In this document: piece by piece, positions 1 to 64,000 of the stretch | How the letters are laid out: the number at the start of each line of letters is the position of its first letter | How positions within the stretch are numbered: position 1 is the stretch's first letter | Source: Euglena gracilis | Lineage: Eukaryota | Assembly: GCA_039621445.1 (NCBI GenBank) | Contig: CP154954.1 | Span: forward strand, 39,145,816 to 39,209,815 | Length of the DNA stretch: 64,000 nt | Direction of reading: 5' to 3' | Made by a program: the position numbers and the translations under genes | The notes under the pieces: model-generated | The model's database searches: none | What the model was told of the DNA's origin: nothing | The model's input: only the letters and a program-made list of their open reading frames with translations

Positions 1-1141
1 GTGCCGGGTGTCGTCGGTCTTCTCCCTGCGGAGAAGGACCTCGCGGTGCGGATCAGCGTGCGGGGTGGGGCAGACCCTGCGGTCATCCAGGGGAAGGTCC
101 GCGCGGTGCTGAACGACCCCAATGCGGCCCTGCGGCAGACCAGGCCTGGGGCGTCGTGGTGGAGGCTGGGCCCCCTGACGGACGCCGACGTCTTCCGAGT
201 GCGGGAGCTCATCGCGATGGTGGGCTTGGACCCTCTCCGGGGTGAAGTGCGTCTCGGTGCTGCGGGGCCATTCCGCCGGGTGGCCTTCTTCCAAGCGGCT
301 GGGCAGCCAACGCGGACCTCCCTGGACGATGGTGGCTGGGGGCAGCGGTCCTGCAGTGCGCAGTTGTCTCCGGCCAGTCCTCCACAACGACGCCCGCCGA
401 CTGCACGTACTCCGTCAACTGCCCGGCCAGCTCCCTCGCAGAGCTCTGCAGCGCCTGGCCTGCCATCCTCGTCGACCTGGGGTGGTGCGCGGAAGATTTC
501 CGCTCCGCGGCAGGCCCCCGCCACCAACCATCGACAGTCACCACCGTCGCAGCCGTCGCGGGCGCCACGACCGCCGGATCCTGGCCAATGTCCGGCATCT
601 CTACTGCCAGCACCAGGTTGTCGTGCTGCTCGCCGTGCGGCCAAGAAAGCGTCGGTCACCGAGATCGTCCCCTTCGTGGCTCCGGCTTCCCCCTCGTCAT
701 CCCCCTTGGATGCTGTGCTGGCAGAGATGCGGGCTCTGCGCCAGGCTATGGAGCGGCAGCAGTGGCAGCTGGAGGAGCTGCGCCGGGAGAACGCCGACCT
801 GCGGGCCCAGCTCGCCGCGTCGTGACGGGGGCATGCGGTGGGCACGCCGAGCACTTCCACATCAGCCGTACGCCCTCCCGTCTCCTGCTGGTGTCCCTGT
901 CCCTCATCGGCCGGATGCTGCGGCGCTTTTGAGCCAGGATGAGCGGGTGGCGGCCGAGCTGGCGGCAGCCCCGAAAACTCCTCGAGGACAGGTGGTGCCC
1001 TGTGGAGGTGCCCTGCCGATGGAGGGCCCGGAGGAGGACAGCCGCGGTCGCACTCGGGATGCTGGCGAGCTCACCCCGGAGAAGCCGGCGCTGAAGAAGC
1101 CAGTGCGCGCTGCCTCGGAGGGGGCGCGGCGCGATGCCTGA
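1..1141 (+). pseudogene. LINE ORF1 (partial, frameshifted), with C-terminal coiled coil
   Basis: ORF 1..825 ends in heptad-like LDAVLAEMRALRQAMERQQWQLEELRRENADLRAQLAA; coding continues in frame 242..1141, whose stop lies just after the ORF2 ATG (ATGCCTGA, 1134-1141). Confidence 0.65.
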
Positions 1142-2024
1142 GAACTTGCTGTCGGGGGCTGCTGCCCCCCCTGGAGGAGTCCCGGCCTCGGTGCTGCGGG
1201 TCGCGACCTGGAACATGAGCCACTGGACGGCTGCGAAGGTGTCCATGGTGGCTGCTTTGGTGTCGGCTGACGTGCTGGCGGTGCAGGAGACGCACCTGGC
1301 GCAGGTGCCGCTGCTCTCCGCCCACACGACAGCGGCAAATGCTGGTCTTCATCTGCACCATGGGCGTCCTGTGCAGTCGACCAACCGCTCCGAGCACGGG
1401 AAGTCTTGCGGCGTGGGCTTCCTCTGGCGCCAGGACATCGCCGTCCTCCCTGCCATGCCGGCCTGCCCCGCATGGCGTCGCCTGCACGCGATGCGACGAC
1501 TGCATGGAGTGCGTCTCGCCCCACGTCCCGGACTGCCGCTGGGGCTGCTCTTGCTGTCCGTCTACGCGCCACTCGCACACCAAGCAGAGCGCCGCCCCTT
1601 CGACCTGGAGTTCGCAGCGCTGGTCTTCGCCCTGGACATGCAGGTGCCCACGCTGCTGCTGGGCGACTTCAATGGGTCCCTGAGCCCAGCAACCGACTTC
1701 CTCAACTCCGGCCGCCGCCCTCCCTGCAGCCTGCTCGCCGATCTCCTTGGCCCTGGTCGTCCCTGGGTGGATGTCCATCGACTGCTGCTGCCGGCGCCAC
1801 TGCCCTTCACGTACCACCAGCCCGGCTCTGGTGGATCGACAATGGCATCACGGATCGATCTGGTCCTGGCCAACATCGCGGCGATGCGGCTGGTTCGGGA
1901 GGCCTCGGTCCTCGAGGGGCTCAATGACGGCGGCCATTGCCCTGTGCTGGTGTCTTTGTCCCTCGACGCGGGCCGCATTGACTGGCAGCCGCCTCGCCCC
2001 TCGCCCCCCGCCGCTGCTCTATGA
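1134..2024 (+). pseudogene. LINE ORF2, apurinic endonuclease (APE/EEP) domain
   Basis: Motifs ATWNM, LAVQETH, SVYAP, LLGDFN, SRIDLVL and GGHCPV (SDH-like) in canonical order. Confidence 0.93.
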
Positions 2025-2045
2025 AGCCTCCTCCGACCTTGCGTA

Positions 2046-4288
2046 GTGGTCCGACCTCGTGGAGCGCTGGCTGCTCTCCCCGGCTGTCGTGGCACTCCAT
2101 CCCCAACCTGCGAGTCGCTCGACTCCCTCGCGGCTGCTCTCCGTGCGGCGCTGGAGCACCTGGTGTCGTTGGCTGGCGGCTGGACTGTGCGGCCCCGCAA
2201 GCGGCGCTTGGCGTACGACTCCAAGGAGGTACGCTGCCTCCGCGGCCAGCTGGATGTCCTTCACCGCCTGGCTGCGCAGTGCCGCCGCGCGCTGCTGGAT
2301 GCCTCGTCCCCCGGCTGCTGGCCACACCACTGGATGGCTCTGCTCGACGACCTGGAGCGCCGTGGGGTGGCCCTGCCGCGGGATGTGCCGGTGGCTGTGC
2401 TGGCAGCGGCAGTGCAGAACGCCATCTCTGCCCGACTCCCAGACCTGCAAGCCCTCCTGCGGCGCCATCGTGCGGAGCGTTGCAAGCGGTTCAAGGCTGT
2501 GCTGCCCCGCTTGTGGAAGGAGGACCTGGGCGTGATCCAACGGTGGCTGCAGACCCCTGGGGTGCCGTGGGGCTCGCGCCCTGTCCTGGACGCCTCGGGG
2601 CAGCAGTGCCTCACCGCGGCGGCTGTGGATGGGGCTGTGCGCGCTTTCTGGGTCGACTAGGTGCTGCGGCAACATGCGGGGCTAGATGAAGAGGAGCGCT
2701 GGAGGGCGTTCATCGGCTCCCGCTTCGGCACCTACATTCCCGTCACCACATGGCCCTCCTCGCCCTGGACTGCAGCGCGGGTGTCTGCGGCCCTGCGTTC
2801 GATGCGGGAAGGTGCTGCGCCGGGTCTGGCCGGGGTCCCCATCGCGGTGTGGAGGTCGCTGCCACCTCCGTGGCCGGAGGCCGTCGCGCGTCTGCTGACG
2901 CTGGTGCAGGCGCAGCAGCGGTGGCCCTCCTGCTGGCTGGACGCGTACGTGGCCATGATCCCCAAGGCGTCCGGAGGTGCGCGCCCACAAGACCAACGCC
3001 CCATCACCGTCCTCGAGGTCCTGTACCGGCTGTGGGCAAAGGGGATCGTGACCGCGTGGACACCAACTCTGCAGACCGTCTACCTCTCGGACACCGCCTT
3101 CGGCTTCCGCGCGGGCCGCGGTACCCTGCATGCTGCGCAGGTGGTTCAGGACATCATGCGCCTGCAGCGCCACCGCCGCGCGGAGCTGTGGGTGGCCTCT
3201 TTCGACCTGGCGAAGTGCTACGACAGCTTGCCGTGGTGGGCTGTGTTCCGGGTCCTGCGGCAGGCGGGCGTGCCGGAGGACGTGGTGGCCACTTTCGCCG
3301 CGTTCTACCGGGACGTGCGCAGGCGGTTCCGCTATGGCACCGTCTTCGGCGAGCCGTGGCAGGCATGCAACGGCCTCGCGCAGGGCTGCCCGGCAAGCCC
3401 CGACTTGCTGAACATCCTGTTCGAGACCTTCCATCGGTGGGCCGCCGCTCAGCGCCTGGGGGTGGAGGTGGCGGGCCTCCACGTGGCATCCGTCAGCTTC
3501 GCCGACGACCTGGTGCTGCTGGCCCCATCCCAACCGGCAGTGGAGGCGCTGATCGCGGCGTACCTGGAGTGGTGCGCATTGCTGGGCGTGAAGGTCACGA
3601 AGGTCCAGGTCTGGTCCACGCTGGGCCCGGGGCAGGTTGTGTCCATCGGCGACTCCTCCGTCCTGACCACGGCCGAGTTCCGCTTCGTCGGGGTGCAGCT
3701 GGGTCTGCCCAACCGGGTGGGGGACTCCGCGCATTGGCTGCCCAGGGTGGACAAGGCGCTGTCCGCGGCTCAACGATTGCGCTGCCTCCCGCTGCCCGGC
3801 GCCCTGAACGCGGTTCTGTGGCGGACGACAGTGCTGCCCAAGGCCCTTTACGGCTGTGAGCTGCGCAACATCACGGCCACACAGCTGGCCCCACTGGTGG
3901 CTGCGGCAAAGTCTGCTGTGTGCACCAAGCCGCCGCTGGCGCTGAATGCTTGGAACGCACCGGAGGTGGCTCTGGGCTGGCGGCTGGGGGACTCCGCGCC
4001 GCTGCACCACATGGCCTTCGCCCGCCTGCTCCAACTGCGTTGGCTGCACCTCCTGGCGAACGGCGAGGGCATCGCGAGCATCATCCACCGGGCTGTGGCC
4101 TGCCCTTCCATGGTGTGGCGCGAGCCCTCCCTGGCGCTGCGGTCTGCTCTGGCGGCGGTGGGCTGGTCCATCGAGCGGAACGCGCAGTGCAGCCGATCCG
4201 CATCCTGGCCACGGTTGCTCCCGGAGCCGTCACTGACGGGCGTGTCCCTGCTTACCCCGGACGACATCAACGACCCCCATGAGCAGGC
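2046..4288 (+). pseudogene. LINE ORF2, linker plus reverse transcriptase domain (in-frame TAG at 2658-2660)
   Basis: APGLAG, MIPK, RPITVLEVLYRLW, FGFRAGRG, FDLAKCYD, GLAQGCPASP, FADD, FRFVGV. Confidence 0.95.
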
Positions 4289-6621
4289 ACGGACGGCTCG
4301 GTTTGCGCTGGAGGAGGGGGAGCCGCGGTGTGGCGTCCAATGGATGGCGAGTCCCTGCTGCTCCACGTCCCAGCCCCGGGCAGCAGCACCCACTGCGAAC
4401 TGCTCGCCCTGGAGCTGGCGCTGAGCTTGCAGCCATCTCAGGTCCTCACCGACTCGCTGTGCGCGCTGCAGCTCCTCCGTGGCTGGGGCTCGATGTCGGA
4501 GACGCGGCGATTATGCTGCCTGGATCGAGTGGAAGTGCGTCGGGTACTGGCAGCAGCCAAGGCGTGCATCCTGCCCGTGGTGCTGGAGAAGGTGCGGGCC
4601 CATGACGACCGCGGGCTCCAGCGTGGACTGCCGAAGGCGGTGGGCAATGATGCTGCCGATGCCCTGGCCAAGCAGGCTGCGGCGGGGACGACCTCACCGT
4701 CTGTCCAGCCCCCGGAGGACGTCCCGATGGTGGGCCCGGCGGGCGACCCGGTTGTGCTGCTGGATGGCAGTGGTTCGGTGGTGCTCAGCGTCCCCTCCTC
4801 TTTCCCGGCGGCGTGGTGGCGACGTTGTCGGCGACTGTGGTCCTCCAAGGGACCTCGCCCCCGGCTGGACATCCTCTTCCCTGTGGGCTTGGACTTCGAC
4901 TGGGCCTCCTCCACCGCCATCTTCCGCCGGCCGGTGGTCCAGCCCGGCGGCTTTGTGCACAAGGTGGCCCCGCGGGTGATCAAGTGGGTCGCCCGTGTAC
5001 GTGGTGGCTGTCTCGCTACTCGGGGGCGTCTGGCACGACACGGCATCGGCGGCGTGGTGTCCCCTGTCTGCCTCTGCTGCGGGGTGGAGGCGGAGGACGA
5101 CGCCCACGTGCTGGCGAGCTATCCGGCCACCGGCGCTGCCCCCCCACTCCCGGCCCTGATGGACGTGTGGGCGCTGGCCTGTGCCACCTCGAATCTCGGC
5201 GTGCCGCTCCCCCCGACGACCTGGCTGACGGCACACTGCTTCCCTCTGCTGGCGGCGCTCATCCCCTCCACTGTGCTGCACCACCACGCCCTTCCCACGG
5301 CGGATGCGGCACGGTTCATGCTGGCGCTGCACATGGCCCTGGCTGAGCGCACGGCTGAACTCCTCCGCCGTCGCGGTGAGCTCATCGCCACCTCCCCTGT
5401 GGTGGCAGCAGCGCCCTCTGACCGACCCCCTGCTGACGACGCGGACCTGTCGACGACGCCAGCAGCAAGCAGTCCCTCCTACGCACTCCCCCCGGGGCTG
5501 CGTCTCAGCGTCCCCGAGCTGCGGTCCCTGGAGCTGCGGCAGCGACAGCAGCACCCTGCTCCGCCGCCCCCTGCAGGCCCCCCGCGGGCCCCCCCGGTGT
5601 GGAAGCCCCCGCCGTCGGTGGCTGCAGTCCCGCTTGGTCGTGCTGCGGGAGCATACGGTGGTCTGCCCTGCCAGCCGCGGCTGCCGGTCGGAGGTTTTTC
5701 TGGATCTCTTTGAGGAGTTGGTGGGGGAGCACTACACCACGACACCTGGCTCCTTGCCAGCTCACCGCCTGTCCGGCTTCGCCAAGGCGTTGGCCAATCT
5801 GGTGCGCGCCGCGGACCTGAGCCCCCCCCTCCAGCGGCACTCCTTGGGTGGCGGTTTGGTGGCTGTATAACCGCACCCCCAGCATGCATTGGGATGCGGA
5901 CCGATGGCGCCAGCGGGCTGAACGCGAACTAGCTGCCCGTCCGGTACCCCGACCAGCGGCAACCATCGAGGAGGTGGACGCAGGCCTTGCTGCTTGGCTG
6001 CGGTATCACCCCCACCTGCGGGCGGCGGCGGTGGAGCAGGGGTTGCCGAGCAAAGCGCTCCTTCTGTTGTGGGAGGTGGACAAGGGCATGCCCTTCCCGT
6101 CCACCGCGGGCAGCTCGGAGTCCGCGCTGGTCTTGGGCTTCACCCGACGCCTGCGTCGCCAGGTGGGCCTGGACGACGAGCTGCGGGATTACATGATCCC
6201 CCGAGATGTGGTCGGCGCTTTGGGACCGGGCCTGCGGGACAGCCACAACCAGCGCTGGCCGGTGCAGATCGTGACGCCCGCCCCCGGGGAGCCAGCTGCC
6301 TGGTACGAGCTGTTCCAGCAACGGTGGAAGGAGTATCTGTCGTCTTTGCGCGTCTCGGCGCCGCCGGAGGAGGCGGATCACCGGCGGGCTCGAGCGGTGG
6401 AGGACCTGGCTCCAGTGAAGAGACGGCGGACAGCCCCTCCGGCACGAGCAGCGTCAGCCAAGCCCCCCGCCCTGCCGAGGTCGTCAACCAGGGCGCGGTC
6501 TCCGGACGCCGAGGCGGATGTGCCCCCACCAAAGCGTCAGTCCACCTTGGACTGTTGGCGGCAACCTGCGAGGGCACCGCTACCCCGTCATGGGCGAGCG
6601 TCTGAGGTTTCACCGACCTGA
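4289..6621 (+). pseudogene. LINE ORF2, RNase H, Cys/His zinc motif and long Pro/Arg-rich C-terminal extension (frameshifted)
   Basis: TDGS at 4289-4300, then CELLAL, LTDSL, KVRAH and GNDAADALAK (RNase H acidic residues); CLCC...EDDAH follows; coding continues in 5848..6621. Confidence 0.85.
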
Positions 6622-6717
6622 TGGAAAAGGGATGGGGCGCTTGGCATCGTGGTGATCACGGTCATCACGGCCTAGACAGCGCCCCGCGGTGAGGTCCCCC
6701 TCACCGCTCCGACCGAA

Positions 6718-6755
6718 CCCCCCCCCCCCACCCCCACCCCCACCCCCACCCCCAC
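6718..6755 (+). repeat. Poly(C)/(CCCCCA)n tail at the LINE 3' end
   Basis: C-run followed by CCCCCA units about 100 nt after the last stop; base composition changes immediately afterwards. Confidence 0.7.
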
Positions 6756-8439
6756 GTGCACGCTACCATGCTGGCGCTGACGAACACTATTGATTTTCAA
6801 AAATGAACAATCAGCCACTTTTTTTGAAAATCATTCTGGCCCTAGAGAGCCCCAGCTCACCCTTCTCTCCTAACGTTGTCTGCCAACCAACAACAAAGAC
6901 CGGCTGAAAATGGCTGCAGGAACGGGATCTATTTATTTGGAGACATACCTTGTGCAAAGCCCACCTGCATGAAGATTATTTTTCGACCACAGTGTCCAAT
7001 GCCTTCAGCACCTGGCAACGGGAAAAAAAATTTCGACAAACTTGCACACATTTCCCCTCCCCCCTCCCCACACACATGTTCACTTCCACTGTTCCAAATA
7101 AAACAGAAATTCACACACGGGGGGACTAAGACCGGGGGGTCCCCCCCATGGGCCCCACACACTTTTCCATGAAATTGACCAAAAAATAAAGAAAATCCTA
7201 AAAAAAAAAGGCTCCTGCCTTCGGCGCCGAAAAATATATCCCGGGGGGGCGGTTGGCCAGACCCAACCACCCACCCTACCCCCCCCACTCAGGGTCCAAG
7301 ACTAAAAGCACTCCTGACTGGGCAAAACAACAAAGAATCACTTTGGAGATAAAAAACCAGTCAGTCCTCCGCCGCAAAAAAGCAGACCCAGCAATGGGGC
7401 TGGCAAGCTGGGATTCAACCCCCTCCCACCCCGCCCAATCAAATTAGAGCTCTTGACAGCATAACAGCATTGCCACACCTTCTCGGGGAAGAACCGTGGG
7501 TGCGGCAGGGATGTATGGGAAGCCGAGGGGGAGTCCAACACCCCCCCACCTGCCTCCAAAGATGGAGGGGGGAGGGATCATATGAATTGTCAAAAGGCCG
7601 GATGACAAACCAAAACTGTTCAACAGTGTTTTGATTCTTCTCTAAAACAGACACAAAGAATGCGCATTTCTAACCATTTTTTTCCCCTTCCGGAAAACAT
7701 CAAAGCACTGACAATGTGGAAATTCCTGAAAAATGAGGGGGGGAGCAAATTTTGCATTTTCTGAGATGCAGCGCTGGCAGAAAACTGTCCGATGTTTTTG
7801 GAACCAGAGGGGTCTGGACTTGGGGGGCACCCTGCAGCCCATTGGGGGGCAGGGGGTTGGGACCCCCGCCAACCCACCTTCTACCCCAAAATGAAGGGCT
7901 TCCCATACATCCCTGGGGTGCGGGTACTGCGCCTTGTTGTTGGGGAACGCCCAGAACATCTGGAAATTCTCAAAACAGTGCTTGAAAGCCATCCTGCCAC
8001 TTCTGCCGCGCCAGCAGCCAGCGGTGGCGCTGCTTGCCGCCTGGCATCCCCCAAAGTGTGTCCCGCAGAACACAAACCCCCACAAAAAAGCACAACAAAA
8101 AGCGAAAATGCCGTCTGATAAAGTTGCCGAACCTGCAAGCAGAATTGCTCCGAAAACAACACAAGCGAAATATGCACAAAACCACCACGTAACTTGTGAG
8201 TGGCCCAATACTGACCACCATCAAACATCAGCAGGGCTGTCAAGATGGGTCGGTTCCGTGGCAATGCAATTGCTGGCCAGGCACCTATAACCTGCACCTG
8301 AATTTTTGCACCACCTATTCAATACAAATCACCAAGAAGGACATTTGCTTTGGTAATGTGGCTTGTGGCAGCGCTTTGCCCAACTGAAATCATCTCTCAC
8401 AACAAACATTCTGCCGCCTTGGGCACTCACCGCACTGAT

Positions 8440-11400
8440 TGCTTGCACCGGACCGGCCATTTGTTTGCATCGGCCTTGCCGGTCATTTGCTTGCTTTGGC
8501 CATGCTGGCAGCCATTTGCTTGCTTCGGCCACACCACCAGACATTTGATTGCTTCGGCCACTGGCAACCATTTGCTTCCTTGGCCACACCGGCCATTTGC
8601 TTGCTTCGGCCGCGCTAACACCCATTCAGCAACGTGCCAATAGTTTGCTTCCGCCGCCCTAGCAGCCATGCTGGCAGCCATTTGCCTGCTTCGGCAGCAC
8701 TACCAACCATTTGCTTGCTTCGGCCACACCGGCCATTTGCTTGCTTCGGCCGCACCAGCAGCCCTTTGCTTGCTTCGGCCGCAGTAGCAGCCATTTGCTT
8801 GGTTCAGCCGCACCAGCAGCCATCTGCTTGCTTCGGCCGCACTGACCAGCCATTTGCATGCTTCGGCCGCACCAGCAGCCCTTTGATTGCTTCGGCCGCA
8901 GTAGCAGCCATTTGCTTGGTTCAGCCGCACCAGCAGCCATTTGCTTGCTTCGGCCGCACTAGCAGCCATTTGCTTGTTTCGGCCACACCGGCCATTTTGT
9001 TTGCTTCAGCAACCATTTGCTTGCTTCGGCCACTCCAGCCATTTTTGCTTGCTTCGGCCGCACCAGCAGCCATTTGCTTGCTTCGGCCGCACTAGCAGCC
9101 ATTTGCTTGCTTCGGCCGCAGTAGCAGCCATTTGCTTGGTTCAGCCGCACCAGCAGCCATTTGCTTGCTTCGGCCGCACTAGCAGCCATTTGTTTGCTTG
9201 GGCCACTTCGGCCATTTGCTTGCTTCGGCCGCACCAGCAGCCCTTTGCTTGCTTCGGCCGCAGTAGCAGCCATTTGCTTGCTTCGGCCACACTAGCAGCC
9301 ATTTGCTTGCTTCGGCCACACCGGCCATTTTGTTTGCTTCAGCAACCATTTGCTTGCTTCGGCCACTCCCGGCCTTTTGCTTGCTTCGGCCGCACCAGCA
9401 GCCCTTTGCTTGCTTCGGCCGCAGTAGCAGCCATTTGCTTGGTTCAGCCGCACCAGCAGCCATTTGCTTGCTTCGGCCGCACTAGCAGCCATTTGCTTGC
9501 TTCGGCCGCACCAGCAGCCCTTTGCTTGCTTCGGCCGCAGTAGCAGCCATTTGCATGCTTCGGCCGCACCAGCAGCCATTTGCTTGCTTCGGCCGCACTA
9601 GCAGCCATTTGCTTGCTTCGGCCACACCAGCCATTTTGTTTGCTTCAGCAACCATTTGCTTGCTTCGGCCGCACCAGCAGCCATTTGCTTGCTTCGGCCG
9701 CGCCAGCAGCCATTTGCTTGCCTCGGCTGCACTAGCGGCCATTTGCTTGCATCGGCCGCCGTAGCAGCCATTTTTTTTGCTTGCTTCGGCCATTTTTGCT
9801 TGCTTCGGCCGCACTAGCAGCCATTTGCCTGCTTCGGCCGCCGTAGAAGCCATTTGCTTGCTTCAGCCGCATTAGCAGCCATTTCCTTGCTCGGCCGCAC
9901 CAGCAGCCCTTTGCTTGCTTCGGCCGCAGTAGCAGCCATTTGCTTGCTTCGGCCGCGCTGGCAGCCATTTGCCTCCTGTGGCCGCACTAGAAGCCATTTG
10001 CTTGCTTCGGCCACACGGGCCATTTGCTTGCTTCCAGCAGCCATTTGCTTGCTTCGGCCGCCGTAGAAGCCATTTGCTTGCTTCAGCGCACTAGCGGCCA
10101 TTTGCTTGCTTCGGCCGCACTAGCAGCCATTTGCTTGCTTCGGCCGCACTAGCAGCCATTTGCTTGCTTCGGCCGCACTAGCAGCCATTTGCTTGCTTCG
10201 GCCACACCGGCCATTTGCTTGCTTCGGCCGCGCCAGCGGCCATTTGCTTGCTTCGGCCAGGAACCATTTGCTTGCTTCGGCACCGCCAGCAGCCATTTGC
10301 TTGCTTCGGCAGCACTGGCAGCCATTTGCTTGCTTCGGCCGCACCAGCAGCCCTTTGCTTGCTTTGCCCGCACCAGCAGCCATTTTCTTGCTTCGGCCGC
10401 ACTAGCAGCCATTTGCTTGCTTCCGCCGCACCAGCAGCCATTTGCTTGCTTCGGACTGGCAATATGCCTGCTTCAACAGCACCAGCAGCCACTTGCTTGC
10501 TTCGGCCGCCGTAGCAGCCAATAGCTTGCTTCGGCTGCGCCAGCAGCCATTTGCTTGCTTCGGCCGCACCAGCAGCCCTTTGCTTGCTTTGACCGCACCA
10601 GCGGCCATTTGCTTGCTTCGGACTGGCAATTTGCTTGCTTCGGCCGCACCAGGAGCCATTCAGCAATGTGCCATTTGCTTGCTTCGGCCGCCCTAGCAGC
10701 CATTTGCTTGCTTCGGCCGCGCCAGCTGCCATTTGCTTGCTTCAGCCACACCAGCAGCCATTTGCTTGCTTCGGCCGCACTAGCAGCCATTTGCTTGCTT
10801 CGGCCACACCGGGCATTTGTTTGCTTCAGCAACCATTTGCTTGCTTGGGCCACTCCGGCCATTTGCTTGCTTCGGCCGCACCAGCAGCCATTTGCTTGCT
10901 TCGGCCGCACTAGCAGCCATTTGATTGCTTCGACCACACCGGCCATTTGTTTGCCTCGGCAGCACTAGCAGCCATTTGCTTGCTTCGGCCGCACTTGCGG
11001 CCATTTGCTTGCATCGGCAGCCGTAGCAGCCATTTGCTTGCTTCGGCCGCGCTGGCAGCCATTTGCTTGCTTCGGCCGCACTAGAAGCCATTTGCTTGCT
11101 GCGGCCACACCGGCCATTTGCTTGCTTCAGCAGCCATTTGCTTGCTTCGGCCGCACTAGCAGCCATTTGCTTGCTTCGGCCACACCGGCCATTTGCTTGC
11201 TTCAGCAGCCATTTGCTTGCTTCGGCCGCCGTAGAAGCCGTTTGCTTTGCTTCAGCGCACCAGCGGCCATTTGCTCGCTTCGGCCGCACTAGCAGCCATT
11301 TGCTTACTTCGGCCACACTAGCAGCAATTTGCTTGCTTAGGCCGCACTAGCAGCCATTTGCTTGCTTCGGCCGCACTAGCGGCCATTTGCTTGCATCGGC

Positions 11401-12989
11401 CGCCGCAGCAGCCATATTTGTTTGCTTGCTTCGGCCGCACTAGCAGCCGTTTGCTTGCTTCGGCCACACCGGCCATTTGCTTACTTCAGCCGCGCCAGCG
11501 GCCATTTGCTTGCTTCGGCCGCCGGTGAAGCCATTTGCTTGCTTCGGCCGCACCAGCAGCCATTTGCGTCCTTCGGCCTCACCAGCAGGCATTTGCTTGC
11601 TTCGGCCGCTCTAGCAGCCAATAGCTTGCTTCGGCTGCGCCAGCAGCCATTTGCTTGCTTTGGCCGCACCAGCAGTCATTTGCTTGCTTTGACCGCACCA
11701 GCGGCCATTTGCTTGCTTCGGACTGGCAATTTGCTTGCTTCGGCCGCACCAGCAGCCATTCAGCAATGTGCCATTTGCTTGCTTCGGCCGCCCTAGCAGC
11801 CATTTGCTTGCTTCGGCCGCGCCAGCTGCCATTTGCTTGCTTCAGCTGCACCAGCAGCCATTTGCTTGCGTCGGCCGCACTAGCAGCCATTTGCTTGCTT
11901 CGGCCACACCGGCCATTTGTTTGCTTCAGCAACCATTTGCTTGCTTGGGCCACTCCGGCCATTTGCTTGCTTCGGCCGCACCAGCAGCCATTTGCTTGCT
12001 TCGGCCGCACTAGCAGCCATTTGCTTGCTTCGACCACACCGGCCATTTGTTTTCTTCGGCCGCACTAGCAGCCATTTGCTTGCTTCGGCCGCACTTGCGG
12101 CCATTTGCTTGCATCGGCAGCCGTAGCAGCCATTTGCTTGCTTCGGCTGCACTAGCAGCCATTTGCTTGCTTCGGCCGCACTGGCAGCCATTTGCTTGCT
12201 TCGGCCACACCGGCCATTTGTTTGCTTCAGCAACCATTTGCTAGCTTCCGCCACTCCGGCCATTTGCTTGCTTTGGCCGCACCAGCAGCCATTTGCTTGG
12301 TTCGGCTGCACTAGCAGCCGTTTACTCGTTTCGTCCGCACCAGCAGCCATTTTCTTGCTTCGGCCGCACCAGCAGCCATTTGCTTGCATCGGCCCCCGTA
12401 GCAGCCACTTTTTTTTGCTTGCTTCGGCCATTTTTGCTTGCTTCGGCCGCACTAGCAGCCATTTGCTTGCTTCGACCGCACTAGCAGCCATTTGCTTGCT
12501 TCGGCCGCCGTAGAAGCCATTTGCTTCCTTTTGCGCACTACAGCCATTTGCTTGCTCAGCCGCACCAGCAGCCCTTTGCTTGCCTCGGCCGCAGTAGCAG
12601 CCATTTGCTTGCTTCGGTCACACCGGCCATTTGCTTGCTTCAGCAGTCATTTGCTTGCATCGGCCGCCGTAGAAGCCATTTGCTTGCTTCAGCGCACTAG
12701 TCGCCATTTGCTTGCTTCGGCCGCACTAGCAGCCATTTGCTTACTTTGGCCACACTCCCAGCCATTTGCTTGCTTCGGCCGCAAGAGCAGACATTTGCTT
12801 CCTGCGGCCGCACTAGCGGCCATTTGCTTGCATCGGCCGCCGTAGCAGCCATTTTTTTTTGCTTGCTTCGGCCGCACCAGCAGTCAGGTGCTTGCTTCGG
12901 CCACACCGGCCATTTGCTTACTTCAGCCGCACCAGCGGCCATTTGCTTACTTCGGCCGCCGGTGAAGCCATTTGCTTGCTTCGGCCGCG
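8440..12989. repeat. ~29-bp satellite, left arm (consensus GCCATTTGCTTGCTTCGGCCGCAC[T/C]AGCA)
   Basis: Continuous head-to-tail units with 26-29-bp variants and a degenerate left edge. Confidence 0.98.
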
Positions 12990-13301
12990 AGTGTACGTCT
13001 GATTCCCAATTGCCCTTTCCCAATTCCCAAAAGCCTTCGCTTTCGCCTTGGCGCACTTACTTGGGAACTGAAAATCAGAGTAACAGAAAACCCTTTTCCC
13101 ACTTCCCAAGAAGCAAAGCACAGAGCAATGCAGGGAGGACGGACTGGATATCCAAGTCCGGTCTGGAGAAAAGGAAGACAAACAGAATAAAGAATACCAC
13201 CTGTGGAGAGAGAAGGGGCACCCATTAGGAAATCCTAATAGGATCTGCTTCCATCCTAACTTCCTCAACGGAAGGGGACAGAAGCATACGCCTGGTACAC
13301 A
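12990..13301 (-). repeat. 3' LTR of element A
   Basis: Near-identical to 42619-42931 (about 4 differences by eye); terminal inverted repeat GTGTAC...GTACAC. Confidence 0.95.
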
Positions 13302-13311
13302 TCCCCCTCCC
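13302..13311 (-). promoter_or_regulatory. Polypurine tract of element A
   Basis: Minus-strand GGGAGGGGGA abutting the 3' LTR. Confidence 0.85.
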
Positions 13312-14121
13312 AGGGCTATGCCCGATTTCCTCTTTGGACCAGGCATTCTGGCCACAGGCCTTTCGGACACAGACCTGGTCTGTGGGAGGTGCACCCTGGC
13401 GCATCCACAGGGGCCCTTTCCGTCGCACAGGGGTCCACTCAAAAAGGGGGGCGGAAAGGAGGGGGACCCAAAAGCCCAAAACGAGCAAAATGGTTTCACC
13501 TACTTTGCGGTGGCTTATGGGTGTATAGTATACTATAGCCCACTGGTGAAAATGGGGCTGGCAGGTTTCCTTGCCAAGCAAACCCATCCACCCAGTTTGG
13601 GTGTGCTAAAGGCACTTGGGGTTGGTCCATGGGCATTCCGGGAATACCCATGGGGAGGGTGTGGAAGGAGGGGGCCTCTGACCAGTCAAAACTGGGCAGG
13701 GCGCATGGCCAGTCAAACCTGACCACGCAAAAGAAAAGTCCTACTCTACAAAACCAACTGCCGGCGACAGCATTTGTCCCGGGGGGAAAGTAGAGAGGAG
13801 TGGGGGGTTGGCTTAGGCCAGAAAAGGTGCTGCCTGGCAGCCTGAAGGCCTCAAACGGCCAAAAAGAAAAAGGGAAAGGAAAGAAAAGAGGCCTTCGGCC
13901 CTGTGCGCTGCGTGTCGCAAGCCCGCGAGAGGGGAGAGGGGAGAGGGGTGTGCATGCATGCGCACGGAATCCTGCACATGGCAGCATCCCGGTGGGAACT
14001 TACTAGCGGCGAATACCGCAAAGGGTCTTCGAAGGGTTGCTCGGGCGAATACCCGAACAAGGGTTCAGGCGAATACCTGACGAGGGTTCTGAAAGACGCC
14101 GCATTGGCGCTGACAGACACC

Positions 14122-17100
14122 TCACCTGCCTCTATTGTCTGGGCGTTCGCGTACCTCACGCCAGTAGTCGTGTTGAGGGTCCCCTAATGGGTCCTCGACC
14201 AACTCCAGTTGGCGTGGGGAACGTGGTGGAGCTGATTCACTCCGAATGATGTTGAGCTCCGGATCGTTGGCATCAAAGGAAGGGGTCTCCCATTCCTTGA
14301 TCCAACTGTCCGGCAGCTTCTCCCTGGTACGGTCAGCATGATGCTGAAGGTACCGTTGGAGGTGCTCCCAGAAAATTCTGGGCAGCATCACCGGCCAGAT
14401 GATGTAATTCATCCGGGGGTGATTCGCAGGCACCTGCGGGGCATCCCCGGGGTCTGCTTGAAGTTGACGTCATACGCCCACCTCGCTGTCCGAGCTCTTG
14501 CGGTATGGGGCCGTAATACAGCCGCCAACCAACCTCTGAAGTCCACCAAATCGTGTTCTTCAGGAGGCCAAAGTGGCAAGGCGTATCCGCCATGCTGACG
14601 CTTGAAGAACAGGGGGTAAACCTGTGTATCCCAGTCGCCATCAGTCCAGAGGTAAGGCACTCTTACCCTGGCGTGTTCCTCGACGGCGAGGCGCATTGCC
14701 CCAGCGTCGATCTGGAACTCACGGGCCATTCCCGTGTGGCGGTAGCTTTCTACCTTTCGGAAGTCGCTGTGTGGCACTCGCCACATACGAGCGCCACACA
14801 GTTCGGCACAAATGCCCTGTGATGGAACGTCGTGGATTGCACCTGCCGCTTGCACACATGCACAAGTGGCTGGTTGTGCCGCACATGGTGGCACACGGTG
14901 CACGTCCAGGCAAAGGACGTGCCGTGCTGGAAATCCAACACGCAGTCCTCACCGAAGTACTTTGCCAGTGCTTGGGGTGAGCGCCTGTTCCAAAATGTCC
15001 AGGTGTGTTCCGGGACATAGTGGAAAGGTTCTCCTCGGACGAAGAGGGGCTAAATCCATCGATTCAGTGACCATTTCTGGTGCCGAATAGCAGCCAGCTT
15101 CCTCGTCCTTTCTTCCACGGTGCCTAGGCTGGTCAGGATATCCTGAGCCCAGAGCAGGGCATCCACAGACACGGGAGGTGAAGCAGGTTCATCCTGCTCC
15201 TCATCCGTCGAACCGGCGGAAGATTGGGTCTGTCGACCACGAGCTTTACCTTTCGGTTTGCTCTGGCCGTACCCGGACGATGCAACGGCCGAATAGTCGT
15301 GCAATGTCGTAGGGCCTTTTGGCTGTCCGCCGGTCTGGCCTCCAGCGCCACCTTTCGGTGGTGGTTTCCCATCACCGCCTTGGACAGGGGGCTTACAGGG
15401 TGCAGCACCCGGCTTGCCTCCTTTCGGCTTCGCACTCCCGGAATCAGGAGGCGATGGCTGCGGCTTACTCCTGGTATCAGGAGCAGGTTTCGCTGGAGCA
15501 GACGATTGTCGTCAGGGCGAAGCGGGCATCATGACCGCTGGATCGCGCATGACGCTCCGAGGCGTTGGTACGCGTTCCTGGGGTTGTTCAGCCGGCGTCC
15601 GTCGAGCAGGTTCATCCTGCCCGCGGGGGCGTGGGACTGTGGTTGTCACCGGAACCGGTGCTTCCACAGGCCCTGACACTCCCAGAAACTCTCCCATTGT
15701 CATCGGGGTGTCAGAGGGTCTGCGCGGTGTCGGTGGTCGTGGGGGTATTTCCTCCACTTCCATTTCGACGTCTGGCCGAGGAGGTTGATCCTCCACAACC
15801 GCTGGCGCAGGTGCTACTGGAGGTTGATCCTCCGTTGTAGCCGTTACGACAGATGGCTCTGTCGGCCGGGGTTCATCTCCTGATGGTGGTTGCACTGGTG
15901 CCGGAGATGGGGGTGCGGGGACACCGACATCTGGTGTCTCCACGACCTCGGCGGCGGAGCTTGATGCTACGCCTCCACCTCGTGGCGTTAGTGCAGCAGC
16001 CACGGCAGTAATGCCAGTGACCACGGCGCCGAGTACACGGCCTCCTAATGAGGTTCGTGCTGTGGGGCTGGCGGGTTCCTCGGGGATATCCTCGACGACC
16101 ACACCAGTCACCACGGCTTCAGGCTCAGCCGTCGACACAGGCGCTGCAGCCATAGGTGTATCCCCTATGGGTGCTTCGTCTGGCCGAGGCTGTGCCGGAG
16201 TAGGCAGAGCAGCGTAGAGGATATCCTCGACGTTCTCGCCTTCCTCCTGGGGGAGTTCCTCGTCTCCACCTGTCGGTGGACAGACGGGAGCCGTCGCAGG
16301 GGCCGGGGAAACTGATCGTTCCCCTGCCACTCGCGGGGCAGAGACGAAGGACACTGCCGTTCCTGTCGGAGATGGCGGCGCTGCCTCCAGAATGGTGACG
16401 GAGGGGCTGCGTTCGCGTTCCTCCCGCCGCGGAATCGCGGTGGTGGAAGCGACGGACGCCTCACGTCTCCTTCGCGCCAGAGGTTCATCCTCCGGGGCGA
16501 TGAAGGTGCGCAGATCCTCGAGTGAACGAGGATCGTCGGGGTGCCATCGGCATCCTTGAGCATCCGCCAGCCTGTAAAAGGCCAGCGTGCTGCTGCTGGG
16601 GCGGTTGGGCCAGGGTGGTGGCCATGATGGCTGCACCCAGGCATTGGCAGGCCTGTTCGGGCCCAGGAATCCGCGGTAACGCGTGTCTTCCCGGACCTCG
16701 AAAAACCCTTCCTCGAACTCCTGCACGCATGCCAAAATCGGCATACCCAGGTCGAGGATGGCCTTCGGGTAATTCATCAGCTGGAGGAATACCTCCCAGT
16801 CGAGGGTACCGCCAAACTGTCGCCTCAAATGTTCTTCCAGGTCGATACCGGCCAGGTGCCAGTTGGGGCGCAGGTCGGCGATGACCCGACGACGACGAGG
16901 TCCCTCAACGGGGTCGCCGTAGTCTGGTGGCAGACTTTCCATACCTGGTCCATCGTCCTGGGGGTCACGGAGACGTATATACACCTCCATGACGTAGGTG
17001 GTCCAGGCTCGCCACCAGAACTGCTGCAGCATAAAAATACGCTGCTTGTGGACGCGGCGACTTCTGCCCTTGACATCCGGGGCGTCGCGGCACACATGCA

Positions 17101-19442
17101 TAAGCATGCGGCGTCCCATCCCCAGGCCCGGGTTATCCCGAGGCGGTGGAAGGCTTCCACGCAAGCCGAATCCCCAGAAGTCGACAGGAAATTCCTGCAG
17201 GCAATACTTACAACAGAGGTCATACCTCTGTGGGTAAGCCAGGGAAACGCGCTGAACGCGGAAGGTTGAGCCGTAATGGCTCACCAGCCGCACCTGGAGG
17301 ATGTTGCACCACAACACCTCAATCAGGCGTCCTACTTCGGGGTGCAGCGGAAAGTATCTCCACTGGACTCCGAGGGGTCCTACTGAATGGATACATTCGA
17401 GGTAGGCCTTCAGCATCCGGGCCAACACCTGCTGGTCCCGGAATGCCAGTCCCAACTGGTGCAGATAACTGCGACCAGTGGAGTCGCTGAAGAGACCCCA
17501 GTTCTGGCAGGGGTATCCCAGCAAAAACCATAGCTCCCAAAAGCCCGGCTGGGCATCCAGCAAAGGTCTGCACCTTCACCTTCGAAGGCGTACAGATCTA
17601 TTCCGTAATGGAATAGTCTGACTCTGTTCTCGCTGTGGTGTAATACCACATCGATGACTGTCTCTGGAGGAGTGACGGGGCGGTTTCCTGCAACATGGTA
17701 ATCATGCTGCATTCGCCAGCCTTCGTCTTCCAGCTCCTCCTTGAACCTGAGCATATGCTCAAAGTCCGAGAGGACTTCTGCTGGTTCTTCCTCCTCCTCA
17801 CGGGCTGTACCCTTACCCTTGCCCTCACCTTTGCCTTTGCCGGCCACACCTTTGCCTTCTCCCTTGCCTTTTCCCTCAGCCTTACCTTTGTCCTTCCCCG
17901 TCTGGTGAATACCAGCAGGTCGGGCGCTCGGTGCGGCAGCAGTCGGTTCGGTACCTTCCCATTCCTTCTCTGGGGAGGGGCCTTGCCGTTCCGCTGCACG
18001 TCGCGGTGATGGCGTGGCTGGGCGCTGGCTAGGAGCCTGGCGTGGGCTTGGTTTCGGCGTAGTGGGTCGCGGCTCCTTCCATACCGGAGGGATCGGCGGT
18101 GGCATTGCGGCAACAGGACGGCTCATTGCTGCCTGTGCCTCTGCCGCTGGTTGTCTAGCCAGGGTATCCTGGCTGGCTTCCACCTGCATTGCCGAACCGC
18201 CTTCCGCGTCCCCTGGGGTGGGTCGCCTGGGCTGTGGGGTAAGGTCCTCCGTAGCCCTATGGCGCTTCAGGGTGGCAGGTAATCCTGCCGCTCCTGCCGG
18301 GGGCTCACCGGGTAATACCGGGGTTGCCACCCGCAGCTGCGGTTTGTACGGATATGGGGTGTATCCACGGCCCTGAAGGGCAGCCAGCCAGGAATAATAC
18401 CTCGCCCGGTGCTCTTCAGACGCGAATACTGGCTCCTGCAGGAAATGCCGAGCAAGTTCATCCTGCTCGGTTCCCGGAGGTGTCATGTGGTAGTAGGGAG
18501 CCTCCTGCCGACGCGGGACATCCCCGGTTTGGACAGGAGGTGCACTGGGCGGTCGGGTTGCCGCACGGTGGGGAGGTTCATCCTCCACCACTATGGGCTC
18601 CACCTGCCGCCGTGGCTCAACGCCAGGGGCAGGGGCGACCGGTGATGCCTCTGGCATCCAGTGCGTGAACATGTGTTGGACGTATGCCTCAGGGGGCACG
18701 TCCGACTGTCCGGATGGGAGCACGCGTGCGCCACGTGGGTAGTCCGCGTGCGTCGCGTACTGCGGGGCAAATTGCTCCGCTGGCGGCACGTGCGGCGGCA
18801 TTCGCTGCGGCGAGGGCGGGCGAGCAAATATTCTCGTCATCCCAGGTGGGACATGCACAGCCTCACCTACCGGTGGGGGCGTGTGCTCACGCATGTGCAC
18901 GGTGTGGGATCCCACCGGCGTCTGCGTTTGCAGCATGGGCGGCATATACACGCCCAGGTCCATCATGGTCTCGCCAGGCTCGAATCGGAATCGAATGCCG
19001 ACGAGAAACACCGTCTCCCTGTCATCAGGGCCTGACCACAGGGACACCACTGAGCCACAGGGGTGTTGGCTACCACCAACAACTGAGCGCAGTATGCATC
19101 CCAAAGGGCTTGCATAAAGGGCTCCGTTGGAGGGTGTGCGCACATACGCATCGCCCGCTCCAACGTCTCCGTAGTGCGGAAGATCATCTCTCCCGCATAC
19201 GGGGGCAGCCGCAATCTGCGCTGCACTGGTGGCTGGGGTGCCGGCTGATGGACGGCTGATGGATCTGGTACCGCATATGCGGACCGGCTGCTGGTAGCCG
19301 CGGCGAATACGGGGGCTGGAACCCTTTCAGCATGTGGGGCACCCGGAATCGGGACCTCACCATACTGAGGGTACTGGGGGTATGGCGCGCCCGGAGGCTG
19401 CGGCCATATTGGACCTGGTCCTGGTCCGCGTCAAGGCAGCAT
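14122..19442 (-). pseudogene. Long accessory ORF(s) of element A, unknown function, frameshifted
   Basis: Tiling minus-strand ORFs 19226-18963, 19143-17410, 17563-15512, 15435-15133, 14941-14750, 14903-14409 and 14433-14122 between pol and the 3' LTR. Confidence 0.65.
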
Positions 19443-19636
19443 GATGCTACCCGAACGACGACGACAACGAAGGATAACCTTGTTGTCAGTCGCTTTGAGT
19501 GCTAGGCACTGAAAAAAGAGATGCTTCTATCCTTATCAAAAACTCTGTGAGAAAGACAGAAGATGCAGTGCAGGGGGGGGGGTATAAACGCGAAAAATTC
19601 ACATAAAACACACACATTCTCCAAAACGAAATCGTT

Positions 19637-21499
19637 TCAGAAAGTGTTTATGTTTATGTCTATGTTATTGCGCTTGTTCCACAGCTTCCAATCCTGTTGG
19701 ACGTATCCAACAAAACTTGATGCTGGCTCCCAGGTGTCCTCCTCTGGCCCATACCCTTTCCAGCGAACTTTCTAGTAGTGCACACCCCTGTCGACCTTGT
19801 GGTCTATTATATTATCAACCACAAAGTCGTCCGTTTCAGGTAATCTGGAACGGGGCTTGAAATATAAGCAGGGGATAGCTTTTCCGTCAGGGGGGTTTAG
19901 GTATGGTTTGAAATCGTCCATATGGACGTCCTCAATCCCGTTGGGCAATGCAACTTTATATCGCCCGCTACTACCTAACCTCTCCAAAATTTCGCATGGG
20001 CCGAGCCAAAGAGGGTCTAGCTTGGAAGATTGCATGCGGGTGCAGTTATTCCGTACCCACACGCGGTCACCTGGACTATACATAGGTGTGTTGAAATTTT
20101 GTAAAAACGATTTCCGTTTGTTGGAATGAATTTCTGTGATACGTGATTGAACTTCAGAGCGGAGTTGATTCCACTTCTGCAAACCACGTTTCACAGCTGA
20201 CACTACTTTGGGCGGGTCTCTCCGAGGGGATATCCCCTATGGCCGGAGGGTCTCGTCCGAAAACAATTTTATACGGTGAGTGTGGTAATACCAACCCTGG
20301 CAAGGTATTGATTTAAAATAAACACCAATGAAGAATGGGTATCGAATTCTTACCCGAGTCAGCCAGTGAAAGGCGTAGCATATTGACAACGGATTTCACG
20401 GCTGCCTCAGCTCCACCGTTGCCTTTCGGGCGGTATATAATGGAAAAATGCTGCTCAATACCGAGTAAACCGCATAAAGTTGTGAAAAACCGCAAAGAGA
20501 TCAAGTGATCTTGATCACTCACGATTTCGTTCGGTAAACGCATTAAGCAGATACATTTCTCCAGGAATATGGATGCCAAAATTTGGGCTGTCAACCCTGC
20601 TTTCCGGCATGGAATTGCTACTATGTACCACTCAGCCGACAGACGACAACGAAAACGTAATCGTAAATTTTGTCATCTGATCCTTTGCAAGGTTCGAGTT
20701 CGAGAAAATCCATGCAGAGGGACGTAAAAATGTCCGGTGGTACGGGGAAAAAGTCCATCGTACCAGGGGGGGTACCTGTGCGCGGTTTCACAGCCTGACA
20801 AATTGGGCACCGCTGCGAAATTTGCAAACAGCGCGAATATAAATCTTTTTCACTCAGGGTTGTGCAATATCTGCGACCCACCAGTGAAAGAAGTTTGGGG
20901 GCCCCAGGGTGACCATGGTTGTGATAGCTCAAAATCACATCATCAACCAGGTCTTGGGGTATACAATATTTATAACCAGAATCATTCCGGAAGATAGGTC
21001 GCAATGGTGATAGAGAGTAATTCTCTATGGACTCACCATTACGGAGTCTATTCACAATGGTACTATATACAGGGTCACGCGAATAATCCCATTCGCGGAA
21101 AAATAGGGGGGTAGGAGTTTCCGTACGCGTAATGCGACGGGGTCCGGCAGTGCGTCCACGCCGGCGCCTTCCACGCAATGGTGAAATGGCAATGCTGCAA
21201 TACACCCGGGAAACGGGTAGTGAATCGAGCATGTTGTCCACAGCGTCGGATCGACGTGCGAACTGGTCAGCCCCATGGCTGCCATGAACAGTCGCATCAC
21301 CCTCATCCGGGTCCCCAGGATAATACCAGGGGGCTCGGCTGTGAGGATCCGCCACTTTTTGCGTATGACCTGGGGTATAAACTACCACCAGGTTAAACTG
21401 GCTCAAGAACTCATGCCATCGGCATCGTCTGCCAACTGATGACATGGCCTTGTTCAGGTCCTCGGTATACCAGTGTTGAAGGCTCTCATGATCCGTCAA
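19637..21499 (-). pseudogene. pol: Element A pol, 3' part: end of RNase H, integrase, chromodomain
   Basis: VLTDHESL; H-x3-H...CPIC zinc finger; MDF, IVSDQD, GNGGAE (DDE); WLGPCEI (GPY/F); FVVDNIIDH...Y*KVRWKGYGPEEDTWEP (chromodomain). Confidence 0.93.
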
Positions 21500-21503
21500 C
21501 ACC

Positions 21504-22594
21504 CGTTTCACACCCGTGCTGCCGTGTCCCCCGGCAGCGCTGGGGTGAAGCGGAAACCCCCGCCCCGGGCCAGTTTCCGGCGTAGGATCGTTTTTTGGCT
21601 CCTCGAGCCGACTTGTGTCGGAAATTTTTTCCCATTCTGGCCCCCCCTGTGGCCGAAACTGGGCCATCATTTCCAAGGAGGAACTTCCCAGTGGACCCTC
21701 CCCGACCCCTGAGGGGGGTGTCACTGGGATCTCCAAGGGGGGTGCCTTTGGGGTTTCAACCCCTCCCTGCTCAGCTGAACCAGTGAGAGCCAACACCCCC
21801 CCCCTGGGTGTCATTTCTCACAGTTTCTGGGCCAAAAAGGGGGTTTTGGGGTGAAAAATGGCCTGTGGTTGCCTGAGTTGAAGAGACCCACCCCCCTGCC
21901 CCTTTTCCCACAGATGAGGTGGGGGGAAGACAAACCTCTCCTTCTTCAAATGATTGATTTTGTTGATCTTCCATTGCAATTGAAATTCCAAACTCAATTC
22001 TTGATTGTAATTGGATGTATTTGCCCACAACAAGTACAATGGTGTAAAAGGTAAAGAGGAAAACCCTGTGAAAAGAAAATGATTTTGATGCCCTTGATGG
22101 GCAGTTAAATTTAGGATTGAGTGCGCTGATTCCTAAGCGCTCTCAAATCCCAAATTCTTGCCCATTGCATCAAAATCAACCAACCAAAGTCAAAATCAAG
22201 GTTTCCCCCCTTGATTTTGATAAATTATGCTGAATTCCATCATTATTGAGCTTTGCAAACCCCTGCAAAAACTCCAGGAACTCAGGCGCCAATCTCTTAA
22301 AATTCTGTTCCAAGCGCTTGCAAGCGCTCTCACCAAATCCAACATTTTCCCTTAAAACCAAAGGAGAAATGCATAAAAAGCTTAAATTGTGCTAAATAAA
22401 CTCAAAATAACCCTTTGGGAATACCTAGCATCACTCAATCTCTCTCCTTGCACAACCAAAGCATGGGCGCCCTAGGAGAGGGAATTTTAATGGAAATCTT
22501 TAGAAAGCCTTAAAATTAGAGCAAAACCGCCCTCAAAAGGCCTTCTAAAAGGGAAAAACTCCGCCGCCCGGCGGTCGACCTCAAACGGTCGTCA
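21504..22594 (-). repeat. 3' LTR of element B
   Basis: Near-identical to 33943-35029; starts TGACG on the minus strand directly after the PPT. Confidence 0.95.
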
Positions 22595-22605
22595 CTCCCC
22601 CCCTT
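22595..22605 (-). promoter_or_regulatory. Polypurine tract of element B
   Basis: Minus-strand AAGGGGGGGAG abutting the LTR. Confidence 0.85.
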
Positions 22606-22859
22606 GCGACGAAAGTCGGGGGTTTCACCCCCCCTCCTTCTCGCTTTCCTTGGGATGGGAATGAAAGACACTTTGAATTTTTGCAACGCAATTGCGATAA
22701 CATCGTTCGAGATCGTGCATAAGTGGCGGAACGGTGTGGAGGAATCTATTAGGCCATAGATTCTATTCCACCACACCGAGCCCCCCCCCACGGTTCTCAC
22801 CACCGTGAAAGGAAATGGGGGCCCAACACCACTCAAAAAAATCCTTTCTTGAATGGATA

Positions 22860-23420
22860 AAAATCAGCCCCCCCCCCCACGGTTTTCCCAACCGTTTAGG
22901 GGATGGAGGGTCCATTATCACCAAAAATCCTTTCGGTGATAGATGAAAATCAGCCCCCCCCCCCCCTCGAGGGGAAGGCCTTGGGGAAAAGCTTGTCCCC
23001 CCCCCGGAGAGGTGGGCTTGACTTGCCCCCCCCCCCCCCCGGGGGGAAGGATTTGGGGAAAGGTTTGCCCCCCCCCCGGCGAGAGGTGGGCTTGACTTGC
23101 CCCCCCCCCCCGAGGGGAAAGCCTTGGGCAACCGCCCCCCCCGGCAAAGGGAGGGCTTGACTTGCCCCCCCCCCCCCCGGGGGTTGAAGAAGACAACTCA
23201 CCGGGCACCGCCCCCCCCCCCCCCGATCCTTGCCCCCCCCCCCCCAACCGCCCACCCCCCCATTGGGCCCCCCCCCCCCCCCCGCACCCCCTCTCCCCCT
23301 TTTTTTTTTTTTTTTAACCCCCCCCCCCCCCCCCCTTTTGCCCCTTTTTCCCCCCCCCCGATTTTCGCCCCCCACCTCCCCACCCCCCCCCCATTTTTTT
23401 TCCTTATTGTCAACATTGTT
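22860..23420. repeat. Homopolymer-rich low-complexity tract with ~60-bp imperfect tandem units
   Basis: Recurring GGGCTTGACTTG(C)n...GGGGAA units, then long C and T runs; sequence quality may be poor. Confidence 0.75.
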
Positions 23421-24896
23421 TTCTTTCCTCATCCTTCTTCTGTTTTTCAATTTCTACTCACTTCCCCAATATAATCATCCCAATATTTCCATCATTTTTC
23501 AACTCTTTTTTAGGTTTATTGGTTTTTTGTTTCCACTTTTGTTGTTTCCTTATTTTTATTTCCCGTTTTGTATTTTTGTTTTCCTTTTTTTTCCCAACCC
23601 AACTCCTTCCGCCCTTTTTCTCCACATTGAATTTAGTTGCAATATTTTTTCCTTTATTTGTTCCCTTTTTTTATCCGTCATTTGATTTCTGTGTTTTTTT
23701 CCCCCATTAATAGTTTTTTTCCTTTTTTCCCCCCACCTGAGTTTCACTCCAAATCCACTTAACAAAATTGATTAAAATTTCCCGCCTTGACCTTTCCCTC
23801 ACTTCCAAAGGGGAGTTGTCCGTTGATAAGAGGACCGGGGGAGGGAAAATGGGACCTTTGCCTATTTCCATTTGAAAGAATTCCATGTCCCTTTCACTGA
23901 AACAACCTTTTCGAGGTCAGGATGGCTAGCGGCATGGGTATCGGCAATTACCATCTCCACGTGCTCACTCCACGTGCTCCTCGTACACTGATACCAGAAA
24001 GCAACTCCTTGAAATAGTTTGAACTCCGTCTTCAGTTCATCCAATTCAGAGTCCCAGACTTCAAATTGATAATCCGTCCTGAGTAGGTGAACGAAACGGA
24101 TGGTGATGGTTGCTAGAGCCAAACGCCTCGTCGAAGTTCGCGTGTTGGGCTTCGGCGTCTTCCTTGGCTGCCGGTTTGCCTCCCCTTTCTGTGGTGGCAA
24201 ACAATGCAAAACGATATGATAGGATTCCTTTCCCCAATTGAAAATTTACCAATGTGGCTTAGCCCAGCCAAACCGACAGGGCAATCCCAAAACCACATTG
24301 TCATTACCCCCCCCCTCCAATACTTGGAGGAGGCTGTCAAAAGAACAAACCCTCGGTGGTGCTTCCGGTGGTTTGTCTTCTTTAAGAATTTTTGGTGAAA
24401 CTTCCAAACCGGAATCCACCCACAACAACATAAACAAAACAGGTGGCAATCATGCACTCATTCAACGTTTTGCTTTTGTTGTTGTTGGCAATATCCCTTC
24501 CCGTTCCGGGGTGGGATCCTTTGATTGGAAAACACCCACCTAAAAAAAATAGAATAAGATCCCTGGCTAGTTTCCCCCTAGCCACGAGAATCCTTCATTC
24601 ACCCTTGAAATCCTTTCACGGGAGTTCAATGGAAAATGGCAGAAAAATCAACAGGGGCAATGAAATATCCTCGATTGCCCACACCAGCCTCACCCAAACC
24701 AGGGTGTAGTGGTGAATGAAAACTTCAGGGGGAGAAATAAAAAAATGAAACCAATGACGAGGAAACTCCCGTCATTTTTCCCAGGGCCTCAGCCCTGTGA
24801 TGGTGTCCACCTGCATCTGTGAAGAGGCATAGAGCGGACCTCCCCCTCCCCAGGCAACCACTCCAGGCCCTTTTTCACCAATCCTTTTCCCCCTTT

Positions 24897-25842
24897 TCAG
24901 GTTGCCGTTGCCTTTAAATCCTTAGAGACATCTAACGGCAACCCTTTTCCCAGGTAATACGCTATTACGTCACTATTGTACTCCTGAAAAAAATGTTCCA
25001 CCGGTTCCCAATTCGCCTCCTCAAACCCTTGCCACTTCGTTAAGAAAAACATTTTTCCCTTAACGAACTTGTGGTTTAGGATTTTATCCACTAACCAGGT
25101 ATCTGGGGCACCTTCCGCCTCAGGTACCGTCCGCCGGTGGAAAAACAGGGGGATAGGCTTATCGGATGTGGGGTCCTCCACATATACCTTCAAAGCCTTC
25201 CGATGGGCCTTCATAATATGGCCCGGTTTAACCTCAATCAGGTAGGAATGAATTCCCTCCCTCGCGGTAACCTTGCAAGGGCCCAACCAACGGGAATCCA
25301 ATTTCGTGCCACTATCGGGGGGTCTCAGGTACCACACCAGATTCCCCACCTCCAATGGCTCCCAACCGTCCAAACCACGGTTGGCCCGAGCACATTGCTT
25401 GGCATGCAAATTATTCATTTTGCCAGCTACTACCAAATCAATTTCTCTTTGCCGAGAGAAAAATGATCTGGCATCTTCACAATCCCTTAACGGTTCATAA
25501 GGTAAACCACCCAATGAACGGTGTCGACCGAACAAGATTTGAAATGGGCTGAGGCCACTCTCCCCCGGCGTATCATGAATACGGTCTAGTGCTTGGGGGA
25601 GGGCTTCGACCCAATTCAGCTTGTCCTCAACCTGAATTTTCTTAAGCCGTTCCATTATTTGTTGGCCAGCCCTCTCCACCCTACCATTCGCCTGGTGATG
25701 GTAGGCCTGGGAGTAGGCTTGCCTAATTCCCATCAAGGCACACATTGTCTGCCACCAACCGGCGACAAAATGTGAGCCCAGATCGGAAGTAATAATGGAA
25801 GGGACGCCAAAAGGTCGCCAAGCATGCAACAGCATTTGCTTG
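24897..25842 (-). pseudogene. pol: Element B integrase, C-terminal half plus chromodomain
   Basis: FGVPSIITSDLGSHF, YHHQANGRVER, RWLGPCKV, WLVDKILNH...FLTKWQGFEEANWEP. Confidence 0.94.
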
Positions 25843-27813
25843 AACCCCAGGCCGAGGGATTTCTCCCAGGCGGATGCCCTGGTGGAGAAAGCCCTGGAAA
25901 TTATAAATTATTTTCAGCCAAAGTTGTGGTGGTTGGAGAACCCCCGCACTGGTCTCTTGCGAAATAGGGAGGTGGTGAAAAACCTGCCCTTTATCGACAT
26001 TGATTATTGTCAGTTTTCGGATTGGGGTTATAAAAAGCCCACACGTTTCTGGTGCTGCCCAGCCATTTCACAACTACGGTCGGTGTTGTGTGATGGCGAA
26101 TCATGTCCTAACCTGGTGATGGGGGACAATGGGCAGTTCCGGCACCGTGAATTGTTGGGGGGCAGAAAAATGAAGTTTACCTCCCGACAAAAAGGAAGGA
26201 TACCCCCCCTGGTGATTGATTATCTCCTAAGTGCTGGGGATATTCTGGGGGGCCAGCCCAAAGAAATTTCCCAAAATTCCCAGGATTTTGAGGAATGGGA
26301 AATTCCAGACCGTTGTCGTCATTTGGCCAACACCTTGAAGGTTAATCAGGTGTTGCCCATTGAAAACGAGCTGCAACTTTTGATGTCATCACAGACGTAT
26401 CTCCCTAACGGAGATGCCAGGCAGCTCAGAATTTTGGTTGACACGGGAGCCCAGGTGAACCTGGTCAAAAGGTCCATCGTCCCAAAACATTTGGCCAGGT
26501 CACCGCAAATGCCAATTCAGCTGGTGGCTGCCAACGGCCAATGTGTTTTGGGGGGCGACCAGTGTATTAAGTTGGAGTTGGGTTTTCAACGCAGGGGTAC
26601 GGGGCAGGGGGGCACCCAGGCCTTGTACCTCGAAGGGGAATTCTACCTCGCGGATATTGAGGTAGATGCTATATTATCATTTCCATGGTTAGCCGAACAT
26701 GGTCTGGGTGTGTTCCCACACCATAAGGCTTTGGTTTTTGACAATCCTAATCTGACTTTCTTGTACGGGTGGGATACAAGAAATCAGAAACGGAAATCCC
26801 ATAAGGGGAAGAAAAAACACAATTCACAAAAAAGAATTGGGGTTGTGGTTTCTGACTCCGGTGAATCCCCTGAAAACGCACCAACCACGGAGTCCCTGGA
26901 AAAAGAAAAGGTGTGGTTGGACCTGCAAAAAATGAATTTGCACCTACCCTTGCAAGGCTTTGATATGCAACCAAAATTCCTTGGCAAGAAGGAATTGCAT
27001 ACCATAGCCAAGCATCTCAACGAATCGCCAGCCGAGGACAAGGCAGTGAATGCCATAATCCAGGCTCGCGATTCGGGTGAGAAGGAGGACCCCAGGGTGG
27101 TAGCATTTCGGGATAAAATTTTTCAGGATTATGAAGGGGAGGTGTTGGGTACGGAGGTACCCCCTGACCCTCCCGTACGGGGACCTTATGGTTACGCCCA
27201 GATTCCTCTGAAGGAGGGGGCTGTACCCACAAGGCAAAAACCCTTTGTCTTACATGGTGAAAGATTTGAAGCTCACAAAAAGGTCACACAGGAATGGTGG
27301 GACCGGAAATTTGTTGAGCGATTACCCAAGGGAACAGCTTCGGAATGGCTGTCCGTAACGTTTGTAGTGCCGAAAAAAGGAGGTGAATGGAGGGGAGTGG
27401 TAGACATGCGGGGGCCTAACAGTCAAACTAGGCGTGTGTCCTACCCCCTTCCCGTAATTGAAGACCTCCTGGTAAAACAAGGTGGAAACATGATGTTTTC
27501 CATCTTGGATTTACGGCAGGCTTTCCACCAACAGCCGTTGGATCCGGAAAGCCGGCCCATCACATGTTGTAGTACCCCCCTCGGTCTTTTTCAGTGGAGG
27601 GTTAATGTGATGGGTCTAACAAACGCAAGCCAGCAGTTTCAACAAATGATGGAGGATCGCCTCTTCCCAGTGGGGGACGTGGCTGATCCTTACATCGACG
27701 ACATTTTGATTGGAACTCGAGTGGGTCCTGGTGAGGATTTACTCGCAGCACACGACAAGGATTTGCGAAGAGTCCTTGAAGTTTTACGAAAAGACAGATT
27801 TGTTTGTAGCTGA
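25843..27813 (+). pseudogene. pol: Inverted segment of B: C5-MTase C-half, aspartic protease, reverse transcriptase
   Basis: WWLENP (ENP at 25936), DYCQF...GYKKPTRFW, RIPPLVI; ILVDTGA (DTG at 26440), ILSFPWL; WRGVVDMR, LDLRQAFHQ, MGLTNA, YIDD (27691). Confidence 0.92.
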
Positions 27814-29113
27814 CAAAAGAAAATGCCGTCTTTTCGTAAAAGAAGTTGAGTTTTGTGGCCATGTTCTGGGTGGTGGGGTGAGAAAACCATCCCCTGGAAA
27901 GCTGATGGCCATTGAAAAATGGGAGCTACCCCAAACAATCACGGGTCTACGTGCTTTTTTGGGGTTCACAAATTATTACAGCTCATATGTGAAGGATTAC
28001 GCCCACATTGTCGCTTGCCTTCAAGATAAGCTCAAAGTTTCACGAGTGGACGGCAAGAAGGGTTCCAAGAAAAGGATTTCTTGGGAGCCATCCGACATTG
28101 AGGCATTTGAAAAAATTAAATCACTGTTGTGCAGTGAATTAATTTTACAACACGTTAAGCCAGACAAACCATTTGTTTTAAGAGTGGATGCCAGCCAGTA
28201 TGCGGTTGGTGCCACCCTTGAACAATTGGTTGGGGAGGATAGGGCTCCTACTCCAGAAGATGTACGGGCCAAGCGTACTGTGCCTGTCGCCTTCATGAGT
28301 AGGAAGCTAACGGGCAGCCAAAGAAACTGGGTACCTAGGGAACAGGAGACTTATGCCATAATCCTAGCCTTACAAAAGTGGGAATCATGGATTGGGCTGC
28401 AGCCCGTCCTGGTTCTCACGGACCACAAGGCTCTAGAATCTTGGGCTAGAGAGGTTCTAGACACGCCAAGTGGTCCCATTGGGAGAAGGGCTAGGTGGCA
28501 TCAGATTTTATCAAAATTTGACTTGTCGGTTGGGTATATCCCGGGGCGGGAGAATACCATAGCCGATTTGTTGTCAAGATGGGCTTACCCGGCCTCCCAA
28601 GCCTTGAAGGACATTTCAAGGCATGGGTCAGCCCTTGACACCGAGGAAATGAGGGAAATCATTCAAACAGAAAAAATGGAGGAAGCCGAATGTATGTGGC
28701 TACGGTTGGTGGACCAACCAACCACAGCCAACACATACATTCGTGGAGTCACCACACGGGGTGGTGCTACCACGGGGTCCGGGGACGCGGGTGGACGGTG
28801 CACACGACCGGGGGATAGGAAGTCAGAACCACTTGGAGGAACAAAACCCCAGGGTATGGGTTCAACCTCCACCCCCAAGGGAGAAAAAGGAAAACATGTT
28901 TCATTCTCAACTCGGGTTGACGAGTTTGGGAATGAGACAAGTCTTGTGGAGGAGGTCCAAGAGCCAAGGGGGGAGCATTTTCCATTGACACCCACTTCTA
29001 TACCAGCTTCGCCAACAATGCCAACCCCTGAACCTGCTGCTGCGGCTACCACTGAGGTACCTGGGGCAGACCGAGAATCACCTGTGTTGTCTTCAGGTGG
29101 TTTGAGTGGTTAG
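27710..29113 (+). pseudogene. pol: Inverted segment of B: RT connection, RNase H and linker
   Basis: VEFCGHV, LRAFLGFTNYY, VDASQYAVGATL, PVAFMSRKL, EQETYAI, VLTDHKAL, ENTIADLLSR. Confidence 0.93.
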
Positions 29114-29163
29114 GGGGGGAAGCCACTTCTACAACCGATTCCTCACCCATCCCCCCTGGTTCT

Positions 29164-29681
29164 GTGTGGGATTTATCCTGGAAGGAGGAATATTTAAAAT
29201 GTCCCCGTTGGTCACCAATTTTTCAAGCTACCCAGGATTCAAAGGTGCCGTGGCCTGAAAATATAAAGGTTTTTGGTGACAAAATGTTTTTCGAGGAGAG
29301 GCTTTGTGTGCCCAAATCTCTCCAAGAAAAACTCATTCGGGATCACCACTCATACCAAGGGCATGTGGGATTCCCAAGGCTATGGGAATGCATGTCCCTT
29401 AGGTATGATTGGGCTGATTCCTCACTCGCTCGAGATTTTGCTAAAGGAGTCATGGGCCTTTGTGGGACTTGCCAAGCGTGCCGAAGGCCGGCGAGTCTTA
29501 AGGGTTTAGTGGAATCTACACCCATACCCCCAGCCGTAATGTATTCGATGGCCCTTGACATGTTTAGCATGCCTCTCGTGGAGTGGGAAGGGAATTCTTA
29601 CGACTCCATGCTTGTGTGTGTGGATCGTCACTCCGGTTGGATAGTGGCGATCCCCCACCTAGCAAAAGGATTTACGGGAGC
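29164..29681 (+). pseudogene. pol: Inverted segment of B: integrase zinc finger and start of catalytic core
   Basis: HH...GHVG...CGTCQ, MALDMF, VCVDRHSGWIVAIP. Confidence 0.92.
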
Positions 29682-30304
29682 CAGGGGGGACTTGCGGCAA
29701 TAACCTCAAAAAATCCAACCGGGTATCGCCTGTAGTCCCAGGTCAAAATGTCTGTGTGGGGGTGGAAGTCCGTCCAAGGAGCATTTTCAATTGACAAAAC
29801 TTCATACCCCCGTTCTGCCAACCGCCTCCCTACTGAACCCGTGCCAGCGAATAAGTCTAATGCCTGAGGTCGCTGGGCTGATGGTGGGGGGTTGGGCTGT
29901 GGCAGGTTTGTATGCAAAATGGGAACCCTTGAACATTTCCCTTCCCTCCAGGAGTAACGAGTCCGATTCAAAGATCTGGGGGGCTGATCCAAAGAATGTT
30001 TTTCACCACACCCTGAATCAGCCATAAAATCCTGTACAACCCAGTTTTTTGAATCAGAAATATTTACACCGTTTTCCTCACAGGGGGGAGAGACACGGCC
30101 ATGGGCAGCCCCCCCCCTTCTCAAACTGCCCCTGGCCCCTCTATTGGGCCCCAGGGGGAGAAGAGGTGGGCCCACCCCCCTTTGACCATGCACCCCCCTT
30201 GCCTGAGGAATTTCGCTGAGTGGCTGGCTGCCCTTTACCCTTGGGCTGCCCCTTGCCTTTTCCATTATTTTGCCAAAATTCCTTAGATTTAGCAAGGGCC
30301 TCAC
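29682..30304 (-). pseudogene. Element B post-Gag linker plus N-half of a C5-cytosine DNA methyltransferase
   Basis: LDLFAGTG (motif I FxGxG, 29837-29860), EVLSIE, DILTWD, IAASPP (motif IV, cut at the expected Cys codon). Confidence 0.88.
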
Positions 30305-30309
30305 TCAGC

Positions 30310-33300
30310 GGTTTATCACACTCATAGAAATAATATCAACCCTCCCCACAGTTGAAGCATGGGTATGGCGACCTGCCCCGACCCGATGCCTGCGGGGTCC
30401 AGGTCTGCCCTCCCTTGCCTTGCCGGGCTGGGGGTGCTGGACTTTGGGTTCGCGACCATGAAGCTGCACCTGGCCGCGAAGACGAAGAAGGGGACCTGCC
30501 CCGCTGGGCTGGCTGGGCTGGCCCCTTATCTCCCTTTGGAGCTGGCTGTGGGGCAGATTTTGAGGTGTGACCCTGCCCCCCGGCCGCTGGTGCTGAAACG
30601 GATGTTGGGGACACCGGGGGGGTCTGGCCTTTTTCCAACACCTGTATTTTCCCCGAGCCTTTTGTTGTCGATTTGCTGAATAATCTGGGAAAATGGTGCT
30701 GATTCAAAGCCAAATCCTGCTTCTCCCGAAGAGCCAACCTGCCCTCGGCAAAAGCAAACATTTCCTCAACGGTCATTAGTTGTTCCACCAATTCGGCGTT
30801 GAGGAAATTTTCCATTCCCTGCAATTTCCTTCCATTTACGGCTGTTAATTTCAGTGCCTCCTCCGAAGAACTGAAATAAATAAGGCAAATGGCACCAGGG
30901 TTTTTGATAACCACTTTCCGTGGATCAATACCCCCTGTGATCTGGCTCACACTCCTTTTAATCCCATCCACCGTGGGATTTGGTATCCCTGTGAGCCTGA
31001 CAATGGGTTGTTTACGGGCTCGGTTATCCTCCTCTTCTATGCAAAACTTGCTTAAAAAAGGAGGAATTCTTTCCAAAAATAATCTCCGAGCCTCCCCAGC
31101 TGTGGCATCCTTTACATGGTGCCAGGCACTGCAAAATTTAATCCAAAATTCTTGCAGATCAGCCCGGGTAATTTTTCCTTCGTTTACCATAGTTACCTCC
31201 TGCCATATTTTCCGAGCCGTCAGCCCCTTACTCGAGGCATAACGGTTCTGGAATTGGGCTAATATGGTGGGGTAACTTAATTTAGCTCCATTCAACCGAT
31301 AGAGCCTGATTTCCTCCCTTAATCTGGGTCCTAAACATGCCTCAAAAACCTGCAGCTTTTGCAAATCAGAATACGGTTTCCCTGATGTCAACCTATCCCA
31401 GTAAAGATTCCAATCTACTTCAAAATCTTGCCAGGAAATGCTGCCCGCTTCATCAAAATAGGGCTTAGCACCTCCCTGCAAAATTTCAAAAGCTACTGGG
31501 TCACCGATAAAAGGAAAACCCAACCCGTTACCTGGGTTGGCTGCAGCCCCCCCTGTCCCGATGGGCCTAATCGAGAAAGCAGGGGCTGCAGGACATGCAC
31601 ACAATGACACAGAAGAAACCACTGCCGTATCTTGTGTGTCCTCCAAAACAAATCCCCCCTCAATAACTAAGGGAGGGGAAATGTTTGAACTTGCAGATTT
31701 ATTCTGAGAAATAATCTGATCTGAAAATGCTGGGTCAGCACTGGGCACCGTGCTGGCCAGTGAGCTGGAAGGCTGCCCCAGGGGCTGCTGCTGTCCAGCC
31801 GACGGCAGGCCCAGCCCCCTTGGCAGCCCGTGAGCAGGCTGCGACTGGCCTGCTGGCTGGCCAGGCTGCTGGGGCTGGACGACGGGCTGCTGGGCCAGCT
31901 GCTGCCCAGGCTGTGGCAGCTCCACTGGGTGTAGGGGCTGCTGGCTGCCCTGCCGCAGCCACCACATGTCAGAAATTTTCTGCAAAACTCCTCTCGGTTC
32001 TGCAGTTGGGTGTACGGGTCCATTTTTTTGTAAGTCCTGCAACACTTTCTGCAACTCGAAAGTGTTCCCCCCAACTTTTGCAAGTCCCTGCCTTAATTCC
32101 TCCACCAGCCCACCAAATTTTTTCTCCTGGGAAAAAATCTGCTGATGAACACTCTGAAAATTCTGCTGACAATCCGTCAACAATTTTTGCATTTCTGAGT
32201 GTCGTTTCCCTACTTCATCTGAAATATTCTGGTGCAGTTTCTGAATACCACCACCAAAACCATGGAGGGCCGTATTCATTGCTGAATTTTGCTCACCCAG
32301 CTGGCGAACATAATCAGCGAACTGCTGGAGCTGCTGAGCCTGGCCCTGTACCGTACTACGCAGCGATACCAGGTCAGCCTGAACTTCAACGATTTTGGCA
32401 GCGACAACGGCCAGCTCCTGGAGAGTTTCTGCCTCCCCCCCCTGAGCTGGCTGGGCGGCTTTAAAATTCTCAGCAAACCGCTGAAAATTTTCAAGCACGA
32501 GATCCTTAATTGGAAAGGCAGCCACCTGATTTTGCACTTGTTTCAAAATTTCCTGTGGCAGGTTGTCCAAAATTCGTAAAAATTCCTGCCTCAGGGCCAA
32601 AAACTGATCACGGCTCGAAGAAAACTGCTGGGCCAGTTTTTCCTCAAAACTTTTTTCCTGCCCAACAAAAAGTTCAAGTGCCTGTGCGTCAATTTTTTTG
32701 CACAGAAATTTGCACCTGGGCTTCACATTTTTTCTCAAAAATTTCAGAAATATGGAGGCAGTCAGCCCTGGCCGTTTCTTCGATTCGTGCAGCCATGTGC
32801 TCCACCAGGTGGATGTCGACTGCGGGGGGTTGTTGCTGCTGCTGCTGCTGTTGCAGAACCCACTCTTCGTTGGCTTTTTCCAAAGCCAAAACCCGAAAAT
32901 TCAGGTGCTGCACAGTCCACTGGAGGTCTCTGTTACTTTGTAAAAATTGCCGCCAGGGGTCTTCAAATCCCTGATTTTGTGAACCCCCCCTGGGGGTGGC
33001 TTCAGAACTTTCATAGGCTGGGGGTTGGACCTCCTCCTCACCCCCCTCGATGAAAATATGAGGAGGCTGGGGGGCTGCAGCAGCTGCTGGCTGACCGTGA
33101 TCAACCTCACGGTGCAGCCGTTTTTGCTGAACTTCATCACTGCCTGGTGATGAAGCCGGTGTTCGGGGTCGTCGAGCAGAAGTAGAGCTGGGCTGGTCCT
33201 TCCGGTTTTCCTCTGCCTGCTCGACTTCTGCTCTGACCCGTTCGCCGCTGTCCCAGTTATTATTATCGTTTAAGCCCAGCACATTGACCTGTGCTTGCTT

Positions 33301-34411
33301 TTCAAAGAAAACTGGGCTGGGGTTATCACCCCCCTGCCCTGCCGAGGCACTTCCCGTTTCCTTCGCCAGCCCATCTACCTGGGATGGTTGGGAAAACTGC
33401 AAAAGTGCCACCGGCTCTTGGGCTGGTGTTGAAGAAACTGGTTGAGCTGGAGGCAAAGGCAATGCAAAAGCGGGTAATGAGGCAGCTTCCTTAAAATTTT
33501 GTTTTTTTTTTTTTTTTTTCCCTCTTTTTTTTTTTTTTTTTTCTTTTTTTTTTCTTTTTCTTTCTTTTTTTTTTTTTTTTGTTTTTTTTTTTTTTCTACC
33601 CTGTAAAAGTCTGGGAGAGGTTGCAACTCAGGCAGCACAAAACCGTACCCCATATTTTGCAAAGGCAAAACCCCTGAAAAAGGCTCTGGAAAACACGGTT
33701 GGTTGGAAATGACAACCTGGCCATCCCCACCCTGAAATTCCAACATCTGTCCCATATTTGTGGGGGTTCTGAGTTCAGATAAACTGGTTTCGGGTCCCAA
33801 CTCCCTGTTCCCCGAAACTCCAATCGTCAGATTTGCCAACTGAGATTGGGCCATTGGCTGATCATCAAAGAAAACATTCTGAGCAGGGATTTCATACCCA
33901 AAATTTCCGACAGAAGGCTGAAGGATCAACCTCTGCTTACCATTTTTCACACCCGTGCTGCTGTGTCCCCCGGCAGCGCTGGGGTGAAGCGGAAACCCCC
34001 GCCCCGGGCCAGTTTCCGGCGTAGGATCGTTTTTTGGCTCCTCGAGCCGACTTGTGTCGGAAATTTTTTCCCATTCTGGCCCCCCCTGTGGCCGAAACTG
34101 GGCCATCATTTCCAACGAGGAACTTCCCAGTGGACCCTCCCCGACCCCTGAGGGGGGTGTCACTGGGATCTCCAAGGGGGGTGCCTTTGGGGTTTCAACC
34201 CCTCCCTGCTCAGCTGAACCAGTGAGAGCCAACACCCCCCCTGGGTGTCATTTCTCACAGTTTCTGGGCCAAAAAGGGGGTTTTGGGGTGAAAAATGGCC
34301 TGTGGTTGCCTGAGTTGAAGAGACCCACCCCCCTGCCCCTTTTCCCACAGATGAGGTGGGGGGAAGACAAACCTCTCCTTCTTCAAATGATTGATTTTGT
34401 TGATCTTCCAT
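30310..34411 (-). pseudogene. gag: Element B gag-like ORF (coiled coil, capsid-like region, degenerate CCHC knuckle), frameshifted
   Basis: ORFs 34235-33375, 33462-32689 and 32738-30336 tile upstream of pol; ends CFNCGEG...YFYEC. Confidence 0.8.
33923..33942 (-). promoter_or_regulatory. Primer-binding site of element B (initiator tRNA-Met-like)
   Basis: Minus-strand TGGTAAGCAGAGGTTGATCC directly after the 5' LTR. Confidence 0.8.
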
Positions 34412-35029
34412 TGCAATTGAAATTCCAAACTCAATTCTTGATTGTAATTGGATGTATTTGCCCACAACAAGTACAATGGTGTAAAAGGTAAAGAGGAAAA
34501 CCCTGTGAAAAGAAAATGATTTTGATGCCCTTGATGGGCAGTTAAATTTAGGATTGAGTGCGCTGATTCCTAAGCGCTCTCAAATCCCAAATTCTTGCCC
34601 ATTGCATCAAAATCAACCAACCAAAGTCAAAATCAAGGTGTCCCCCCTTGATTTTGATAAATTATGCTGAATTCCATCATTATTGAGCTTTGCAAACCCC
34701 TGCAAAAACTCCAGGAACTCAGGCGCCAATCTCTTAAAATTCTGTTCCAAGCGCTTGCAAGCGCTCTCACTAAATCCAACATTTTCCCTCAAAACCAAAG
34801 GAGAAATGCATAAAAAGCTTAAATTGTGCTAAAAACCCAAAATCACCCTTTGGGAATACCTAGCATCACTCAATCTCTCTCCTTGCACAACCAAACCATG
34901 GGCGCCCTGGGAGAGGGAATTTTAATGGAAATCTTTAGAAAGCCTTAAAATTAGAGCAAAACCGCCCTCAAAAGGCCTTCTAAAAGGGAAAAACTCCGCC
35001 GCCCGGCGGTCGACCTCAAACGGTCGTCA
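33943..35029 (-). repeat. 5' LTR of element B
   Basis: Near-identical to 21504-22594; flanked by the TSD and the PBS. Confidence 0.95.
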
Positions 35030-35033
35030 CACC

Positions 35034-36440
35034 AGTATCTGGACCAGGCTGCTGGCTATCCAGCTGCGGAATTTCTGGAGAATTAGCACAATGGCATATG
35101 TCTCCTTTTCGCGAACGCTCCGTTTAACCTGTCCTTTCCCGTTGTCGCCCTGTAGCTTCCTGCTGAAGAAAGCCACAGGTCGGAGTTTATTTGCCGCATT
35201 ATGCTGGATAAGAACCCCGCCAACAGCGTAATCGCTGCTGTCGACCTCCAGGACGTACGGTTTGTATGGATCCGCGATATCGAGAACCACGTTCTCGACG
35301 AGCAAGTCCTTGATTTTATTTAAGGCCTCGCGCATTTGGTCATCCCAAATGACTTTTGCGTTATCGGGTGTCCGATTTTTGAGTTGTCGGGTTAGGGGTA
35401 CCGCGATTTTCGCGAAATCTTTCATGTAAATCGCGTAGTATTGGGCTAATCCCAAAAATCCCTTTAAATGCGTTAAGGTCTTAATGACCTCAGGAGTCCA
35501 TTTCTTAATGGCCTCCATCTTGCTGGGTGCGGCTTGACGCTGCCCGTTGCTCAGGATATGCCCGCAAAACTTAATAATTTTGCGAAACAGGTGCATTTTG
35601 GAACCCTTGACAAACAGCACATGCTTTTTGAACGCGGATAATACCGCCCGCTCATCGCGATAATGCGGTTCGAGGATATCCTCGCCCGATTTCGCGGATG
35701 GCGGTTGGGTTCCCACCAGTACATCATCGATGTACACCAGAGCAAACGGTAATTCGCGCAAAACCCACTGGATCATGCGTTGAAACATGGCTGGGCCATT
35801 CTTAACACCCATAGGGAGTACCGTCCATTGGTACACACCCTTGGATGTCACGAATGCCGTGTACAGTTGTGAATCAGGGTGCAAATACATCTGATGAAAA
35901 CCGTCTTCTAGATCAAAGATTGACCACAACCTGTTATCCGATTGTTTGGTGATCAAATCCTCGATCAGCTGTACCGGGAAGGGGTCATCCTTCGTTTGGG
36001 AGTTCAGGTACCGGTAATCCAGCACCAATCTCCACTTCTTCTGACCAGACTGGTCAGCGGGTTTGTGCACCACAAAAGCTTGTGATGTCCATTCGCTCTT
36101 GGAAGGGATAATCCACTTCCGCTGGATGAGCTTCTCAATCATCTCGTTGAGAGCTTGTTCGCGTTTAACCGAACAACGGAAGAATTTCCGGTGCATGGGC
36201 TTAGCGCCATCCTTGAGCTCGATTTTGCAAACACCGAACAGACCGCGAATCGCGGGGTCGATGTCGCAGGCGTAAACTGGGTTATCCAGTACACCATGGA
36301 ATTCGCGAGTAATACGCGAACAATAGTCAGCAGACTTGGGGTGTTGGTCCGCACTCTCAATAACCGCAGAAATGTGCGTTGAGGGTGTGGCATCCCCATT
36401 GGTACCAGGGTATCTTGGCACACGCAAATCGGATATTCCG
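35034..36440 (-). pseudogene. pol: Element A pol: reverse transcriptase and RNase H (interrupted by B)
   Basis: WRLVLDYR, FDLEDGFHQ, LPMGVKNGP, YIDD, FLGLAQYY, VDSSDYAVGGVL, PVAFFSRKL, EKETYAI. Confidence 0.96.
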
Positions 36441-36870
36441 TATGCGTCAAAGAAACAAACGCGAAAAATGATTTCTTTAACAGGTGGTAAAAATAATCTA
36501 CAAAAGTCCTCGAATAGTGGTACATCAGCGGGTAAATCCCACCAATGAAAACATACATAGGATAGTTTGATGAAACCAATCCGCATTCGGATTGACGGGT
36601 ATGAGGAGAGATCCTCGCGCTTCATCGCGGAGGATTTTATACACCACAGCCAGAAGAAGTTTAGGGGGAGGGTTCAACCAAAGCACCGTATCACCCCAAA
36701 TTTTAAGGAATGTGTTGGAGTGTCGCGACCAATGTCGCGACAAGCGTGCATGTGCTTGTGATGAAAACGCATCAATTTCCAACGACAAATCGAAGGAATC
36801 AGCCAAAGCCGCGATTTTGGAGAACCATTCCTCCAAAATACGGTATTGACCAAAATTAAATTCGTTCCAT
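36440..36870 (-). pseudogene. Dam-like (N6-adenine/N4-cytosine-type) DNA methyltransferase domain in element A pol
   Basis: IDAFSS (36759-36776), W-x4-LWLNPPP (NPPP at 36663-36674), LLIP-x5-WF, WWDLP; spacing resembles the DIRS1-type MT/Dam domain. Confidence 0.75.
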
Positions 36871-38012
36871 ACGCGCATCGCGTATGTGTCAACCTGGTTC
36901 GCAGGTCGAAGAGCGGTAACGCAATTCAGGGAACCGCAAACATAGGCCAAGGGTGTGTCATCCACACTCCCAAGGGGCATTCCCAAAGGTTGATGGGTTG
37001 GATGGGTGCATACCCAGTACATATCATGCCAGATGGAGGTGGGGGAGGTGTGCGACACGGATTTCGCGGTCCCAAACAACAAGGCAATTCCTCGTTGTTG
37101 CAGCACTTGATGTACGGTCGCGCATTGCGATCCGCAACCAAGTGTATGGGTTCGCGAAATCGGGATTAGTGTTGATGTTTGGACTAAACATCCACAATCG
37201 AAATCTGGCTGGGCGGAAATTCTCCTACAGTGCACACATTGGAAGGAAGTGTCGGAGTAGTGGTCCTGGTCGCGCATGTTTGTCTGGTGGGGTTGTGTGT
37301 AAAAGTTGGGTTGCGCTTGTGTAGCTGCTGGGGGGCGTACAGGTGTATCTGAAAGCGATACATCTGGTGGAAAACGGGGTATTGGTGCAGCTGGGCGACT
37401 ACTCGACACCGTGATCACTTCAGGCCTTTGGGCTTTCGTCTTGTAACCCAGTGGAAAGAGGGGGGTACCGCTTCTCGCTTGCCCTGCCTCATGGGGAACG
37501 GAAGTTGGTGTGTCAATGGGCAGGGGGTGAACTTTCTCGGTACTCCCGGTGTGGAAAACGTTGGTAGGTGTGGTTGGTAACGGGGTAAAAGTTTTTGAAA
37601 ACGGTGTGGAAAAATTGGTGGCTGTCGCGGTTGACGCCACTGGTGATGAGGGTTTGGGGGGCAATGAAGAGAATGGTGATGTGCGCAAACCGTGGGAGTG
37701 GCAATCCACTACCAGCCGGTGCTGACGTAAAAAGGGGTATCCCAGAATTACGTCAGAACCATGGATTCCGGATTCGTATCCCCAGGTAGCCGGAAAATTT
37801 TGCGGTTGGGGGGGGTGTGAGTGGTGCTTGGGGATGAGGGGTAGGACTAAGTCCAAAAAGCATCCCAAGTCACCATCGCACATGGGGGTGTTGCCAGCCG
37901 TCGTAATTTTGATCGGCTTCTTGGCTTTCACCAAGGGGGGTGTTGGTATCAACCCGAACCGAAAAAGTGGTGCAATGCGACAACCAGTGTCAATGAGAAT
38001 TTTGACTTTTGC
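36871..38012 (-). pseudogene. pol: Element A aspartic protease and Pro/Thr-rich linker
   Basis: KILIDTGC near 37980-38004 and DVILGYPFL. Confidence 0.88.
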
Positions 38013-38499
38013 ACAAAAATTTTTGGGTTTTGATTTCTGCTCGGACCAAAAGTTCCATGGGGGGTAGGCAAAGTGAAGGGTCTGGCGAAAATACGTTTTC
38101 TTGCCAGCTTTCCCATGAACCCTTTCCTACTTTGCACAACATTCCGAGCGGAAAGTTGGAGTGGGGGGTGGGGGACCCGAAAATTTTCCGGGTACCGACC
38201 AGGAAGGCAGATGGGCAGGGGGGGGCAGGGTTGATCAGGTCCTACCTCCATCTGTTCATCAGCCCAGAGGTCCGTGCCCTCGGACCTCGGGCTCCCCTGC
38301 TCCATGTCCGAACCGGCCGAATAGTCGGCTATGGGCCTTTTAGAGGTATAAACGGATTTCAACGTGCGCACCGCCATGCGGGCTTCGTCAAAATTGGTAT
38401 CCGTGGTCTCATCCCCCTCCCTGACCGAAGCCGGGGTGTCATCCTCCAAACAAGATATCTTGAAAACGACTTTATGGCGGTTGGAGGAATGACCCTTGT

Positions 38500-41400
38500 C
38501 ACCGCGATTCATACCGCGATGACGTTGGCCAGGGCGCGGAGAACGAGAACGTGGACATTTGGATGAGTGGTCATCACTCGATCCACAAAGCGAACACCGA
38601 GATTTGTGTCGCGAATATGGATAACGGGGGGATCGGTTTCCCGATTTCCCGTCAAACCGTCGTGGTGACCGGGTATCCCGTCGACCATGACCGGTGTATC
38701 AGGGTTTTCCCAATGAGGATCGCGAAGAGGATGATCCGCTTCGTGAACGCGATCGCGATGCCTCGCGATAAGGATCACGCTTCTTGGCCGGGGCACCGGG
38801 TGACCTACCCCGAGGGGTACCGTGTTTCCGCTCATCGCGGAACGGGATCCGGGGGCTAATACCACCGGAACGGGGACCCGATGACTGTGAATTGCCCGAT
38901 TGGCGTGAAAGCGCGGAGGAACCCAAACCCGGTGATGAGGTCGAGCCTCGCGGGCTCTGAACACGCTTTTGTGCTTCTGGATTAGGGCACTCCCGAGACA
39001 TATGTCCCGATTTGTCCCAAAAAGCACACTTTATCCGTGGCTTGGTCCGAAGAACGCGGGTATCGCGTTTTCAATCCCGTGGCGGGTGAAGTGGGTGAAA
39101 CCGGTGATTTTTGCAATGCGTTTACCGAACCAGCCGGTAATCCAGTGGTTGGGTGTGCATTATACGCGGATTGAATCTGACCAAGAAGCTGTGATAGCTT
39201 CAACTGCTTGGAAACATAATTCCAGCGTTGGTGAAGAGTCATGGGATGACTCGCCAACTCCTCACGGTGGATATCCTTAATGAGGCTAGGCGTGAAATGC
39301 ATGAGAACAGAGTCAAACTGTTCGCGCATTTGCTTTTCACTGAGTTCATCCACTTCAGCAGCAAGTCCTAACCATTTGGCATACCATTGGTCAATGGACT
39401 TCCACTTGCGATCGGGTGGGGCGCATTGCCGCCACTTGGTCTCTAGAGTAATCCTAGCGACCAAACTTGAACTGGTGGAAGCGTATTGCTCCACCAGGTC
39501 ATCAAAGGAAACGCGGTAGCGAATGACGAGTTGTCGCGCGCGCTCCTTCTCATCCTCTGGGAGGCAATCGATGAATTCCATCTTGATCACCTCCGGGTTT
39601 GTGTCCTGGGTTGGCCCCTTCAATGCCCAGTAGTACTCCCAGTCCCGGAAAAACTGTCTTCATGTGGTTGGATCACCGTCCCACTGGGGTTTCACCTTGT
39701 TCGCGATTGCGATGGTGCCTTTGAAGTCTTTCTGAGAAACCCAATGACCCTCGGTGGTATTCTGTGGATTCGGGCCCGGGTACGCTCGAGCACCAAGCGT
39801 ATCCTTTCCGGATTCTTGTCGGAATCGCGAAATTTCTGGTGAAGGTGAATCCTGGTACCGGATCTCCGGTCGCAAACCCTGTTGGTCACCCGTAATAGGG
39901 GGACACTCCGGTGTGGGGGTATGTCGTGCATGCAACATGTGACCCACTCCCAGTGTACAGGTTTGGCACATTCTACGCACAAGCATGGAATGATGGATTT
40001 CTTGGTGGAGACTTGGCGGAATCGCCGTGTTTTCCGAAAATTCGGTTCCCTTATTGGGAAATTCATCCGAAAACTGGGTTTGGGTTGTGGGCAAGGCCAA
40101 TGGTGGCACAATTCGCGGAATCGCGGGTTGTGACACTCGGGACACGGGTGGTGGTGGTGGTGCATGTGCACCTAGATTCGGGTTGTGAAAACGCGAATCT
40201 GGAACATTTGGCGCATCTTCGGCAATGCATACTGTCGAATTTCGGTTTGAAACCCGCTGTTGGTTGGACACATTGTCCAGACCCACAGACAAGTCATGCA
40301 CACTATGCTGCAAATGCTCAGCGAGTTGGAGTTGGCCGCAAATACGGTCAACCTCATCCTCCAAAGCGCGAATATGCTTGCGGTAACGGGAAAAGTCATC
40401 CGTGTGCAGAATCCTTTCGGATATTCCGGTGACATCTTGGACAAGTTTCCCGTGAGACTCATCCAGTAATTGGAGTTGTCCCGTTAATGCTTTTACAGCT
40501 TTTGAGAGAATCTGCAAAGGTGGTGTCACCTTGGTTGGTGTGGTAGTGGATACAACCGGTGCAGGGTCATCCGACAACGTGTTTGTGGTACCCACGGGCA
40601 AATTTCCGGGTTGTGGCTTATCCAAAAACGCGGAAATTCGCTCATCCAACCTGGTAATCTCACCTTTCGTGGATCGGGCATTCCGATTCACCGATTCTTC
40701 AAGCCGTAATAGGCTGTTGCAAAAATCTTGCAAGGTTTCCTGATTGTCGGTGAGCATTTTTTCAGAAAATGCCTCGAAATTAGGTTTCTAGGTATTCCGT
40801 GAACTGGAACCTGCAGGCAAAGACTGCATTTCCGTTAATTTCGTAGAAACCGATGCATACCGGGTCTGGAGTTCCCCAATAGCAGTCTGAATACCGCTAA
40901 TGTCCGGAACTCGGTGGGAAAGTGCGGAATTGCTTTGTTGCAAACCCGCAATGGCTGAGTTAATCCCGCCAATGTCGGACTGCAACTGCAATCGCAGGGA
41001 ATCCTGCCGTTGCGCCATTACCGCGACTTTCGCGCTCAGATTGGATAATCCAACCTGATTTGCGTCACAATAGCGGGTTTTCTGCTCCAAACGGGAAAGT
41101 CGCTCCTCCAACTGCCGCACATACGTGTGGGGAGCAAAATTATCGTTGGCTTGTGACTGGAATTGCCCAAACTTTTCCGTTTCATCGCACAACAGCATAA
41201 TGGGGTGTTGCGATTCATGGAAAGTTGCGGATAGGGTGGTGAAATGGTCCATAGACACAAATCCACCAGAACTGGATGTTGCAGACGAGGAATCTCGTGC
41301 ATGCAACTGTTGTTGCAAATGCAACAACGCGGATGAACAGGACTCCATTTGTCCCGATAGGTGTTGTAGTGAGTCATGCAAGTGCAGAAACTTGGAGTCA

Positions 41401-42308
41401 TTCCGCGTTTCCGCTTCATGCATGCATTTACTAATTTGCCGGAAGTTCTGCGGGAGTTGTTGGCACATTTTGTCAAAGGTTTCCCGAAAGTTTGCAAGGT
41501 CAATACCCGCACTTTCAAAATTCCTCTGGCAATATTTGCCAACTTCCTGCAAGTAATTCCAGCAGTGTTCCAGCTTGGTGAAGACATGTCTCTGGTTGTC
41601 CTCATCAAACTGAAGCACTTTGTTCAGTGCGGTTGCACATTCTGCAACGCATTGTTGCACATGGTGGAACTGCCTCACAAGGGGGTGATCCCCTGGAAGC
41701 CGAGCAACGATATCGTGCACATCCTCAGCAGTGAGGAGCTCACCAGTGCCCTTCCCATAGCCATCCATTGGTTGGGATGTACCGGAGAATTCCGGTACCA
41801 CTAGACGAGTCTCCACTTGCCAAGGCAGTGCCGGATAGCACCCAAGATCGGGTGGTGGTGGCAAAGCTCTGTAAGGGTTTGCCGGTGGAAGAGCGGGTGG
41901 GGGTTGAAAGAAACACGGGGTTTTTAGTCCACCATCACCAGAGAAGCCCGGTGGCGGAATCACCACGGGTCTGTCTGGTGTATGCAGCTGCACCATTGCC
42001 GCAAACGGAGGCGAATACCCCCGTTGTGGCAAGGTGAGTGCGGAAGAGGCCGCATTGGCCTCTGAGGCCAATGATGTGGAGGGCTCATCGCCGACCACTG
42101 TCAATGATGACAATTGTTGCAGTCTTGACAATTGAGCCAATTGTGCCTCATCGGCGTGGGAAATGGAAGCACTTTCACATAATAGCTTCCAATCCCCTGT
42201 TTCTTGGTCAATGTCTTGCAATGATGCCAGTAATAAGGCATAGTTGAATTGATGGTTGGGGCTTGTGCTTTTCATCTTTCTGATGGCAAAAACAACAAAA
42301 ACCCACAA
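38500..42308 (-). pseudogene. gag: Element A gag-like region (coiled coils, capsid-like helical region, degenerate CCHC, RS-rich tail)
   Basis: ORFs 42308-40788, 40757-39660, 39623-38982 and 39001-38699; frameshifted CF..DKSGHMSREC knuckle near 38986-39027. Confidence 0.8.
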
Positions 42309-42465
42309 AACTAAGCAGTTGTGCTGGCACCAGAGGGGCTGTAACGGGTAATACCGTACAGAGCCTTCCGGAGCTTGCTCGTCTGCTTAGACGTTGACTA
42401 GAAGCCGGGAGCTGACGCTGCGACCGTGATAACGGTGCAGGGGCCCTCCGCTGCCAGTCAGCGTA

Positions 42466-42618
42466 GGATCGAACCAATCTGCTACCAAGTGTAAAACCTG
42501 GAAGCTTTTCTTTCTGTGAAGTATGTGTAGGATCGTAACCAAATCTGCTACCAAGTGTAAACCTGGTACCTTTTCTTTCTGTGAAGTATGTGTAGGATCG
42601 TAACCAAATCTGCTACCA
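42466..42618 (-). promoter_or_regulatory. Triplicated primer-binding site (initiator tRNA-Met-like) of element A
   Basis: TGGTAGCAGATT(T)GGTT(A)CGATCC at 42595-42618, 42530-42553 and 42466-42487, in 64-65-nt tandem units. Confidence 0.88.
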
Positions 42619-42931
42619 AGTGTACGTCTGATTCCCCAATTCCCCTTTCCCAATTCCCAAAAGCCTTCGCTTTCGCCTTGGCGCACCTACTTGGGAACTG
42701 AAAATCAGAGTAACAGAAAACCCTTTTCCCACTTCCCAAGAAGCAAAGCACAGAGCAATGCAGGGAGGACGGACTGGATATCCAAGTCCGGTCCGGAGAA
42801 AAGGAAGACAAACAGAATAAAGAATACCACCTGTGGAGAGAGAAGGGGCACCCATTAGGAAATCCTAATAGGATCTGCTTCCATCCTAACTTCCTCAACG
42901 GAAGGGGACAGAAGCATACGCCTGGTACACA
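42619..42931 (-). repeat. 5' LTR of element A
   Basis: Near-identical to 12990-13301. Confidence 0.95.
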
Positions 42932-45900
42932 CCAGCAGCCCTTTGCTTGCTTCGGCCGCACCAGCAGCCATTTGCTTGCTTCGTCCGCACTAGCAGCCAT
43001 TTGCTTGCTTTTGCCGCGCCAGCAGCCATTTGCTTGAGTCGGACGCACTAGGAGCCGTTTGCTTGCTTCGACCGCGCCAGCAGCCATTTGCTTGCTTCAG
43101 CCGCGCCAGCGGCCATTTGTTTGCTTCGGCCGCACTAGCAGCCATTTGCTTGCTTCAGCCGCCCCAGCAGCCATTTGCCTGTTTCGGACTGGCCACTTTC
43201 TTGCTTTGGTGTGCTTGCAACCATTTGCTTACTTCAGACCGGCCATTTGCTTGCTTCGGCCGCGCCAGCAGGCATCTGCTTGCTTCGACCGCACTAGCAG
43301 CCACTGGCTTGCTTCGGCCGCACCAGCAGCCATTTGCTTGCTTCGGCCACACCAGCAGTCATTCGTTTGCTTCAACCGCACTCGCAGCCATAGCCATTAG
43401 CTTGCTTCGGCCGCACCAGCATTTGCTTGCTTTGACTACACAGGCCATTTGCTTGCTTCGGCCGCACTAGCGGCCATTTGTTTGCTTTGGCCTCGCCCGT
43501 GGCCATTTGCTTGCTTCGGCTGCGCCAGCAGCCATTTGATTGCTTCGGTCGCACTATCGGCCATTAGCTTGCTTCGGCCGCACTAGCAGCCATTTGCTTG
43601 CTTCGACCACACCGGTCATTTGCTTGCTCCGGCCGCGCTAGCGGACATATGCACGCTTCGGAAACGCTATCAGCCATTTGCTTGCTTCGGCCGCGCCAGC
43701 AGCCATTTGCTTGCTTTGGTGTGCTTGCAACCATTTACTTGCTTCAGACCAGCCATTTGCTTGCTTCGGCCGCCGTATCAGCCATTTGCTTGCTTCGACC
43801 ACACCGGCAATTTGCTTGCTTCGGCCGCACTAGCATCCATTTGCTTGCTTCGGCCGCACTAGCAGCCATTTGCTTGCTTTGGTGTGCTTGCAACCATTTA
43901 CTTGCTTCAGACCAGCCATTTGCTTGCTTCGGCCGCCGTATCAGCCATTTGCTTGCTTCGACCACACCGGCAATTTGCTTGCTTCGGCCGCACTAGCATC
44001 CATTTGCTTGCTTCGGCCGCACCAGCAGCCATTTGCTTGCTTCGGCCGCACCAGCAGCCATTTGCTTGCTTCGGCCGCACCAGCAGCCATTTGCTTGCTT
44101 CGGCCGCACTAGCAGCCATTTGCTTGTTTCAGCCGCACTAGCAGCCATTTGCTTGCTTCAGCCACACCAGCAGCTACTAGCTTGCTTCGGCAACACGGCC
44201 ATTTGCTAGCTTCGGCCGCCTAGCAGCCATTTGCATTTGCTCGCTTCTGCAACGTTAGCAGCCATTTCCTTGCTTCGGCCACACTAGCAGCCATTTGCTT
44301 GCTTCGTCCACACCTGCCATTTGCTTGGTTCGGCCGTACCAGCAGCCATTTGCTTGCTTCGGACCGACAATTTGCTTGCAGCCATTTGCTTGCTTCCATC
44401 ACACCGGCAAACATTTGCTTGCTCCGGACCGGCCATTTGCTTGCTTTGGTGCGCTTGCAGCATTTGCTTGCTTCGGCCACACCAGCAGTGATTTGTCTGC
44501 TTCAACCGCACTCGCAGCCATAACCATTAGCTTGCTTCGGCCGCACCAGCATTTGCTTGCTTTGACCACACAGGCCATTTGCTTGCTTCGGCCGCACTAG
44601 CGGCCATTTGCTTGCTTCGGCCGCACTAGCGGCCATTTGTTTGCTTCGGCCGCACTAGCAGCCATTTACTTGCTTCGGCCGCACCAGCAGCCATTTGCTT
44701 GCCTCGGCCGCACTAGCGGCCATTTGCTTGCATCGGCCGCCGTAGCAGCCACTTTTTTTTGCTTTCTTCGGCCATTTTTGCTTGCTTTGGCCGCACTAGC
44801 AGCCATTTGCTTGCTTCGGCCGCACTAGCAGCCATTTGCTTGCTTCGGCCACACCGGCCATTTGCTTGCTTCGGGCGCGCCAGCAGCCATTTGCCTGCTT
44901 CGGACTGGGCACTTTCTTGCTTTGGTGTGCTTGCAACCATTTGCCTATTTCAGACCGGCCATTTGCTTGCCTCGGCCACACCGGCCATTTGCTTGCTTCG
45001 GCCGCACCAGCTGCCCTTTGCTTGCTTCGGCCGCCGGTGAAGCCATTTGCTTGCTTCGGCCGCGCCAGCAGCCATTAGCTTGCTTCAGCCACACCGGCCA
45101 TTTGCTTACTTCAGCCGCACCAGCGGCCATTTGCTTGCTTCGGCCGCCGGTGAAGCCATTTGCTTGCTTCGGCCGCACCAGCGGCCATTTGCTTGCTTCG
45201 GCCGCACCAGCAGCCATTTGCTTGCTTCGGCCGCACCAGCAGCCATTTGCTTGCTTCGGCCACACCGGCCATTTGCTTGCTTCGGCCGCACCAGCAGCCA
45301 TTAGCTTGCTTCGGCCGCGCCAGCAGCCATTTGCCTGCTTCGGACTGGCCACTTTCTTGCTTTGGTGTGCTTGCAACCATTTGCTTACTTCAGACCGGCC
45401 ATTTGCTTGCTTCGGCCATACCGGCCATTTGCTTGCTTCGGCCGCACCAGCAGCCCTTTGCTTGCTTCGGCCGCGCCAGCAGCCATTTGCTTGCTTCGGT
45501 GGCGCCAGCAGCCATTTGCTTGCTTCGGCCGCGCCAGCAGCCATTTGCTTGCTTCAGCCGCGCCAGCGGCCATTTGCTTGCTTCGACCGCACTAACAGCC
45601 ATTTGCTTGCTTCAGCCGCGCCAGCGGCCATTTGCTTGCTTCGACCGCACTAACAGCCATTGGCTTGCTTCAGCCGCCCCAGCAGCCATTTGCCTGCTTC
45701 CGACTGGCCACTTTCTTGCTTTGGTGTGCTTGCAACCATTTGCTTACTTCAGACCGGCCATTTGCTTGCTTCGGCCGCGCCAGCAGGCATCTGCTTGCTT
45801 CCGCCGCACTAGCAGCCATTGGCTTGCTTCGGCCGCACCAGCAGCCATTTGCTTGCTTCGGCCACACCAGCAGTCATTTGTTTGCTTCAAACGCACTCGC

Positions 45901-46650
45901 AGCCATAGCCATTTGCTTGCTTCGGCCGCACCAGCATTGGCTTGCTTTGACCACACAGGCCATTTGCTTGCTTCGGCCGCACTAGCGGCCATTTGTTTGC
46001 TTTGGCCTCGCCCGTAGCCATTTGCTTGCTTCGGCCGCGCCAGCAGCCATTTGCTTGCTTTGGTGTGCTTGCAACCGTTTGCCTGCTTCAGACCGGCCAT
46101 TTGCTTGCTTCGGCCGCCGTATCAGCCATTTGCTTGCTTCGACCACACCGGCAATTTGCTTGCTTCGGCCGCACCGGCAGCCATTTGCTTGCTTCGGCCG
46201 CACCAGCAACCATTTGCTTGCCTCGGCCGCAGTAGCAGCCATTTGCTTGCTTCGGCCGCACTAGCAGCCATTTGCTTGCTTCAGCCACACCAGCAGCTAC
46301 TAGCTTGCTTCGGCAACACCGGCCATTTGCTAGCTTCGGCCGCCTAGCAGCCATTTGCTCGCTTCTGCAACGTTAGCAGCCATTTCCTTGCTTCGGCCAC
46401 ACTAGCAGCCATTTGCTTGCTTCGTCCACACCCGCCATTAGCTTGGTTCGGCCGCACCAGCAGCCATTTGCTTGCTTTGGACCGACAATTTGCTTGCAGC
46501 CATTTGCTTGCTTCCATCACACCGGCAACCATTTGCTTGCTCCGGACCGGACATTTGCTTGCTTTGGTACGCTTGCAGCCATTTGCTTGCTTCGGCTAAA
46601 CTAGCAACCATTTGCTTGCTTCGGCCACACGGCCATTTGCTTGCTTCGGT
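42932..46650. repeat. ~29-bp satellite, right arm
   Basis: Same unit and orientation as 8440-12989; resumes in register after the LTR. Confidence 0.98.
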
Positions 46651-48281
46651 CATGCCACCCTGGCAAATGGTTATAGATGCCTGGCTGTACATCATACGTT
46701 TGATAGATGGGCCCAACTGGCACCCTGGCATTGCGGGAAAAAAAACATCAAGCCGGACTAAAACTTCGGGAAATGCCAATTGAACGTCAATGCAAAACTT
46801 TGAGGAAAACAAACAGTGGCAAAACCACCACCAAAGGGGACGCCAGGCAGACTGCTGCGGCAACGCTGGCCACCTTCCCCGCTGCCCCACGGCAGAACGG
46901 GAAGGTCTGGTGGGCGTCGTTCGCCCCCCCCCCAACCAATTTTGAGAAAACGGCAATTTTGGCCGGGGAAAACGTTTGAAATGCATGCTTTTTAGGTGGA
47001 AAACAACAATTTTTCACAAAAATACTGGAAAAACACGGTTCAGAAACTGGTACTTTTTTGAAAGGGGTTGAAAGAAACGAAAGACAAAAAAAGTGAAGAA
47101 AAGCTTGGCACAATCAAATTTTTCACTGAGATTTATTCTCTGGAAAAAAATTTGGGGTCCAGATATTGGTGCTCCTTGAAATACAAGAAGGCGGCGGGGG
47201 GGGAACCCTCCACCGACCACCCTGGCTGTTTTGGCCGATACCGGTTCTGCCCTACGCCGCCCTGCCGGCCCCCCGCGTCGATGCGGTGGCGCCGGCGGTG
47301 GAAGGGGGGGGAGGGTGTGGGCCGCCGGCGACGCGGGGACGTCCTCGACCTGCACACCACCAAAGGAGGGGAGTGACGGGGGGCACTGGTTCTCTGGGAC
47401 GCAATGGCAAAATGCCCTCCCGCCTGCCTGGTGCGAAACGCCAAATTACTGAACGTATGTTTCTTTTTGACCCAGAAACAGCCGGCAAATTGTGGGACGG
47501 GGATTGCCTCAATGCCAAGAACTTGGGGGGGGGGTGCCAAAATGTGGGACCAGCTGACCCCCCCAAACCCCATTATCACAGGGTTCAACGGGCCACAATA
47601 ATGAAATCTTGGTAATTTTTTCGGTGTAAATCAGGGCGGGGGCGTGATGGTCGTGGCCAGATTGCCTCAATGCCAAGAACTGGGGGGTGCCAAAAAAAAA
47701 CGCGACCAGCCCCCGGGACCAGGTCGGCTGGGTTCCCCACCACCAAAAACGCCATTTTTGCCGGAACCGTTTGAACAAATGCCCCAAAGGCAATTGGGGG
47801 GGGGGGGTTAATTGGGGGCAAACAGAAAAATGGCAATTGGTGAACTGGATGAAATACTGGATCATTTTCAAGTGTGAGATTGAGGCAAATTTTCCAGGAA
47901 ATGAACAGAAAAGATGTGGGTATTTGAAATTCGATCGAAGGGTGCAGACAAAAAGGGGTTTGAGGTGTGCTCTTGCCCAAGGATGAGAGGTTAGCGAACA
48001 TCCTCCACAGGGTTTTCCTTTTCCAGTTATCCCCCAACGGGGACTGCATCAAAAGCTTTAGGACACATTTCACAAGATTTTGGTTCCCGACCAGGCTTTT
48101 GCTTAAGGACCCCCGGGGGGGTACCGGCTAGCCAATCGGCTATACACTGGAAAAAGTGGACTAGCTAGACCCCCCTCCCCCCGAGGGGGGGGGGTCCGGG
48201 GGGTCCCCCGGACAGGAAAAATGAGGTTTTTAACAGGTTTTTGGCTGACTTTGTTCCAAAAATTCCCATTCCAAAAACCCC

Positions 48282-51200
48282 GCAGTTGGAGGAGCGACTT
48301 CCCCGTTTGGAGCAGAAAACCTGCTATTATGACGCGAATCAGGTTGGATTCTCCAATCTGAGCGTGAAAGTCGCAAAAATGGCACAACGGCAGGAATCCC
48401 TGCAGTTGTATTTGCAGTCCGACATTGGCGGGATTAACTCCGCCATTGCGGGTTTGCAACAAAGCTATTCCGCACTTTCCCACCGAGTTCCGGACATTAG
48501 TGGTATTCAGACTGCTATTGGGGAACTCCAGACCTGGTATGCATCGGTGTCTACCAAAATTACGGAAATGCAGTCTTTGCCTGCAGGTTCCAGTTCACGG
48601 ATTATCGAGAACCCTGATTTCAAGGCATTTTATGACAAAATGCTCACTGACAATCAAGAAACCTTGCAAGATTTCTGCAACAGCCTATTACGGCTTGAGG
48701 AATCGGTGAATCGGAATGCCCAATCCACGCCAAATTTTTTGTGCAAAAGTCAAACTTCTCATTGACACTGGTTGTCGCATTGCACTACTTTTTCGGTTCG
48801 GGTTGATACCGACCCCCCTCTTGGTGAAAGCCAAGAAGCCGATCAAAATTACGACGGCTGACAACGCCCCCATGTGCGGTGGTGACTTGGGATGCATTTT
48901 GGACTTAGTCCTACCCCTCATCCCCAAGCACCACTCACACCCCCCCCAACCGCAAAATTTTCCGGATAGCTGGGGATACGAATCCGGAATCCATGGGTCT
49001 GACGTAATTCTGGGATACCCCTTTTTACGTCAGCACCGGCTGGTAGTGGATTGCCACTCCCACGGTTTGCGCACATCACCATTCTCTTCATTGCCCCCCA
49101 AACCTTCATCACCTGTGGCGTCATCCACGACAGCCACCAATCTTTCCACACCGTTTTCGAAAACTTTTACCCCGTTACCAACCACACCTACCAACGTTTT
49201 CCACACCGGGTGTACCGAGAGAGTTCACCTCCTGCCCATCCACACACCAACTTCCGTTCCCCATGAGGCAGGGCAAGCAAGTAGCGGTACCCCTCGTTCC
49301 ACTGGGTTACAAGACGAAAGCCCAAAGGCCTGAAGTGATCACGGTGTCGAGTAGTCGCCCAGCTGCACCAATACCCCGTTTTCCACCAGATGTATCGCTT
49401 TCAGATACACCTGTACGCCCCCCAGCAGCTACACAAGCGCAACCCAACTTTTACACACAACCCCACCAGACAAACATGCGCGACCAGGACCACTACTCCG
49501 ACACTTCCTACCAATGTGTGCACTGTAGGAGAATTTCCGTCCAGCGAGAATTCGATTGTGGATGTTTAGTCCAAACATCAACACTAATCCCGATTTCGCG
49601 AACCCATACACTTGGTTGCGGATCGCAATGCGCGACCGTACATCAAGTGCTGCAACAACGAGGAATTGCCTTGTTGTTTGGGACCGCGAAATCCGTGTCA
49701 CAAACCTCCGCCACCTCCATCTGGCATGATATGTACTGGGTATGCACCCATCCAACCCATCAACCCTTGGGAATGCCCCTTAGGAGTGTGGATGACACAC
49801 CCTTGGCCTATGTTTGCGGATCCCTGAATGGCGTTACCGCTCTTCAACCTGCGAACCAGGTGGACACATACGCGATGCGCGTATGGAACGCATTTAATTT
49901 TGGTCAATACCGTATTTTGGAGGAATGGTTCTCCAAAATCGCGGTTTTGGCTGATTCCTTCGATTTGTCGTTGGAAATTGATGCGTTTTCATCACAAGCA
50001 CATGCACGCTTGTCGCGACATTGGTCGCGACACTCCAACACATTCCTTAAAATTTGGGGTGATACGGTGCTTTGGTTGAACCCTCCCCCTAAACTTATTC
50101 CGGATGTGGTGGAGAAAGTACTACGCGATGAAGCGCGAGGAGCTCTCCTCATACCCGCCAATCCGAATGCGGATTGGTTTCACCAATTCTCCTATGTATG
50201 TTTTCATTGGTGGGATTTACCCGCTGATGTACCACTATTCGAGGATTTTTGTGGTATATTATTACCACCTGTTAAAGAAATTATTTTTCACGTTTGTTTC
50301 CTCTACGCATTCGGAATATCCGATTTGCGTGTGCCAAAATACCTTGGTACCAGTAGGGATGCCACACTCTCAACGCAGATTTCTGCGGTTATTGAGAGTG
50401 CGGACCAACACCCCAAGTCTGCTGACTATTGTTCGTGAATTACTCGCGAATTCCATGGTGTACTGGATAACCCAGTTTACGCCCGCGACATCAACCCCGC
50501 GATTCACGGTCCGTTCGGTATTTGCAAAATCGAGCTCAAGGATGGCGCTAAGCCCATGCACCGGAAATTCTTCCGTTGTTCGGTTAAACGCGAACAAGCT
50601 CTCAACGAGATGATTGAGAAGCTCATCCAGCGGAAGTGGTGCTGGTGCTGGATTACCGGTACCTGAACTCCCAAACGAAGGATGACCCCTTCCCGTTACT
50701 GCTGATCGAAGATTTGATCGCCAAACAATCGGATAACCGGTTGTGGTCAATCTTTGATCTAGAAGACGGTTTTCATCAGATGCATTTGCACCCTGATTCA
50801 CAACCGTACACGGCATTCGTGACATCCAAGGGTGTGTACCAATGGACGGTACTCCCTATGGGTGTTAAGAATGGCCCAGCCATGTTTCAACGCATGATCC
50901 AGTGGGTTTTGCGCGAATTACCGTTTGCTCTGGTGTACATCGATGATGTACTGGTGGGAACCCAACCGCCATCCGCGAAATCGGGCAAGGATATCCTCGA
51001 ACCGCATTATCGCGATGTGCGGGCGGTATTATCCGCGTTCAAAAAGCATGTGCTTTTTGTCGAGGGTTCCAAAATGCACCTGTTTCGCAAAATTATTAAG
51101 TTTTGCGGGCATATCCTGAGCAACGGGCAGCGTAAAGCCGCACCCAGCAAGATGGAGGCCATTAAAAAATGGACTCCTGAGGTCATTAAGACCTTAACGC

Positions 51201-53267
51201 ATTTAAAGGGATTTTTGGGATTAGCCCAATACTACGCGATTTACATGAAAGATTTCGCGAAAATCGCGGTACCCCTAACCCGACAACTTAAAAATCGGAC
51301 ACCCGATAACGCAAAAGTCATTTGGATAACCAAATGCGCGAGGCCTTGAATAAAATCAAGGACTTGCTCCTCGAGAACGTGGTTCTCGATATCGCGGATC
51401 CATACAAGCCGTACGTCCTGGAGGTCGACAGCAGCGATTACGCTGTTGGCGGTGTTCTTAGCCAGCATAATGCGGCAAATGAACTCCGACCTGTGGCTTT
51501 CTTCAGCAGGAAGCTACAGGGCGACAATGGGAAAGGACAGGTTAAATGGAGCATTCGCGAAAAGGAGACATATGCCATTGTGCTAATTCTCCAGAAAATC
51601 CGCAGCTGGATAGCCAGCAGCCTGGTCCAGATACTGGTGTTGACGGATTATGAGAGCCTTCAACACTGGTATACCGAGGACCTGAACAAGGCCATGTCAT
51701 CAGTGGGCAGAAGATGCCGATGGCATGAGTTCTTGAGCCAGTTTAACCTGGTGGTAGTATATACCCCAGGTCATACGCAAAAAGTGGCGGATCCTCTCAG
51801 CCGAGCCCCCTGGTATTATCCTGGGAACCCGGATGAGGGTGATGCGACTTTTCATGGCAGCCATGGGGCTGACCAGTTCGCACGTCGATCCGACGCTGTG
51901 GACAACATTCTCGATTCACTAGCCGTTTCCCAGGTGTATCGCAGCATTGCCATTTCACCATTGCGTGGAAGGCGCCGGCGTGGACGCACTGCCGGACCCC
52001 GTCGCATTACGCGTACGGAAACTCCTACCCCCCTATTTTTCCGCGAATGGGATTATTCGCGTGACCCTGTATATAGTACCATTGTGAATGGACTTCGTAA
52101 TGGTGAGTCCATAGAGAATTACTCTCTATCACCATTGCGACTTATTTTCCGAAATGATTCTGGTTATAAATATTGTATACCCCAAGACCTGGTTGATGAT
52201 GTGATTTTGAGCTATCACAACCATGGTCACCCTGGGGCCCCCAAACTTCTTTCACTGGTGGGTCGCAGGTATTGCACAACCCTGAGTGAAAAAGATTTAT
52301 ATTCGCGCTGTTTGCGAATTTCGCAACGGTGCCAAATTTGTCAGGCTGTGAACCCGCGCAGAGGTACCCCCCCTGGTACGATGGATTTTTTCCCCGTACC
52401 ACCGGACATTTTTACGTCCCTCTGCATGGAGTTTCTGGAACTTGAACCTTGCAAAGGATCAGATGACAAAATTTACGATTACGTTTTCGTTGTCGTCAGT
52501 CGGCTGAGTGGGTATATAGTAGCCATTCCATGCCGGAAAGCAGGGTTGACAGCCCAAATTTTGGCATCCATATTCCTGGAGAAATGAATCTGCTTAATGG
52601 GTTTACCGAACGAAATCGTGAATGATCAAGATCACTTGATCTCTTCGCGGTTTTTCACGACTTTGTGCGTTTTACTCGGCATTGAGCAGCATTTGTCCAT
52701 TATATACCGCCCGAAAGGCAACGGTGGAGCTGAGGCAGCCGTGAAATCCGTTGTCAATATGCTTCGCCTTTCACTGGCTGACTCGGGTAAGAATTGGATA
52801 TCCATTCTTCATTGGTGTTTATTTTACATCAATACCTTGCCAGGGTTGGTATTACCACACTCACCGTACGAAATTGTTTTCGGACGAGACCCTCCGGCCA
52901 CAGGGGATATCCCCTCGGAGAGACCCGCCCGAAGTAGTGTTAGCTGTGAAACGTGGTTTGCAGAAGTGGAATCACTCCGCTCTGCAGTCCAATCACGTAT
53001 CACAGAAATTCATTCCAACAAACGGAAATCGTTTTTACAAAATTTCAACACACCTGTGTATAGTCCAGGTGACCGCGTGTGGGTACGGAATAACCGCACC
53101 CGCATGCAATCTTCCAAGCTACGTCCTCTTCGGCTCGGCCCATGCGAAATTTTGGACAGGTTAGGAAGTAGCGGGCGATATAAAGTTGCCTTGCCCAACG
53201 GGATTGAGGACGTCCATATGGACGATTTCAAACCGTACCTAAACCCCCTAGACGGAAAAGCTATCCC
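48282..53267 (+). mobile_element. pol: Second copy of family A (5'-truncated, internally deleted): gag fragment, PR, Dam-like MTase, RT, RH, IN
   Basis: Near-identical reverse complement of the A internal region; LLIDTG, LNPPP, YIDD, VDSSD and CQIC motifs; interrupted at 53267 by LTR C. Confidence 0.95.
49890..50310 (+). pseudogene. Dam-like DNA methyltransferase domain, second copy (open in one frame)
   Basis: IDAFSS at 49977-49994; NPPP at 50079-50090; KLIPDVVEKVLRDEARGALLIPANPNADWF...WWDLP. Confidence 0.78.
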
Positions 53268-53956
53268 TGTTGGGGGGTCCGGGAAACCTGCGGGAAGAAC
53301 ACCCACTCCGCTGAAGGGGGGGGTGAGGCTTCCCGTGGTAAGTCCACTCAGCCCGCGAACAACGTGAAGAGTGAGGAGAAGGGCAGGTCCTTGGGTGCCT
53401 CCTGCCGAGGCGGAAGAAATGTGCCTCTGGGCATCCCCACGGGAGGGGGGGGGGAATTCAAGGTCTGTCTGAGCGCTGAAAAGGGGGGGGGAGTGTGTGT
53501 GCGAGGAGTCGCTATGACCGCACATAGCCCCTGCGCCTCCCGAAAGGTGAATGACCGTTTGTTTGCAAGCTTGTGCGAGCCAGTGTGTGATCCTGTGGTT
53601 GGTTAAACTGGCCTGTGATCTGGAATGACAGGGGAGAAATATCTTTGCACTTCGGATTTTTCTTCCAGGTTGAAAGTTGGGTTCTCACATACGGAATAAT
53701 GACCAGATTCATTTTCCAGGGTGTGGGACCTGGCGGACAGGGCGCAGGAAGAGAGGAGGGAACGACGCCATCATCATCACGGCGGGTAGCACAGCTTCAC
53801 CCAGACCGTGCCCCGGGACCAGGGATATGTCTCTTTTGGCCCTCGCCACAAGGAGAAACTCCTCATGACTCCCTGTGCGGCCACAGGTCGCCGGTAGATA
53901 CTATGGGTGTAAAGTACATAAAGGTTGTACGGAGTGCCGTGCCCGTCCCGAGGTCA
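53268..53956 (+). repeat. 5' LTR of element C (right boundary inferred)
   Basis: First ~350 bp match 63654-64000; ends ...GGTCA one base before TGG. Confidence 0.75.
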
Positions 53957-54202
53957 ATGGTTAGAGGAAAATGGGAAAGTCCCATCTTCAAAATATACGG
54001 CGGGTGGGGGAGGTGGGGGGGGAGTGTGTGCTTTGCTTGCCACTGTTGGCGTGTTTGTGTCATTGGCTGATTGGCTGATTTGTGCCTGGGGTGGTTTCAG
54101 AGCCGTCCGAGAGTGGAGGTGAGAAAGCTGGCCTCATGGCCATTGCTCTGTGTGGGCCACCGAAGGTGGTAGAGGTGGTCGGTGCACTGTATGAAGTCAC
54201 AC

Positions 54203-57200
54203 TCAAAAGTACGGGTAATGCGTACCACCGCTATTGCAATCAAGTAGTTGCTCAGGGCACTGTCCCCATGCCAGTTGTCTTGCCAGCTCGCGCATCAAAG
54301 CCATTCCAAGTCCCTGCCATGCACTGGCCTCCACACCCCGCCTCTCCCAGCCGTTATGTTGGCTTGTTTGGTGGCGGATGCATGTGGAGACGAATCCTTG
54401 GCCTGCTTCACTCATGCCACCGTAGCAGTCCATCACCAGTGGGATAAATTTCCAGCCTCGTCGCTTGCAAGGGTCCCCATACTTGGCGATTTTGTCTTCT
54501 TCCTGTCGAATGTGCCAATTTTCCACCTGAGCTGGAGGTGACCTGGAGGGTGCTAGTGGGTGTCTAACTGTGACATCAATGGCTGCGGGTCCATTTGCGT
54601 CAAATCGAGTGATGAAAACATCACCCGGTCGAGTTCCGTCCTCAGCTTTTTCTTCTCGACGTGCAGGAAAGCCAGCTCGCTGTGCCAGGTTCAGGACAAA
54701 GCTTTGCACTGCCCCGTGCCGCCGAACGAGGTTGTTACGGTGGCAGCAGACGAGGTGGTGGCTGGCTGTGTCAAGTGGGCTCATGCATCGTGGACATCCA
54801 GGAGAGTGGCTCTCTTCTGTTTTTACCACAGGAGCGCCAAGCGTCCATTGGGGGAGGGCAACAAATTCTTTCGTGGGAACAAGGGTTTTTGTGCCAGCAG
54901 AGGGCACTGCACACGTCCAGGCCATGGCACGAGGCCTTGTTTGGCAGGAAAATCGAATGGCATCGGATCCGGACAGGGACTTTTGCAGTTTCTTTTGGTG
55001 CAGCGTTGAGCAGATGTTCCCCCAGTGTTTCTGTGACACCATTTCTCGTGGTAGTTGGGTTGCACGGGTGGAGTCATCTGTTAAGGCCTGCAGGGGTTGA
55101 CCTTCAACTCCAAAGATCTTCAGCAATGTCAGTGCGGAGTCAAAATCTGGTGGTTTCATATTGCGGATTACGAAGTCCGGAAATCCCAACAACGTTTCAG
55201 CCCTTTGGAGGAAGTCCAATTGTGCTGACCACCGTGCAGCGAGTCGGCATTCCTGCGGATCCTTAACTCCTAGTCCCCCCAAACGGGTGGCAAGGTGGCC
55301 TGTGACCACTGGTTGTCATCAACTGGTGCTGTCATGATGCAACTCAGCGTGTTTCGTAAACAGTGGCTCAGCAATAAGCATTGGTCCCCAGCAAGCGGCA
55401 GTGGAGTTCCCCTCAATAGGCCATTGATGCAACATGCATCCAAACATTGACGCAAAAGGGTGTACTGGACATGGGCACTTGGCACAAGCTGTAGGAGATT
55501 GCATGCCTTCAGAACCATTTCGACTCGTGGAGCCCAAACAGTGGAGGCGAACGCCCCCCCTGCTAGGTGGCAGACTGGCAGTCCAAGGACCTTGAGGCCA
55601 CTTGCTTCAGAATATTCCTGCACCGGAATTTGTTGGAGCGGGGTTGTGTTGGTTGGGAGGCTGGACCATTCCATTCCAAAGGCAGGTCCCCACAACCGAC
55701 ACTTGGATATATTCAGGGAATCCCCAATGAGGGGTCCTTCACGCAGAATGTATCGGACTGCTGTTTCCAGTTGTGCTGGGGTACCCACGAGATGGGCATC
55801 GTCCAGGTACCATGCTTGCCATCCGACCAGCTCACCCACTTTTTCAACCAGATTTTGAACAGCAATTGCGAACGCCGCAGGACCACATGGATCACCTTGT
55901 TGCACACCACTTTTGCTGCGGAAGGAGGTTAACCCACAGTACAAAGTGGAATGCTCACTGTAGCAGCTCTCCATCCATGCTGTCATCTCAGGGCAACGTT
56001 CTCGAACAGCGTCCAGCATACCCTCACGGCGCAGGCAGTTGAAGGCATTTGCAAAGTCTAATTGCAACACACCCCAATCCTGAGCACCTGTGTGATGGAG
56101 ACAGCCGACAAGCTGCTGAAGCCCAATGGCGACAATGGAACAGGGATCAGAATGGCCAACGCCAAATTGTCCAGGCAGATTGTTGCGAACTGCTGTTCTC
56201 ACCACTTCCTGTCTCATGATCACTTTTCCTACCAGCCGACGTAGGCATTCGCCCGCTGATATGGGCCTGGTTCCCTCTTCTTCTGGAGCAGGTGGGCATT
56301 GGTTGCCGAAATCATCGGTGTTTTCGGCTGCTTTCACTTTTCGCAAGGCTGTCAGTCTGGCTGCTGCCATGATTGCGGCAGGTCCTTTTGGCAAACCACT
56401 GTCAATGGTGCGATAACAGAAGGTTGTGAGTTCGTCCAAAAGGTCATCTGCATGGCAACCTGCATCATGCCCCATCAAACACCGAAGGTGGTCGGGCCTC
56501 AAGCCAGAGGGGCCTGGTGAGGATTCTGGGCCAAAGCTGAAGACTGCCTTTCGCACTATTGTCCGGCGTTGTTGCATGTCTTCCTCAAGAGTGGCAGCTG
56601 GTAGCCAACGTCTCATGGTCGTTGGGCCAAGTCCAGGAGGCGGTTCATGTGGATGTAATTGCCGGAGGCGTTCACGTACCAAGTGGTTGTCGGGATTTTG
56701 AACACCATCGGAAGTCAACAGGTTGCACGCTTTGGATACAGCACCCCTGCCGACCAGTCGTTCTAGTCTGGAGACAAAATCCTCTTTTGTTACTTCTTCC
56801 TCTTTCGGGGCAGCCAGTCTAGTACGTGGTCTCTTTCGTGCGTTAGTTTCTTCCACTGGAGGACAAGTGTCCTTCCAACTCTCCAGCGTCGGGCGGCTTA
56901 GGTATTGTCGTGCTCGAGCCTGCAGGATGTGGCCAAGACGTGCCCAGTGACCGCGCCCACCACGGCCAAAGGGTGCCAACACTGCCTTTGGGAAGCACCA
57001 AAGGGCGTGCATGGCTTCCCAGGTGCTTTGTTCGTTCAGGCGGCGCAAGAGTGTGCAATAGACCTCGGCCACTGCTTGGATGGCCCCGCGAGGGATAAGG
57101 CTGATTGACCCACGAAGATCGTGGGCGATTTCTTCCCAAGTTGGATGAAGGTCAGGGCATGGTGATGAGAGGGGGTGGGATGCGGCATCAATGTTCATTG

Positions 57201-57963
57201 CGACGCTGTGTGGCAATGGGGCCGAGGCAGGGTTCAAAGGCTGTTCGCTCTGAGCTGGGTCACCCCCAATGAGGTCCAGAAGGAGCTGTTGTAGATTCCG
57301 GCCACCTTGCGAAGAGGTTTCCAAGAGTGGGGCAAGAGTGGGTGGGACCGAGGCAGTTGCCATCAAGAAGCCGACAGCCCTCGCTGGATCCTCGCTGAAG
57401 TCAATTTCAATCTGTGGGGGTACTGCGGGGCCTGGGTTTGGCTGAATGTCACCACAGGACAAAATTCCTTCCCCGCGCCCCAAGCGACTGTGGTGACCGG
57501 TGCAAGTGCTGGGGTTTTGCCGCTTCTTGGTGGGCATGCGTTTGGGCCAGCTATCCCTTTTCCTTTGAAACTCCAGTTCCGGGGGTCTGCAGGAAATGGG
57601 CGGTTGGGGCTCTGGGGTTATTCCGGTTGCGTGGAGGAAAGTGTGTCTGGCAGCTTTTGGGGAAACAGAGGCTTTGACTTTCTGTGTCGCTTGGGTGGCT
57701 TTCAGCAAATTGGGCCTGGCAGTTTTGAGCAAAATGGAATCTCCAGGGGTTTGCAGAGCACTTTTTGGTTCCCAAAACTGCAGAGTGGGGTTTTGGGGAA
57801 CAAGGGAACAGTATCTGACAGTTTTGGGGCTCCATGTCAGCAGAACCAGCTTGTGACCATGGGGGTTTTGGGTGCTTGGTGGGTTGGTGGGTCGGGGTGT
57901 GGATGCTGCAACTTGAAATGAGTGCAAAAGTTTTTCCCTTGTCAGGTGAGCAAGTGCACACAA
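54203..57963 (-). pseudogene. Single ORF encoding RT-RLE (one frameshift near 55290)
   Basis: SPGPSGLRPDHL, RPISAGECLRRL, QFGVG, LDFANAFN, GVQQGDPCGP, WYLDD, LKVLG; CPRC...HHLVC, RRH, RPGD...IDVTV, EEDKIAKY. Confidence 0.92.
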
Positions 57964-58025
57964 AAAGAAGAAGAATGTAAATGTGTCCCAGGCGACAAAT
58001 AGAAACAGACAACAAATGTTTGAGG

Positions 58026-58181
58026 GGGCCTTTTCAGGCCCAGTGGCAGGGGGGGCCTTTTCAGGCCCAGTGGCAGGGGGGGGGGGGCCTTTTCAGGCCC
58101 AGTGGTTGGGGGGGCCTTTTCAGGCCCAGTGGCTGGGGGGGCCTTTTCAGGCCCAGTGGCTGGGGGGGCCTTTTCAGGCCC
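58026..58181 (-). repeat. Six tandem 27-bp units, each containing a GGGCCT-GAAA-AGGCCC hairpin
   Basis: Hairpin copies start at 58026, 58053, 58085, 58112, 58139 and 58166. Confidence 0.95.
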
Positions 58182-58491
58182 AAGGAAACCAGATAAACTG
58201 TAAAGGCCTCAGCAGGCCACAAGGGCTGAGAAGCCCTGGACAGCATGATGGGCTTCTGCAGCTTCTCACCACCACTGGCCTTGACTTGTACTTGGCTGGT
58301 AAAACTTGTACCCCAGTGGTAGCTTGTACATCTGTCGACCTGCTCCGGGAGACTTCTGGTCTTTTCTTCCATGTCGGTCTCCACGTCTTATACTTCACTT
58401 GAACTTGAACTTCACCAGGGACTTCAAACTTGCCCAATACTTGTAACTTGAACCCCTCCAGGGGATTTCACTTCTCGGCCATGTGATATGT

Positions 58492-58517
58492 CGAAAAAAA
58501 ATAGACACCAAGAAAGA
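58492..58517 (-). other. Euglenid-type spliced-leader exon relic
   Basis: Minus-strand TCTTTCTTGGTGTCTATTTTTTTTCG versus the Euglena SL as I recall it, ACTTTCTGAGTGTCTATTTTTTTTCG (23/26); not followed by a GT donor. Confidence 0.8.
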
Positions 58518-58889
58518 CGCCAAAGGTAGGGAGTGCCTTGGCATAGGCTCCTATCCTAATCTGTGGCCATTCCTAATCAGTAACCTTCCAATAACCCAGC
58601 CAGCACATGCATAAGTGTGAAAAGGGCAGTGGGCAGTATTGGGAGGTGGGAATTGGTATTGCGCATATTCTCATTGAGTTGCCCGCGTTCTGCACATTTG
58701 TTTTCATGTTCCACTTTCCACAGTGGGTTTCCCAGTTTTCCAAGTTTCTCAAACATGCAAGTTGTCAAGATTCTTGGACTATGAAACATCATTGAAAGAA
58801 GTCAAGGAATTCAATCAAAGACATTGTCAGAAGTTGAAACTGCGGTAACATTCATTGGCTGAACGGTCACTCGTGAACATCCATCTCCT

Positions 58890-61800
58890 TTGTTTTGTTG
58901 GTTGCGAAGTCAGGTTGTTTTGCCTGTTTGTTTGGGTTTTGTTTTTCCAACACAGACCTTGAAATATCCAGAAACAGTCTGGAAATGTTTCATCCGGGAG
59001 TGTCGGGGGTGTGGGGTCGGGAAGGAATCCAGAGGGCGGGGAATTTCCTCCCCCCCCCTGGACATGACAATGGGCATGGGTAGGAATCAGGGACCTGAGC
59101 CTACCCTGGTTTTGCCAAAAAGGGAACCCCAAGAAGATCCTGAAGGGATTCGAGTTTGGGTTGGATCCCCTGAAACTGAGGTGGGAAATAAAGATCCTAA
59201 GCCGCCGGAGGTCAGCCCCGGGTTCCCCCCCGCGGGGGCGGACACGTGGTGGGCGTCCCGCGTTAACATGGTAGCAGGGGTTTGTGATTCGACCACGTCC
59301 GTTAACATGGTCGCACAGGTTTGTGACTTGAACATGTCCGTTCACATGGTCACAGATGTTGGTGCAAGTATTGTGTCCTTGGACAAGGTTGCACAGTTTG
59401 ATGCAGTGATTTTGTCCCTGGTGGACATGTTTTCAGCAGGGATTTATCCAATTGACATGATCCCTTTGGAGGTAATTGTGGAAGGGTCAATTTTGCCTTT
59501 GCCAGAAAGACAAATTTCCTTTTTCCTTGCCCCATCACCTTCAATGGTTCAAGACACCCCCACCGAATTATCTGTGAATTCCCAGGTGCTGCGAGAGGGC
59601 CTAGAGGACCGAGGCCCTGGCCTGGAGGCCACAAATCCAATTGGCCGAGGACCGAAATATTATCAATTGAACGAGGAAGGCCGACGGGATCAGAAGCCCA
59701 GCAAGCAAGACGACGAAGTTGCAAGGTGTGACGCTGGTGTTCAACAATTTTCAGTCCCAGGGGGTCTGGAAATTAGGGGGGCTGAGTCGCAATTTATGAT
59801 TGGAATTGCACAGCCCAGCCCAACGCCAGCTCAGTGCCAGCCACAGCCAGCAGAAATGAGTCAGCTAGTTTTTGCCCACGAGAGTTTGGGAGTTGCAGCC
59901 CGTTTGCAATTTCAATTGGGAATTGCACAGCCAAACGCAGGGCCAGCCCAGCCCCAGCCAGCAGTTGGGGGGGCAGCCCAACCCTAGCCAGCAGTCGGGG
60001 GGCCAGCCCAACTCCAGCCAGCTGCAGAAGGGATAGCTCAGCCAGCTGCGCAGGAGTCAGTCCAGCCCCAGCCAATCATGCACGGGCCAGCCCAGCCCAT
60101 CATGCAGGAGCCGGCCCAGTCAACCGGCCAGCAGTTTTTGGGTCCGAGGAGCCCAGAAATTGCAGTGCCCCAGCCAATCATGCACGGGCCAGCCCAGCCC
60201 GTCATTCAGGAGCCGGCCCAGTCAACCGGCCAGCAGTTTTTGGGTCAGAGGAGCCCAGAAATTGCACTGTCCCAGCTAATTATGCATGGGCCAGCCCAGT
60301 GAATGATGCAAGAGCCAGCCAAGCCCATCATGGGGCCAGCCCATCCCATGATGCGAGAAACAGCCCAGCCCATCACGGGGCCAACCCAGCCCATGATGCA
60401 AAAGCCAGCCCAGCCCATTATGCAATTGCCAACCCAGCCCATCGTGCAATCGCCAACCCGGCACCGGCCAATTGTCGTGGGGCCAGCCCAGCAGCAGTCA
60501 GTGGTCGACAGCTCAGCTCAGCCACAGCCGACTGTCGACAAGCTAGACCAGCTCCAGTCAGTTACACAAAAGACAGCTCAGCCGACCAGCCAGCATTGTT
60601 TTGGTGAAAATGGTCTGGGATTGGCAGAGTTGGGGAGGGTCCATGGGCCAGTTTCAGAGAAGCAATTTCAACTGGGAAGTGCATGTTCAAATAATCATAG
60701 TCCGGCCTCTCCCCAATCAGTTGCCCCAGAGTCAGTGCGGTCAGCCGGTGAACAAGCTTCAAGTCCAGTCGTGGAGCCAGAATCAGAATTGCAATTTCAG
60801 GCAGGGTTTGCAATGTCGGCAGGGACGGCAGGCACAGACGTCAGTCCTGCTGGCTGAGCCAACAGAATGCGTCTGGCTTCTGAAAGGGTGGAAACATTTC
60901 GTGCGGAGGCTGAAAATTGCAAGAAAAAGAGGTTGGCATAATCTGAAATGTTGCGGTCTTGTTCGGATCGCATGCATTCTCTGATGGAATTGGGTGAGCA
61001 ACTTCCGAGTCACAGTCCACCTGGTCTTTTTTCCCCAGCCACCCCTTCTGCGAGTTCACAAGACATGTGTCACGTGTCGAGTGGGCAGGGGGCAGCCCAG
61101 CCCTTGCCAACTCAGCCCCAGCAAGCTGCAGGGGGGCCAGCCCAGCCAGAACCGACGGCTCGGCCAGAACCGACAGTTCAAGAGCTAGTCCAGTGGGGCA
61201 GCCAGCAGAATTTCAATCTTCCATCCAGTGAATGTCCTGCCGTCACAGGACGATTTCCTGTGATAGGAATCGGGGCGAAGGCAGCAGGGAGGGGGGAGGA
61301 TTTAGTGGGGGTTGAGGCCGAACCCCAGCCCCCCATTCCATTGGTTTCAGCTTTGCCCAAACCCACCGCGAGTTTGATAGCACAGCCCAGCATGCCCACC
61401 GGGGGTTCGGGAAACCCACAAGATTCCCCTGGGTGGGACAGGTCTTGGGCAGAGTCGGGCATAGAATGTGTCACGCATGTAGCAGACGCTCGGACAGCAG
61501 TGTTGATTCCCCATATCAAGATCATGGGGGGTCCGCAAGGGGATTTGCCGACGGCACATCCTCCCCCACCACCGTTGGGTGCCCAGGAGTTCCCGTGGGA
61601 ATGGGGGGGAGAGTCGATTTTTCTGCCATCAGTGACTCTGAGTCCAGTGTTTGATGGGGGGAATGAAGATTTTCGCACGAGGCTGAAAATCGTTGATTTG
61701 GGAGCCAGAACCCCCCACGCACAGCCAATTTTGGGCACGTCCCTTGGGACTTTTGCAGATATGTTTGGGGTCTGCCACGTTTCGGGATCCCTTAACAGCC

Positions 61801-61934
61801 CAGTTCAGCTGACAGGGAGATCAGAGTGCATCAAGGAGGGTGATTGTCAAAATGAGAGGGCAGGATTGTGTACTCGCCCAAAAAGGAAAAAGCCAGCACC
61901 AGAGAGGGGGGGGGCCCTGCAAAGGCCTGAGTAG
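58890..61934 (+). pseudogene. Element C internal Gln/Pro-rich ORFs (gag-like position, no recognisable domain)
   Basis: Tiling plus-strand ORFs 58890-59987, 59834-60607, 60303-60857 and 60948-61934, with internal 39-bp and 102-bp repeats. Confidence 0.45.
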
Positions 61935-62832
61935 GGGGGTCGCAGCCCTGTGGGGGCAAGTGTTGTGCAGTCTCGACTCCAGGTGAGGAGTTGAGAGGTG
62001 TTGTCCGTCATTTTGTTTGCTTTGTCCATGCCCGGTGAAGAATCTGTGAAAGTTGAAGAAAGCTCGCCCAGCGGGGGGAGCATCCAGCTTGTGTTGAGTC
62101 CCCCAGGGGGGAGACACTTGGCTTACATGAAGTCTTCCCAGCAGGGAGACCCGTTTTTTTGGCGAGTCCTCCCACGGGGGGGGGGGACACCAACCGATGA
62201 AAGGGGCCTCTGGGGGGAAGGCAACTGTTTTCAGGGAGTCCTCCTAGTGGGGGGGGTCTTCCGGTGGTCAGTCCTCCCGGGGGGGGACACCAACCGAGGA
62301 AAGGGCCTGAGGTGGCTGTGACCTTGACAACCCCAGGTGGTGCAGCTTGAGAAACAGCATTTGGTGGTTGTGAACTTCTGGGGAGGGAGTTCACCCATCC
62401 TGGAGCAAGGTTGGCGTGCAACCATGGACCTGGGGTGGGCATCGAAGATTGTCGATGGGGCATTCTTGTGTGGTTGGTTCTGCAGCTCTTCCGAGTTGGA
62501 TTGTATGTTGTGCCCATTTGGGGATCTTGTGTTGGGTGACGTGTAAAAGTTTGATTTGAAGTTCGGTTCAAACATGAAGTCCTTATTCCCCTGGAGGAGG
62601 GGACCCTGCTGAGCTCAGGATGCAGAAAAGGTGAGGGCCGGACTTCAAAGGGTGCCAAGACTGGGGCTGGTGAATAGGGAGTCCCCACCCCGCCTGCTGA
62701 AGCAGGTCGGAGTGAAAAGGGTGCGACCCCTCCAGTCCTTCAGTTTTACAATTTTTCCGGAGTTGGGATCTGTGATGTGCTCAAATTCGGTGGAGACTCG
62801 GATTCAGAACCGAAGCACGCAAGGAATAAAGA

Positions 62833-63270
62833 AACCTTCCTGGGGGAGGGGGTCCCGAGAGCACCCCCTGCCCGACCCAGTGGCCACCGGAATCAGAACC
62901 CCCGGAGGACGATGGGGGGGGGCCATGCGGGAAGCAGGGCTGTGGGTGAAAACCCTAACGGCAGGTTTCGGGTTCACCTGTGAAAACCCCACCCTGTGAC
63001 CAGAATGGTGTGGTGAACGTGATGGCCTCCCTGGAGGGAGGCATCCGGCGAACCTTCCTGGTGAGGGGGTCCCGAGAGCACCCCCTGCCTGACCCAATGG
63101 CCAACGGAGTCAGAACCCCCGGAGGACGATGGGGGGGGAACCATGCGGGAAGCAGGGCTGTGGGTGAAAACCCTACCGGCAGGTTTCGGGTTCACCTGTG
63201 AAAGCCCCACCCTGTGAGCGGAATGGTGTGGTGAACGTGAACGGAGGCACCCGGCAAACCTTTCCAGGCG
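62833..63270. repeat. ~218-bp tandem duplication in the 3' region of element C
   Basis: AACCTTCCTGG...GAACGTGA at ~62833-63022 and ~63051-63240. Confidence 0.9.
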
Positions 63271-63653
63271 GTGGGTCCTCGAATAATCAGGCTTTCCCAG
63301 CGAGGGATGCCGTTGGCATGTTGAGCCCTCCCAGGGGGGTGGAAATTTGATGAGAACGGTGCCTTCCTGGCGGTGGAGAATGTGGGCCCTCTCTGAGGTC
63401 CATCAAGGCCTCCCAGGGGGGGGGGGGCAGTTCCCGATGACCAGGCTTTCCCAGCGGGGGGATCGCCTGCAAGTGGAGACTTCTCTCCCAGCACTGGGGG
63501 GGGGACGTCCAGGAAGTGTCCAGGTGAAGGTGTCGGTGCTGCGGGCCAACATCAGGTTTCTTTTTTGGTGGAGTGGGGCAGGTTTCCGGTCTCCGCCTCC
63601 CTACGGTCGGTTGAGTGTAGAAGTTTCTGGGAGAAACTTTTTGAGTAGGGGGG

Positions 63654-64000
63654 TGTTGGGGGGTCCGGGAAACCTGCGGGAAGAACACCCACTCCGCTGA
63701 AGGGGGGGTGAGGCTTCCCGTGGTAAGTCCACTCAGCCAGCGAACAATGTGAAGAGTGAGGATAAGGGCAGGTCCTTGGGTGCCTCCTGCCGAGGCGGAA
63801 GAAATGTGCCTCTGGGCATCCCCACGGGGGGGTGATTCAAGGTCTGTCTGAGCGCTGAAAAGGGGAGTGTGTGTGCGAGGAGTCGCTATGACCGCACATA
63901 GCCCCTGCGCCTCCCGAAAGGTGAATGACCGTTTGTTTGCAAGCTTGTGCGAGCCAGTGTGTGATCCTGTGGTTGGTTAAACTGGCCTGTGATCTGTAAT
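63654..64000 (+). repeat. 3' LTR of element C (truncated by the window end)
   Basis: Matches 53268 onward; preceded by the PPT. Confidence 0.9.

What the first reader, a model, noticed from the sequence alone, without database searches (positions are those of the whole stretch)
12990..53267. Candidate system: two co-resident chromovirus families pairing a DNA methyltransferase with a chromodomain integrase, one nested in the other
Seen: A and B have unrelated LTRs and different gag regions, and each has an MTase of a different class at a different polyprotein position (B: C5 before PR; A: Dam-like after PR). Both also have a C-terminal chromodomain, and B sits inside A. Inference: repeated, independent MTase capture suggests selection in this host for retroelements that mark their own DNA, for example to evade or mimic host surveillance or to compete with other elements, combined with chromatin-guided targeting.
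Basis: inference. Interest (0 to 1): 0.85.

Follow-up and report, generated by a model that had tools for sequence, protein, structure and literature searches.

The report
Nested methyltransferase-carrying retrotransposons, both defective
Two different LTR retrotransposon families, each carrying a DNA-methyltransferase-like domain and a chromodomain, lie one inside the other in a satellite-rich stretch; this kind of element has recently been described, and the copies here are broken.

Summary
Element A (12990-42931, minus strand) is a Ty3/gypsy chromovirus with a DIRS-type Dam-like domain between protease and RT. Element B (21504-35029) is a different chromovirus with a compact C5 cytosine methyltransferase between gag and protease. 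B sits in A's RNase H with a 4-bp target duplication, and a second, truncated A copy (48282-53267) shows the empty site.

Three things qualify the finding:
- Both elements are dead here. A has four in-frame stops and a frameshift. B has a 3.8-kb internal inversion that splits its methyltransferase and removes the catalytic cysteine, plus frameshifts.
- A's Dam-like domain reads NPPP instead of NPP(Y/F/W). None of 10 sequences in A's subclade keeps the aromatic residue, against 13 of 14 more distant relatives, so it is probably not an active adenine methyltransferase.
- The nesting looks incidental to a repeat nest. I found no sign of a functional pair.

Retrotransposons with DNMT, DAM or both plus a chromodomain are already in print (de Mendoza 2018; Fernandez-Moreno 2026 preprint).

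Two points may be new. CpG observed/expected is 0.50 in B against 0.92-0.98 in A, with the step exactly at the junctions. The degenerate catalytic motif runs through a whole DAM-chromovirus subclade.

Verdict: a new member of a known kind, of moderate interest.

The parts
8484..12988 (.). 29-nt satellite array on the left side of element A
   Evidence: Tandem Repeats Finder: period 29/58/87, about 74% matches; repeat families D1-D9.
12990..13301 (-). Element A 3' LTR, preceded in sense by a purine-rich tract (PPT)
   Evidence: 313 nt, 98.7% identical to 42619-42931; PPT seen.
13302..19639 (-). A's 3' region of unknown nature (6.3 kb, GC 0.60), with long minus-strand ORFs at 17410-19326 and 15512-17575
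   Evidence: No Pfam family, no Atlas hit, no repeat elsewhere in the window.
19640..19825 (-). A chromodomain, interrupted by one in-frame TAG at 19772-19774
   Evidence: Pfam Chromo 41.7 bits, E 1.1e-10, read with X at the stop; sequence.
19826..21499 (-). End of A's RNase H plus the integrase (H2C2 zinc domain, SH3-like domain)
   Evidence: Pfam Integrase_H2C2 E 1.3e-7 and SH3_Tf2-1 E 4e-7; 96% identical to copy 2.
21504..35029 (-). Element B (13.5 kb), nested in A, with target duplication CACC at 21500-21503 and 35030-35033
   Evidence: Junctions and the empty site in A copy 2; LTRs 21506-22595 and 33945-35030, 98.8% identical; PBS-like TGGTA... after the 5' LTR and a PPT before the 3' LTR.
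24897..25842 (-). B integrase core (C-terminal part) and chromodomain
   Evidence: Pfam rve E 1.3e-4 and Chromo 24.1 bits; aligns with P0007.
25843..29683 (+). Inverted segment of B: C-terminal half of the C5 methyltransferase (about 25843-26230), protease, RT, RNase H and the N-terminal part of the integrase. Frameshifts near 27799 and 29112.
   Evidence: ORFs lie on the opposite strand. The custom DNMT profile matches positions 161-368, E 7.9e-71. Contigs of all 4 public runs laid join 25842-25844 to 29680-29683 on opposite strands, which is the un-inverted form. Indels relative to other copies are at 27799 and 29112.
29684..30304 (-). N-terminal half of B's C5 methyltransferase (motif I DLFAGTGS through ...SPP). 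The catalytic Cys and about 8 profile positions are missing at the junction.
   Evidence: Custom DNMT profile positions 75-152, E 1.6e-25; alignment with 36 relatives.
30336..32900 (-). B gag-like ORF (coiled-coil, CCHC knuckle at its end)
   Evidence: Translation; no significant similarity to A's gag.
35030..36673 (-). A RT and RNase H, cut at 35030 by the B insertion
   Evidence: Pfam RVT_1 E 2e-24 and RT_RNaseH_2 E 2.2e-24.
36537..36866 (-). A Dam-like (DIRS-type) domain with tetrapeptide NPPP. A frameshift follows before the RT frame.
   Evidence: Pfam Dam 22.4 bits; BLASTP E 1e-11 and 2e-11 to the Dam regions of P0024 and P0039; motif table and alignment; profile coordinates.
37707..38021 (-). 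A aspartic protease (D-T-G at 37983-37991)
   Evidence: Translation; the same region aligns in relatives P0153-P0159.
38982..42386 (-). A gag region: one long frame with in-frame stops TAG (40788-40790), TGA (39660-39662) and TAA (38982-38984). The CCHC knuckle lies in ORF 37949-38698.
   Evidence: Adjacent ORFs in one frame; stop codons read.
42463..42618 (-). A primer-binding-site region (TGGTAGCAGA...), part of a 65-nt unit repeated 2.5 times
42619..42931 (-). Element A 5' LTR
42930..46649 (.). The same 29-nt satellite on the right side of A
48282..53267 (+). Second copy of A: 5'-truncated, lacking 2.6 kb (38023-40668 of copy 1), and cut at its 3' end by element C. Its Dam-like domain is at 49887-50255 and also reads NPPP.
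   Evidence: blastn 92-97% identity to copy 1; Pfam Dam E 4.4e-4; profile coordinates; motif.
53268..64000 (-). Element C: a repeat-flanked retroelement (53268-53626 and 63654-64000) inserted into A copy 2, with an RT ORF at 55270-58092
   Evidence: Pfam RVT_1 E 4.2e-10.

Best explanation
The region is a nest of retroelements inside a 29-nt satellite array. I see no sign that it is a functional unit.

What the elements are:
- Element A belongs to a family of Ty3/gypsy chromoviruses ordered gag, protease, Cys motif, Dam-like domain, RT, RNase H, integrase, chromodomain.
- Element B belongs to a second family ordered gag, compact C5 cytosine methyltransferase, protease, RT, RNase H, integrase, chromodomain.
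- B inserted into A's RNase H. A third element (C) inserted into a second copy of A.

How they most likely work (inferred):
- In intact B-family members the methyltransferase is made as part of Gag-Pol. It could methylate CpGs of the element's own cDNA or of new insertions, as proposed for other DNMT-bearing retrotransposons. B's halved CpG content fits a long history of CpG methylation.
- A's Dam-like domain descends from the DIRS-type adenine methyltransferase. In A's whole subclade it has lost the aromatic residue of the catalytic (D/N)PP(Y/F/W) motif, and often the Asn, while the rest of the domain stays conserved. It is therefore most likely retained as a non-catalytic or altered module.
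- The chromodomains would steer integration into heterochromatin, which fits the pile-up in satellite DNA.

Both copies in the window are dead. B's methyltransferase is split by a 3.8-kb inversion that other copies in public runs do not show.
For: Anatomy:
- LTR pairs, PBS and PPT for both elements; target duplication and empty site for B.
- Domain order from Pfam.
- Full-length relatives show the same orders: P0007 has DNMT, RT, RNase H, rve, Chromo, and P0153-P0158 have protease, Dam-like, RT, integrase, chromodomain.

B's domain is a C5 methyltransferase:
- 9 of 16 relatives score at or above the PF00145 cut-off.
- The PC Cys and the ENP Glu are in the nearly invariant columns (>=90%) of a 38-row alignment.
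- The AlphaFold model of P0001 has block-mean pLDDT 84-98 over about residues 61-260.
- Every row listed from the Foldseek PDB search is DNMT3A/3B/3C, DNMT1 or M.HhaI, best E 2.3e-8.

A's Dam-like domain:
- Homology shown.
- An aromatic residue is present in 0 of 10 sequences in A's subclade, against 13 of 14 other relatives.
- Within the subclade the domain is still 52% identical where RT is 77%.

No Dam-like match lies in B or C and no significant DNMT match lies in A or C; the only other row is a weak DNMT match in C, E 0.0099.

Defects are documented. The canonical un-inverted joint appears in all 4 runs laid.

Abundance: 5182, 4957, 345 and 60 contig pieces were laid in the four runs. 20 of 24 listed runs, from 15 studies, hold the stretch or part of it.

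CpG observed/expected: B 0.50 (417 observed, 840 expected), A copy 1 0.92, A copy 2 0.98.
Against: - No methylation data were examined, so self-methylation is inferred.
- CpG depletion is not specific to B. Element C, with no methyltransferase found, is also 0.49, and 6601-8400 is 0.49. Depletion may simply be the default state of repeats in this genome, which makes A the outlier.
- Between the two A copies, dN/dS is near 1 in the Dam-like domain (1.15; 4 synonymous and 15 non-synonymous differences) and in the protease (1.06). Both copies are dead, so this mostly reflects neutral decay.
- Among the 37 in-frame sites of the 40 best-supported differences between this B copy and other copies (130 more were not shown), the conserved DNMT core has only 3 synonymous and 2 non-synonymous changes, too few to show selection. 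The DNMT-protease linker has 0 and 8. The rest of pol has 18 and 6.
- Loss of the aromatic residue does not prove loss of activity. That the aromatic is needed is recalled knowledge of amino-methyltransferases and was not tested here.
- The single-sequence fold of A's domain was useless (pLDDT 37.8).
- The host is not known to me: run and organism names are coded and no genome is held.
Confidence: 0.85

Rival explanations
1. One reading: the two families form a selected 'system' in which each marks its own DNA (5mC for B, 6mA for A) to evade or mimic host surveillance, and the nesting reflects this relationship.
For: Two classes of methyltransferase-like domain occur in two chromovirus families of one genome. 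Both families have many relatives. Relatives exist that carry both domains in one protein: P0024 (DAM-DNMT-protease) and P0039 (DAM-protease-DNMT). The published interpretation is similar (bioRxiv 10.64898/2026.05.21.726589, discussion read).
Against: Each element has its own LTRs. B has its own target duplication, and A copy 2 lacks B. A second, unrelated element (C) is nested in A copy 2, so nesting is common at this locus. A's catalytic motif is degenerate throughout its subclade. Both copies are broken.
Confidence: 0.1
2. A plus B is really one composite element of the 'EpiLTR' type, with DAM, DNMT and a chromodomain in a single retrotransposon.
For: DAM-like, DNMT and chromodomain sequences lie within 30 kb on the same strand. 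Such composite elements are reported (preprint, section 'EpiLTRs' read), and DAM+DNMT proteins exist (P0024, P0039).
Against: There are two distinct LTR pairs and a 4-bp duplication around B. A's RNase H reading frame continues across the excised B. The empty site is present in copy 2. There are two full sets of protease, RT, RNase H, integrase and chromodomain.
Confidence: 0.02
3. A's Dam-like domain is still an active adenine methyltransferase despite reading NPPP (HPPA, NPPI and so on in its relatives), or it methylates another substrate such as an RNA-DNA hybrid.
For: The domain is conserved across elements whose RT cores are 70-84% identical (52% mean identity over about 124 residues). 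The preprint reports 6mA enrichment on DAM-LTRs in three species, and no activity of canonical-motif DAMs in E. coli, so activity assays are uninformative so far (results read).
Against: 0 of 10 subclade sequences keep the aromatic residue and 4 of 10 also replace the Asn, while 13 of 14 outgroup relatives keep the aromatic. Relative to RT, the domain diverges faster in the subclade (52% against 77%) than among canonical-motif relatives (46% against 56%).
Confidence: 0.25
4. The inversion inside B is an assembly error and not a real rearrangement of this copy.
For: Contigs in all 4 runs laid show the canonical, un-inverted joint. None of the 31 listed pieces bridges either junction in the window's arrangement. 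The family is highly repeated, which invites misassembly.
Against: Both breakpoints are consistent with a single inversion. Short stretches are missing at both junctions: about 8 profile positions of the methyltransferase and a few residues of the integrase. That pattern is typical of break repair, not of a flipped contig. Only 31 of more than 10,000 pieces were listed, so support for the window's form may simply not have been shown.
Confidence: 0.3

Closest known systems
DAM-LTR retrotransposons, especially chromovirus-like ones (Fernandez-Moreno et al. 2026, bioRxiv 10.64898/2026.05.21.726589; abstract, introduction, results and discussion read; supplements not available)
   Same: A Ty3/gypsy-type LTR element with a chromodomain and a DIRS-derived Dam-like domain in pol. 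The domain is homologous to PF05869-positive relatives.
   Different: The preprint states that the Asn-Pro-Pro triplet and the following aromatic residue are well conserved in DAM-TEs. A and its 8 closest relatives examined have no aromatic there. I could not test whether A's host or lineage is among the five DAM-LTR lineages named.
EpiLTRs (same preprint): single LTR elements with DAM, DNMT and a chromodomain in Cymbomonas tetramitiformis and Euglena gracilis
   Same: The same three kinds of epigenetic module occur at this locus. B's methyltransferase is 40-43% identical to the one in the DAM+DNMT proteins P0024 and P0039.
   Different: Here the DAM-like and DNMT domains belong to two separate elements with separate LTRs. 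The preprint itself notes that nested insertions may create apparent chimeras in Euglena, and this locus is an example of how that could happen.
KnitGypsy-Dnmt3 of Klebsormidium nitens (de Mendoza et al. 2018, PMC5890265, section read)
   Same: A Gypsy-type LTR retrotransposon with a C5 DNMT inside its polyprotein.
   Different: That DNMT is a Dnmt3 and no chromodomain is described in the section read. B's enzyme is a compact domain of about 210 residues that is remote by sequence from solved DNMTs (best DNMT hit in a PDB profile search E 4.2e-4, to DNMT1). I did not place it within the DNMT families.
SymbioLINE-Dnmt and SymbioDIRS-Dnmt3 of Symbiodinium (PMC5890265, sections read)
   Same: A retroelement-encoded C5 DNMT. 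SymbioLINE-Dnmt shows reduced CpG content, which the authors read as possible self-methylation; B shows the same signature.
   Different: A different retroelement class (LINE or DIRS, not an LTR chromovirus).
Methyltransferase domain of DIRS1-like retrotransposons (cited in both papers; the primary papers were recalled and not read)
   Same: A's domain has the same core around the ...DAF... and ...W-x-N-P-P... motifs, and lies upstream of RT.
   Different: A has an integrase with a chromodomain and ordinary LTRs, with no tyrosine recombinase. Its catalytic tetrapeptide is degenerate.

Membership tests
Ty3/gypsy chromovirus (element A) | Direct LTRs with PBS and PPT | tested here: met
   313-nt LTRs, 98.7% identical. 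TGGTAGCAGA follows the 5' LTR and a purine tract precedes the 3' LTR. That the PBS matches initiator tRNA-Met is recalled and not tested.
Ty3/gypsy chromovirus (element A) | Pol order protease-RT-RNase H-integrase, with a chromodomain at the integrase C-terminus | tested here: met
   Pfam RVT_1, RT_RNaseH, Integrase_H2C2 and SH3_Tf2-1; Chromo 41.7 bits against a 25.1-bit cut-off, read with X at the stop.
Ty3/gypsy chromovirus (element A) | Target-site duplication of 4-5 bp | tested here: inconclusive
   The flanks are variant satellite units and no clean duplication could be called.
Ty3/gypsy chromovirus (element B) | LTRs, PBS, PPT and target-site duplication | tested here: met
   1090-nt LTRs, 98.8% identical. 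CACC duplication, with the empty site in A copy 2. PBS-like and PPT sequences.
Ty3/gypsy chromovirus (element B) | Chromodomain at the integrase C-terminus | tested here: inconclusive
   The window copy scores 24.1 bits against a 25.1-bit cut-off. Relative P0007, with the same architecture, scores 28.2 bits.
C5 cytosine DNA methyltransferase (PF00145) - B's domain | Passes the family's curated profile threshold | tested here: inconclusive
   Neither half in the window gives a PF00145 hit. 13 of 16 relatives scanned hit PF00145 at E<=0.01, 9 of them at or above 22 bits. P0003, P0024 and P0025 gave none.
C5 cytosine DNA methyltransferase (PF00145) - B's domain | Motif I (FxGxG), motif IV Pro-Cys nucleophile, motif VI ENV-type Glu | tested here: not met
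   The window copy has motif I and ENP but lacks the Cys, which was lost at the inversion junction. In relatives the Cys and Glu are in the >=90% conserved columns. Canonical copies in public runs run on across this junction.
C5 cytosine DNA methyltransferase (PF00145) - B's domain | C5-methyltransferase fold | tested here: met
   Tested on relative P0001, not on the window copy. Block-mean pLDDT is 84-98 over about residues 61-260. Every row listed from the Foldseek PDB search is a C5 DNMT, best E 2.3e-8.
Dam N6-adenine methyltransferase (PF05869) - A's domain | Passes the curated profile threshold | tested here: not met
   22.4 bits (copy 1, domain only) and 20.4 bits (copy 2), against a 28.1-bit cut-off. 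Homology still holds through P0039 (31.7 bits) and BLASTP E 2e-11.
Dam N6-adenine methyltransferase (PF05869) - A's domain | Catalytic (D/N)PP(Y/F/W) tetrapeptide | tested here: not met
   NPPP in both A copies. No aromatic in 0 of 10 subclade sequences, against 13 of 14 other relatives.
DAM-LTR (2026 preprint) | DIRS-type DAM domain inside a non-DIRS LTR retrotransposon | tested here: met
EpiLTR (2026 preprint) | DAM, DNMT and chromodomain within one retrotransposon unit | tested here: not met
   These are two elements with separate LTRs and a target duplication. There is no Dam-like match in B and no DNMT match in A.

The most novel reading that the evidence does not exclude
Within one genome, two chromovirus lineages occupy opposite epigenetic niches.

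The DNMT-bearing lineage (B) is methylated at CpG, possibly by its own enzyme, and has lost half of its CpGs.

The DAM-like lineage (A) escapes CpG decay (observed/expected about 1). Its Dam-like domain has become a conserved pseudo-methyltransferase: across a whole subclade it has lost the catalytic aromatic residue and often the Asn. It would act by binding, for example by recruiting or blocking host methylation machinery, and not by catalysis.
Probability: 0.3. Interest if true: 0.6.

Novelty: new member of a known kind. Interest (0 to 1): 0.4.

Why it matters
Retrotransposons that carry DNA-methyltransferase domains are a recently recognised way for mobile elements to engage host epigenomes.

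- **Nesting can mimic a composite element.** This locus shows, with clean junctions, a DAM-type and a DNMT-type chromovirus coexisting in one genome. Nesting like this can look like a single 'dual-methylation' element, which is a practical caution for domain-proximity surveys.
- **A testable exception to pocket conservation.** A whole DAM-chromovirus subclade has lost the catalytic aromatic residue yet keeps the domain. This runs against the reported conservation of the catalytic pocket and can be tested directly.
- **An unexplained CpG contrast.** CpG content is 0.50 in B against about 0.95 in A, with sharp steps at the junctions. Methylome data for the host could explain it.

Tried and rejected
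- **Host genome.** None is held, so no census was possible.
- **Word-based protein search with A's Dam-like region.** No hit among proteins of near or longer length.
- **Single-sequence AlphaFold of A's Dam-like region.** pLDDT 37.8, unusable, so no fold search was run on it.
- **ESM Atlas, A's Dam-like region.** Best score 0.92, to an unnamed eukaryotic cluster. One cluster at 0.83 has 11% PF05869 members. A lead only.
- **ESM Atlas, A's 3' ORF.** No usable hit.
- **PDB sequence searches.** The two halves of B's methyltransferase gave nothing meaningful. A profile of relatives gave only weak hits: generic SAM-methyltransferase motif I at E 7.5e-6 and DNMT1 at E 4.2e-4.
- **Two metagenome-contig scans** to obtain relatives' DNA for dN/dS. 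The first confirmed no relative. The second gave only L001 (1.7 kb, 56%) and L002 (27%), too little to use.
- **dN/dS between the two A copies**. Few differences and both copies are dead, so this is not informative on selection.
- **CpG context of differences**. 8 of 40 listed B sites and 31 of 167 A copy 1/copy 2 differences are CpG transitions, a modest enrichment that settles nothing.
- **Variant genetic code as the cause of A's in-frame stops.** Rejected, because they are a mix of TAG, TGA and TAA.
- **Rfam and tRNA scans of the window.** Nothing found.
- **Transcription.** I make no claim on transcription or habitat.
- **Weak DNMT-profile match inside element C** (61316-61651, E 0.0099). 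Taken as chance.

Full report
**What the window is.** The window is eukaryotic repeat DNA, with GC about 0.5-0.6 over the elements and about 0.70 in the first 6 kb. No whole genome is held for it, and run and organism names are coded, so I do not know the host.

A self-comparison by blastn and the repeat finder give three pairs of long direct repeats:
- 12990-13301 and 42619-42931 (313 nt, 98.7%);
- 21506-22595 and 33945-35030 (1090 nt, 98.8%);
- 53268-53626 and 63654-64000 (95%).

A 29-nt satellite fills 8484-12988 and 42930-46649. Bases 1-6600 hold a GC-rich LINE with endonuclease, RT and RNase H.

**Element A (12990-42931, sense on the minus strand).**
- The 5' LTR is followed by TGGTAGCAGA..., a primer-binding-site-like sequence. 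Its likeness to the 3' end of initiator tRNA-Met is recalled and not tested.
- The 3' LTR is preceded by a purine tract.
- The coding order is a long coiled-coil gag frame, a CCHC knuckle, a protease (D-T-G), a small Cys motif, a Dam-like domain, RT, RNase H, an integrase (H2C2, SH3-like) and a chromodomain.
- The chromodomain scores 41.7 bits in Pfam when its single in-frame TAG is read as X.
- This copy is defective. It has in-frame TAG, TGA and TAA stops in gag, a TAG in the chromodomain, a frameshift between the Dam-like domain and RT, and the B insertion.
- I could not call a target duplication, because the flanks are variant satellite units.
- Between the pol stop and the PPT lie 6.3 kb of GC-richer sequence with two long ORFs. 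They have no Pfam or Atlas match, and I cannot explain them.

**Second copy of A (48282-53267, plus strand).** It is 92-97% identical to copy 1, lacks its 5' part and 2.6 kb of gag, and is cut in the integrase-chromodomain region by element C. It reads straight across the place where B sits in copy 1.

**Element B (21504-35029).** B is flanked by the duplication CACC and has its own PBS-like and PPT sequences. A and B are different families:
- blastn shows no LTR similarity;
- the gag frames show no significant similarity;
- RT is 38% and RNase H 41% identical.

B's outer parts read on the minus strand: gag at 30336-32900, the N-terminal half of a methyltransferase at 29684-30304, and the integrase core plus chromodomain at 24897-25842. 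The block 25843-29683 reads on the plus strand and holds the C-terminal half of the methyltransferase, the protease, RT, RNase H and the N-terminal part of the integrase. This is a single 3.8-kb inversion.

A profile built from 19 relatives matches the two halves at positions 75-152 and 161-368 (E 1.6e-25 and 7.9e-71). About eight positions, including the Pro-Cys nucleophile, are therefore missing at the junction.

**Evidence from public runs.** I laid the contigs of four public runs on 24900-30400. All four contain joints between 25842-25844 and 29680-29683 on opposite strands, which is the un-inverted arrangement. Loose ends at both breakpoints run on into sequence that the window lacks.

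None of the 31 listed pieces bridges a junction in the window's arrangement, but more than 10,000 pieces were not listed. The inversion is therefore either private to this copy or an assembly error.

The same call shows a 4-nt difference at 27799 and a 1-nt difference at 29112 relative to other copies. Both coincide with frame changes in this copy.

**What B's methyltransferase is.** Pfam does not recognise either half. An exhaustive HMMER search with the C-terminal half plus protease found 1689 clusters at E<=1e-3 and 714 at E<=1e-10. Of 16 relatives scanned:
- 13 hit PF00145 and 9 reach its cut-off;
- P0007 (2513 aa, from a metagenome) has DNMT, RT, RNase H, rve and Chromo in B's order;
- P0039 carries Dam, a peptidase and DNMT;
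- P0024 carries a Dam hit upstream of the same methyltransferase (sequences).

In a 38-row alignment the Pro-Cys, the Glu and Pro of ENP, and the DxDYC...GYxKPTR block are at least 90% conserved. An AlphaFold model of P0001 built with that alignment is confident over the domain. Every row listed from its Foldseek PDB search is a C5 DNMT: DNMT3A/3B/3C, DNMT1 or M.HhaI, best E 2.3e-8.

By sequence the family is remote from solved enzymes; the best DNMT hit in a profile search is to DNMT1 at E 4.2e-4. B's domain is therefore a compact C5 cytosine methyltransferase of a large retroelement-borne family. I did not place it among the DNMT1-6 classes.

**What A's Dam-like domain is.** Pfam PF05869 scores 20-22 bits, below the 28.1-bit cut-off. 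The region nevertheless aligns with the Pfam-Dam regions of P0024 and P0039 at E 1e-11 and 2e-11, with the W-x-N-P-P core in register.

A search with A's RT-RNase H among longer proteins gave 191 hits. The closest, at 60-87% identity, are from JGI and ENA metagenome assemblies. Fifteen of the 120 listed carry a precomputed PF05869 hit, most of them together with RVT_1 and Chromo.

I fetched 22 of the 120 and aligned the Dam-like region of 20 of them, together with P0024, P0039 and both A copies. P0233 and P0245 were left out because their NPPY domain is N-terminal in a different architecture.

| Group | Tetrapeptides seen | Aromatic kept |
|---|---|---|
| A copies plus the 8 relatives closest by RT | NPPP (both A copies), HPPL, NPSL, HPPA (twice), HPPS, NPPI (twice), NPPL | 0 of 10 |
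| The other 14 relatives | NPPF or NPPY, or CPPF or HPPF; one is NPPP | 13 of 14 |

The rest of the domain stays conserved. Within A's subclade the mean identity is 52% over about 124 residues where the RT core is 77%. Among canonical-motif relatives the figures are 46% and 56%.

In amino-methyltransferases the aromatic residue of motif IV stacks on the flipped base and the Asp or Asn contacts the amino group. This is established knowledge that I recalled and did not test here. I therefore read A's domain as most likely non-catalytic but retained. The single-sequence fold was too poor to add anything.

**No hidden second domain.** The two custom profiles find a significant DNMT match only in B and Dam-like matches only in the two A copies; the one further row is a weak DNMT match in C. 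The locus is therefore not one composite element.

**Composition.**

| Region | CpG observed/expected |
|---|---|
| B (417 observed, 840 expected) | 0.50 |
| C | 0.49 |
| A copy 1 | 0.92 |
| A copy 2 | 0.98 |

In 2-kb windows the value steps from 0.42 to 1.12 at the B/A junction near 35000. The 2018 paper used the same measure and found reduced CpG in SymbioLINE-Dnmt, which it read as possible self-methylation (PMC5890265, passage in section 7 read through 'find').

Here the depletion is shared by C, which has no methyltransferase that I could find. It may be the default state of repeats in this genome, with A as the exception. I cannot decide between these readings.

**Selection.** The two A copies give dN/dS of 1.15 in the Dam-like domain, 1.06 in the protease, 0.60 in RT-RNase H and 0.47 in the integrase, all on few differences. 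Both copies are dead, so this mainly shows decay.

For B, one search listed the 40 best-supported differences from other copies and did not show 130 more. Of those 40, 37 lie in frames:

| Region | Synonymous | Non-synonymous |
|---|---|---|
| Integrase core and chromodomain | 9 | 2 |
| RT, RNase H and integrase N-terminal part | 4 | 0 |
| Protease and RT | 5 | 4 |
| Conserved DNMT core | 3 | 2 |
| DNMT-protease linker | 0 | 8 |

Purifying selection is visible on pol. The numbers are too small to judge the methyltransferase. Conservation of its catalytic residues among distant relatives is the better argument.

**Abundance.** Of the 24 runs listed, 20 hold the B stretch or part of it, 18 of them with at least half of its sampled words, from 15 studies. 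In run X1, 5182 contig pieces were laid on 5.5 kb: 2275 at 99% or more, 1983 at 95-99% and 924 at 90-95%. B's family is therefore highly repeated. Whether it is transcribed is open, because the RNA labels of X15-X19 are guesses.

**Literature.** Three full-text searches and reading of two papers show the following.
- DNMT-bearing LINE, DIRS and Gypsy elements were described in 2018 (PMC5890265; abstract, sections 6 and 9, and passages read).
- A May 2026 preprint (10.64898/2026.05.21.726589; abstract, introduction, results and discussion read) describes DAM domains in chromodomain-containing LTR elements, and 'EpiLTRs' that combine DAM, DNMT and a chromodomain.
It also warns that nested insertions may create apparent chimeras in Euglena.
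- It states that the catalytic pocket is conserved in eukaryotic DAMs. A's subclade is an exception to that.
- Its supplements, which may list such variants or DNMT-only chromoviruses, were not available to me.

**Verdict.** The 'system' is not supported. The kind is known. What this locus adds is a clean example of nesting that can mimic a dual-methyltransferase element, a DAM-chromovirus subclade with a degenerate catalytic motif, and an unexplained CpG contrast between the two families.

Noticed in passing
window 1-6600: A GC-rich (0.70) non-LTR retrotransposon on the plus strand with endonuclease (Exo_endo_phos), RT and RNase H ORFs. CpG observed/expected is 0.85.
   Followed up: partly
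window 8484-12988 and 42930-46649: About 8 kb of one 29-nt satellite (with higher-order periods 58 and 87) lies on both sides of element A, so A inserted into a satellite array.
   Followed up: partly
window 13302-19639: A 6.3-kb GC-richer block lies between A's pol stop and its PPT. It has minus-strand ORFs of 638 and 687 aa with no Pfam, Atlas or in-window match. It could be extra ORFs, captured DNA or an LTR-less insertion.
   Followed up: partly
window 42463-42624: The region holding A's primer-binding site is a 65-nt unit repeated 2.5 times, so the PBS-like sequence occurs more than once.
   Followed up: no
window 53268-64000: Element C has direct repeats of at least 359 nt flanking an RT-only ORF (940 aa) and a 370-aa ORF without Pfam hits. 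No integrase was found. It is inserted in A copy 2 and has CpG observed/expected 0.49. Its class was not determined.
   Followed up: no
window 37300-37400 region of ORF 36528-38126 (minus), and relatives P0151, P0153-P0159: A small conserved Cys motif (C-x2-C ... D-F-D-C-G-C) lies between the protease and the Dam-like domain in A and its close relatives. It may bind zinc.
   Followed up: no
P0039: A 719-aa partial protein with Dam, a peptidase and DNMT is filed under the plant Genlisea aurea (EPS62093.1). All other close relatives looked up come from metagenome assemblies, so its true source organism is uncertain.
   Followed up: no
window 22953-23178: A C-rich tandem repeat of 65-72 nt lies in B's long 3' untranslated part (22596-24896).
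   Followed up: no
P0171: A more distant Dam-bearing relative (45% identity in RT) also reads NPPP, so the aromatic residue seems to have been lost more than once.
   Followed up: no

What the first reader, a model, noticed from the sequence alone, without database searches (positions are those of the whole stretch)
25843..29865. Chromovirus B encodes a C5-cytosine DNA methyltransferase between Gag and protease, hidden by an inversion
Seen: the minus strand at 29865-29682 gives motif I (LDLFAGTG), II/III-like segments and ASPP. The plus strand at 25843-26235 gives PRDFSQADALV, ENP (motif VI), DYCQF..GYKKPTRFW (VIII-like) and RIPP (X-like), in frame with PR and RT. Undoing the inversion gives Gag-CCHC / C5-MTase / PR / RT / RH / IN / chromodomain. 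Established: C5-MTases captured by retrotransposons are known from dinoflagellates (Symbiodinium) and charophyte algae. Inference: this may be an independent or undescribed case in a euglenid-like host, and a protease-released, particle-packaged MTase could methylate new cDNA or the insertion site.
Basis: partly seen in the sequence, partly recalled or inferred. Interest (0 to 1): 0.9.

Follow-up and report, generated by a model that had tools for sequence, protein, structure and literature searches.

The report
Broken copy of methylase-carrying retrotransposon
This is a dead, internally inverted copy of a jumping gene whose family carries its own small DNA cytosine-methylase domain; similar elements were first reported in a 2026 preprint, so it is a new variant and not a new kind.

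Summary
Window 21.5-35.0 kb is one LTR retrotransposon (chromovirus) on the minus strand. It has 1090-bp LTRs that are 98.8% alike and a 4-5 bp target duplication, and it is nested in the RNase H of another element. A block at 25843-29682/3 is inverted. This splits a methyltransferase domain into an N-half (29872..29684, minus, ending ASPP) and a C-half (25843-26235, plus, in frame with PR and RT).

Re-inverting restores the domain order but not the gene. 22 letters, including the rest of the catalytic Cys codon, and 7 letters of integrase are missing, and the copy has further frame breaks.

Intact relatives are abundant: 1192 cluster representatives at E<=1e-3. In them the domain sits in one ORF with PR-RT-RH-IN-chromodomain. 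The Pro-Cys motif is present in 131 of 133, the motif VI Glu in 173 of 176, and the motif VIII Arg in 184 of 188. Contigs of other copies from public runs join the two halves directly.

The domain is a ~205-residue "mini" C5-MTase. It aligns end to end with ~220-residue phage C5-methylases (hhalign 99.5%) and only marginally with Pfam PF00145.

A May 2026 preprint already describes Euglena/Cymbomonas LTR elements with DNMT + DAM + chromodomain. This element lacks DAM. Fold and activity were not tested, and the host was not identified.

The parts
21506..22595 (-). 3' LTR of element B (1090 bp)
   Evidence: BLAST of the two ends gives 21506-22595 against 33945-35030, 98.8% identity with 9 mismatches and 3 gap openings.
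21499..21503 (-). Downstream copy of the target-site duplication, GGTG(T) on the element strand. The upstream copy lies at 35029-35033.
   Evidence: The flanks were read. The uninterrupted sister element C (about 51636-51645) shows the empty site with one copy of the motif.
22596..22605 (-). Polypurine tract directly upstream of the 3' LTR
   Evidence: The element strand reads AAGGGGGGGA next to the LTR start. The label is by position only.
22606..24896 (-). Long non-coding 3' region with a C-homopolymer minisatellite (22953-23178, unit 72 bp, 3.2 copies)
   Evidence: There was no Pfam-bearing ORF among the ORFs that I scanned.
24897..25842 (-). Integrase C-terminal part (rve 25698-25838) and chromodomain (24996-25094). 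It lies outside the inverted block.
   Evidence: Pfam rve E 1.3e-4 (22.7 bits, cut-off 32.6) and Chromo E 1.6e-4 (21.9 bits, cut-off 25.1). P0055 residues 2109-2413 and P0152 residues 1419-1724 map here.
25843..26262 (+). C-half of the methyltransferase domain: after-motif-IV loop, ENP (motif VI), DYC...KPTR (motif VIII-like), C..C..H segment, RIPP. It is the first part of the inverted block.
   Evidence: Own family HMM positions 70-204 at E 4e-61. It is 84% identical to P0151. Translation, alignment A2.
26437..26451 (+). Aspartic protease active site (VDTGA)
   Evidence: It is in the same ORF (25717..27813) as the MTase C-half.
27367..27792 (+). Reverse transcriptase (YIDD at 27691). The frame breaks near 27799.
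   Evidence: Pfam RVT_1 E 4e-14. Contigs of other copies lack 4 letters at 27799 (table 4).
28160..28519 (+). RNase H
   Evidence: Pfam RT_RNaseH E 2.5e-24.
29056..29683 (+). Integrase N-terminal part (H2C2 zinc domain at 29308-29418, first Asp of the core). It is the end of the inverted block.
   Evidence: Pfam Integrase_H2C2 E 1.3e-4 (22.5 bits, cut-off 25.5). P0055 residues 1923-2106 map to 29143-29685. Other copies have one more G behind 29112.
29684..29872 (-). N-half of the methyltransferase domain: motif I DLFAGTG through to ASPP, cut before the catalytic Cys
   Evidence: Own family HMM positions 3-65 at E 2.5e-19. Translation. P0151 residues 1-43 are 81% identical.
30318..32900 (-). 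Gag-like ORF ending in a CCHC-type knuckle (about 30318-30359) that carries an in-frame stop
   Evidence: 854-aa ORF 30336..32900, with no Pfam family above cut-off. The knuckle reads CFNCGEG*Y....C.
33926..33942 (-). Candidate primer-binding site (starts TGG, 2 nt after the 5' LTR)
   Evidence: Read directly. It was not matched to any tRNA.
33945..35030 (-). 5' LTR of element B

Best explanation
Window ~21504-35029 is one copy, on the minus strand, of a high-copy Ty3/gypsy chromovirus. Its family encodes a ~205-residue 'mini' C5-cytosine DNA methyltransferase domain between the Gag nucleocapsid knuckle and the protease, in the same reading frame as PR-RT-RH-IN-chromodomain.

This particular copy is dead. 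A two-break inversion of 25843-29682/3 cut the catalytic loop of the MTase and the integrase core. It lost 22 and 7 letters at the two joints. One joint shows 2 nt of microhomology and the other is blunt, which is the signature of end-joining repair. The copy also has a stop in the Gag knuckle and two small indels in pol.

Shown: the anatomy, the homology, the conservation of the catalytic residues across the family, and the existence of uninverted copies with the Cys.

Inferred: in intact copies the domain is made as part of Gag-Pol, is packaged or released by PR, and methylates cytosine C5 in DNA. The most likely substrate is the element's own new cDNA or provirus. This would give it the methylated state that is the default in a heavily CpG-methylated host.
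For: Anatomy:
- The LTR pair is 98.8% alike.
- The domain order comes from Pfam and from mapping of P0151, P0152 and P0055.

Family:
- phmmer with the C-half against 1.84 billion representatives found 1192 hits at E<=1e-3, 530 at <=1e-10 and 86 at <=1e-30.
- A word-indexed search found 45 longer proteins. The best is P0151, at 84% identity, with an intact ASPPC...NPRPRDF.

MTase identity:
- PF00145 reaches its 22-bit cut-off in 6 of 11 intact relatives scanned.
- A profile of 27 relatives hits DNMT1 chains best (E 2.9e-6) over motifs I, IV and VI.
- PHROG phrog_757 'DNA methyltransferase' scores E 8e-11 to 4e-15 in 5 of 5 relatives.
- hhalign gives 99.5% / E 1.9e-22 over 194 columns to Bacillus phage Bcp1 'C-5 cytosine-specific DNA methylase I'. 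That protein itself scores 33.8 bits on PF00145.
- hhalign gives 99.5% to HFTV1 gp60 and 99.2% to a third phage protein.

Selection, among the 188 stored relatives:
- Pro-Cys: 127 and 131 of the 133 that cover the column.
- Motif VI Glu: 173 of 176.
- KPTR Arg: 184 of 188.

Other copies:
- Contigs of X1, X13 and X14 join 25842-25844 to 29680-29683 on opposite strands.
- One X14 contig carries 22 extra letters between the MTase halves and another carries 7 between the integrase halves.
- Loose ends at 29682 (5 contigs in X1, 1 in X20) read on in frame through a Cys codon.
Against: - Neither half of the window copy reaches any PF00145 score at E<=0.1. The only hit is a 15-bit MethyltransfD12 match on the SAM motif.
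- In relatives, PF00145 matches only profile positions ~2-118 of 324, and 5 of 11 fall under the cut-off.
- NCBIfam dcm scores 16-19 bits against a cut-off of 100.65.
- No solved structure matches the C-half or the phage minis by single-sequence search.
- The fold was never tested. Structure prediction was not accepting jobs.
- No activity data exist for this mini class, as far as my searches show.
- No listed contig confirms the window's own inverted joints. Only a part of 4400+ pieces was shown.
- The self-methylation idea rests on position in the polyprotein and on analogy with de Mendoza 2018 (PMC5890265, section 10 read). There, only the DIRS-Dnmt3 domains gave activity in yeast, and the Gypsy and LINE ones did not.
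Confidence: 0.75

Rival explanations
1. The inversion is an assembly artefact, and the real locus carries a collinear and possibly intact element.
For: No contig shown runs through 25842/25843 or 29682/29683 in the window's configuration. All listed joints at these places are of the uninverted form. The family is very repetitive (4053 contigs laid in X1), which invites mis-joins.
Against: Both joints fall at exact single positions. They lose 22 and 7 letters and share 2 nt at one side. That looks like double-strand-break repair and not like a flipped contig. The copy carries independent lesions as well: a stop in the Gag knuckle, 4 extra letters at 27799, and 1 missing at 29112. Only a small part of the pieces was listed, so absence is not shown.
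Confidence: 0.1
2. The domain is a methyltransferase fold but not a DNA C5-cytosine enzyme. It might act on RNA (the element's genomic RNA or the tRNA primer, as DNMT2 acts on tRNA) or serve only as a DNA/SAM-binding module.
For: The part after motif VIII is only ~65 residues, far shorter than the target-recognition region of canonical enzymes. PF00145 covers only the first third of its profile. The phage minis it resembles have no tested activity that I could find (four listed papers, titles and abstract starts only).
Against: Pro-Cys, the motif VI Glu and the motif VIII Arg are kept in 96-99% of relatives. An inactive module would not need them. The closest annotated relatives are phage DNA methylases sitting among DNA-metabolism genes. 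The 2026 preprint treats the same kind of domain as a DNMT.
Confidence: 0.13
3. On origin: the module derives from a cellular eukaryotic DNMT (the preprint places EpiLTR DNMTs as sister to DNMT4), and not from a phage-type mini methylase.
For: Preprint section 8 (read) gives 100% bootstrap for Euglena + Cymbomonas EpiLTR DNMTs as sister to DNMT4 in a tree of eukaryotic DNMT families. The best solved match here is a eukaryotic enzyme, DNMT1.
Against: The match to DNMT1 covers about 100 columns at E 3e-6. Phage minis of the same length align over 136-194 columns at E 1e-20 to 1e-22. The atlas's nearest clusters are 188-288-aa viral PF00145 proteins, with scores of 0.94. By its Methods, that tree used representative eukaryotic sequences, so a phage branch could not have shown. 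I could not build the joint tree because I had no reference DNMT sequences.
Confidence: 0.3

Closest known systems
EpiLTRs of Euglena gracilis and Cymbomonas tetramitiformis (bioRxiv 10.64898/2026.05.21.726589, May 2026)
   Same: Both are Ty3/gypsy-type LTR elements with a chromodomain and a cytosine-methyltransferase domain in the polyprotein. Relatives of the window's domain also carry a DAM domain: 29 of 188 stored proteins, for example P0168, P0176 and P0177. The window also holds DAM-carrying chromoviruses next to this one.
   Different: Element B has no DAM domain in any frame. Neither do its closest long relatives P0151, P0152, P0162 and P0055. The MTase lies between Gag and PR. In Cymbomonas it is at the 3' end of pol, and the Euglena arrangement is not detailed in the text I read. 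That screen started from DAM (section 13), so DNMT-only elements were outside it. Whether the domains are orthologous could not be checked, because the sequences and supplements were not available.
KnitGypsy-Dnmt3 of Klebsormidium nitens (de Mendoza et al. 2018, PMC5890265)
   Same: It is a Gypsy LTR element with a C5-MTase in the Pol polyprotein, with key catalytic residues kept and copies under purifying selection (section 9 read).
   Different: That domain is a Dnmt3 relative of normal size. Here no DNMT3 chain appears among 54 solved matches at E<=1, and the domain is a ~205-residue mini form closest to phage enzymes.
SymbioLINE-Dnmt and SymbioDIRS-Dnmt3 of Symbiodinium (same paper)
   Same: They are retrotransposon-borne C5-MTases in very high copy number in a genome with near-default CG methylation. 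Self-methylation of cDNA was proposed, and the DIRS-Dnmt3 domains methylate CG de novo in yeast (sections 6 and 10 read).
   Different: The element classes differ (LINE and DIRS, with no integrase or chromodomain), and so do the DNMT lineages.
Phage 'mini' C5-methylases (PHROG phrog_757; Bacillus phage Bcp1 gp133, Haloferax tailed virus 1 gp60, Xanthomonas phage Xoo-sp15 gp48)
   Same: They have the same length (218-256 aa) and the same motif string: DLFAGT, ASPxC..YS, ENPRG, YCxY...KPT..W, a terminal RIP..L. hhalign gives 99.2-99.5%.
   Different: They are free-standing genes of DNA viruses of bacteria and archaea, not polyprotein domains. Identity is only 27-31%. Their activity is annotated, not tested.
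DAM-LTRs / DIRS Dam-like methyltransferase domain
   Same: It is another prokaryote-like DNA methyltransferase carried in retrotransposon polyproteins. It is present in elements A and C of this very window (PF05869, 20 bits).
   Different: It has a different fold class and target (adenine N6), and it is absent from element B.

Membership tests
C5-cytosine DNA methyltransferase superfamily (Pfam PF00145) | Motif I, the SAM-binding F-x-G-x-G (motif name recalled) | tested here: met
   The window reads DLFAGTG. In relatives, F is present in 90 of 94 and the first G in 92 of 94 that cover the column.
C5-cytosine DNA methyltransferase superfamily (Pfam PF00145) | Motif IV, the catalytic Pro-Cys, in this copy | tested here: not met
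   The N-half ends ...ASPP at the inversion joint, and the next codon reads Trp. Eight codons present in P0151 are missing.
C5-cytosine DNA methyltransferase superfamily (Pfam PF00145) | Motif IV, the catalytic Pro-Cys, in the family | tested here: met
   P is present in 127 of 133 and C in 131 of 133. It is invariant in the 27-sequence alignment A1. Loose ends of other copies read through a Cys codon.
C5-cytosine DNA methyltransferase superfamily (Pfam PF00145) | Motif VI Glu (ENV) and motif VIII Arg (motif names recalled) | tested here: met
   The window has LENPRTG and KKPTRFW. E is present in 173 of 176 and R in 184 of 188. ENP aligns with the ENV of DNMT1.
C5-cytosine DNA methyltransferase superfamily (Pfam PF00145) | Score at or above Pfam's gathering cut-off (22 bits) | tested here: inconclusive
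   The window halves give no hit. Among intact relatives, 22.3, 26.7, 27.2, 25.3, 26.7 and 28.2 pass, and 21.1, 13.5, 19.0, 21.0 and 19.1 fail. That is 6 of 11, always over profile positions ~2-118 of 324 only.
C5-cytosine DNA methyltransferase superfamily (Pfam PF00145) | C5-MTase fold with the catalytic loop next to the SAM pocket | not tested
   Structure prediction accepted no jobs, so no model and no fold search.
C5-cytosine DNA methyltransferase superfamily (Pfam PF00145) | Transfer of methyl to C5 of cytosine in DNA | not testable with these tools
   This needs expression and a 5mC readout.
Phage mini C5-methylase class (phrog_757) | Significant end-to-end profile match | tested here: met
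   phrog_757 scores E 8e-11 to 4e-15 in 5 of 5 relatives, covering up to profile positions 8-194 of 247. hhalign to Bcp1 gp133 covers 194 columns at E 1.9e-22.
EpiLTR (preprint definition: LTR element with DAM + DNMT + chromodomain) | DAM (PF05869) domain in the same element | tested here: not met
   There is no PF05869 hit in six ORFs of element B. My own DAM HMM gives no hit at E<=10 in any frame of 21506-35030, whereas it hits elements A and C. Note that A and C were in the seed of that HMM.
EpiLTR (preprint definition: LTR element with DAM + DNMT + chromodomain) | DNMT domain and chromodomain | tested here: met
   For the DNMT, see the rows above. Chromo scores 21.9 bits here, under the cut-off of 25.1, and 27.6-37.5 bits in P0055, P0162, P0165, P0168 and P0176.
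Chromovirus (Ty3/gypsy LTR retrotransposon with chromodomain) | LTR pair, target duplication, PR-RT-RH-IN order, chromodomain after IN | tested here: met
   The order holds once the inverted block is read in the element's sense.
Retrotransposon Dnmt3 captures (KnitGypsy-Dnmt3, SymbioDIRS-Dnmt3) | The domain branches within Dnmt3 | tested here: inconclusive
   No tree with reference DNMTs could be built. No DNMT3 chain appears among the 54 solved matches at E<=1, while DNMT1 leads.

The most novel reading that the evidence does not exclude
The cytosine-methylase module of these elements is a phage-type mini C5-MTase. It moves as a cassette among chromoviruses of euglenid-like protists, giving DNMT-only, DAM-only and dual forms in one genome.

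The DNMT-only lineage marks its own DNA. In this window it is CpG-depleted throughout (observed/expected 0.43-0.52). The DAM-only element that it sits inside, and that element's sister copy, are not depleted (0.92-0.98). This suggests two opposite, element-encoded epigenetic strategies side by side.
Probability: 0.2. Interest if true: 0.75.

Novelty: new variant of a known kind. Interest (0 to 1): 0.5.

Why it matters
Retrotransposons that carry their own DNA methylase turn the usual host-silences-transposon picture around.

The known cases are Dnmt3-type captures (2018) and the dual DAM+DNMT 'EpiLTRs' (2026 preprint). This locus adds three things:
- A DNMT-only chromovirus lineage with the enzyme between Gag and protease.
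- Evidence that the module is a very small, phage-like C5-methylase with no solved structure.
- Evidence that the family is very large in environmental sequence, with more than a thousand 50%-identity clusters.

If active, a ~205-residue C5-methylase would be among the smallest known and a handy tool. The contrast in CpG content with neighbouring DAM elements gives a directly testable prediction for long-read methylomes.

The copy itself is a wreck and has no function.

Tried and rejected
- Whole-genome search for sister copies: no genome is held.
- tblastn of all parts against the window: no second copy of the MTase here.
- Rfam and tRNA scans of the window, in the hope of identifying the host: 0 matches each.
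- Structure prediction: not accepted three times, so no fold search.
- PDB single-sequence searches with the C-half and two phage minis: 0 matches.
- NCBIfam: only dcm at 16-19 bits, far under its cut-off.
- Metagenome contig scan for close DNA relatives for a dN/dS test: 5 loci at 44-58% identity. Two of them are 99% alike, which is too far or too close, so no dN/dS was done.
- CpG depletion as a mark of DNMT carriage: not general. Element D (53.4-64 kb, RT only, no MTase found) has 0.49. The DNMT-carrying loci L004 and L005 have 0.93-0.94, against 0.50-0.67 for L001-L003.
- CpG-to-TpG/CpA share of differences: 31 of 169 between A and C, and 8 of the 40 listed (of 190) between B and contigs. 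The enrichments of about 1.5x and 3.2x over site share are too small a sample to separate the two.
- Run X20 (leaf-litter metatranscriptome, share 0.22; 19 contigs laid, 3 at 99%+) and the 'RNA?' runs hold the family, but an RNA library does not show transcription. I draw no habitat or expression claim from them.
- Parts without contig cover in X20 (26270-27039): no conclusion.
- Literature on HFTV1 gp60 activity: nothing found in the four papers listed (listing only).
- Chance resemblance and 'host gene trapped by a nested insertion' were considered and rejected, on the E-values and on the recurrent MT-PR and MT-DAM-RT single ORFs.

Full report
WHAT IS THERE

ORF listing and Pfam show retroelement domains on both strands between 24.9 and 32.9 kb.
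- On the minus strand: a Gag-like ORF (32900..30336) ending in a CCHC-type knuckle, a short ORF (30304..29672) ending ...DLFAGTGSV...VIAASPP, and an integrase-core/chromodomain ORF (25907..24897).
- On the plus strand, between them: one ORF that starts with ...NPRPRDFSQADALV...WWLENPRTG...DYCQFSDWGYKKPTRFW...RIPPLVIDYLL. It runs into the protease (VDTGA 26437-26451) and RT (YIDD 27691), followed by RNase H and the integrase zinc domain.

A 1090-bp direct repeat (21506-22595 / 33945-35030, 98.8% identity) brackets all of this.
- The flanks outside the repeat are the two halves of the RNase H of another chromovirus (element A).
- Its reading frame closes perfectly once the insert and one copy of GGTG(T) are removed.
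- Element C (48732-53267, plus strand) is a 96-97% copy of A. It shows the empty site.

So element B is a bona fide nested LTR-retrotransposon insertion on the minus strand. It has a polypurine tract next to its 3' LTR and a TGG-starting candidate primer site after its 5' LTR.

THE INVERSION

Three relatives (P0151, P0152, P0055) map to the window in the order minus 298xx..29690, plus 258xx..29685, minus 25841..249xx.

Public-run contigs of other copies show the uninverted form.
- 'Opposite strands' joints between 25842-25844 and 29680-29683 appear in X1 (4 contigs), X13 (2) and X14 (2).
- One 398-nt X14 contig lies with positions 1-158 on minus 29839..29682 and positions 181-398 on plus 25843..26060. 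It therefore holds 22 letters that the window copy lacks.
- Another runs plus 28280-29683, and then, after 7 letters, on minus from 25842.
- Loose ends at 29682 (5 contigs in X1, 1 in X20) read on in frame through a Cys codon.

From, the joint at 29682/29683 shares 2 nt between the two partners, and the joint at 25842/25843 is blunt.

Loss of 22 and 7 letters with little or no microhomology is what end-joining of two breaks gives. I take the inversion as real, but no listed contig shows the window's own joints, and only a fraction of the pieces was printed. An assembly error keeps about one chance in ten.

Re-inverting would restore the order but not the frame. The closest relative P0151 has eight residues, beginning with the catalytic Cys, between ASPP and NPRP. 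These are simply absent here.

The copy has further damage:
- an in-frame stop inside the Gag knuckle;
- four extra letters near 27799;
- one missing letter near 29112, relative to the contigs.

It is a dead copy.

IS IT A C5-METHYLTRANSFERASE?

The window halves alone give no PF00145 hit. The domain is, however, part of a very large family.
- phmmer with the C-half against 1.84 billion representatives gives 1192 hits at E<=1e-3 and 86 at <=1e-30.
- Intact members read ALDLFSGTGSV...IAASPPC.EYS.AKTT.PRD...WWIENPR.G...DYCQFSDWGY.KPTRFWG...C....C.N......H...LGG......KGRIP..L.DYLL.
- PF00145 reaches its cut-off in 6 of 11 such proteins, always over the first third of the profile only.
- A profile of 27 members hits DNMT1 chains best (E 2.9e-6). 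It pairs DLFSG with DVFSG, PPC.EYS with PPCQGFS, and ENPR with ENVR.

The links to a class of short phage enzymes are much stronger.
- PHROG phrog_757 scores E down to 4e-15.
- 32 phage records match by tblastn at 27-31% identity.
- hhalign gives 99.5% (E 1.9e-22, 194 columns, the whole domain) to Bacillus phage Bcp1 'C-5 cytosine-specific DNA methylase I'. That protein has 221 aa and itself scores 33.8 bits on PF00145.
- hhalign gives 99.5% to Haloferax tailed virus 1 gp60 (218 aa, 41.1 bits on PF00145) and 99.2% to a third phage protein.
- The protein atlas's nearest clusters are 188-288-aa viral PF00145 proteins, with scores of 0.94. This is a lead only.

Across 188 stored relatives the catalytic residues are kept:
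- Pro 127 of 133;
- Cys 131 of 133;
- motif VI Glu 173 of 176;
- motif VIII-like Arg 184 of 188.

I conclude that the family domain is a member of the C5-MTase superfamily, of a ~205-residue 'mini' type.

Fold and activity are untested. The structure tool accepted no job, and no solved structure exists for the mini class by sequence search.

ARCHITECTURE IN RELATIVES

- P0055 (2513 aa) is a single ORF: Gag-like region / MTase / PR / RT / RH / IN / chromodomain.
- P0152 and P0162 have MTase-PR-RT-RH-IN-chromo without DAM.
- P0165, P0168 and P0176 have MTase directly followed by a Dam-like domain.
- P0177 has PR-DAM-MTase-RT.
- With my own HMMs, 29 of 188 stored proteins carry both domains. Many of the rest are fragments, so this is a floor.

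I built a quick maximum-likelihood tree of 104 near-complete domains plus the window's C-half.
- The window groups with P0151 (support 99), inside a loosely supported set of MT-then-PR proteins.
- DAM-after and DAM-before forms make their own partly supported clusters.
- Labels need 31 changes, against 40.8 when shuffled.
- Sixty rows could not be classified.

Element B itself has no DAM in any frame. Elements A and C of the same window have a Dam-like domain upstream of RT (PF05869 at 20 bits, under its cut-off; my own HMM was seeded with A and C themselves).

WHAT IS KNOWN

De Mendoza et al. 2018 (PMC5890265; abstract and sections 6, 9 and 10 read) described SymbioLINE-Dnmt, SymbioDIRS-Dnmt3 and KnitGypsy-Dnmt3. 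They showed de novo CG methylation in yeast only for the DIRS-Dnmt3 domains.

The preprint 10.64898/2026.05.21.726589 (May 2026; abstract, sections 7, 8, 10 and 13 and all nine passages with 'DNMT' read) reports the following.
- There are 'EpiLTRs' in Euglena gracilis and Cymbomonas tetramitiformis: LTR elements with a chromodomain, DAM and DNMT.
- The DNMT is placed as sister to DNMT4.
- E. gracilis has 5mC as near-default at CG.
- The text warns of nested insertions in that genome.

Its screen began from DAM domains (section 13), and the text I read mentions no DNMT-only LTR element. The supplements were closed and may say more.

Four further searches found no other paper that describes a cytosine methyltransferase encoded in a chromovirus or other LTR element.

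I could not verify the host: no genome is held, there is no RNA gene in the window, and run names are coded.

HOW IT LIKELY WORKS

Shown: the domain is translated, in intact copies, as part of the Gag-Pol polyprotein upstream of PR or RT, and its catalytic residues are under constraint.

Inferred: it enters the particle with Gag-Pol, is freed by PR or stays fused to the nucleocapsid, and methylates cytosines of the new cDNA or provirus. In a host where unmethylated CpG is the exception, arriving already methylated could hide a new insertion or temper its expression. I give the DNA-C5 activity about two in three, and the self-marking role about one in three.

A hint comes from CpG observed/expected ratios.
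- The ratio is 0.43-0.52 over all parts of B.
- It is 0.92-0.98 in A and C, although A has sat at this locus longer than B.

The hint is weak.
- Element D (RT only) is also depleted, at 0.49.
- Two of the five metagenomic DNMT-carrying loci are not depleted.
- The spectrum of differences does not separate the families.

VERDICT

The element is a new variant (DNMT-only, with the MTase between Gag and PR) of a kind of element first reported in 2026. The phage-like mini nature of the enzyme and the size of the family in environmental data are the parts worth following.

Noticed in passing
window 35031-~42400 and 19712-21505 (minus); 48732-53267 (plus): Elements A and C are 96-97% identical copies of another chromovirus that carries a Dam-like adenine-methylase domain upstream of RT (PF05869, 20 bits, under its cut-off). 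A is split by the insertion of B, and C gives the empty site.
   Followed up: partly
window 21506-35030 versus 35031-42400, 19712-21505 and 48700-53400: CpG observed/expected is 0.43-0.52 throughout the DNMT-carrying element B. It is 0.92-0.98 in the DAM-carrying elements A and C. Element D (53.4-64 kb) is also low at 0.49 without any methylase found.
   Followed up: partly
window 8440-12990 and 42930-46650: These are two long arrays of a degenerate internal repeat (76-84% self-similarity over kilobases, GpC-rich). Each is bordered by a 313-bp repeat that is 98.7% alike (12990-13301 / 42619-42931).
   Followed up: no
window 53268-53626 and 63654-64000: A 359-bp direct repeat (95%) brackets a region with a 940-aa RT-bearing ORF (55270..58092, minus). 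It is probably a further LTR element (D), inserted right at the end of C and running off the window. Eight other ORFs there have no Pfam match.
   Followed up: partly
window 1-6600: This is a 70% G+C block, unlike the rest of the window (48-60%). It has open frames on both strands and an RT ORF (2661..4424, RVT_1 E 3e-22).
   Followed up: no
alignment A1 (P0005 numbering C189, C216, C221, H234); window 26xxx C-half: Three invariant Cys and a nearly invariant His lie in and after the motif VIII region of the mini methylase. The two middle Cys are partly shared with phage Bcp1 gp133. They may form a zinc site that replaces a normal target-recognition domain.
   Followed up: no
window 22953-23178 and 33497-33595: The 3' non-coding region of B holds a C-homopolymer minisatellite (72-bp unit, 3.2 copies). 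The leader between the 5' LTR and Gag holds a ~100-nt T-rich tract (A-rich on the element strand).
   Followed up: no
proteins P0165, P0168, P0176 versus P0177, P0091, P0184: Among metagenomic relatives the Dam-like domain sits either directly after the C5-methylase or before it. The two arrangements form separate clusters in the domain tree, which suggests more than one assembly of the dual form.
   Followed up: partly

Follow-up and report, generated by a model that had tools for sequence, protein, structure and literature searches.

The window, meaning the whole 64,000-nucleotide stretch of DNA analysed here, contains two copies of a retroelement that is, judging by its sequence, a Ty3/gypsy chromovirus with the order protease, Cys motif, methyltransferase (MT) domain, reverse transcriptase (RT), RNase H, integrase and chromodomain. 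Homology searches and structure prediction indicate that the MT segment is very probably a Dam-derived methyltransferase fold within the chromovirus pol. As an explanation of the whole, we lean towards a Dam-derived class-I MT domain that is probably an impaired catalyst kept for a non-catalytic role. The proposition that the domain is catalytically impaired but selected is, taken singly, evenly balanced. Both copies in the window are dead.

Methyltransferase domain and its kinship with Dam

The MT motifs were located in the window translations and span positions 49977-50222 on the plus strand and 36530-36776 on the minus strand. The features of the segment are as follows:

49902..50366 (+): Dam-like MT domain, plus copy, uninterrupted, P0001 residues 286-440 (Pfam Dam, family HMM, AF2)
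36419..36848 (-): Dam-like MT domain, minus copy, frame broken near 36567 (Pfam Dam, family HMM)
49977-49994 (+) and 36759-36776 (-): IDAFSS, motif I-like (motif match)
50055-50090 (+) and 36663-36698 (-): WGDTVLWLNPPP (motif match)
50079-50090 (+) and 36663-36674 (-): NPPP codons, motif IV, with DNA identical between the copies (alignment)
50091-50120 (+), plus copy only: KLIPDVVEKV (motif match)
50208-50222 (+) and 36530-36544 (-): WWDLP (motif match)

According to the earlier note, one set of motifs recurs in both copies. IDAFSS, WGDTVLWLNPPP and WWDLP do recur, within the segments it assigned to the domain, and NPPP was correctly read as motif IV in both. However, KLIPDVVEKV belongs to the plus copy; its site in the minus copy reads KLLLAVVYKI, with seven substitutions clustered in ~26 nt of the DNA alignment of the copies. 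The LLIP block, described as LLIP-x5-WF, has the spacing LLIP-x6-WF, as in LLIPANPNADWF. The DNA alignment also revealed that near 36567 the copies differ in length by 1 nt, which places WWDLP of the minus copy out of frame with the upstream motifs. A family HMM built here matched the plus copy over residues 287-400, and its match to the minus copy was divided between two frames.

In the Pfam search suggested as a check, both copies matched the Dam profile (PF05869), with 20.4 bits (E 4.4e-4) for the plus copy and 20.0 bits (E 5.7e-4) for the minus copy, although both fell below the curated gathering cut-off of 28.1 bits. The profile positions covered by the two copies were 22-104 and 20-105 of 169. 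The cut-off was passed by 14 of 29 scanned relatives of the window segment, including P0017 (35.8 bits), P0022 (37.9), P0026 (39.7), P0025 (38.8), P0027 (39.7) and P0095 (42.8). BLASTP against the 140-aa Dam of Lactococcus phage 3R16S (YP_009875801.1), which itself scores 117 bits on Pfam Dam, gave E 6e-13 with 32% identity over 88 aa. The alignment pairs IDAFSS of the window with LDPCST, LWLNPP with VFCNPPY, and LLIPAN..WFH with MLIPAR..YFH. This orphan phage Dam resembles the window domain in size and fold and in the D-x-(F/C), W-x4-(L/V)-x-x-NPP and LIPA..(W/Y)FH blocks; in contrast, it is a stand-alone protein with NPPY, while the window domain has NPPP and is a module of a polyprotein.

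A tblastn search with the MT segment against 50,697 phage records returned 130 records at E ≤ 0.1, and the 10 matches listed, each at E 1e-5, were all from Lactococcus phages, with DNA methylase or methyltransferase as their annotation. A library of 1.84 billion proteins yielded 327 representatives at E ≤ 1e-3, 66 of them at E ≤ 1e-10. Look-alikes in the ESM Atlas were eukaryotic clusters; in one of them (score 0.85), 11% of the members carry Pfam Dam. A sequence search of the PDB found no relevant chain with either the single sequence or a 62-row profile, the best matches (E 0.36 and 2.3) being unrelated enzymes.

The AF2 model of the MT domain (pLDDT 91.6, pTM 0.85) predicts, with high confidence, a class-I (Rossmann) methyltransferase fold, on which the earlier reading depended. 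In a viral structure library, 18 matches were obtained at E ≤ 1e-3, with phage DNA N-6-adenine methyltransferases the best; the top one aligned at E 1.5e-8 (TMq 0.64, rmsd 2.8 Å over 143 columns). The 50 matches listed from a wide structure search of the PDB were all SAM-dependent class-I (Rossmann-fold) enzymes, comprising one polyamine aminopropyltransferase, one decarboxylase and otherwise methyltransferases or proteins so annotated. Z values in this search were 10.3 for CAPAM, 9.1 for METTL5, 8.0 for T4 Dam, 7.8 for M.TaqI and 7.5 for EcoDam. Foldseek comparison of the AF2 model with the PDB gave nothing at E ≤ 1e-3, the best match being CAPAM at 2e-3.

Homology of the segment to phage-type Dam (PF05869), the same family as the MT domain of DIRS elements, is supported by the Pfam and BLASTP matches, the relatives and the structural matches, in agreement with the resemblance proposed earlier from the motifs. 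That the motifs arose by chance in a mere spacer between protease and RT, not related to methyltransferases, is scarcely credible. The sub-threshold Pfam match and the lack of a PDB match by sequence would fit such a spacer, but motifs I, IV and LIP..F align in register with a bona fide Pfam Dam protein. A spacer without methyltransferase kinship was rejected, being contradicted by the relatives' Pfam scores, BLASTP and the phage Dam structural matches.

Architecture of the element and its published relatives

The full order of the element would be LTR, long gag-like ORF, CCHC, protease, Cys motif, MT, RT, RNase H, integrase, chromodomain and LTR. In addition to the MT domain, the following features were identified:

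42619..42931 (-): candidate 5' LTR, minus copy, followed by a TGG-starting PBS-like sequence (313 nt repeat)
38982..42386 (-): gag-like reading frame, minus copy, as three same-frame ORFs split by stops (ORFs, self-BLAST)
37641..38126 (-): putative retropepsin, minus copy, with LIDTGC at 37980-37997 and ILGYPFL at 37728-37748 (motifs)
48710..49060 (+): putative retropepsin, plus copy, with LIDTGC at 48758-48775 and ILGYPFL at 49007-49027 (motifs, aligned relatives)
49515..49565 (+) and 37188-37238 (-): Cys motif CxxCxR[IV][ST]xQxx[FY]DCGC between protease and MT (conserved in relatives)
50618..51349 (+): RT, plus copy, with YIDD at 50936-50947 (Pfam RVT_1, E 5.9e-25)
35030..36673 (-): MT end, RT and RNase H, minus copy, with YIDD at 35723-35734 (RVT_1 2e-24, RT_RNaseH_2 2.2e-24)
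51310..53267 (+): RNase H, integrase zinc finger and Tf2-type SH3, plus copy (Pfam, self-BLAST)
21506..35030 (no strand assigned): nested LTR element within the minus-copy RNase H, with LTRs at 21506-22595 and 33945-35030 (direct repeats)
19872..21522 (-): continuation of the minus copy (RNase H end, integrase) past the nested insertion (self-BLAST, Integrase_H2C2)
19715..19825 (-): chromodomain, minus copy, with one in-frame stop (Pfam Chromo, E 8.1e-11)
12990..13301 (-): candidate 3' LTR, minus copy, preceded by the purine run GGGAGGGGGA; satellite resumes beyond (self-BLAST, flanks)

The candidate LTR pair of the minus copy (42619-42931 and 12990-13301) is 313 nt long with 98.7% identity. 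The nested element, a 13.5 kb insertion, is bounded by 1090-nt direct repeats that are 98.8% identical. Degenerate CCHC knuckles lie downstream of the minus-copy gag-like frame (weak zf-CCHC match, E 0.021). The plus copy retains just 48282-48729 of this frame, and a search for its LTRs found none. According to self-BLAST, 19872-21509 matches 53267-51630 at 96%, and the homology of the plus copy to the minus copy ends at 53267, before the chromodomain. With its stop read as X, the minus-copy chromodomain scored 42.1 bits against a Pfam cut-off of 25.1 and is C-terminal to the integrase, as is characteristic of chromoviruses.

The protease is putative, assigned from motifs and aligned relatives. 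Its motifs are common to the aligned relatives, and weak RVP matches were obtained in three more distant ones; a Pfam scan of the protease segment in the window returned no protease family at E ≤ 10. In the minus copy the putative retropepsin and the MT domain share one ORF (36525-38126), followed by RT, RNase H and integrase, so that the Dam-like domain lies in the RT coding region as in DAM-LTR elements; in the plus copy the two are in different frames. The linker between protease and MT is unalignable among relatives except for the Cys motif, which is present in eight stored proteins, window protein P0001 included. Pfam matches downstream of MT were RVT_1, RT_RNaseH, Integrase_H2C2 and SH3_Tf2-1.

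The placement of MT between protease and RT in a Ty3/gypsy pol, proposed in the earlier note, was borne out: the domain is flanked by LIDTGC...ILGYPFL and by RT, and the chromodomain stands at the end. The architecture was also called unusual; it is no longer without a published report, DAM-LTRs having been described (bioRxiv 10.64898/2026.05.21.726589). Members of the near clade have the common order protease, Cys motif, MT and RT. Where both domains were present among the 29 scanned relatives, Dam was upstream of RVT_1 in nine and downstream in one; in relative P0141, Dam follows RT and RNase H, as in DIRS elements.

The MT domain very probably belongs to the retrotransposon-borne eukaryotic "DAM" family found in DIRS elements and DAM-LTRs. 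DAM-LTR retrotransposons, including chromovirus-like ones, were described in May 2026 by Fernandez-Moreno et al. (bioRxiv 10.64898/2026.05.21.726589). The text of this preprint distinguishes five lineages, traces the DAMs of LTR elements back to DIRS-like elements and states that Asn-Pro-Pro is mostly followed by Tyr or a different aromatic; a protease-DAM-RT position is not given in that text. By that text, the window element is a divergent member of the DAM-LTR kind, and it opens no new category, since Dam domains in LTR elements are already in the preprint. The two have in common a Dam-like domain in the pol of a Ty3/gypsy-type LTR element, a Dam that is shortened and has five strands in its sheet, and the Asn-Pro-Pro triplet; some of the described lineages are, like the window element, chromovirus-like with a chromodomain. 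In contrast to the DAM-LTRs as described there, the window has Pro after Asn-Pro-Pro, and none of the 15 members of its clade is canonical. The published screen used hmmsearch at E ≤ 1e-5; since Pfam Dam gives the window's clade 17-27 bits, we infer that this screen, as outlined in the text, probably missed it.

DIRS1-like elements share the domain family with the window MT. However, in the window MT lies upstream of RT, and an integrase zinc finger, Tf2-type SH3 and chromodomain replace the tyrosine recombinase, for which no family was matched in the window ORFs scanned with Pfam (7 and 44 ORFs). Integrase_H2C2 and SH3_Tf2-1, the position of MT and the lack of a recombinase match in those ORFs set the element apart from DIRS1-like ones. 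Capture of a DNA methyltransferase into a retrotransposon coding region is also reported for elements that carry cytosine-5 methyltransferases (de Mendoza et al. 2018, PMC5890265); those encode a C5-cytosine enzyme of another family than the window amino-methyltransferase.

Motif IV and conservation across the family

The canonical motif IV of Dam, (D/N)PP(Y/F/W), is replaced by NPPP in both window copies. Family-wide, in 147 filled rows, position 4 is aromatic in 104 and the canonical [ND]PP[FWY] occurs in 74. In a domain tree computed without the motif columns, the window falls in a clade of 13 (SH-aLRT 95) that together with a sister pair (94) makes 15 representatives. Some of these representatives may derive from decayed copies. 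The canonical motif occurs in 0 of the 15, which have I, V, L, P or H in place of the aromatic. Asn is kept in 11 and is His or Tyr in the other four, and one of the two prolines is replaced in two; nine of the 15 clade members, and the window itself, retain Asn-Pro-Pro in full. The earlier note took NPPP to be shared by the family; the clade is united by having lost the canonical motif, and NPPP is not common to it, as the closest relative, P0002, has HPPL. The NPPP codons were free of variants among the 40 listed of 412 variant places in contigs, which does not show that every genomic copy has NPPP.

Within the clade, motif IV position 4 ranks 92nd of 115 columns by conservation. In contrast, 16 other columns are invariant in the clade of 15, including H43, A16 and W102, whose conservation is much weaker outside the clade. 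The window domain retains the motif-I-like D-x-F and other family-wide invariant residues. The nine scanned members of the clade of 13 all scored under the Pfam Dam cut-off (17.2-27.0 bits).

Identity between the window and P0002 was 71% in MT, 76% in RT and 78% in integrase, falling to 42% in the flanking linker. Comparison with P0016 gave MT and RT identities of 44.5% and 42.4%, and comparison with P0034 gave 35.5% and 37.0%. MT is therefore about as conserved as RT across families and, at family depth, does not evolve neutrally; neutral evolution compared with RT was the outcome that the earlier note had set against its own reading. Between the two window copies, MT differs by nine non-synonymous and two synonymous changes (pN/pS 1.37; RT pN/pS 0.51). 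This comparison of dead copies rests on small counts (11, 14 and 14 differences) and gives no sign of constraint in MT; it is uninformative about family-level selection.

Functional readings of the domain

M.TaqI and Dam use the aromatic residue of (D/N)PP(Y/F/W) to stack against the flipped adenine, and catalysis falls sharply when this residue is lost. On our reading, the window's clade would have lost this base-stacking aromatic, and Asn in 4 of 15, while keeping other positions. Given these losses and the conserved, partly clade-specific positions, the domain is most likely a poor or inactive catalyst of adenine-N6 methylation, although an aliphatic residue could still pack against the flipped base. 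Active family members may retain it for a non-catalytic role in the polyprotein or cDNA complex, possibly binding S-adenosylmethionine or nucleic acid. METTL14 provides a parallel: its MTase fold is under selection with a degenerate motif IV (EPPL) and serves as a nucleic-acid-binding scaffold. Both would have retained the fold with a degenerate motif IV; METTL14, however, is a cellular protein of the MT-A70 family, and its likeness to the window domain is an analogy.

An active N6-adenine methyltransferase in which an aliphatic residue or proline substitutes for the aromatic is possible but doubtful. The intact triplet in the window and nine clade members, with Asn in 11 of 15, the retained D-x-F and family-wide invariant residues, the confidently predicted fold nearest to phage Dam and the RT-like conservation are all consistent with activity. 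However, the canonical motif is absent from the entire clade, Asn has become His or Tyr in four members and one proline is lost in two, motif IV is less conserved than many clade columns, which is the opposite of an active-site pattern, and the role of its aromatic in stacking and catalysis in M.TaqI and Dam also argues against it. According to the DAM-LTR model in the text of the preprint, 6mA on the cDNA or RNA:DNA intermediate would let insertions enter transcriptionally permissive chromatin. That text reports 6mA enrichment on DAM-LTR copies in three hosts, two ichthyosporeans and Euglena, which favors activity but is not transferable to the window's clade; it also reports that representative, canonical eukaryotic DAMs produced no 6mA gain in E. 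coli, which disfavors activity in an assay that does not cover the window's clade. Relatives with NPPF and with NPP-I/V/L/P form a natural contrast for whether such domains act by methylation at all.

A decaying passenger, captured once, now being lost and without present function in the family, is improbable. Dead window copies, their MT pN/pS, a motif IV degenerate throughout the clade and low clade Pfam Dam scores (17-27 bits) would be expected of such a passenger, but MT identity follows RT at three divergence depths while linkers fall to 42% or are unalignable, and 16 columns are invariant over the clade. Moreover, the domain is found in long uninterrupted polyproteins: P0002, a 1208-aa MT-RT-RNase H-integrase protein with HPPL, and P0010 (923 aa). 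The family is also hugely repeated in organism A, where about one fifth of the aligned contig pieces match the window at 99% identity or more, a sign of recent activity.

With the window comes a divergent clade whose MT domain shows RT-like conservation but whose catalytic motif does not, a pattern characteristic of enzymes put to another use. A narrower version of the preferred reading, an impaired catalyst kept for another role, strikes us as rather unlikely: that the clade keeps a Dam-derived pseudo-methyltransferase under purifying selection, its canonical motif given up, as a reader or binder and not a 6mA writer. Such a protein would have acquired the clade-specific invariant residues and the upstream CxxC...CGC motif; it might recognize adenine or 6mA within DNA, respond to SAM as a metabolic signal, or bind the cDNA of the element, and with the chromodomain the module might steer integration or shield cDNA. 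If so, the clade would be a DAM-LTR lineage missed by Pfam-threshold surveys. Surveys applying Pfam Dam at a strict threshold will undercount such elements, and retrotransposons with their own DNA-modifying domains illustrate the engagement of mobile elements with host epigenomes.

Scans of metagenome contigs with the window domain and P0002 yielded no confirmed locus. In organism A RNA (~5% of one run), 78 reads fell on 4.6 kb, 67 of them partial and none at 99% identity or above, which is no evidence of expression of the window copies. In a leaf-litter metatranscriptome, the share of sampled words was 0.20.

Architecture and decay of the two copies

The window carries two inverted copies of one chromodomain-bearing Ty3/gypsy retrotransposon (chromovirus), 94–98% identical, and both encode IDAFSS, WGDTVLWLNPPP and WWDLP within the ranges of the earlier note. 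The observation made there was confirmed overall, with two corrections: KLIPDVVEKV, quoted for both copies, reads KLLLAVVYKI in the minus copy through seven clustered substitutions directly after NPPP, and the spacing given as LLIP-x5-WF is LLIP-x6-WF. The methyltransferase (MT) domain of the plus copy is uninterrupted in one frame (protein P0001, window 49047–50438). In the minus copy, WWDLP is out of frame with the upstream motifs owing to a 1-nt length difference near 36567. The DNA of both copies is identical from motif I to the NPPP codons inclusive. Seven of the 11 MT differences fall in the ~26 nt after these codons (50094–50119, plus; 36634–36659, minus), a cluster that looks like local mutation or a small conversion tract.

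Downstream of the MT, Pfam gives RVT_1, RT_RNaseH, Integrase_H2C2 and a Tf2-type SH3 domain; upstream lie two retropepsin signature blocks, LIDTGC and ILGYPFL, which share one ORF with the MT in the minus copy. Since Pfam calls no protease family in the window's protease segment, the putative protease assignment rests on these motifs and the aligned relatives. Further features of the copies are as follows.

12990–13301 and 42619–42931: direct repeats bounding the minus copy, 313 nt, 98.7% identical
Terminus of the minus copy: chromodomain (E 8.1e-11), containing an in-frame stop
21522–19872, minus: continuation of the minus copy beyond the nested element, with integrase
21506–22595 and 33945–35030: LTRs, 98.8% identical, of a nested 13.5-kb LTR element interrupting the minus copy inside RNase H
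49515–49565, plus, and 37188–37238, minus: conserved four-cysteine motif CxxCxR[IV][ST]xQxx[FY]DCGC

The minus copy has a PBS-like sequence starting TGG after its 5′ repeat and a purine run before its 3′ repeat, and the same 29-nt satellite flanks it on both outer sides; together with the direct repeats, this marks it as an LTR element whose insertion site was a satellite array. Two arrays of this satellite, with a unit of about GCCGCACCAGCAGCCATTTGCTTGCTTCG, are present at 8418–12990 and 42930–46650; they appear to be parts of a single array that the insertion divided, and the plus copy lies beyond the second in inverted orientation. The plus copy has no equivalent of 38028–40668, changes frame between protease and MT, and contains stops after the MT and within the integrase. 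Its match ends at 53267, and no LTR for it was found in the window search. Given these structural defects (stops, frame changes, deletion, nested insertion), both copies are dead.

Identity and placement of the methyltransferase domain

Dam (PF05869), the profile proposed in the earlier note, was the sole Pfam family matching the MT-bearing ORFs, although below threshold: the two copies scored 20.4 and 20.0 bits against a cut-off of 28.1 (E 4–6e-4), over about positions 20–105 of 169. A HMMER search with the 131-aa MT segment against 1.84 billion representative proteins returned 327 relatives at E ≤ 1e-3, 66 of them at E ≤ 1e-10. Among 29 relatives scanned, 27 matched Dam at E ≤ 0.01 and 14 exceeded the cut-off, with a maximum of 42.8 bits. 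By tblastn, the segment matched 130 phage records at E ≤ 0.1 (best 1e-5), with DNA methylase genes among the matches listed. BLASTP aligned it with a 140-aa Lactococcus phage 3R16S protein, which itself scores 117 bits on Dam, at 32% identity over 88 residues (E 6e-13), pairing IDAFSS with LDPCST, LWLNPP with VFCNPPY and LLIPAN..WFH with MLIPAR..YFH.

The AlphaFold2 model of the MT (62-row alignment) had a pLDDT of 91.6 and a pTM of 0.85, with IDAF at a strand end and NPPP immediately after another strand. Among predicted viral structures, 18 matched at E ≤ 1e-3, the best being phage DNA N-6-adenine methyltransferases (E 1.5e-8, TMq 0.64, rmsd 2.8 Å). All 50 matches listed from ~48,000 PDB representatives were SAM-dependent class-I (Rossmann-fold) enzymes; by their titles two of these, a decarboxylase and a polyamine aminopropyltransferase, are not methyltransferases. 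Among the adenine-N6 enzymes listed were CAPAM (Z 10.3), METTL5 (9.1), T4 Dam (8.0), M.TaqI (7.8) and EcoDam (7.5). Foldseek gave no PDB match at E ≤ 1e-3 (best CAPAM, E 2e-3), and no PDB entry matched the segment by sequence. Because relatives exceed the cut-off, a phage Dam protein matches directly and a high-confidence class-I fold is predicted, the MT is homologous to Dam, which bears out the Dam-like reading.

The proposed placement inside a Ty3/gypsy pol, upstream of reverse transcriptase (RT), also held: protease blocks lie 5′ and RVT_1, RNase H and integrase 3′. Dam likewise precedes RVT_1 in nine scanned relatives (P0002, P0010, P0016, P0023, P0026, P0027, P0034, P0057 and P0109) and follows it in one, P0141, the DIRS-like order. 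The full order protease–Cys motif–MT–RT is common to the closest proteins. The Cys motif occurs in eight proteins (P0001, P0002, P0005, P0007, P0008, P0010, P0011 and P0028), all near-clade members in the tree apart from P0028, and lies 160–230 residues upstream of motif IV amid unalignable linker; it may be a zinc-binding module travelling with the MT variant.

The JGI/IMG protein P0095 (522 aa) has Dam (42.8 bits, residues 89–187) with an RVT_2 of the copia type (E 2e-65) downstream; the portion of a preprint available mentions only DIRS and Ty3/gypsy hosts (bioRxiv 10.64898/2026.05.21.726589). That portion describes Dam-like domains in Ty3/gypsy-type LTR elements (DAM-LTRs) of four or five lineages at the least, some chromovirus-like, and derives the domains from DIRS-like elements. 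Dam domains in LTR elements are therefore, on its account, a known category already in print.

Motif IV and conservation of the clade

Motif IV was surveyed in 147 aligned rows: position 1 was Asn in 110, positions 2–3 were Pro-Pro in 127, position 4 was Phe, Tyr or Trp in 104, and the canonical [ND]PP[FWY] occurred in 74. In a maximum-likelihood tree inferred from 91 rows with good coverage, with motif columns left out, the window grouped with P0002 (SH-aLRT 96) within a 13-member clade (95) to which a pair of rows is sister (94). None of these 15 members had the canonical form; they carried NPPP, HPPL, NPPI (five), NPPV (two), NPPL, YPPI, NPHY, HPMF, HPPF and NPPH (two).

Inside the clade, motif IV position 4 ranked 92nd and the Asn 44th of 115 columns by conservation. 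Sixteen columns were invariant, several of them clade-specific: H43 was present in 100% inside versus 12% outside, with A16 and W102 similar. HMM column 86 (Asn in the window, two residues past the invariant Pro of LLIP) was Trp in 87% of 76 other rows; this aromatic is mostly missing in the 15 members, Arg being commonest (40%), but its loss is not diagnostic alone because the phage comparator also has Arg there. Since the active site is less conserved than the scaffold and new clade-specific invariants have appeared, the pattern suggests a changed role rather than decay or unchanged catalysis. The window retains the Asn-Pro-Pro triplet, and with an aliphatic residue at position 4 some activity might persist.

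The MT segment is conserved about as well as RT across families. P0002 shares 71% identity with the window in the MT, 76% in RT, 90% in RNase H and 78% in integrase, versus 42% in the linker upstream of the MT; the corresponding MT and RT values are 44.5% and 42.4% for P0016 and 35.5% and 37.0% for P0034. When 13 near relatives were aligned, the linkers were unalignable and the MT formed a block with 16 invariant columns. Neutral evolution of the MT relative to RT, named in the earlier note as counting against its reading, was not seen at this depth of divergence, and its interpretation is supported overall. Between the window copies, the MT has 2 synonymous and 9 non-synonymous differences (pN/pS 1.37; the linker gives 0.78 and RT 0.51), as decay after insertion would give, these counts from dead copies being too small to weigh.

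According to the available part of the preprint (bioRxiv 10.64898/2026.05.21.726589), Asn-Pro-Pro is conserved in DAM-LTRs and the next residue is usually Tyr or some other aromatic, whereas the window has Pro; representatives expressed in E. coli did not gain 6mA, and copies are 6mA-enriched in two ichthyosporeans and Euglena. Its screen used hmmsearch at E ≤ 1e-5. The window and nine scanned clade members score 17–27 bits on Pfam Dam, so the clade was probably missed. What is new here is a clade with a non-canonical motif IV, RT-like conservation and an upstream Cys motif, a specific variant that merits modest follow-up.

Abundance and neighbouring elements

In three DNA runs from one organism, 21,581, 40,926 and 10,962 contig pieces matched the 4.6-kb pol stretch, about a fifth of them at ≥99% identity to the window; the family is therefore very abundant and recently active in the sampled organism. 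The stretch has 412 variant places, with none in the NPPP codons among the 40 listed. In one RNA run, ~5% sampled, 78 mostly partial reads fell on the stretch, none at ≥99% identity, and these 78 lend no support to expression of the window copy.

Direct repeats at 53268–53626 and 63654–64000 (95% identical, 10.4 kb apart) start exactly at the plus-copy match end and are probably LTRs of another element truncating it; the interval they enclose contains a minus-strand RVT_1 ORF (55273–58092). The minus-copy chromodomain is separated from the purine tract and 3′ LTR by 6.3 kb (13302–19650, minus). This stretch has ~60% GC against ~50% elsewhere in the element and contains two long proline-rich ORFs, 17410–19326 (638 aa) and 15512–17575 (687 aa), neither with a Pfam match; it could be an extra element gene or another nested insertion.

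A second gypsy-type element lies on the plus strand, with RT at 27367–27792 and RNase H and integrase to 29700. At 25717–26316 (plus), the start of protein P0156, 5′ of an ILVDTGAQ protease motif, reads WWLENP...DYCQFSDWGYKKPTRFW...RIPPLVIDYLL, which resembles C-terminal motifs of C5-cytosine methyltransferases. Pfam found nothing there at E ≤ 10. This stretch may be the other methyltransferase implied when the earlier note called the chromovirus domain "different". A LINE-like element (1095–5710, plus) carries Exo_endo_phos, RVT_1 and RNase_H, at ~70% GC versus 49–55% in the chromovirus copies.
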